Source: Rhizaria sp. SCN 62-66 (taxonomy: Eukaryota). Taken from it: 54,889 bases of DNA. Below, one piece after another: positions 1 through 54,889 of this stretch. Position 1 is the stretch's first letter. Every line of letters begins with the position of its first letter. The position numbers and the translations under genes are program-made. The notes below the pieces were generated by a model, which searched no databases, was not told the origin of the DNA, and worked only from the letters and a program-made list of their open reading frames with translations. The DNA lies in assembly GCA_001724265.1 (NCBI GenBank), contig MEDY01000096.1, positions 62,001-116,889 on the forward strand. The letters run 5' to 3'.

Positions 1-1
1 C

Positions 2-1882
2 AGCGGCGAGCCCGGGCTGGCGGGGGTCGATCCTGAGGCGTACAGAGCCGTGTCGGCCGCGTTTACTGAGGGCGGCGGCGTCGCGTCGCCGTGGTCCTCC
101 CCTGAGACCGCAGCGCCGGCCCCCGCATCGGCCTCTGCGTCCGCCTCTGCGTCCGCGTCTGCTGTGGCGGTGCCGATGCCGATGCTAGACCCCGCCGAGG
201 ACGACGACGATAACGGCGATGGCGACGACGAGGACGCAGGTGCGTATGATAAGGGGCCTGTGACTGCGGCCGAGTTCGATGACTTTGACGACTTTTGGGC
301 TCAGCTGGGCAAGATTACCAGCACTGAGAGTGAGCAAGAAAGGGATAAGGGCAAAAACAAGAACAAGAACAAGACCACCAGTGCTACTACGACTACGACT
401 GAGACTGAGACTGAGACTGCAAGTGACGAGGCTGCTGCGAAGGCCGATACCACAAAGCGTCAAACTGACAAGCATGAACCTGGCAAGACTGGGGCTAAGA
501 CGGCGACCCCGTCCGAACCCCAGCTGGAGACGAAGAACACCGTCACTGAGTCCACTCCTGCCGCAGAGCTCAAGCCTGAGCCTAAGTCTGGGCTCAAGCC
601 TGAGGCCAATCCTGAGACTGGGGCTGAGGTTGCGCCTGCCGAGGCAGACGCCGCCACGTCTGAGCCCGAGTCGGCGCCGCCGACGGAGGCCGAGGTCGCT
701 GCGGCCGCGGCCGCGGGACTGGGCATCGGCGCGGACGAGGCGATGAAGCTGCACGCGCAGGTCATGGCGCGGGCGCGGGCCGCGATGGCTATGGCCACCA
801 GCGCATTCGGATTCGGCTTTGACGACGAGGACGACGACGACGACTTTTACGGCGACGGCGACGGCGAAGGCGATGACAACGGCGACGATGACGGCACTGG
901 CAGCGACGCTGATGGCGAGCACGGGGAGATTGAATCCGAAGCAACCGCTCCCAGCCGCGGTGCTGCTGCAGCCGACGACGACGACGTCGTCGAGTTCGGC
1001 TTCGCAAAGTCCCAGGGCGCCAAGCCGTCCAAGCCCAAGCGCGCCGAGTCCAAGTCCGGCGCTGACGGGCCCCTGCTATTCTCCAAGACCAAGTCTCGCC
1101 CCGCTAATGGCGTGTTCCGGGCCGGCCGCGCCGCCGCGGCTGCTGCCTACGAAGCTCTGGGCAGCGCCAACCTGGGGCCCGAGAAGAGCAAGAACAAGAG
1201 CAAAAGTCTCCATGGCGACAACGACGGCGAGGAGGAGGAGGAGGAGGAGAACAGTGACAACATGAGCGGCAGCGACAGCGACGACAAGGACGGTGGCAGC
1301 GGCGGCGTGGACATGCTCGGCGGGCGCTATAAATCCATCTCCCTGTCCGCGATGACGCAGCTGATGGACAAGGCGCGCCGCGACCGCGCGCTCCGTGCCG
1401 CCGGGCTCGACGCCGCGGCGCATGGCACTGACAGCGACGAGGACGACGAGCCGGGCGCCCTAGCCTCGGGCTCCCGCGGCCATGCCCCCGGTCACGGTCG
1501 TGACGCAGCGGACGATGATGACGATGATGAGGCGGAGGAGCGCGAGAGTGCGAGGCCGAAGGTGTCGCTGTTCAAGCTCGCACGTAAGACTGAGACTCAC
1601 AGCACTAATACCGGCAATTCCAAGACGGCTGCGAGCGCTGTTGCGAAGGAGACTGACGCAACCGCGTTCACGAATGTTGTTGCTCGGGAGCGTGCATCCG
1701 CGAACAAGAGCACAGATTCGAAGCCTAGTGTTACAAAGATGGCTGTTACTGAAGCTGCGTCCGCTGCAGATGGCAACACGTCGGATAAGGCGGCTAGAGC
1801 AAAGAGCAAACGCGAGTCAACAGAGCCTGCCGCGTTTGGCGATGGTGTTACTGAGCGCGTGCGCCCGTCACGCCGTCGTTAA
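2..1882 (+). CDS. 5'-partial, acidic/Ala-rich, probably intrinsically disordered protein of unknown function
   Basis: The frame is open from base 2 to TAA 1880-1882, with GC-ending codon bias. GC drops sharply after the stop. It has Asp/Glu tracts and KN/TE dipeptide runs but no recognisable domain. Confidence 0.75.
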   Translation, partial: SGEPGLAGVDPEAYRAVSAAFTEGGGVASPWSSPETAAPAPASASASASASASAVAVPMPMLDPAEDDDDNGDGDDEDAGAYDKGPVTAAEFDDFDDFWAQLGKITSTESEQERDKGKNKNKNKTTSATTTTTETETETASDEAAAKADTTKRQTDKHEPGKTGAKTATPSEPQLETKNTVTESTPAAELKPEPKSGLKPEANPETGAEVAPAEADAATSEPESAPPTEAEVAAAAAAGLGIGADEAMKLHAQVMARARAAMAMATSAFGFGFDDEDDDDDFYGDGDGEGDDNGDDDGTGSDADGEHGEIESEATAPSRGAAAADDDDVVEFGFAKSQGAKPSKPKRAESKSGADGPLLFSKTKSRPANGVFRAGRAAAAAAYEALGSANLGPEKSKNKSKSLHGDNDGEEEEEEENSDNMSGSDSDDKDGGSGGVDMLGGRYKSISLSAMTQLMDKARRDRALRAAGLDAAAHGTDSDEDDEPGALASGSRGHAPGHGRDAADDDDDDEAEERESARPKVSLFKLARKTETHSTNTGNSKTAASAVAKETDATAFTNVVARERASANKSTDSKPSVTKMAVTEAASAADGNTSDKAARAKSKRESTEPAAFGDGVTERVRPSRRR

Positions 1883-2553
1883 GCTACGCCTTATTTTTCG
1901 GCGACTGTCATGTACACTTTATTCCTTGAGTATGACCGCGCACACAAAGAAGTATCTAACTGGTATCAAGAGAAACCCTCCTCTCCATATTAAAATACAC
2001 ATCCACTCTAAGATTAGATGACCGATCGATTGATGTGACAATCTACGTGAACACTTTAAGACATTTTTTTGGGAACATGTACAGTACAATTTATAATTCA
2101 ACAGCACATTCAAAGCGTGACACAAAAAGTGGATAGGGTTATTGGAGAAACATACACAGTTTCAGTGTATTGTTCGGGTCATAAGGAGATGACGAGACAC
2201 AATGGCGCAATGCGCGAATGTGATAAGCAAAAGTTTGAGTTGCAGGAGTGCGGAACATACGTAGACGGAGCTACGTATACTGCTCAAAGTCCCAGAAGCC
2301 CCAACAACAGTACTTTGTCAAATGTGAGTGTGCCTCAAGTAAATCACAATCGTTTTACGACTATAAACTTGTGATATGAGTGCTACAGCGTGCATGAGAG
2401 GGCATCGTACATCGTACATCTGCCGACTCCAAGCTAAGAGACCAAAACACAAAGCAGCGACACACAGAAAGCAAAAATGACGCGGGGACAGCTCCAGGAC
2501 AATATCACGTATGCCGTCATTCCAAAAGGCTCGCGGCACATTAACACAAAATG

Positions 2554-4090
2554 TTATACGTTAGTTAGGCTTAGTATGCATAACAAAACAACAAGCCACA
2601 CAAAAAAGGCATCTTTCGCGGTCGAAACAAGACAATCGAACAGGCGCGCTATTATGCGCTGCAGCTAAAGAGCGTCACCAGGGCTCGATTCCTCAGTGTG
2701 ACTCTGGACTGGCTAACAGACGAGCTCAAGCATGTCGAATCCGCCGACAAAAAGCTGTGCCACCTCGGGGCCGCGCGCAGCCAGGGAAGTCACCATCTGC
2801 GTCCACGGGATCAGAATCTCGCGGCTCCGGCTCGACTTGTCGCCAGTGCAAAAGAGCTCACAAATCCCCTCCACGCGCGTGTAAGTTAGAAGCTGCATGA
2901 TATCAGCATCGTTCGTAACGGCGAACCATTGCTGCAGTAGAGACAGAACAGAAGCCGGTCCCATGCGCCCCAAACCGTTGACATCACGGAGGTCCCCGAG
3001 CACAATATCGAACTCTGAGGAGCCAAGTGGGAAGTCAGCAATATCGTCACCACAAGTCTTAAAAACAGCAATTAATGCTTCATAAATAGTCTCGCGAGTC
3101 GGACCGTCGCTGCTTTGAGTTGATGTGTGGCGCAAAAGTAGGTCGCGAAGCAGATAAAGAAAGCCTGTGGTCGTGGTGGAAGGTACAGGCGTACCACTTG
3201 AGAATAACGAAACCACAACGCCACAAAACGTTTCCTGATAAAAAACAACACCATCGTCATCCTGCATCCTCTGACGCATGTATGTAAGCATGTGGTCAAG
3301 TGTCACATGCTTGACCGAGACTGCGAGCAGCGGCGACTTCGCAACAATGCGCACAAGACGAAGCAAGGGGACAGCCAAGTGGTGATTGGCGCCGTTGCGA
3401 GAGATCACTTGAGCAATGCGCTCGACATAGTTCACACAAGCAAGTGGGCTCATGTTCTGGGTAGTCGAACCATCACCAGTGGCGACAGAAGAGTTGGTTG
3501 TAGTTGTTGTGGAATTACTCAAGCGGTAATCTGCAAGAAGCGTCAGTACAAGGACAATACCGAGCATGTGCTACGATCCGTCTTCGGCGCAAGCAAGATC
3601 GAGCAGCTGCAACAGCGAATCAATTACCCCGCTTTCTGTGATAATCTGCACGCATTGTGTCTGTAAGTCAGCAGGGCATGCCAGCAGAGCGCAATAAAGC
3701 TTCATCACGCCGGCCGTGTGTGTCGAGAGCGACTGCACGCTCGCAACCGCAGTATGGACGCGCAGAATGCGGCCAAACTTCGGCAAAACACACTCGTTCA
3801 TCTTAAAACATTGACTACACAGTTGTACACATACCTGGTGTTCGTAGAGACGATACAGTAAGAAAGATTATGGGGGTGTCATGCGAGTCAAGGCTGCCTG
3901 GAGTCAGCCACAAAAATGACAGTGTAGATCATTATATACAAAAATCATGCTTTTCAATAGAGGATTCATATACATTTACACTGTAAAAATTTGAATTTAA
4001 CAATTAAATCTCGCTTGACGATGAAGCCGAAATAGACACTGACCTGAAAAATACCGCCCTCCTCCTTGTACTCCTCCGACGACACCACAC
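2554..4090 (-). CDS. Helical ARM/HEAT-like protein with three in-frame TAG codons (recoded gene or pseudogene); 5' end unresolved
   Basis: One frame runs from 3834 to TAA 2554-2556, interrupted only by TAG at 3571-3573, 2713-2715 and 2665-2667. It has amphipathic ARM-like segments (QIITESGVIDSLLQLL, LLRLVRIVAK, LQRIIARLFDCLV). A tentative upstream exon 4044-4090 (tag|...CAG|gtcagt) joins in frame through intron 3835-4043. Confidence 0.5.
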
Positions 4091-4100
4091 CTACACGATA

Positions 4101-4148
4101 GAGGATATTGTTTAAGAGGATAAGCTTATAGTTTAAGAGGATATTGTT
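4101..4148. repeat. Short degenerate tandem duplication (gaggata x3; gtttaagaggata x2) in AT-rich non-coding DNA
   Basis: gaggatattgtttaagaggataagcttatagtttaagaggatattgtt. Confidence 0.7.
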
Positions 4149-4433
4149 GATTGTATTAAGCGTGTATGGGTGATACGTACTTTGCACATACTAAACATTA
4201 TCGTACCATACAATCGATTATAACACAGTTGTGTAGTACAGTATATATAAAATATAGAGATAAGATGATTACAAATGTCGTTCTTCTTTGTTCTTCATAC
4301 AGGGACGAGTAGTTCTAAGTAACACAAATAATATTTTAGCGACTTGTGATCAAGTACAGTATAAACATATTGCCGGAGAGAACACAAATAAAGTCAACTG
4401 TAGCACTCTCAGCTCATAGTTAGCACCATGATC

Positions 4434-7400
4434 TCACGCCACGACGTCAACGAATTCGCGCGCCTCGCACCACGCCAGCGCGGCGTCGACAGTGGGCGCA
4501 ACAGCCACCGTGCCGGCAGACGCAGTTACGGGCTCGGAGCACTGCCGCGCCAACGCCAGCAGCGGGCCGGGCACCAGTCCTGCGAGCTCATCATTAATAT
4601 CGCAGTCATCAACGGTATTATGAGTCACGTCGCCGTTATCCAGAGGCGGGAGAACGCCGTTGTTGCGCAGCAGCGTGCTGACATCGGCGGGCATGTGCGC
4701 GAACACTACATCGACGCCGTAGCCGCGCGCAACGGCGGTGAGCGCGCGGAAGCACGCGCGCACGGCCGTCGCGTCCACGCCCAGCACGCGCGCAAAGTCG
4801 ATCACGACGGCCGCCGTGGGGCGCACCACGCGCGCGAGCGCAGGGACGAACACGGACGGTACGGCGTCCACGGCGCACGCGTGGGGGAGCGCGTGAGGGG
4901 ACGCGTAGTGCATGTGTGCCGCGGGAACTGTTGAGTTGGACGGCAGGAGCACAAGATCCACGCTGCCCGCGCGCTGCAACTGCGATGCCGACAGCGACTG
5001 CTGCTGTGACAGCAGCTGGGTCTGGGACTGAAGCAGCGCAGCGGAAGACGCATGACCGTGTCCGAGGTCCAGACCACGGCTGCTGCCGCTGCTGCCAGTC
5101 GTGCCAAAACGTGGCGCCGTTTGCGACAGCAAAGACCGCGCGCGGGCACCGGCGCTGTTGGGCGTCTGCGGCCGCGACCCCGCCTGACTGCCGCCGCCGC
5201 TGCCGCCGCCGCCGCCGCGACCGACACTGCTGCCGGCGGATCCCTGGGCGGCGGCGGGCAGTGGGGTGAAGGTGCGGTCCACGGCCGGCACTGTGGGCAC
5301 AGCGGCGACGAAGGCCGAGGATGACGCGTCACCGAAGTGTGTGTGTGGACGCGGCATCTCCACGCTAGGCAGCGCAACCACGAGGCCGGCGTTGTTGGCA
5401 TCAGCTCCAGCGTAGTCTTCGCTGTAGCTGTAGTCATGGGCGTCGGCGTCGCTGTTGGAATTACGGCTGTAGTGGTGATACGCGGCGACCGAGACCGCCT
5501 GCACGAGACCGACATGCGCGGTGCCAGGACTGCAAGTGACCGTGGGTGCCGCTGCCCCCGCGCCCGGAGCGACCGTGGGCAGCAACGCGTCCGCGGATCC
5601 GGTGGTACCAGTGACACCAGTGACTGTGGGCGCACCCAGAGCCGCGATGGAGTCGACAAGCAGACTCGGTGTGCGTCGCAGCGCGAGACCACCGCCGGTG
5701 ACGCTGGTGTTAAGCGCGGCGTTGCCACTGTTGGCGTTGCCGCTGTCGTTCGCGTTGTTCGCGACGCTGTAGCTGCGCACGCTCGACGCGGGCGAGCCGT
5801 CCGAAGCGGCGCCGTACCCGCTCGCAGCGCCGCAGCCGGTGGCCACGCCTGCGACCGCGGACGCGGCATCGAACACGACCGACTCGGCGCCGGAGCCCGA
5901 GCCAGAGTTGGCGTTAGAGCCGAACGACGACGACGGCAGCAACGCGGTCACAGGACCGCTCTCCTGCTCTGCACTCGCGCCAAGCGCAGCGCGAGGAGCG
6001 GCGACGGCGACGGGGGCGGTCGACGCAGGAATAGAGGTGGGCTTCACGTGCGTGGCACCCGCAGCGCCGCCACCGCCCCGCTGCGCGCGCCGGTGCTCCA
6101 AGTACTTCAGCGACGCCAGCGCAGCCCTGCCAGCCTTGACAGTGCTGTGCCCGCTGCCGCTGCTGCCGCTGTTGCTGTTGCGCTCGGACACAAGGACGTA
6201 AACATGCGCAAAGGCTTCCTCAAGCAGGATTTGCGCAGAGCCGAAAAAGACGTATCCGGAGAGCGAGAGCACGCAGGTTTGCCCCGCGCGCGCAGTGAGG
6301 CGCCGCGCGGCCGCCACGTCGCCGCTCGCGCTCGCACTCGCGCTGATGCTCGCGAGCGCATAGTTGTGACCGCCAGTTTGACTGACGCCGTTGGCCGCGA
6401 GCGCGCTGGCGGCGGTGGCGGCGCTGTTGGCGAGATGGTAGTTTGCGCTGCTGATGATCGCCGTCGCGGCGGACGAGTGCGGCCACGAGGGCGCCACTTG
6501 CGCGGACCGTGCGTATCCAACAACGAACTGCAGTGCGGCGACAGCGACGCCGACGAGGAGGCCCTGCTCGACGCCGAACACGAGCAGGGAGACGAAGGTA
6601 ATCAGCGACACGGCGTGCTCTTGCGCGGTGACCTTGCGCAGCGCGTAGACTTCGTAGAGCCACTCGAGCATGAGATCATAGGCGATGAAGATGAGTGTCG
6701 CGGCGAAAAAGAACCGCGGCAGCAGCGCCATGACGTCGACAGGCAACACAAAGACAGCTAACTCGGCCGCGGCAAGAATGCCGCCGACGAGGCGCGAGCG
6801 CGAGCCAGCGCGGCAGGTGAAGATGGTCTGCGAGAAGATGTAGCTGCCAGGGAAGCCAGCGAGCAGCCCGGAGACGGTGTTGGCCCAGCCGATGACCTCG
6901 AGCTCGGCGTTGACGTTAAGTGGGCGGCCCAAGTCGATCTCAACGGCCGCGACATCGAGGCAGGAAGAAAATGCCACGATCACGGTCATCGCCGCCCAGC
7001 GCGGGATTTGACTGGGCATCACATCCCAGCGCACGATGGAGAGATCGAACAAGGCCAGCACGTCGGTCACGGCGGCGGAGGCGGCGAGCGGGGACACCCA
7101 GCCGGCCGCGCGGGACTCGGCCAGGGACGTGCCTGTGATGTACAACAGCGTGAAGAAGAGCGCCGGAAGAAGCAGCATCGTCAGAGGCAGCGCCATAGGA
7201 TGCTTAAGCTTGCGCGCTACCACGCTCAAAATACCACCTTGAGATAACATAAAAACAAAAGAAGAAGAAGCAACACAGTCATGAAACATAAATAAATGGT
7301 GAATACATTTCAAACGGGACAATTTCTTCATGAATGGCTAAAAAAGAGAATATCACTAAGTCAATCCGTATCTTGTTTCTAGAGCGTACCTGACACGAGT

Positions 7401-8662
7401 CCCGGAAGCGCGAGTGCGGTGATGTGGCTGGATCCAATGACCGTGAGCCAATCACGCGGCGACGCAAAAGGCAGCGCGGTGCAAAGCGCAACGCCGGCCT
7501 GGAGACAGAAATAACCGATGAAGGCCAAATACCCAGCGATGACGGGTGTCGGTAAATACGATACGAATTTAGCGAGTGAGCAGCGTGCGAGCACAACGAG
7601 CACGACGCCCAGCGCGGCCGTCGATAGACTGAGACAGACGGCCGTTGTGGCCCACACGACGGGCGGCGGCGCGTCGGCCAGCTCGTTCGCAATGCCCGTG
7701 GCCATGACGGAGAGGAAGATGAGTCCCGCGTCCTGCACTTGGCCGATGGCAAACGGCAGAGCAGAGCGCAGAACGAGCATCTGGTGCACGAAGGAAGAGA
7801 ACAAAAACAGACGCGCAAAGTGTGACTGCACGGGCACGAAGACAGGGTGTCCGAAGACGAGCGCCGTGTAACCGTAGAGCGCAGGGATCGCAAGCACCAT
7901 GTTGATCAGACCGACGGCGATGTCGCGCATCAGCACGCTCGCCGCGCTGGGCTCCAGCGCCGACGCAGAGGCACCGTCCGGCGCAGCAGCAGAATACGGG
8001 TTGTGGCTATCTTTGACCGTGACAGACTTAGACGTGACTTTCCTGCCACTGGAGTTCGCGGTGTCGTCCTTTTTGTTTGGAGCAGAGGCGAGCAGAGGAG
8101 TCATTTCGATGGGCTGATCGAAGTTATTATTGTTGCCGATTTTGGTTGTTGTTGTGCGAGTGCTGCTGCTCTTGCTGGTGTTAAGCAGAAACATGCGACT
8201 CGACTTTAAGTCCGAATCGTCATCGTCATCCGCGTCAATATCGTTGTTATTGGAGCCGTAGCCTGAGTAGCGAGTGTCCTTGTTCGCGCCGGCGTTATCA
8301 GCAGCAATTGCTGACGAACTGCTACCGCTACTGTGAACATTGGCACGAGAGAGGTTGTTGCTCGACGAGACACGACGCGGCGGTGCGGGAGGTAGCTGCG
8401 ACGACGACTGCTGTGCCTGCGTCTTGGTGAAGCTACTGCTCGCACCAGAGTCGGGGTTAGCACCAGACCCGACAGAGCGGCTATCAAGGTCGGCAAGACC
8501 AGACGAAGAGTGCGAGGGCACGAGACCACCGGGTCTGTAGGTAGACGCAGAGACCGCCGCAGATGAGCTGCTTGCGGATGAGCTCGCGGTCGTGGCGGAG
8601 GCCGAGCGCTCGGCGAGGCGGTCAGGCACGAGCGGCGGCAGCGCTGCAGCGTCGGATGACAT
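4434..8662 (-). CDS. SulP/SLC26-family anion transporter with STAS domain (YGR125W/Vsb1-like subgroup); 2 exons (7390-8662, 4434-7237), ~1358 aa
   Basis: Motifs AIGQVQDAGLIF, SYLPTPVIAGYLAFIG, NAELEVIGWANTVSGLLAGFPGSY; STAS motifs LSGYVFFGSA and VVIDFARVLGVDATA. The phase-1 intron 7238-7389 (G|gtacgc...caag|GT) joins the two ORFs in frame. Stop is TGA. Confidence 0.9.
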
Positions 8663-9323
8663 GGTACCGCGCGCAAATAACGGGTCTCGCAGCTATTTCT
8701 GGTAGAATATCAATTAAATTGCCGAGATCTTGAGACTACAAGGAATGACCGTGGCAGGGGATGCGTGGGTGAGCAAAGGAGGGTGTGGAGGCGTGGCAAG
8801 GACCCACGTCATGCATTGACTGACTTAGTACGAATGTATGCGCGATACTCGCAAGGTTCAGGTGTCTAATATAAATAACACATTATTTAACAATGAAATT
8901 CTATATATAAACGTCAGCACATTCGGGTTAATGATCAGTTGACGTCACAGTTTATGCAATCGTTCCTTTTGCGCGCAGCAGTTGCTCGTCGGCGTGTGCG
9001 ACTAGTCGCAGCAGTAGAGTTACCTTCTTTCAGACACAAACAAACGAGATTTGTATAAAGACTCGGGGCACAGTGACTGCATGGGAGGCAAAACACCCCC
9101 ACACACGTCGTGCATATAATATAGTTGATGAAAAATAAAAAGCATATGATAGTATTTCTAGATGATTAGTTAGATGTTAGAGATGCTACAACGACGACTG
9201 AGAGGTAGAGGCTCGAGGCACGGGCGCAGAGAGCAAACCCTGCTGTCCCGTCCACCAGCCGCAGCCATCGTCATCATATCACACACGCAAAGCCATACAG
9301 CGCGCCGCCGTCGTGAGAGCAGC

Positions 9324-10754
9324 TTAGAACTTGATGGGCTGCGCGGGCGGGGGGATGTTGAAGCTCTCGACGAGCTTGGCCGTGGCCTGGCCGACCTTCG
9401 TCGACAGCAGCGCCTTGTCGTCCTCCGAGAGCTCCTTGACAGGCGCCACGTTGGGGTCAAAGTCGGGGCGTTCGGCCTTGAGCTGCGCGACGGTGGCGTC
9501 GTAAAGCCGGTTGAGGTACACGGCGCGGTCGCGCTCGATGTCGATGGCGGCGTCCTTGGAGGCCTGCACAGCTTCGGCGTGGCCCTCGGGGGCAGTGGCG
9601 GCGTTGGGGTAGCTGTAGTGGGCCAGCGCAAGCTTGGCGGCCTCGTCCACGGCGGCCGCAATCGCCTTGCGCTCGTCGGGGGTGTTCTCGTTCATGAATT
9701 TGACGACGAGCTTCTGCTTAGGGGTGTTGAGGGCATCGACCCAGGCCTCGGCAGCGGCCTCCCAGTTGTCGCGGCGGTGGCCATCGCCGAACTTCCAGCC
9801 CTTGGGCGGGGGCACGTACGGCCAGCCCGCGTAGGGGATCGACGGGAACGGGCCCAGCTCGGCCATCGAGGGCACGCCGGCGGGCACGGGGTGAAAGACG
9901 AGGGTGCGCTTGACGTCGTCCTGAGGTGGGGAACATCACAGAAATGGAAGAGTAGAAGCACAAGATAAGAGCATATCACGACGAAATTGCACAAGGAAAT
10001 AAAGAAATCATGAATATACATATACGACACAGCATCGAGTGTGCTAGATACGCTGCAGGAGAGTGCTTGCCAATGTTGACAATTGGTCAGTGGCGTACCT
10101 GGCCAAAGAAGGGGTCGGAGGAATCGCGGGCGGCAGCGGCGGCGGCGTCCTTGTTGAAGTTCGCGGTGGGCTTGAACTCGTTGTTAACGACGTCGATCAG
10201 CTCGAGCTGGTCCTCGGCGACGGAGATGAGCTTCTCCAGAGGGCCCATGTTGATCTCGTACTCGGCGTCCCAGTCGCACGGGTTGCGCTCCAGCACAGCC
10301 AGGTGGTGGCGGGCCATGCCGATCACGGAGTTGTTGAAGTGCTTCTCACCCTATTGTGGCATGTACAAGACGGTATATGGTATCGGTGTGCAACGCGCGG
10401 TACGTGTGCAGTAGGATGGCGGGGCGTGGGACACGGTCGGCGAAGTCAGGGCAAGCGAGTGCAGCACCAGCGGACGAGAGGTGGGAGAGAGCCAATAAGT
10501 GGTTGGAAACAGGGTAAGACGAGGTCGTGCAAAGACAGCTGGAGAACAGTAAGCAGATTCAACGTTGACAAACCATTTGCATTTGGTTAGGTGAAATGAC
10601 GTACGGTGTAGGTGGAGCAAACCTCAATCTGACGCTTGTAGAGAGAGACCAACACCTCGCGAGCATTGTCGATGGCAGGGAGGTCCGCATAGCCAGTCGA
10701 ATAGCGACCAGGGCGCATCATAAGACGGCCGGCACAGCGCAACATTGATGACAT
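9324..10754 (-). CDS. NDUFA5: Mitochondrial complex I subunit NDUFA5/B13-like with a long C-terminal extension; 3 exons (10623-10754, 10099-10350, 9324-9920), ~326 aa
   Basis: Arg-rich presequence MSSMLRCAGRLMMRPGRY, then TGYADLPAIDNAREVLVSLY...EYEINMGPLEKLISVAEDQLEL, matching the NDUFA5 pattern (TGL.GL...L..LY...E..I..GQ.EE.I..AE.EL). Two phase-0 GT-AG introns, strong codon bias, TAA stop. Confidence 0.75.
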
Positions 10755-11286
10755 TCTGTTAAAGGACTATCAACGCTTTTGCAAACGCAACACAGACACT
10801 TTTTCACTCGTCCCTCGTCAGCTTGCCAGTCGCGGAACCGAGCCCACAGTCACCGTCGAAAAAACAGCAGCATTTTTCGGTCTACCACCTTATTGACAAC
10901 CAACTTCGATCGATCGACCGACAACGCACACCTCTACAATGCCTCGCCGCCATCGACAGACAATATAATTGCTCTTCTGGGAGTACATCTACTTTGCCTG
11001 TTTTACTCCTTTTATTCATCCTCGTCCAGATTGCTGTTATTCCTGATTTCACGATCCGTGAATGGGACTGACAAGAGCTGCTGGTTCACTATGTGCTCCC
11101 ACACTGCATATCTCGCTCGAATAACATTATATTCACGAGTGACTTAAGTATCATGTGAACAATATGGTGTATTACGCACTGTTTGGGATGTGTATTACAT
11201 GCCGCTTATTTGGCGCTATGGTGTGCGATCTTTGTGTCTCACCCCTCCGTTCTCTGACTCCTCGCTTCACTTAACTTCAACTCTCG

Positions 11287-11869
11287 ATGCAACCATCAAC
11301 CATGTATCGCCCCAGCTTAATGCTGTCTTCGCGTCTCCGCACTGGCTCCTCGCGTCTTGCGCGAGCTACGTCGTCGTTTCTGTCATACATTTCGACCAGC
11401 AGCATCAGCGCCCACAACACCCGTCCTGCTGTCACTGCTTTTCCCTCTGCTGCTTTCTCGACGGCGTCTGCTCCCAAGGCGCGCGTGCTTGAGCCGGCTG
11501 CCGAGCTCTTCACGCTGCTGCCGCAGGAAGACCCCGCGCTGATGGGGAAGCACGCCGTCAAGTCGCAGGCCGCGCGCGAGAAGGAGGAGGCCGAGCTGGA
11601 CGCGCTCGAGGCCGAGGCCGACGCCAACGCGGTCGCCCCGGGCCCCCGGGTCAACCCTGTCACCGGGGAGGTCAACGGGCCGCGCGGGCCTGAGCCCACC
11701 AGGTACGGTGGCCGAGATTTTTATGCTTGTTTTGTTTGTCAACGCTGGCTTCATTATTTTACACTGTTCTTCATGTGACGTGACTCACTCTTGCTGTGCT
11801 GCTTGTTATTCTTCATGTTTGCGTAGGTTTGGCGACTTTGAGCGCGCGGGCCGCTGCTTTGACTTCTGA
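11287..11869 (+). CDS. SDHAF4: Succinate dehydrogenase assembly factor 4 (Sdh8/DUF1674); 2 exons (start 11287 or 11302 to 11702; 11827-11869)
   Basis: Splicing intron 11703-11826 (AG|gtacgg...cgtag|G) gives the family signature [31 protein letters not shown]. The N-terminus is Ser/Arg-rich like a mitochondrial presequence. Stop is TGA. Confidence 0.92.
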
Positions 11870-12684
11870 AGTTGCATAGCGGTGCGTTTTGTGCATCTAT
11901 TTATTTATTTTCACGACTGCTCTGCATTCGTTTGCCGCTGTGAGCGCTGAAGGATTGCTGCGGGCCAGTCTCTAAAGCAAGCTCTTTGCGGATATATTAC
12001 ATAGCTCTGTGAAATATAAACGATACAATACGATAATTTCCCCTACCAGGTTTCTGAAAATACGCGCATAAATTCCCCTCAACACTGTCACGATCACTGT
12101 GGTCAGCATCTTAATCAGATTTCGTCCTCGTAGACCGAGGGCGAGCGAGGTTTCGGATGGACCGACAAAATCGAAGTCTGGTGGGAGCTGGGCTTGCTTT
12201 CGACAGTTAAAGCGGTGTTTTTCGAACCACAGACAGTGCATGAAACAACTTTACATCTACAAAACCACTTTTTATATATTGGCTATTGATTGTAGGTCTA
12301 CTGTCGACGGGAAACATCTCATTTGCCTTGTGATAAATCTTTCTTACTCCAACCCACACGCGACCACTCTCCACTCACATTTGTCTTTCGTCAACCTCTT
12401 ATCTTGCACTTTCATGACTTATCAAGACTCTTTAGCTGGATCAACTGCCGTTTTCTATAGAAACAAACTGCTCTTGTTTCTACTACTGCGCTACAGCGCC
12501 ATATATATCCCCTCAACTCTTCAGCTCCGAAAGTAGAGTTGATCTCTTCTCCCGCTTGCTTGCATTTGGCAACTGACGCCAGTCTCCCCCCACTCAGCGT
12601 CGCCTGTTCACCTCGTCGCTCCTTTCCGACGATCATCCCTGGCCTAGCGCCTCCCAGTGTCTTTGCGCCCCGCTTGTCCTCGCA

Positions 12685-15600
12685 ATGAGCGCGCCCGGAG
12701 CATCCGCAGCAGCCGTTGCTGCTGGTTCAGCGTCCCCAAGTAAGCCCCCGACTTCGCGCGTGGTGTTCCACGCCAGCTCCGCCAACGCTTCCTTCTCTGC
12801 CGCCGCGCCTTTTTCTGCCGCACCGTCGACCTCCGCGCCGCCGCCGCCGCAGCAGCCGCAGCCGCGCGCGACCAACATCAGCACCAGCGCGCCCACTACC
12901 GCGGCCGCGTCTTCCTTCTCCGCGACCGCTATCTCGGCCGCCTTCTCGGCCTCTCTCGCCAAGATGCCCTCCGAGGCGGCTCAGCTTGCGTTCTGGCAGA
13001 AGTATCTCGACAGCACGGACGCGCAGCAGGACGCGCTCGCGGCGTCGCCCGCCTTCATCGCGCACGTCTGGGGCGGCGTCCCCGAGCCTCTCCGCGCGCG
13101 CGTGTGGCAGCAAGTGCGCGGCGTGCCCCCCACGCAGTACACCGTCGACGACGCGCGCTTGCCCGCATCTTTTATTGCGGACCTCGACGCCGAGATCATG
13201 TGCGCACAGGCGTGTCCTGCCCTGCCCGAGCCCATCGCGGACCAGGAGCAGGAGCTCGTTCGCACCGTGCTCAAGATCGACGCGGGCGTCTTCGCGCGCA
13301 CCGCGCCGCCGCCGGGCTCGGTCCAGCTGCTGCAGCGCATCTCCCCCGTTACCAAGACCGTGTCGGCGACGCTCTATGTGCACCAGGCGCTAGCGCACCG
13401 CATGGCGCGTTTGCGGCCAACGCCGGCTCGCCCCGCCACGGCCGGCGCCAACGCCGCGGGCTCCGCGACAGGCTCCGCCGCCGGTGTTGCTGGTAATGCT
13501 GCTGGCGCTGGCGCTGGTGCGAGTTCTGCGGGTGCCGGTGCTGCGGGCGGCGGGTCGCAGCCCAGCGGCGGCAACGTGGCTTCCCGCAACAGCAACAACA
13601 GCAGCTCCAGTAGCAGCAGTGCGTCGTCGTCCTGCTTTGGCTCTGCGACCGGCTCCGCCAAGGACTCCGCCGCGACCAGCGCTGCGATCTCTGCCAGTTC
13701 TGCCAGCTCCGCGGTGCGCCAGGCAGGCGGCATTCCTGAGTGTGCGCTGGCACTGGCGGACGCCGTGGCCACGTGGGACCCCGCGCTCGCGGCGCGCATG
13801 CAGCGGGCGGGGCTCGACGCGCACGACCTTCACACGCTCACGCGCGAGTGGGCGCTGCCGCTCTTTGCCTCGGCGTACCCGGCGCCCGTTGTGCTGCGCG
13901 CTCTCGACATCGCGCTGCTCGACCCGCGCGGCCCGCACGCCGTCTCGCTGCTGCTGTACGGACTGCTCAAGCTCGTCGAGGCAACCTCACCCGCGGTCGC
14001 TGCGGCGTCATTGTCGTCGTCGCCTGCGGCGGCCAAGGTGGTGGCGGGCGCGGACGGCGGCGCGGGTAATAACCCCGAGGCTGAGAGCAAGACTGACTCC
14101 GCCTCTGCCGCCTCCGCTGCTGCTGCTGCTGCCGCCGCTGCGAGCGCGGCCGGCGCCGGCGCGGGCTTAGTCTCCGGCGCGAGCTTCCCCGGCGACGGCT
14201 CTGCCGCGGCGAGCCCCGAGGCCACGCGAAGTGCCTCGAGCGCATCCAATGCAAACTCTGTGTCTGAGCCGTCGCTGCTGTCGCACGCGCTCGTGCTCCC
14301 GTCGCGCCTGCTCGCGCTCTCGGCCTCGGACGCGGCCGCGGCGGCGACTGCGGCCGTCGCCGTGACCTTCGCCACGCTGCGTTCGCGCGACCGCGAGTGG
14401 TGGGCGATGCTGCTGCGCAAGGACTGGACGACCACGCTCGCGCGCTCGGGCCCCGCGCTGTTAACCGTCGTCCCAGGGGTCGGGTCCGCAGTCGCCGCGC
14501 CCGCGGAGACGCCCGCGCAGCGCGAGGCGCGGCTCGTGGGGCAGATCGCGTACCTGCAGCGACTTATCGTTGCCTTCATGCGCGCGCGCCGGGCTGCCGC
14601 GGAGGAAAAGGCCCGCGCTCTCGCACAGGTATGTCAACTCTACTAAATGCGAGATATATCCAATTATATAAGCGCTATTGGAAGAGTTCTTTAATCTATT
14701 TGTTTTCTAACCTATTGTATATCCACATATCATCAATTTATATTAAATCGTACTTTTCTTCATGTATTCATGTTCATTATTCTTTAGGCCGAGGCCGAGG
14801 CCGAGTCGCGCAAGGCGATGCGGCGCCTCGTCGCACTGGCGGCCGAGCACACGCCCGCTGCGCGCGACCTGGTCGAGACCATGGAGCGCCTTGGTGCACA
14901 GCTCGCTGAGATCGAACGCGAAGTCTTCAACAACGCCCACCATAACACCAGTCACAGCTCAAGCTCGAGCTCGAGCTCGAGCAGCTCCACGGCGTCGAGC
15001 GCGTCTAGTACCTCTGGGTCAGGCGTTCTGGGCGTCTCCGCGGCCCTGTCGGACGCATTCGCGGCGACGCGTGCGCTGTTTGACCGCCTGCAAACGTCGC
15101 TGGGCAGCGCGCTCGTCGCCGACACACCGGTCAACGGCGCCGGGCTGTTCGCCAAGTTCGACATCACGCCGGCCGGCGCGGGCGCGGACGCGGGCGGGCT
15201 GAACCCCGACGGCACGCCTAATACTGCCGGTGCAGGGACCGGCGCGAACGAGCTGGCCGGCAGCTTCGGGCTCGGGCTTGGCGGCGGCAGGCCTGTGTTC
15301 CTCAAGTCGCCGCCGCCGACGGGGCTGATTAAGTTCGGCGAGCTGGCGTCATACCTGGAGCTGCCGTGCGCGCACATGGAGGGCTACCTCCGCAAGGCGC
15401 GCATGCCCAAGCCCGGACAGGACATCACGGTCGTCGCGCGGCGGTACTTCGTGCTCTACGGCCCGTTCCTGACGCACTTCAAAACCCACTCAGACCGCAC
15501 GCCGAGTAAGAACATTGCCGTCGACCTGCGCGGGCGCACCATCGCGATGATTGACCGCCACCCGCTGGGCGAGTTCGGCATCGAGGTGTGCACGCGCAAG

Positions 15601-15696
15601 CAGACGACGCTGTATTTGCTGTTTGCGGATAGCGAGATGGAGCGGCGTAAGTGGGTCATGACCATCGCCGCTGTCGCGCGCCTGCCCCCCGGCTGA
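12685..15696 (+). CDS. Degenerate TBC (Rab-GAP) domain + coiled coil + C-terminal PH domain protein; 2 exons (12685-14628, 14788-15696), ~950 aa
   Basis: TBC motifs GVPEPLRARVWQ and WDPALAARM...EWALPLFASAYPAPVVLRALD; PH motifs EGYLRK...RRYFVL...LFADSEMERRKWV. Phase-0 intron 14629-14787 (CAG|gtatgt...tttag|GCC). Stop is TGA. Confidence 0.8.
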
Positions 15697-16009
15697 ATGC
15701 GTTTGTTTGCGCATATGCAATGCATCGTTGTGGGTTAATGTTGTAATATGAATGAAATCTTTAAACCCTTTTTACTTTTGAAGGATTTGTGTTCTCTGTT
15801 TCTTTGTCTTTTGTTTCCTACGACTGTGTTGTAGGGCCCATGATGCACCAGCAGCAGTCAATAATAGTAATAAAGCAAATTAACATTGTTATCTTTGGTT
15901 GTGCAATAATTGAAAATCACGGTGTATTATCTATTGTCTTAACTAAGTATTGATTCGTAATCTAAGTATTATTGTTCTTGATAAACGTTGGAAGCACAAA
16001 ACGAGCTGT

Positions 16010-18961
16010 TTAGACGTAGACCGCAACGGTGCCAGGCACAAGCGCTGCGACAATGGCCAGCGCCGCGGGAACGTCGCAGCCTAGCCCCACAGCGATCAGC
16101 GCCGCGTCCACGCCCACCGACGACGACGGGTGACCGTGAGTCCCGCAGTCACACGCAGAGTCACCGTGCGCATCGCGACTGCCGCCGTGAGTGTGAACCG
16201 CGTGTGAGTGAAGGCTGGAGCGACTGTGCGTACGCAGCAGCCGACGCAGCGCGCGCGTGCGTACCCAGGGCAGCAGGCGCGCGGCCTGCGCCTGTGAGCT
16301 GTGCTGCTGCTGTTGCTGCTGCAGTGGCTCTTGTTTCGGCGACTGCGCCCGCGACAGCGGCTGTGAGCTCTGTGCCTGGGTCGATGCCTGCGACGGTGGT
16401 TGAGGCTGTGTTTGCAGCTGTGGAGTGACAGTCGTCTCGTGGTCGGTGACTGTGGGCACAAGAGGGCTGGAGAACGGGTTGTCCGAAGCCCATAGCACGC
16501 CGCCGCCAGCCGCAACACTCGGACTCTGGTGACTCTGATTCTGCGTCCCAGACTGGCCTTGCGCTTGCTGCTGGTGTTGCGCAACTTGCGCGTAAAAGGG
16601 CGCGCAGTCGCGGCCGACGAAGGACACGAGTGAGCGCGTGCCCACCCACAGCGGCGGCTCTAAGTGTCCGCCGTCTAAGTGCTGCGTCCGGTTGGCGTCG
16701 TCGAAGGGGCTCAGCGCGGGCTTCGCGGCGACGCCGGCCGCCGACAGACTGCCTGCGATCTCCCACGCAGTCGATACCACGGCCAGACTGGTGGCTGCTG
16801 TCTCATTCTCACTCTCAGATTCGGGCTCTGGTGACGCTTCGGTGTCGGACCCAGCGTCAAACGACGGGGCGTAGATGGTTGACGACAGAGCCAATGCATC
16901 GCCCCAGTCGTCGTTAGAGCCCTTCTCGCGACCATTTGAAGTGCTTTCTGGGGGCAAACAAGCGGCGAACACGGCTTCGTCGTCAAACATGTCGGGGTCA
17001 AGCTCACAGTCACTCCGCTGCTCACAGTCACTCTGGCTCGCATCGCCATCGCAGTGCTCACAGTCACTGTTTTCACCCCGCTCACAGTCACCCCCGCTGT
17101 CGCCACGTTCTCCTGCGCTGTCAGTAATTGCGAGTAGCAGCAGCACGCGCTGCACGAGCACGCCGTGCGCCAGCGCCATGCGCACCGCGCGTAGCACACT
17201 CGCGTCATCCCACAGCGGCAAAACACGCCCAGTCGCAGTCGAGTCGCTAGACGCAGATGCGGATATTGATGCAGCACGGACAGCCTCGGCGTGGCGCGCG
17301 GCGGCGACGGCGGCGGCGAGCGACACGCCTGCGGCCGGGGCCGGCGAGAGGGCATGCGCGATCGACGGCGACAGTGGCGACAGAGACGGACTGAGGGCGG
17401 CGGCGGCGGCAGTTGCGCTGTCAGTGGCGGAAGCGGCCGGCTGCGGATGTTGCGAGCCGGTCTCTGATCCGCTGACGCTGCTAGTAGCATTCGCAGCTGC
17501 TGCTGAACTCACGTTGCTTGAGTTGATGCCGTTCGCTGCGACACCAGCGTTCACAGCAGGTACTGCAGTTGCCGTTGAAGCTGCAGCAGACGCAGCGGGA
17601 GCAGCAGAAGTAGTCGTTGCAGGTGCACTCAATGCCGCCGCTGTCAGAGTTTGCTGTGGTAAAGGCGCAAATGAGGCCAAGAAGCCCGCCAACGCGTGCA
17701 CACACCGTGCGCCAACGCTGTTTAGCGTATTGATGCTAGTGTTATTGGCATCATTGTTGGTATTGTTGTTGTTGCTAGAGAGCAAGTGAGGCCACACATG
17801 GGCGGCAGCGCGGGCAAGCCACCGCGGGTCGCCCAACGCGCCCAACAGCCCCGGCCCATGCTGCTGCTGCTGCTGCTGTAGCGTGGCAGGATGAGCGTTT
17901 GTGTGTGCTCTCGTGTGGCTGGGTCCTGGGGCCGGTGCAAGGACCGAGGCTGCGTGCAGCGGTGGCAGCAAGGCCAGCGCGCCAATGGAGGTCAGGTGAC
18001 GCACGGCGGCGGCCACGACGCGGGGACCGAGCGAGGCGCGGTGCGCGAGCACGGCCAGCGGAGCTGCGTCATCGACCTGCAGTGATAGGAGAGCAGTGCA
18101 CAAAATAGAGAAGGATAGATATTTTGACAATATGAGCGCAAATGAAGAAATGCATACGCAATTCAATATTTAAACATCACATAAAACGCCATATCATAAA
18201 TACAACGACGTTGGGATCAAGTTGATCGAGAAATGACATGTCATTGCGGAGTGAGCAACTGGACGGACCTGAGTGGCGACCGCGGCGACGATGGGGTCGA
18301 GCACGGCGGCCGAGAGCCTGGCGAAGGGCGCGAGCCGCACGGGAACGAGCGACGACAGCAGCCGCGGCATGGCGGGCGCGCGCGCGGGCGGGAGCTTGAT
18401 CGAGAGCGACTGCGATGACCGAAGTGTGATGGTGCACGTGCCGCGGCGCGCGAGTTGCGTGTGGATCTCGAAGCAGAGCCGCGACAGGAGCGCCAAGCGC
18501 GCGGGCGACGCAGTGGGTTGCAGCGGGCGGCCCTTGACGTGACCCTCAAGCAGCTGGTGGTCCAGCTCGACCATCTCGAGCCAGGCGGCAACTTTGCACA
18601 ACGCCGCTTGCAGTGCACGCATCGGCGCGGCGCGACCGGCGCAGGCCGAGGGGACTACGAAGCCGACGTTGAAGTAGAACGAGTTGCGTGCGTACCGATC
18701 GTGCCAGATTTGAATAGGAAAGGAAAGCAGCGTCACGCCAGCGCCAAGGACGTCGACAGAGATAGCATTGTGGGAGAGCTCGGAGCCGGCAAAGAGGAAG
18801 TCACTCACAGCTTCGAACTGCTCGCCAGTCAACAGCCCAGGTGGGTGCTGTGTCACTAGCTTTGGTCCAACAACAATATCAAATTCTGAAAAATATACCC
18901 CGAGTAGTGGCACGTGGTCTTCGTCATGTTCAAAGCCAAGCAACGTTGAAAACGTGCTCAT
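16010..18961 (-). CDS. NPRL2: GATOR1/SEACIT subunit NPR2/NPRL2; 2 exons (18269-18961, 16010-18076), ~919 aa with long low-complexity inserts
   Basis: Longin-domain signature VYFSEFDIVVGPKLVTQHP and FPIQIWHDRYARNSFYFNVGFV, plus KVAAWLEMVEL. Phase-0 intron 18077-18268 (CAG|gtccgt...tgcag|GTC). Stop is TAA. Confidence 0.88.
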
Positions 18962-19256
18962 TGCTTCAAGGCAAGTCACTACAGGACAACATGAACAATG
19001 AAAGCTGGTGATCAGGTCGAGTGGCACAGTTAAGGGACGATATTGCACGATATTGCAAAAACACTTTGTGTATTTGGGATAAAGCAAACAGATAGATGAT
19101 GATAAGCTACATTACTCTATAAGAAATAGAGTCCGCTGCGTTTGTGTGTACAAAACACCACCCCCAGCCCCCGATTAATCAAACAGTCTCAGTCATGCGG
19201 CGTTGCAATCATTCGCAGCATGTGGACGCGTCAATCCTCACTATTTTACGTCCAAT

Positions 19257-20238
19257 TTAGAACTTCTTGGCAGTCTTGGCCTTCTTGAGCTCCTCAACAG
19301 CGCAAGTCTTGAAGCACTTCTTGTCCTTCTTGCACTTGGTGGTGCAGGTCTTCTTGACGGCAGCCGGGAGGGGCTTCTTGCCCTTCTTGCCGTCCCTTGG
19401 CAGCAGCCTTCTTCTTAGGGTCAGCCTTCTTGCCAGCAGCGGGAGCCTCCTTCTGGGCAGGGACGGCCGCGGGGGGCTTCTCGCCACGGAGGTGCATGAT
19501 CTCGCCCTGGATCTTGGCGATCGTGTTGGCGATCTTCTTGCGGTTGTTCTCGAAGGCGTCCTGCTGAGCCTTGATGGACTCAAGCTTGCCCTGGACCATC
19601 TTGAGGTCGCCGGAGGCGTCCTGGAGGCGGTCAGCGAGCTGTTCCTGGATCTGCGCGTTGCGGATCTGGCGCTTCTTCTTGATGAGCTCCTTGATGTCCT
19701 TGCGGATCTTGGCGAGGTTCTTCTTGACGTTCTTGACCTTCTTCTTGTACTCGACGACGATCTTCTCGACCTCCTTAACCCAGTTGGACTCGCGCTGAGC
19801 CTCACGGAGCTTGGCCATGATGTCCTCCTTGACGGCGGTCATCGCAGCAGCAAGCTTCTTGAGCTTGCCCTGGTCGGCGCCCGCGGTGGCGTCGGCGGTG
19901 GCAGCAGCACCGGACTCGAGGAGAGAGTGCTCAGACTCGAAGGCGGCCTGCGAAGTCGCCTGCTGCGCCTGGAGCTGCTTGAGCTGGGCGAGCTGGGCCT
20001 CGAAGTTAGCGAGGCGGTCCTATGAGAGAGCGAATGGCAAGCAATCAGTCAAACGTCAGGGGGAAGTGAGCATGGGAAAAGGTGGCGAAAAGGCAGAGAG
20101 GGGAGAGTCGAGCAGGCAAGAATGAGAGAGGGGGAGCAAGAAGGGGAAAAGTACCTCCTGGGACACAGCAACGTCAGCCGCGAACGCAACAGACAGAAGC
20201 GCGACAAACACAGCCATAATGGCAGCAGTCCACTTCAT
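19257..20238 (-). CDS. Secreted Lys-rich coiled-coil protein (signal peptide, coiled coil, Cys/Lys tail); exons 20155-20238 and 19257-20019 with an apparent 1-nt frameshift at 19394-19396, ~281 aa
   Basis: Signal peptide MKWTAAIMAVFVALLSVAFA; intron 20020-20154 (GAG|gtactt...catag|GAC); nearly all codons end in G/C. That bias continues in the shifted frame after AAG-G-GAC, up to TAA 19257-19259. Confidence 0.8.
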
Positions 20239-20870
20239 TTCAACCACTACAAACGGCGAGGAGAGTCAAGACAAGAGAGGAAGAGGGGGGTGGCAACAAG
20301 GAGACAAAGGAATGAGCAAAAGTGACGTTAAATCAGGCAATATGGCGCGTCACAGCAAATGTGAATAGAATGAGAAGACGCAAAATCCTTCTAAAAAAGT
20401 CACACATGAACTCAGTTTCAAGGAGACCCTCGTTTACTGGCAGCACGATCGAAACAAAGTTGGCTCAAAAGGAAGGTCGACCTGTGAGGCGAGCTTTTGG
20501 GCCCTGGCGGCTTAACCTAAAATGCGCCTCTTCTTCTCACTGGCAGGGTCGAAAAATATCTCAGCCACAAAAACTTTTCATTGCAAACCAGTCATCTGCT
20601 TGCACTTATTGAGATTGAGTTATCTCACTCTCAAATCGTCATTACGAGAATCTATTGGTACCTTACTAATGACACGTACGATAAGTATTTGGATTTTTGT
20701 TTATATCTTTAGCCCTTTTGATTTTGTGTCGTAGGTCTTCTATCGGCGATTTGACTCACCCACTGCCTCTTGCTTCAAGTGCATTTTGACTTGCCTTTCA
20801 GCTTACCAGCCCCTTCAGGTGTCTGCATACAACATTTGGCGCGACCCCATTTTAATTGCAGCAAAACAAC

Positions 20871-23126
20871 ATGGACATTGCGTCATTGCTGTCCCTCAGC
20901 GGATCCATGTCTGCCGCTGCAGGATACGTCTCGACCCGTTCGTGCCTCGCCCTGTGCCACTTCTGTGACTGCCCACAGCTCTTCCCACTCCCAGCGACTC
21001 TTTTCCCCACGCCGCCGCTGCAGCGCCGCGCATCCGCCGCGGCTTCCGTCCCCGCACTGCCCGCACGCCTTGTTGTGCTGACATGCCCGGAGTGCTCGCG
21101 CCCCTGCGAAGCCGACGTCAGCATCGCCCCCGCAGAGGGCGCCACCCACGAGAACCCCGGCGACCTGCCCGCAACGGCGGCCGCGTCGGCTCCAGCTGCC
21201 GCGGTGGCAGCGTCACGAAGCGCTGCGTCCACCAGCTTGCCTTCTGCTAACAGCCCTGCATCCACCGGTGCACGTGCGCCGGTGACACCGGCGACCGGCG
21301 GCCCCGCGGGAGGGCCTGTTGACTGGCTATCGTCTCTGCTGGGTCTCCCCACCGCCGCCACTGGCGCCGCGGATGCTGACGCAGCTGATGCGAACCCTGC
21401 GAGCGCGTTTGCCATGCCTAACGCTGGCGCTGGCGGTGCAGCTGTAGGAGATGCGGGGGCAGCGCGTGCGATGATGATGGCGCTGTTGCAGGCCAGTCTG
21501 CTGCGCGGTGTCGCCCACGGCCCCGACGACGACGACGACGACGACGACGAAAACAACAACAACAACAACGGCTATGACGACGACGAAGAGCAGGAGGAGG
21601 AGCAGGAGGAGCACGAGTACGACCTCGCTGCCGGCGACCGCCCCAGTCGCGCCCGCCGCAACGGCAACGGCAACGGTAGTGGCAGTGCGGCCCGGAGCGA
21701 GACCGCAGAACTCGCCGCGCGCGCTGCGTCGGGCGGCGCTGCCCCGCGCGGCGCGGGTTCTCTCCTGGCGATGGCGCGCGCGCAGGCCGGGCTGTCGCTG
21801 GAACAGATCATGGAGCGTCTGTCGCAGCAAGAGGACCGGAGGCCCGCGCACAAGGGTTTCGTCGCAGATCTGCTCGCGTCGGCGCGCGCGGTGCGCGAGA
21901 GCGACTGCTACGAGCTGCTACTTGCCGTCGAGGGGCTTGGCAGGCTGCTGAAGCTCGAGCCCGCCGCGTTTGGCGAATCACCCTACCCCGCAACCGCAAC
22001 GGCCCCTGACAACGCCAACACTGACGACAACTCCACTGGCAATGCGACTGCCGGCTCTGCGAGCTCTAGCTTCAATGGGACTGCAAAGACTGTCGCGGGC
22101 ACTGTGCGTGCGGGCGCGGGCGACGTCGTCGTTGCCGAGTGCGCGCTCGCCGTTCCCCGCGTCGCTACAATGGCCGGCCTCGGCCCGCGCCCTGCTCTGG
22201 CGCTGCCTTCCGCCGCCGCACTCAACGCGCACGCTCTACAGCTACTGCAACAGCAGCATTATCACGCGCCAACTTCTCCATCGAGCCACCACACGTGCGT
22301 GTTGGCTATGCGTGGCGGTGTGTCATTTGCAGCCAAGGCCATCGCGACCTCTTCACTCACAGTCACTCCTCTCTGTTCTGACTCCACATCAAGCTCTGCC
22401 TCTGGCTCTAATGCGCCGAGGCCCGGCGTCCCGTCGGTGCTGCTCGTGTGCCAGGACTCCGCGCTGTGGCCGTACACAATGACCGACTCCACCGGCGACT
22501 GGGCGAAGCACCGTAGCGTCGTCGCCTCCACTAACAGCAGCAACAGCAGCAACAGCACTATGTCTCACCGTGCGAACCACGGCGAAGTGCTGTGCGTGAT
22601 GCTGCAGCGTGACGATGGACTCGCGCTCGCGCGTCACGTGCGCGACCTCTCCCTCGCCGCCGCGGCCGCGCCCACCGCCGCCTCCGCCGCCGCGAACGGC
22701 GCCAGCGACCCCATCACCGCCGCGTTCGCCACGCTGACCGCGGGATCCGCTGTCAACGCTGCTGTTGCACCGGCTCCGGCAGTCGTGGTGACGCCGGTGC
22801 GCGTTGCCGTGCTTCGGCGGCCGCGCGCGAGCATGTGCGCAGTGTGCCAGGATGAGTTTGCGCTCAATCAACAACCGAACGACATCAAAGGCGCAGAAAA
22901 TAACGCAGCAACTGCGCCGACGGGTGATGCTGACGACGCTGACCAGAGTCAGTTCGTGTCGCTGCCGTGCGGTCACCGGTTCCACCCGTCGTGCATCGCG
23001 CCGTGGCTGCAGCGGCAGCACACGTGTCCGCTGTGCCGCCACGAGCTGCCGCGGCGGGAACGCAAGGCGCGGGCACCGACGGTCAACGCGGACCTGCAGT
23101 CGTACCGCAGCAACATGTTCTGCTAA
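20871..23126 (+). CDS. E3 ubiquitin ligase: N-terminal Zn ribbon (RNF115/126-like), PA-like domain, C-terminal RING-H2; ~751 aa
   Basis: CHFC...CPEC at the N-terminus; PA-like motifs VLAMRGGVSFAAKA, WPYTMTDS, CVMLQRDDGLAL; RING-H2 CAVCQDEF...LPCGHRFHPSCIAPWLQRQHTCPLCR. Stop is TAA. Confidence 0.88.
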   Translation: MDIASLLSLSGSMSAAAGYVSTRSCLALCHFCDCPQLFPLPATLFPTPPLQRRASAAASVPALPARLVVLTCPECSRPCEADVSIAPAEGATHENPGDLPATAAASAPAAAVAASRSAASTSLPSANSPASTGARAPVTPATGGPAGGPVDWLSSLLGLPTAATGAADADAADANPASAFAMPNAGAGGAAVGDAGAARAMMMALLQASLLRGVAHGPDDDDDDDDENNNNNNGYDDDEEQEEEQEEHEYDLAAGDRPSRARRNGNGNGSGSAARSETAELAARAASGGAAPRGAGSLLAMARAQAGLSLEQIMERLSQQEDRRPAHKGFVADLLASARAVRESDCYELLLAVEGLGRLLKLEPAAFGESPYPATATAPDNANTDDNSTGNATAGSASSSFNGTAKTVAGTVRAGAGDVVVAECALAVPRVATMAGLGPRPALALPSAAALNAHALQLLQQQHYHAPTSPSSHHTCVLAMRGGVSFAAKAIATSSLTVTPLCSDSTSSSASGSNAPRPGVPSVLLVCQDSALWPYTMTDSTGDWAKHRSVVASTNSSNSSNSTMSHRANHGEVLCVMLQRDDGLALARHVRDLSLAAAAAPTAASAAANGASDPITAAFATLTAGSAVNAAVAPAPAVVVTPVRVAVLRRPRASMCAVCQDEFALNQQPNDIKGAENNAATAPTGDADDADQSQFVSLPCGHRFHPSCIAPWLQRQHTCPLCRHELPRRERKARAPTVNADLQSYRSNMFC
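21525..21569 (+). repeat. Coding trinucleotide microsatellites (GAC)n then (AAC)n, giving poly-Asp and poly-Asn
   Basis: Visible directly in the RING gene (DDDDDDDDENNNNNN). Confidence 0.9.
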
Positions 23127-23445
23127 GCCGAGCTGTAATCTCCGAATTGACTTCAATATGATACATAGTGATAGATATGTACTCGAATAACAAATAATAT
23201 AATGAATTTTAGAACTTGTTTTAATTTTCGTCGTTGTTCAATAAACTGTTTATTGTAATGATATACGTGAATCGTATCACCGCTAGTTCTAGGTTCAATT
23301 CATGAAGTAAAGAATATTCGCAATCGTGAAGAGGAAAGAGGTATTCAAGGATTTCGCGTCTCGTTATGTCAAAAATTGAAGAGGAAATTAAACTGTGTGA
23401 AAAAAAGCCACCACAGGTAATATCGAAGATCTTGAAATAAAAGAG

Positions 23446-26400
23446 TTACTGCTGAGGGAAGGCAAACATGCGACCAAGCACGTCCACCGTTCCTGCCACA
23501 GCGGCCGCCGTCGCCTCGCTGGCGGCAGCGGCTGCCTGAGTCTCAGCATCAGCGGCGGGGACACCGCGCTTCTGCCTCTGCTTCTGCTGCTGCCGCTGCT
23601 CGCGCAAGAGCCGCGCCACGGCCACGTGCAGCGCGCTCGCCACGTCCGGCGCCGCCGCAAAGACTGGCTTTGGAGGGCTGATTTGATCGGCAGCGTCGGT
23701 GTCCGCGACGGTGTCAAACGCCGAGCCCGCGCGCCGCAGGGCGCCGATCACGCCGCTGTCGGCACTGCCGCTGCCGGCGTTGGCGGTCGAGGAGTCGGAG
23801 AGGACGAAGCTCTCGCCGTAGTTGCCATGCGCCGCGCTCAGAAGAATGGACTCGGCGACGGGGACGGAGACGGGGCTTTCGAGGGCCTCGTTATCGCCCT
23901 TCTTGTCCGCGTTGTTGTCAGCATCACGACTCTGGTGGTGCACTTCGCTCTGATGCTGAGTCGTGGAGGTCTCAATAGTGACCCCAAGAGTCGGCCCGCG
24001 CTGGCCCTCCTTCGCCTCGGCTTCGGCGCGCTCGGCCGCGTGGGCCCTGGGCGCAGCCTTGTCCTGCACCAGCACAAGCACGGGTCGGGTGACCGTAATC
24101 CGCGACGTGCCCAACGGGGCGGCGGCTGCCGCATCCGCAGCAGCACCAGCAGCAGCGAGCTTTACATCGCGAGGCTGGCTCACGCGGCCGACGGCCACGT
24201 CAGCCTCAGCTTCGATCTTCGTCTTCACAGCAGCCTCGGCCTCGGCCTGAGCCTCCGCCTCGACGGTCCGCGCCGCGCGGCGGATCCACCGCGCCAGCTG
24301 CGCCCGCCTGCGCGCGGCGGCGCGGCCCGCGGCGGCGACTACGACGAGCGCGCGCGGCAGCGTGACCATACAGTCTGCATTCGCACTCGCACTCAAACTC
24401 GCACTGGCGCTGAGCGCCGACTCACTCTCAGCGCCGTCAGCAGAGTCACTGCCGGTCGTGCCGAGCAGGGCTGCCAGCGGGAGCGCGTACGACACAGCGG
24501 CGCTGCCACCGCGGTCGCTAGGCACGGTCATCTGCAGCATCACGTGGGCCGGCTCAATCAGCGTCGTGTTCTCATCGTCTTCCACAACAGCGTCACCGAT
24601 GTTCCCACCCGCACCGCCGGGGGACGGCAGAGTGCTGGGCGCGGGGGCGTCGCTGGTGAGCGAGTCCGATAGCGCAATCCATAGTGAAGGGACGGGGGGC
24701 GCGGCGGCGAGGTGCGCCGCGAGCCAGAGCAGCGAGGCCGGGGACACGAGGTTGAGCGCGGCAACTGGCAACTCAGACAGAGGCACAACGGGCACGGGCG
24801 CATTTCCAGCAAGAGCATTACCGGCAATATGCGCGTCCTTGTCGTTGATGTCCTTGCGGTGGCTATGGCTCTTGCTGCTGCCGCTGCCGATCTTGGGCAT
24901 GAACGCACGCCCGTGAACCTTGGCCGCACCTTCACGGCCGTCACTGCCGTTATCACCATCCTCGTTCTCATCCTCTTCCGCGATGCGCCGCGCGCAGCCC
25001 TCGCCCTCCAGATCCGCGCCCTCTGCGTCCTCCCGCTCGCTCTCCGCGGTGCGTGCCACGGTCACCGCGGCGGACCCCAGTGAGACGCTGGCGCGCGCAG
25101 AGTCCGTTATGACCGTGAGCGCCACAGCAGCAGACTGTGGCTGCGACACTGACTGTGAGCCGGTGAGTTCGGTCGCGGAAAGGCCGCGGAGACCCAGCCC
25201 GGCGGCGACGGCGACCATGGTCGACCACACGCTGTCCACGGTCACCACGTCGCCCTTGACGCCGGCGCCACTGCCGTTCGAGTCACGCGCAGCGGCGTTG
25301 GCGCGCGCCTGCGCCCACGCGCTGGCGACCAGCGCCCACAGCGCCAGCCCGCTTGCGGCGCGATTGCTCGGAGCGCTATTGCTGTTGCTGCCCTCAACGC
25401 TGGCGAGAGACGTGGGCGGCGCGGGCAAGCGGGCGAGCACGTCGCGCGCCACCGTGCGCAGCTGGGGCAGCGGCGGCGGCAGCGCCAAGCTCGCGGCCAC
25501 GCCAGCGCTTGCAGCCGCAGCAGCAGCGGCGGCAGCGGCGGAGGAGGGCTTCTTGTTGCTGTTGCTACTGTTGCTGTTGCCGTTCGCGGAGGCCGAGTGC
25601 AATGCGAGCTGGCTGCCTGCGTGGCGCGTGGAGGCCACGGCCGCGGCCTCGAGTGCAACCCACAACAGCACGAGCAGCGCGGCGGCGTGGCGGGACGCGG
25701 CGAGCGCATAGTCCCACGCAGACAGCAGCGAGAGCAGCGGGCACACAGCCGCATCACCAGCAGACGCGGCATCAGCAGGGTTCGAGCAGGAGTTGGCCTG
25801 CTTCGCGGCTTTGGCGAGCTGCGAGCGGACACGCGTGAGCACGAGCGCCTCTGTGAGCGCGGACTCGCTCAGCATCACCGCGTCGTCGTCGTCGCCGGTG
25901 TTGGCGCTGTCTGTCTTTGATGCCGCCGGGCCTGCGCCGCCGCGCTTAGCGAAGAGGTCGGCGGCCTCGCGTTCCAGCGCCGCGGCGGCCGCAAGCAACG
26001 CGCTCGGCTGCGCCGCCGTGGCGCGCACCCACGCCGCGCAGTGCGCGCGCAGCGCCGGCAGCGCGGCGGCGACGGCGGTGGCCGCCGCCGCGGGCTGCGT
26101 CCCGGTGCCAGCAAGGCTCGACTTGAAAGAGAGGCTGTGCGGCACGGTGAGAGTGGTGATGCGCGGGTTCGGCAGCAGGCCCGTGAGCAGCGCCGCGGTG
26201 GGCACCATGCGCGCCATCAACACGGGCGCAGCACAGTGAGAGATCAGGCCCGAGCTTTTCACGACTGCGCTGGCGTTCGCGGCTGTGTTGACGCCAGCGT
26301 TATAGGGCACCGCAGGAGCAACTGAGGAAATAGCTGCGATCGAGCGCATGACAATCTCCTCAGCGCTGCAGCCCTCACGCACGCGGGCCTGCAGCGCGCC

Positions 26401-29400
26401 GCGAGAGCTCACAGTCGGGCTGCTGCTGCTGCGGCCGAGGCCGAGGGAGCCGTTGACGTCGCCGCGCTGTGCCGGCGCGAGGAAGACGTCGAAACAGACG
26501 TCGAGGTGCGAAGGCAGCACCGGCGCTGCGGGGGCCGCCGACGGAGGCAGCAGCCACAGCGAACGCGCGGGCACGAGCACCGCGCTCGCGCTGTCTCCCG
26601 AAGCAGCCGCGGCAGCCAGGGGCTGTGGAGTGAGTGCAGACGGCACGAGCCGCGGCAGCAGCAGCGCGCGCGACGGACGCGCTCCCTCGAGCAACCGTGA
26701 GCTGGTCTCGAGTGACCGTGAGCCAGCGGCTGCGAGTGACCGTGGGCGGCTCGAGTCCGGACCGAGCGTCATGATGTCGTGCGCAGCCGGGGACAGATCC
26801 TGGAGCGCGCGTCGCAGCCGAATCCACAACCCTGCCGCCAGAGCAACAGCAGCAGCAGCACTCTGCGTGGACTGTTGACCGCCGCTGCGCTCCGCAGCAA
26901 CCCTGCTGCGCAGCGCGGCGGCGTCGCTGAGCGCCTGCGCGGCGTCGGCAAGCCTGCGCGGCTTAGTGGTCACGCCGACCCACTCAAGCGGAAAGCCGTC
27001 GCGCTGGGCCTCGGCATCGAGCGCGCCGCGCCGCTGCGGGTCGCGCGCCTCCGGCAGCCGCTGCAGCAGCGCCAGCGCCTCGGGGGCAGTCGCGCGCTGC
27101 CGCGGGTGCGGGTGCAGGCACGCCTCGAGCAGCGCGTTGACGCCCGCGCTGAGACCAGCGAACGGGCACCAGCGCAGACGCCAGCGGCCGCCGGCGACGC
27201 CGCTGTGACCGCTGGCATTGCTGTTGCTGCCGGTGCTGTCGTTGTGCAGCCAGTAGCCGCCGAGCGCGAGCGCGCGACGCCAGAAAGCGGCCCGCACGCG
27301 CGCGCGCCGCGACTTCCCCTGCACCTGTCCATGGCCGGTGTACGCCGCATTCGAGTCTGCGGAGACAAGAGCGAGCTCTTCGGCGACTGCGGCGCAACAG
27401 AGGCGCATCGTCTGCTCCGGCGTCAGCGCACACACGCTCACACCGACCGGGATGCCGCAGTCCGTGAGCGCCACGGCCTCATGCGTGGCGGCGTCGACCG
27501 CGGCCAGAGCAACGCGCGGCGCCGCGGAGTAGCTATGTCCGGTGATCAGCTCAAGCAGCGAGACGCCGGCGCTGTATACGTCGCAGCCAGCTGCGGCCGT
27601 GGCCGCGGCCGCCGCCGCGGCCACCGCGCGCGCGTGCACGGCGACAGCGCTCGCCGCGGACTTGGGGGCAGCCGCGGACACAAGCGCGCGCCAACGCGGC
27701 GGGCCGCCATCTTCCTCCACGGCCGCGGTCTGCAGCGCGCGGTCCAGCGCGCCCCACGCGCTTTCGAGGACCGCGGGACCGTCGTCCGCAGGCAACGCCT
27801 CACCGGTCATCGCAACAGCAACGGCGACGCGAGAGCATGCGGCGTGCTGTTGCTGCCGCTGCTGCCGTGCGGGCGCCGAGGACAAGAGCAGGTTCGCAAG
27901 GGGCTGAGCACAGGCGCGCACGGGCGCCAGCCAGCCGTGCAGGTCGTTATAAGCGAGCCCCAGCTCAGGGGCCGCGTAGGCCTTGGAGACAGCGGGCGCT
28001 AGCGCGGCGCCGGCCCCCGCGGCGGCAGCGCGCACGGCCTCTAGCACGCGGGCGCGGGCCGCAGCGGCGGGCTCGTAGGCAAGCGCGGCGGCCGACGCGG
28101 CGGCGCGCGCGGGCTCCAGCGCCGCGGCGAGCGCGGGCAGCGGCAGCGCGGAGCCCGGGTCCGTCAGCCGCGCGCACGCGCCCGAGAGTGGCCGGCGCGG
28201 CCGCGAGCCCCCCGCGGTGGGTGCTGAGGTGGGGAACATCAGCCCGCCAGCGCTGGAGATCTCGGCAGCGAGCGCAAGCGCCCTGACAGCGTCGCCGTGC
28301 TCATTCACACTCGAGCCTTCAGTGGTCTTCTTGGTCACGAGCAGGCTCGGCGGCGGCAGCAGCAGCGCCTCGGCGGCCTCCGCAGGCAGCACAGCCCCGG
28401 GCCCCGTGTAGCTCACCGTTGCAGTGCCCTCGCCGCCGCCGCCGTAGCCGCCGCCGCCGTGTCCGCCGGTGAGCGCGGCGGCAGCGGCGTGCTGCGCGGC
28501 GCACGCGCTGAAGAGGTCCGGCACACGGTCCAGCAGCGCGTTCGCGGGCTTGACGTCGAGGTGCGCAACGCCCGCGCAATGCAGCGCGCAAAGTGCGCTG
28601 AGCATCTGCTGCAGCGCGTGGGCCGCGGCGCGCTCGGACAGAGGGCTCATCGCGCCCGCCGCGGCCGCCAGCGCCACGCGCCGCTGCACCGCGCCACCAG
28701 CCTCAGACGTAGAGGCAGCGGCCGCGTTAACAGAAGCGGAGTCGAGCTGGAAGAGGAGAGCGAGGCGGATGTCGGCGAGCGCGCGCGCGGCGCGCAACAC
28801 GCGCGCGAGGTCCGTCGGTGCCCACTCGCCAATTACGCACAGCATCGGCTTCGCAGCACGCGCGTCGGCGCTCTGGTTGTCGCCGTGAGGCGTTGCGGCG
28901 CGGCGGAGGCCCGTGGTGACGGCGGCAACGGTGATCGCGAGTCCCGGGTGGGGAAGCGCGAGTAGGTCGCCGGCGGGCGGGAGAGGCGGGAGCGGCGGGG
29001 GGCCGTCAGCATCACGTTCCGCGCTCGCGCTCGCGGGCGGCGGCGCCATAGCGAACTTGGCGCCACAGACCTCGTCCAGCTCGCTCAACGCGGGCTTGGC
29101 CGCGGACAGCAACGCGGGGATGTCGCTGAAGTCAGCAGACGCAGCGGCTGACGCGGCGGAAGCTGATGCGGAAAGCGCGCGTTTACTGCCACGCGCGAGC
29201 CAAGGCAACGCAAGGCGCGGCAACGGCGCGGGCGCGGCCAGCAGGGGCTTGCCGCAGCGCAGGCCGAACTCGACCTCACGCGAAAGCGCAGCCAGGTCGA
29301 GCAGCGCGCTGCAGTGCGCAGAGCCGCCGCCGGCGCCGTCGCTGCCGCAGGACTCGTCGTCGTCGCTGCCGAAGGCGTTGGCGTCCGTGTCCGAATCGGA

Positions 29401-30840
29401 GCAAGAGCGCGCGTGGGTGTCGGCGTCGGCGGCGTCAGCGTCGTCGTCATCGTCGTCGTCGTCGTCGTTGCTCGACCACGTGTCGTCGCTTTCGTCACTG
29501 CAACCGGCAAGGCTGGCACTGCTGCTGCCGCGGTGGCCGACAGCGCGGGCATGGCTGTGACGCAGAGTGCTATGATTCGTCAGCACAGACTGGTCGAGGC
29601 CGGCCGGGATAGTGCGAATGGCGTCGATGTCAATGACGGTACTGTTCTCGGCGCTGGCTGTGGCTGTCACAGCAGCAGCAGCGGTCGCAACAGAAGTGGC
29701 GCGGCGGTAACAGCGCCAGCGCGGCTTCCGTGCAGTCGCGATAGAAAAGGGCGCATCTGCATTAGCGGCGTCCAGCTCATCGCGCAAACTCGAGCGCACA
29801 CCGCTGATGCCGTTGCCGCTACAGTTGCTGCGGCGATTGCGATTGTTGCTGTTAATGTTGCGACGCGGCTGTCCCTGCGGCGACTGCGCGAGCGGCACGA
29901 GCTTAACTGCGAGCAGCGCCGCCGACAGCGGCGCGCCCCGCTGCGCCGCCGGCAGCGACGCGCTCAGCAGCGCGGCGCGTTGCGCGGGCGACAGGTGCAG
30001 CGCCCGGTGCGCGACGGCAGGCAGCGGCTGCGTCGGATACGCCACGGGCCCCGCGACGCCGCCGCAGTCGCACTCGCCCTCGGTGCAGTCGCGGCAGCCC
30101 GCGGGGCTCGCGCTGGCGCGAACGGTGGCGTTGGCGTTGAGGTCCGGGAGAGCGTGCGAGAGAACGGTCGGGTTGTAGGCAAGTACGCGCGCAGCGTGGA
30201 CGCGGCCGAATGCGCCGCGGCCGAGCGGACGCAGCAGCTCAAGCTCTAGCGCAGCACCCCCAAAGCTGATCTCGCCACACCTGCGAGAAGTCTCCCCGCT
30301 CACCCCAGCTGTAGCGCTGGCGCAGAAGTTAAGCCGCATCGCCGCGAGTCCAACGGGAACAGTGCGGCCACGCGCGCGCTCAAGAAAAGCGCTAGTCGCG
30401 CCTCCAACATCACCCCCATTGCCGTGTGGAAGCCGTGGCACGCTGCTGCCGCGACTGAATACGATCTTCCCGTGCATGCAGAGCGCTAAGTACGCGTACA
30501 GCATAGTGCGCGCGCGCAGGCGGGCCTGGTCAAGCCGTCCGCCGGCCAGAGCAAGAAGTGTCGCACTCGTGGCCATCACCGCGGGTGAGGCGCTTGATAG
30601 TGGTGGCGGCAGCGCGCTTAGCTCGAGCTCGGCAGCGGCCCACGCCTCGGACGCCAAGAGCGGCGACGCAGACGCCACTGAGAGAGAAGACGGGGATGAG
30701 GAAGAACTCGACTGTGAGGGGACGAGCTCGAGGCGTGCCGCGGCCGTGACCGTGAGCGGGACAGGCGCGGGGCCGACCTCGGTTCCGATCATCGGCAGAG
30801 GAAGATTGTAGTTGGCGCCGATGCCGAGCGCGGCGACATT
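23446..30840 (-). CDS. Large Ala-rich protein with a second, heavily interrupted kinase domain (continues the upstream kinase ORF)
   Basis: Kinase motifs appear in order: LGRGAFGRV, LAVK, HPGL, GEWAPTDL, HLDVKPANALL, LTDPG, KAYAAPEL, DVYSAGVSLLELITG, LLEACLHPHPRQRATA. The frame is open from 30840 to TAA 23446-23448. Confidence 0.8.
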   Translation of the reverse strand, partial: NVAALGIGANYNLPLPMIGTEVGPAPVPLTVTAAARLELVPSQSSSSSSPSSLSVASASPLLASEAWAAAELELSALPPPLSSASPAVMATSATLLALAGGRLDQARLRARTMLYAYLALCMHGKIVFSRGSSVPRLPHGNGGDVGGATSAFLERARGRTVPVGLAAMRLNFCASATAGVSGETSRRCGEISFGGAALELELLRPLGRGAFGRVHAARVLAYNPTVLSHALPDLNANATVRASASPAGCRDCTEGECDCGGVAGPVAYPTQPLPAVAHRALHLSPAQRAALLSASLPAAQRGAPLSAALLAVKLVPLAQSPQGQPRRNINSNNRNRRSNCSGNGISGVRSSLRDELDAANADAPFSIATARKPRWRCYRRATSVATAAAAVTATASAENSTVIDIDAIRTIPAGLDQSVLTNHSTLRHSHARAVGHRGSSSASLAGCSDESDDTWSSNDDDDDDDDDADAADADTHARSCSDSDTDANAFGSDDDESCGSDGAGGGSAHCSALLDLAALSREVEFGLRCGKPLLAAPAPLPRLALPWLARGSKRALSASASAASAAASADFSDIPALLSAAKPALSELDEVCGAKFAMAPPPASASAERDADGPPPLPPLPPAGDLLALPHPGLAITVAAVTTGLRRAATPHGDNQSADARAAKPMLCVIGEWAPTDLARVLRAARALADIRLALLFQLDSASVNAAAASTSEAGGAVQRRVALAAAAGAMSPLSERAAAHALQQMLSALCALHCAGVAHLDVKPANALLDRVPDLFSACAAQHAAAAALTGGHGGGGYGGGGEGTATVSYTGPGAVLPAEAAEALLLPPPSLLVTKKTTEGSSVNEHGDAVRALALAAEISSAGGLMFPTSAPTAGGSRPRRPLSGACARLTDPGSALPLPALAAALEPARAAASAAALAYEPAAAARARVLEAVRAAAAGAGAALAPAVSKAYAAPELGLAYNDLHGWLAPVRACAQPLANLLLSSAPARQQRQQQHAACSRVAVAVAMTGEALPADDGPAVLESAWGALDRALQTAAVEEDGGPPRWRALVSAAAPKSAASAVAVHARAVAAAAAAATAAAGCDVYSAGVSLLELITGHSYSAAPRVALAAVDAATHEAVALTDCGIPVGVSVCALTPEQTMRLCCAAVAEELALVSADSNAAYTGHGQVQGKSRRARVRAAFWRRALALGGYWLHNDSTGSNSNASGHSGVAGGRWRLRWCPFAGLSAGVNALLEACLHPHPRQRATAPEALALLQRLPEARDPQRRGALDAEAQRDGFPLEWVGVTTKPRRLADAAQALSDAAALRSRVAAERSGGQQSTQSAAAAVALAAGLWIRLRRALQDLSPAAHDIMTLGPDSSRPRSLAAAGSRSLETSSRLLEGARPSRALLLPRLVPSALTPQPLAAAAASGDSASAVLVPARSLWLLPPSAAPAAPVLPSHLDVCFDVFLAPAQRGDVNGSLGLGRSSSSPTVSSRGALQARVREGCSAEEIVMRSIAAISSVAPAVPYNAGVNTAANASAVVKSSGLISHCAAPVLMARMVPTAALLTGLLPNPRITTLTVPHSLSFKSSLAGTGTQPAAAATAVAAALPALRAHCAAWVRATAAQPSALLAAAAALEREAADLFAKRGGAGPAASKTDSANTGDDDDAVMLSESALTEALVLTRVRSQLAKAAKQANSCSNPADAASAGDAAVCPLLSLLSAWDYALAASRHAAALLVLLWVALEAAAVASTRHAGSQLALHSASANGNSNSSNSNKKPSSAAAAAAAAAASAGVAASLALPPPLPQLRTVARDVLARLPAPPTSLASVEGSNSNSAPSNRAASGLALWALVASAWAQARANAAARDSNGSGAGVKGDVVTVDSVWSTMVAVAAGLGLRGLSATELTGSQSVSQPQSAAVALTVITDSARASVSLGSAAVTVARTAESEREDAEGADLEGEGCARRIAEEDENEDGDNGSDGREGAAKVHGRAFMPKIGSGSSKSHSHRKDINDKDAHIAGNALAGNAPVPVVPLSELPVAALNLVSPASLLWLAAHLAAAPPVPSLWIALSDSLTSDAPAPSTLPSPGGAGGNIGDAVVEDDENTTLIEPAHVMLQMTVPSDRGGSAAVSYALPLAALLGTTGSDSADGAESESALSASASLSASANADCMVTLPRALVVVAAAGRAAARRRAQLARWIRRAARTVEAEAQAEAEAAVKTKIEAEADVAVGRVSQPRDVKLAAAGAAADAAAAAPLGTSRITVTRPVLVLVQDKAAPRAHAAERAEAEAKEGQRGPTLGVTIETSTTQHQSEVHHQSRDADNNADKKGDNEALESPVSVPVAESILLSAAHGNYGESFVLSDSSTANAGSGSADSGVIGALRRAGSAFDTVADTDAADQISPPKPVFAAAPDVASALHVAVARLLREQRQQQKQRQKRGVPAADAETQAAAAASEATAAAVAGTVDVLGRMFAFPQQ

Positions 30841-32409
30841 CTAGGCGCGCTCTTTCGCGATGAGGTCAGCGATGATGAGCGCGAGATCACGATCGAGCCC
30901 GTCTGCGCGCAGCACCGCGGCCATCCCGGCCGCGGCGCATAGTGCAGCGACGTCAGAACGCACCTCAGCAGCACACAGCTCACTGGCGCGGACGCTGTCT
31001 GCATTGGCGCTGATGGCGCTGGCGTGGCGGCGGTCCGCGTCCCGCTTGCGTGCAGCTTTGCGTGCATCAGTCGCGCGCAAAGTGAGCGTGTGCTTATACA
31101 TACGCGCGGCCTGAGGCTTGATCGGGCGCAGCGGCAGCGGCGGCGGCGGCAACGGGCGCAGCTGCATCCAGCCCTCTTTGGTCCGCGGCTCTGCACGGTC
31201 GGCGGCCGCGATGGCCGCCGCGTCCGCGTCGTCCGAGTACGTCGGCGCAAAGAACGGGTGGCGCAGCGCGTCTTTGAGGCTGGGTCGGTGCGCGGAGACG
31301 CGGTGGGTCAGCCGGTCGTACAGGTCCGCGGCCGCGGCCGAGACGCCGGTGCAGATGTCTCCAGGGCGGCGGCGCTTCGTGTCGTCGCCGCGCAGCTCCA
31401 TGAGGTGGGCCTGGTCGCGCGCCTTGTCAATGTCACCGGAGCCGAAGGGCTCGAAGCCGGTGAGGAGGTGAAACATGGCGACGCCGACCGAGTAGACGTC
31501 GTGCACGTCGCCGAGCTTCGCCTGGTCGCGCAGCAACTCATCCGACATCATCAGCGGGGAGCCGACGCGCGTGTGCTTGACGGACCGGTTGCGCAGCAGG
31601 TCCGCCTGGCGCGAGAGACCGAAGTCGGCGATCTTAGCGATGGCGCCCCGCAGCGGCTGCGACTCGTCCCCGCCGTCGCCGTCATCGCCTTCGCCGCTAT
31701 TACCAGTGTTGTTGCTGCCGCTGCTGGGGCGCGGGTCGCGGTCGAGCAGAATGTTGGCGAGCTTGACGTCGCGGTGCAGAATCCCGCGCTCACACGCGCA
31801 CACGAGGCCCTCCATGACCTGGCGCAGCACCCAGCGGAGCTCGCGTTCCGTGACACACGGCGCGCGCAACGCACCAGAAGCGCCAGAAACACCAGAAGAG
31901 CCGCGCGCCACAGCGCCCGCGCCTGGCTCGATGAGGCGAGTTAGCGTGAACGGCGCGAACTCGCAGACTATGTAAAGCGCGCCGTTGTGCGTGAAGGCCG
32001 CGTCGGCGCGCATGACGTTCGGGTGCCGCAGCTGCATCAGGTTGCTGACCTCGCGCGCGAGCTGCAGAAACGGCATGGGCTCTTGCGCGCCACCCTTCTT
32101 GCCGTTCTTGTCGGCGACCTTCGTCCCGTCCCGCGCGTTGGTTACTTGCTTGAGCGCAATGGGCCGCAGGGTCGGGCCCGCGTACGCCGCGGAGACGACG
32201 CCAAACGTGCCTCGGCCAAGCTCGCGGCCCATGAACACAGACGTGGGCACAAGCGCGGGTGGCAGTGCTGTGATGATAACGTCGCCATGCGAGCCGAACG
32301 CGTAGACGGGCACTTCTTCGTGTCGGAGTTCACTTGGGGTGTCTTGCTGGGCGTCACGCCAGCCCTTCATGAACTGCTCCACGAAGCTCAGCGGCGTGGA
32401 CGCGGACAT
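30841..32409 (-). CDS. Ser/Thr protein kinase domain (N-terminal part of a probable ~2987-aa tandem kinase spanning 23446-32409)
   Basis: GRGTFG, IALK, HPNV, HRDVKLAN, IADFGL, GSPLMMSDE, DVYSVG, HPFF. It ends at TAG 30841-30843, which is in frame with the next ORF. Confidence 0.88.
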   Translation of the reverse strand: MSASTPLSFVEQFMKGWRDAQQDTPSELRHEEVPVYAFGSHGDVIITALPPALVPTSVFMGRELGRGTFGVVSAAYAGPTLRPIALKQVTNARDGTKVADKNGKKGGAQEPMPFLQLAREVSNLMQLRHPNVMRADAAFTHNGALYIVCEFAPFTLTRLIEPGAGAVARGSSGVSGASGALRAPCVTERELRWVLRQVMEGLVCACERGILHRDVKLANILLDRDPRPSSGSNNTGNSGEGDDGDGGDESQPLRGAIAKIADFGLSRQADLLRNRSVKHTRVGSPLMMSDELLRDQAKLGDVHDVYSVGVAMFHLLTGFEPFGSGDIDKARDQAHLMELRGDDTKRRRPGDICTGVSAAAADLYDRLTHRVSAHRPSLKDALRHPFFAPTYSDDADAAAIAAADRAEPRTKEGWMQLRPLPPPPLPLRPIKPQAARMYKHTLTLRATDARKAARKRDADRRHASAISANADSVRASELCAAEVRSDVAALCAAAGMAAVLRADGLDRDLALIIADLIAKERA

Positions 32410-33454
32410 CTCGCCGGAAATACTACGAGCAACAACAGCAGCGGCTGTAGGAAGGCGTTGGTGGGGAAGAAGTGACTCTAGGGCGGTGCTTGTTGCTATT
32501 GCTGTGAAGAGAAACGAGAGCCTCAGAGAGCGTTTGTTGGAACTTGGAGCTGGGAGGAATATAGTGGTTTAAGAAACAATTATTATAAAAATGAACTGTA
32601 ATCGTGCATTAAAATGTGGATTTGCTATAATTTAGTTGTTTCATGGTTATAGCGCTCTCATCCAGACTACTCAAACAGACTGCTTTTAGTAGATCCAAAC
32701 GCATGCACCCCCACCAAGCCACCACAAGTGACTTTTGACTTGCACACGTAAGGTTCAAGCGTGATACTAACTAGGATGAAAGGGTGATATGAGAGGAATT
32801 GAAGTGTATATACTGATTGAGCTATGGCTCTTTTTTTCTTATTATTCTTTCTTATTGCGACGCATGGCGTTTTGTTTGATGCAGCCTTTGTTTTGGTTCT
32901 TGCGACAACAGCACGCATGAGCGTTCGCATCACAACAGAAGAGGTATCAGGATAAAGAGAACAGAATTACTGCAACAAGCAGTCAAATAGGATGACTTAA
33001 GAATATTTGTACTTAACAAACACCGCATATAGGTGACCTAATATTCGGCTTCTAATGCGAATCAAAACAAAATATACGTTCAGAATAAGACTTGAATTGA
33101 ATCCACCAGTCTGTGTCACACTCTTTGTTATTGATTTGGGAGAGTTAGAATGGGGATTTACGGCGACAAACAGACAAGAAGATAACACAGACTGTGCGAA
33201 CAATAGCACATATGTGTGTGCGAGCGTTTCATGTGATGCTAATCATTCAAAGATTTTGCTTTAAACCTGTCGCGACGAAAGCTTTGTTGATGCTACGGCG
33301 ACAGGAAGACACGGATAGAACATGAGAGACAACCAATGTTAGAGGAGATATGACAGAAACTAAAAGCATCAACAAAACGAAAATGTCTAATCTGAGCACA
33401 ACAATGCACCCAGAAGATGTCACTTCACCGTTCGCTCGCTTGCTTGTTTTTGCC

Positions 33455-54889: not shown

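Follow-up and report, generated by a model that had tools for sequence, protein, structure and literature searches.

Does the codon UAG end translation in the organism that carries this DNA, or is it decoded as an amino acid? The question is raised by four TAG codons on the minus strand that lie in frame within two genes of the window (the whole 54,889-nt stretch analysed), three of them in an ARM-repeat gene and one in a giant kinase gene. The positions of these codons and the other features considered are summarized in Table 1. The original prediction had placed the four TAGs at 3571, 2713, 2665 and 30841, in frames without TAA, TGA or frameshift. The frame check bore out all four positions, and neither gene contained an internal TAA, an internal TGA or a frameshift. 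The reading considered most likely, with a probability of about 0.5, is that UAG alone has been reassigned to an amino acid here, with UAA and UGA as terminators.

Table 1. In-frame TAG codons, the genes that contain them, the gene ends of the window and one candidate intron.
Feature	Position	Strand	Remarks
TAA end, 5'-open gene 2..1882	1880..1882	+	
ARM-repeat gene	2554..3801	-	ATG 3801 to TAA 2556-2554; 415 codons with TAG read; GC3 0.56; three in-frame TAGs
TAG3	2665..2667	-	codon 379 of ARM gene; unchanged in X3, X4 and X5 contigs
Candidate in-frame intron, 57 nt	2665..2721	-	GTCTGT...TTTAG; would remove TAG2 and TAG3; judged unlikely
TAG2	2713..2715	-	codon 363 of ARM gene; unchanged in X3, X4 and X5 contigs
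TAG1	3571..3573	-	codon 77 of ARM gene; unchanged in X3, X5 and X8 contigs
TGA end, SulP transporter	4434..4436	-	
TAA end, three-exon gene 10754..9324	9324..9326	-	introns RNA-confirmed
TGA end, DUF1674/SDHAF4-family gene	11867..11869	+	intron 11703-11825
TGA end, gene 12577..15696 with PH domain	15694..15696	+	intron 14629-14787
TAA end, NPR2/NPRL2-like gene	16010..16012	-	intron ~18268..18078
End of secreted coiled-coil gene	19257..19296	-	TGA 19296-19294 in window frame; TAA 19259-19257 in restored frame
TAA end, RING-finger gene	23124..23126	+	
Giant kinase gene	23446..32409	-	ATG 32409 to TAA 23448-23446; 2987 codons with TAG read; no TAA/TGA inside
Kinase TAG	30841..30843	-	codon 523 of kinase gene; GC-rich coding context, no intergenic spacer
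TAA end, cyclase-PDE gene, 3802 codons	33455..33457	-	no internal TAG
TAA end, SPRY gene, 2800 codons	54433..54435	+	no internal TAG

The continuity of the ARM coding sequence was assessed by homology. An exhaustive HMMER search gave five distant clusters of homologues (P0004-P0008), with alignments spanning query residues 15-345 and 15-392. Taken alone, the stretch of 76 residues that precedes TAG1 scored 18.5 bits against the N-termini of the homologues, a score reached by 0 of 500 shuffles (best 8.0). The piece after TAG3, taken alone, scored 8.6 bits against the family profile at the colinear place, and here too none of 500 shuffles reached the score (best 5.1). TAG2 is located between the core match and the match after TAG3. 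The 15 residues between TAG2 and TAG3 gave no homology signal alone, being equalled by 117 of 500 shuffles; the corresponding part of the homologues is 11-19 residues long. The homology that flanks TAG1 and reappears past TAG3 shows that ARM coding continues beyond its TAGs. No further exons of this gene were revealed by a six-frame profile search of 1900-4400. The gene is lineage-specific and fast-evolving and has a weak codon bias. The columns opposite its three alignable TAGs are unconserved (L/A/Q, I/S/A/P and A/E/K/R), which leaves the Gln meaning proposed in the original prediction unsupported.

The AlphaFold model of the ARM read-through product was all helical and formed a single ARM solenoid (pLDDT 71.4, pTM 0.71), with TAG2 falling within helix 356-371. 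Foldseek matched the model to the ARM domains of importin-alpha and beta-catenin at TM 0.56-0.62 over about 400 columns (E 1e-3 to 1e-2). The Pfam search of the gene gave no match at E<=0.1, Arm included. The earlier description as ARM-like thus held at the level of fold and found no counterpart in Pfam; the product is predicted to be an armadillo-repeat protein by fold only.

In the giant kinase gene, the Pfam Pkinase domain was matched both before the TAG (5.6e-36) and after it (6e-10). The domain before the TAG looks active from its HRD and DFG motifs, and a second kinase-like stretch follows the TAG. The GC3 of the gene is 0.81, and the 2464 codons after the TAG stay open at a GC3 of ~0.8. 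Across the TAG the codons keep their GC-rich composition without a change of frame, as judged by eye and not by script-counted codons, and there is no AT-rich spacer at this site, unlike the intergenic stretches inspected in the window. A word-based protein search with the region around the kinase TAG found no homologue beyond the window's own fragments. Two kinase genes lying 48 nt apart were considered and rejected, as the GC-rich coding composition is unbroken, AT-rich sequence marks the intergenic stretches inspected and neighbouring genes lie ~300 nt or more apart. Also rejected was an in-frame 'intron' of 123 nt (30963..30841) with the kinase TAG as its 3' end; it is GC-rich with third positions that appear coding-like by eye, unlike the introns seen.

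The presence of the TAGs in DNA and RNA was examined in assembled contigs. Contigs of four runs from three studies other than the likely source (X3 of 2017; X4, X5 and X8 of 2025) showed no other letters at any of the three TAGs of the ARM gene. The X3 contig 2053-4106 runs across all three without a single difference, and the X4 contig 2505-3421 covers TAG2 and TAG3, both unchanged. The X5 cDNA contigs 2390-2966 (TAG2, TAG3) and 3453-3827 (TAG1) are colinear with the window, their TAGs being unchanged, and the X8 polyA-RNA contig 3382-3651 spans TAG1 with 0 differences. Both X5 and X8 hold the spliced joint 9919>10098 and therefore represent real RNA of this organism. UAG is kept in the mature ARM mRNA, unspliced and unedited, at the level of RNA contigs, a test made on assembled contigs of the ARM gene only. 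A second contig from metagenome data, L001, matches the window over 7566 bp with 0 mismatches, the kinase TAG included; the metagenome scan returned the same locus once, as this contig, together with two unrelated kinases. The ORF pieces bounded by TAGs were present on 6, 6, 5 and 3 contigs, the 522-aa ORF of the kinase gene on 5 and its 2448-aa ORF on 3. Uninterrupted versions of the TAG-bearing ORFs were not found in the length ranges searched. Word-based protein searches with the ARM gene and the NPR2 exon matched the window's own fragments only, and a genome-contig search, by protein and by exact 33-mer, gave no match. The alignment of the ARM family was too divergent to serve in locus searches.

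An origin of the TAGs in faulty sequencing or assembly, or their editing back to a sense codon in RNA, has a negligible probability. No support was found for error beyond the fact that this is a metagenome assembly with one probable local fault near 19395, and the letters are identical in the contigs of the four other runs and in the second metagenome contig. The CAG>TAG errors listed as an alternative in the original prediction are excluded by this identity. The T is retained at the sites covered by RNA contigs, and neither RNA editing nor splicing-out was seen in the RNA contigs covering the ARM-gene TAGs. Assembly error and RNA editing were accordingly rejected on the evidence of the independent contigs and the RNA contigs.

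Introns, which had been left out of account in the original prediction, do occur in the window. Seven spliceosomal introns were defined, 123-254 nt long and mostly AT- or pyrimidine-rich, and four of them end in TAG. Two (10604..10351 and 10098..9921) were confirmed by spliced RNA contigs; the five others were predicted from sequence and homology and include 11703-11825, 14629-14787 and ~18268..18078. The 159-nt intron 14629-14787 would join the ORF 12577-14628 to a PH-domain exon starting at 14788. Splicing could account for TAG2 and TAG3 through the 57-nt candidate of Table 1, an explanation that leaves TAG1 and the kinase TAG in place and may be combined with other readings; it is improbable. 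It begins with the hexamer GTCTGT, as does the 159-nt intron at its 5' splice site, it ends in TAG like four of the seven defined introns, its removal preserves the frame, and the residues between TAG2 and TAG3 have no homology signal of their own. Its length, on the other hand, is less than half that of the smallest defined intron, the X5 cDNA contig 2390-2966 crosses it without a gap, the corresponding joint is absent among the 15 joints listed of 98, and the homologues have 11-19 residues at this place. For a hexamer of this kind, falling between codons in a stretch of 60 nt, the number expected by chance was estimated at ~0.1-0.15. Two candidates at TAG1 were rejected: a 57-nt intron from GTAATT at 3627 ending at TAG1, which would remove well-aligned residues and is contradicted by the colinear polyA contig X8, and a 44-nt intron at the GT overlapping TAG1, whose removal shifts the frame and leads to a TAA.

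The stop codons that terminate the genes of the window were then compared. The 12 gene ends, which include those of both TAG-bearing genes, comprise 8 TAA, 4 TGA and 0 TAG as the window reads; reading the coiled-coil gene in its restored frame turns this into 9 TAA and 3 TGA. The original prediction had counted 11 other ends (8 TAA, 3 TGA). The lack of TAG among them was upheld; one of the TAAs counted, at 14644, was not, because it lies inside the 159-nt intron and is not a gene end. If TAG usage were 20-25%, the chance of 0 in 12 would be ~0.03-0.07, and at 10-15% it would be 0.14-0.28, the sample being small. An ORF at 12072-12536 that ends in TAG was not accepted as a gene, having a low GC content and a junk translation. 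In run X3 the coiled-coil gene has a 14-nt insertion that restores its frame; in the window this gene is indel-broken or misassembled, with a probable local fault near 19395. Disabling variants or assembly faults thus do occur on the contig, an observation that weighs against reassignment.

The use of UAG within genes was determined by codon counts, which leave out the C-terminal exon of the NPR2 gene. UAG makes up 4 of ~14,600 counted codons, in 2 of the 12 genes, and none lies in a conserved part recognisable by Pfam. The ~11,000 codons of the three giant ORFs counted here are without any UAG, and the two long ORFs described in the original prediction as free of internal TAG, those of the cyclase-PDE and SPRY genes, indeed contain none. 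The rare codon ATA was counted 3 times in the ARM gene, 2 times in the kinase gene and once elsewhere, and 4 of the 20 TTA codons are in the ARM gene. The coding GC3 in the window is 0.7-0.9. With a CAA/CAG ratio of 63/392, a neutral UAG synonym of CAG would predict dozens of UAGs, and 4 were observed. From the codon content, TAG would be the product of 54-63% of random nonsense substitutions in the ARM gene, 65-68% in the kinase gene and ~60% overall, so that four of four stops being TAG has a probability of ~0.10-0.17. That all four stops are TAG is weak evidence alone, because TAG accounts for 54-68% of random nonsense in these genes. The combination of four stops, no indel in the two genes and 0 TAG among 12 ends is stronger. 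The case was picked from many windows, and such selection favours coincidences.

These figures bear directly on the possibility that the code is standard and that both genes carry fixed premature stops, either as recent pseudogenes or as truncated alleles. The ARM gene would then be dead and only residues 1-522 of the kinase would be made, with the CAG-rich codon usage favouring TAG. This explanation is unlikely, though it is the most serious rival. The high share of TAG among random nonsense agrees with it, as does a use of UAG far below that of any described UAG-sense organism. Also in its favour, the ARM gene is lineage-specific, fast-evolving and weakly biased, the first kinase domain, with its HRD and DFG motifs, could function alone, and a third gene, that of the coiled-coil protein, is frameshifted in the window. 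Three hits in the ARM gene would, however, imply ~100 neutral substitutions in 1245 nt (probability of nonsense per substitution 0.03), yet indels, TAA and TGA are absent. If the ratio of indels to substitutions is taken as 0.05-0.1, the probability that all four disabling lesions are TAG substitutions is ~0.001-0.006. The 2464 codons past the kinase TAG are open at a GC3 of ~0.8, the ARM mRNA is present in two RNA data sets, TAG ends none of the 12 genes, and a compact genome would have to contain two dead genes among these 12.

A weak UAG stop that is read through, either in a programmed or context-dependent manner or with a dual stop/sense meaning, would yield both truncated and full-length products. 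The base C directly follows 3 of the 4 in-frame TAGs vs 2 of the 12 genuine stops, and C at +4 is the leakiest stop context in eukaryotes. So few sites would suit regulated read-through better than a free sense codon, and codes with ambiguous stop/sense codons are known. Typical programmed read-through adds a C-terminal extension past a single stop under the standard code; the present sites resemble it in being isolated UAGs in open frames, with C after the stop at three of four, and differ from it in that a single short gene holds three of them and the fourth lies well inside a gene of 2987 codons. Three events in one 415-codon gene would give a very low yield unless each were efficient, and the 0 of 12 TAG ends give no sign of a retained stop role for UAG. 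This explanation is considered rather improbable, slightly less so than the 57-nt intron.

Reassignment of UAG alone to a sense codon is thus the preferred reading. The source is a GC-rich, intron-poor uncultured eukaryote that recurs in wastewater and bioreactor metagenomes. The nearest Atlas clusters are scattered across many phyla. At all four sites, the UAG lies within a frame that continues without internal UAA or UGA, and in the ARM gene both the homology and a coherent solenoid model run through the TAGs. The claim of a sense UAG in the original prediction stands in so far as the TAGs are real, coding continues past them and no gene ends in TAG; the reassignment itself, given such sparse use, is less firm. 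UAG is not widespread across many genes, conserved ones included, being confined to 2 of 12. It would be rare and strongly avoided as a codon, in the manner of ATA and TTA, occurring mostly in the weakly biased ARM gene and once in the kinase gene, and the GC-rich genome or a young reassignment could be the reason for its low use. By precedent, decoding would be carried out by a tRNA with the anticodon CUA or by a near-cognate tRNA, and eRF1 would no longer read UAG; the window contains 0 tRNA genes, 0 Rfam matches and no eRF1 gene. Gln is the commonest precedent for the meaning of UAG and is not a result of this analysis. More tentatively, the reassignment may have been caught early, in the phase of 'codon capture', in a deep-branching lineage of uncultured GC-rich eukaryotes. 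UAG would then already be gone as a terminator and only starting to return as a sense codon, tolerated so far almost only in weakly expressed, weakly biased genes.

UAG-only reassignments have been described from a rhizarian, a fornicate and phyllopharyngean ciliates (PMC5304391, PMC11687900). In the rhizarian exLh UAG was reported to encode Leu, and in Iotanema spirale Gln (Panek et al. 2017, PMC5304391). For exLh that account gives 71 genes with 384 in-frame UAGs between them, which fall in columns of conserved Leu, along with 56 UAA and 15 UGA stops and the lowest UAG use in ribosomal protein genes. As far as these descriptions go, the present locus agrees with both organisms in having UAG alone in frame, never UAA or UGA, and UAA as the majority stop (here 8-9 TAA and 3-4 TGA), and with exLh also in that UAG is rarer in strongly biased genes. 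It is unlike exLh in having 4 UAGs in 2 of 12 genes, at unconserved columns, in a GC-rich genome (coding GC3 0.7-0.9). Among phyllopharyngean ciliates, UAG was reported as Leu in three TARA MAGs and as Gln in Hartmannula and Trochilia, with 78-91% of genes containing internal UAG and suppressor tRNA genes found (McGowan et al. 2024, PMC11687900). The likeness to the ciliates, within what that report describes, lies in the origin from metagenome assemblies, the preference for UAA as stop and the reassignment of UAG alone; the difference lies in UAG being in 2 of 12 genes and no tRNA being found in the window. A multi-gene GC-rich contig with introns of 123-254 nt is, in our judgement, unlike a ciliate macronuclear genome. 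In Condylostoma, karyorelict ciliates and Blastocrithidia, as they have been described, a standard stop is likewise read as an amino acid inside genes; there the same codon also terminates, unlike here, where 0 of 12 genes end in TAG. No report of UAG reassignment in a eukaryote from wastewater or activated sludge was found in the literature searched.

Reassignments of UAG alone demonstrate that UAA and UAG need not share a meaning. Frequent use of UAG has been reported for the rhizarian and the ciliates (PMC5304391, PMC11687900). If the reading preferred here is true, a GC-rich organism with a rare sense UAG would show how a reassigned codon spreads after its capture, and would reveal which genes take up UAG first and how the termination signals adjust. 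If the TAGs are nonsense alleles, the finding is an ordinary one. The organism turns up repeatedly, across a decade of public metagenome and metatranscriptome data from wastewater. Its proteins in public collections were called with the standard code, and both genes are present there as fragments (P0001, P0002, P0003 and P0014).

The four in-frame TAG codons were found exactly where the original prediction had placed them, on the minus strand at 3573-3571 (TAG1), 2715-2713 (TAG2) and 2667-2665 (TAG3) in the ARM-repeat gene and at 30843-30841 in the giant kinase gene, and the frames of both genes contained no TAA, TGA or frame change. DNA and RNA were compared over window 1-20000 using contigs of four public runs from three studies, the likely source being excluded, and no other letters were found at the three ARM-gene TAGs in these contigs. 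The contigs of runs X3 (2053-4106) and X4 (2505-3421) showed 0 differences to the window. The ARM-gene TAGs are real in DNA. The support for the kinase TAG is indirect and suggests that it is real as well: the second metagenome contig over this locus, L001, had 0 mismatches over 7566 bp against window 26656-34221 and retained the TAG, and the 522-aa ORF terminating at it was present on 5 contigs of three source collections, which are possibly re-assemblies of shared data. The ARM-gene fragments delimited by the TAGs were present on 6 contigs each, again possibly re-assemblies of shared data and not independent. An uninterrupted version of either gene was not found in the length ranges searched. 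The observation of four TAGs holds and does not stem from an artefact; the probability that sequencing or assembly errors lie behind them is negligible.

The spliced joint 9919>10098 was present in both X5 (cDNA contigs) and X8 (polyA RNA), thereby indicating that both runs contain genuine RNA of the organism, and the zero depth of X5 over several exonic and intergenic bins indicated that its cover is not genomic DNA. The polyA contig of X8 at 3382-3651 crossed TAG1 unchanged, and the X5 contigs 3453-3827 and 2390-2966 crossed all three ARM-gene TAGs, unchanged and with no gaps. This RNA evidence consists of assembled contigs and not raw reads, with 15 of the 98 joints listed, and leaves room for rare spliced or edited forms.

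The read-through product, that is the 415-residue ARM-gene protein with the TAGs read as sense, was compared with its relatives using exhaustive HMMER searches. Five clusters of distant homologues were revealed at 28-35% identity, all from metagenome assemblies, and the alignments covered query residues 15-345 and 15-392. The 76 residues upstream of TAG1 scored 18.5 bits against an N-terminal profile of three homologue sequences from two clusters (0 of 500 shuffles as high, best 8.0), the residues downstream of TAG3 scored 8.6 bits against the family at the colinear place (0 of 500, best 5.1), and the C-terminal part starting at TAG2, in which TAG3 was entered as X, scored 11.1 bits (0 of 500). 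The segment of 15 residues that separates TAG2 from TAG3 gave no homology signal by itself: 117 of 500 shuffles scored at least as high. A 57-nt in-frame intron candidate lies over these two codons; given the gapless X5 contig 2390-2966, it is quite improbable as their explanation. The AlphaFold model of the product (mean pLDDT 71.4, pTM 0.71) was a single all-helical solenoid with the TAG positions at or within helices, and it resembled the ARM domains of importin-alpha and beta-catenin with a TM of 0.56-0.62 over about 400 columns. The flanks of the kinase TAG showed GC-rich coding composition in frame on both sides and lacked an AT-rich spacer; the next ATG comes 17 codons downstream. Homology, model and composition across the TAGs together place all four inside coding sequence, with the 57-nt intron candidate as a caveat for TAG2 and TAG3.

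The ARM-repeat family (window 2557-3801 and proteins P0004-P0012) is known from metagenome assemblies alone, with no member from a named genome. Its long members (923-945 aa) have an additional C-terminal region, and in several members the sequence starts partway through the N-terminal domain, as would be expected if an intron or a stop broke up the gene.

The proposed decoding as Gln found no support. The columns opposite the three alignable TAGs were unconserved (L/A/Q, I/S/A/P and A/E/K/R), so that they point to no particular amino acid, and Gln stands by precedent only. The window contained no tRNA genes or Rfam matches.

TAG was absent from the 12 definable gene ends, which as the window reads are 8 TAA and 4 TGA. 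This agrees with the original prediction, but the TAA at 14644, tallied there as a gene end, sits inside an intron. The base following the codon was C at three of the four in-frame TAGs versus 2 of 12 genuine stops, and a purine followed 8 of the 12. The tally depends on a secreted coiled-coil gene (19257-20237, minus strand) whose signal-peptide exon is separated from a Lys/Glu-rich exon by an intron of about 134 nt. In the window this gene carries a frameshift near 19395-19410 with a TGA downstream of it; a contig of X3 has a 14-nt insertion behind 19395 which restores the frame to the TAA at 19259-19257, and with this frame the tally becomes 9 TAA and 3 TGA. One X8 RNA contig has CGA in place of the TGA of the window. 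Among the between-run differences in codons of this gene, 15 of 17 were synonymous third-position changes, which shows that another copy or strain exists and that it is under purifying selection.

The translation of UAG as a sense codon in this organism was given a probability of about 0.5. The in-frame UAGs, their retention in RNA and their absence from gene ends agree with it; their sparse use does not. Broken genes with fixed nonsense alleles are an unlikely alternative, and here the argument that only TAG occurs inside the frames holds as an observation but weighs little: from the codon content of the genes, random nonsense substitutions would give TAG in 54-63% of cases for the ARM gene and 65-68% for the kinase gene, and all four would be TAG with P of about 0.10-0.17. 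In the ARM gene, nonsense changes account for about 3% of substitutions, so three hits would require about 100 neutral substitutions over 1245 nt, but no indel was present. With the indel-to-substitution ratio assumed to be 0.05-0.1, TAG substitutions would account for all four disabling lesions with a probability of about 0.001-0.006. TAG also follows the pattern of the rarest sense codons. In a count of 14,602 codons, which leaves out the NPR2 C-terminal exon, TAG occurred 4 times (3 in the ARM gene), ATA 6 times (3 in the ARM gene) and TTA 20 times (4 in the ARM gene); only in the ARM gene is codon bias weak (GC3 0.56). The lack of indels, the gene ends and the rare-codon distribution weigh more than the restriction to TAG.

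Against reassignment, UAG stays well short of the 63/392 ratio of CAA to CAG that a neutral Gln synonym would approach, and its use falls short of that in all the described UAG-sense organisms compared by one to two orders of magnitude. One gene on the same contig is broken by an indel or misassembled, the sample is 12 genes, and the finding was chosen out of many windows. Leaky or dual-meaning read-through of UAG is improbable, and mixed or unforeseen explanations take up the small remainder.

UAG-only codes are described for the rhizarian exLh and Iotanema (PMC5304391) and for phyllopharyngean ciliates (PMC11687900), and the window pattern works alike in both comparisons. Three defining features of such codes were found: UAG inside the reading frames of genes, its absence from gene ends and its retention in RNA (ARM-gene contigs). 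Widespread use of UAG across genes was not found in the window. The organism is thus a well-founded candidate for the UAG-reassigned class and is not filed as a member. If true, it would be a further member of the UAG-only codes, unusual in its very sparse UAG and GC-rich genome, which would possibly represent an early stage of reassignment.

Seven spliceosomal introns of 123-254 nt each were defined in the window, and TAG forms the 3' end of four of them.

Spliceosomal introns defined in the window
Position	Strand	Length	Gene and features	Evidence
10604..10351	minus	254 nt	GTACG...YAG	spliced cDNA contig, run X5
10098..9921	minus	178 nt	GTACG...YAG	spliced cDNA contig, run X5
11703-11825	plus	123 nt	DUF1674/SDHAF4-family gene	sequence and homology
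14629-14787	plus	159 nt	in-frame, GTCTGT...TTTAG; links ORF 12577-14628 to PH-domain exon	sequence and homology
~7389..7246			SulP gene	sequence and homology
~18268..18078			NPR2 gene	sequence and homology
~20153		~134 nt	coiled-coil gene; 3' of signal-peptide exon	sequence and homology

One of the two RNA-proven introns also had a joint in the polyA run X8. Both belong to the gene at 9324-10754 (minus strand; three exons, 336 codons, no Pfam family), which has the best RNA support within window 1-20000. The 5' splice sites were unusually uniform: four of the seven carried GTACG, and the others GTCTGT, GTCCGT and GTACTT; this uniformity and the narrow length band might help to place the organism. 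Two apparently separate ORFs at 12577-15696 (plus strand) are one gene with a PH domain in its second exon, the TAA seemingly ending the first ORF lying in the intron. The small DUF1674/SDHAF4-family gene (11290-11869, plus strand) has its conserved C-terminal family motif complete only once spliced. An aerobic mitochondrion with complex II is probable for this organism.

The window comprises 54,889 bases with 0 N; its coding sequence is GC-rich (GC3 0.7-0.9), its spacers are AT-rich, and it carries genes on both strands, the longest ORFs having 3802, 2800 and 2464 codons. The public runs with this sequence come from six studies of 2015 to 2025 and are metagenomes and metatranscriptomes of bioreactors, wastewater and activated sludge, which makes the source an uncultured eukaryote. 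Word-based searches of protein collections returned no close relatives of the ARM gene, kinase region or NPR2 exon, only the window's own ORF fragments, and comparison with the Atlas pointed to no particular lineage. At the GC-rich triplet-repeat stretches (GCG/GCT runs at about 10130-10147, 13317-13520 and 16302-16322), many contigs from other organisms match in part in every run compared, and dozens of spurious joints and loose ends result. The intronless 3802-codon gene (33455-44863, minus strand) has an adenylate/guanylate cyclase domain at residues 83-271 and a cyclic-nucleotide phosphodiesterase domain from about residue 3150 on (E 9e-73), and synthesis and breakdown of cyclic nucleotides would share one giant protein.
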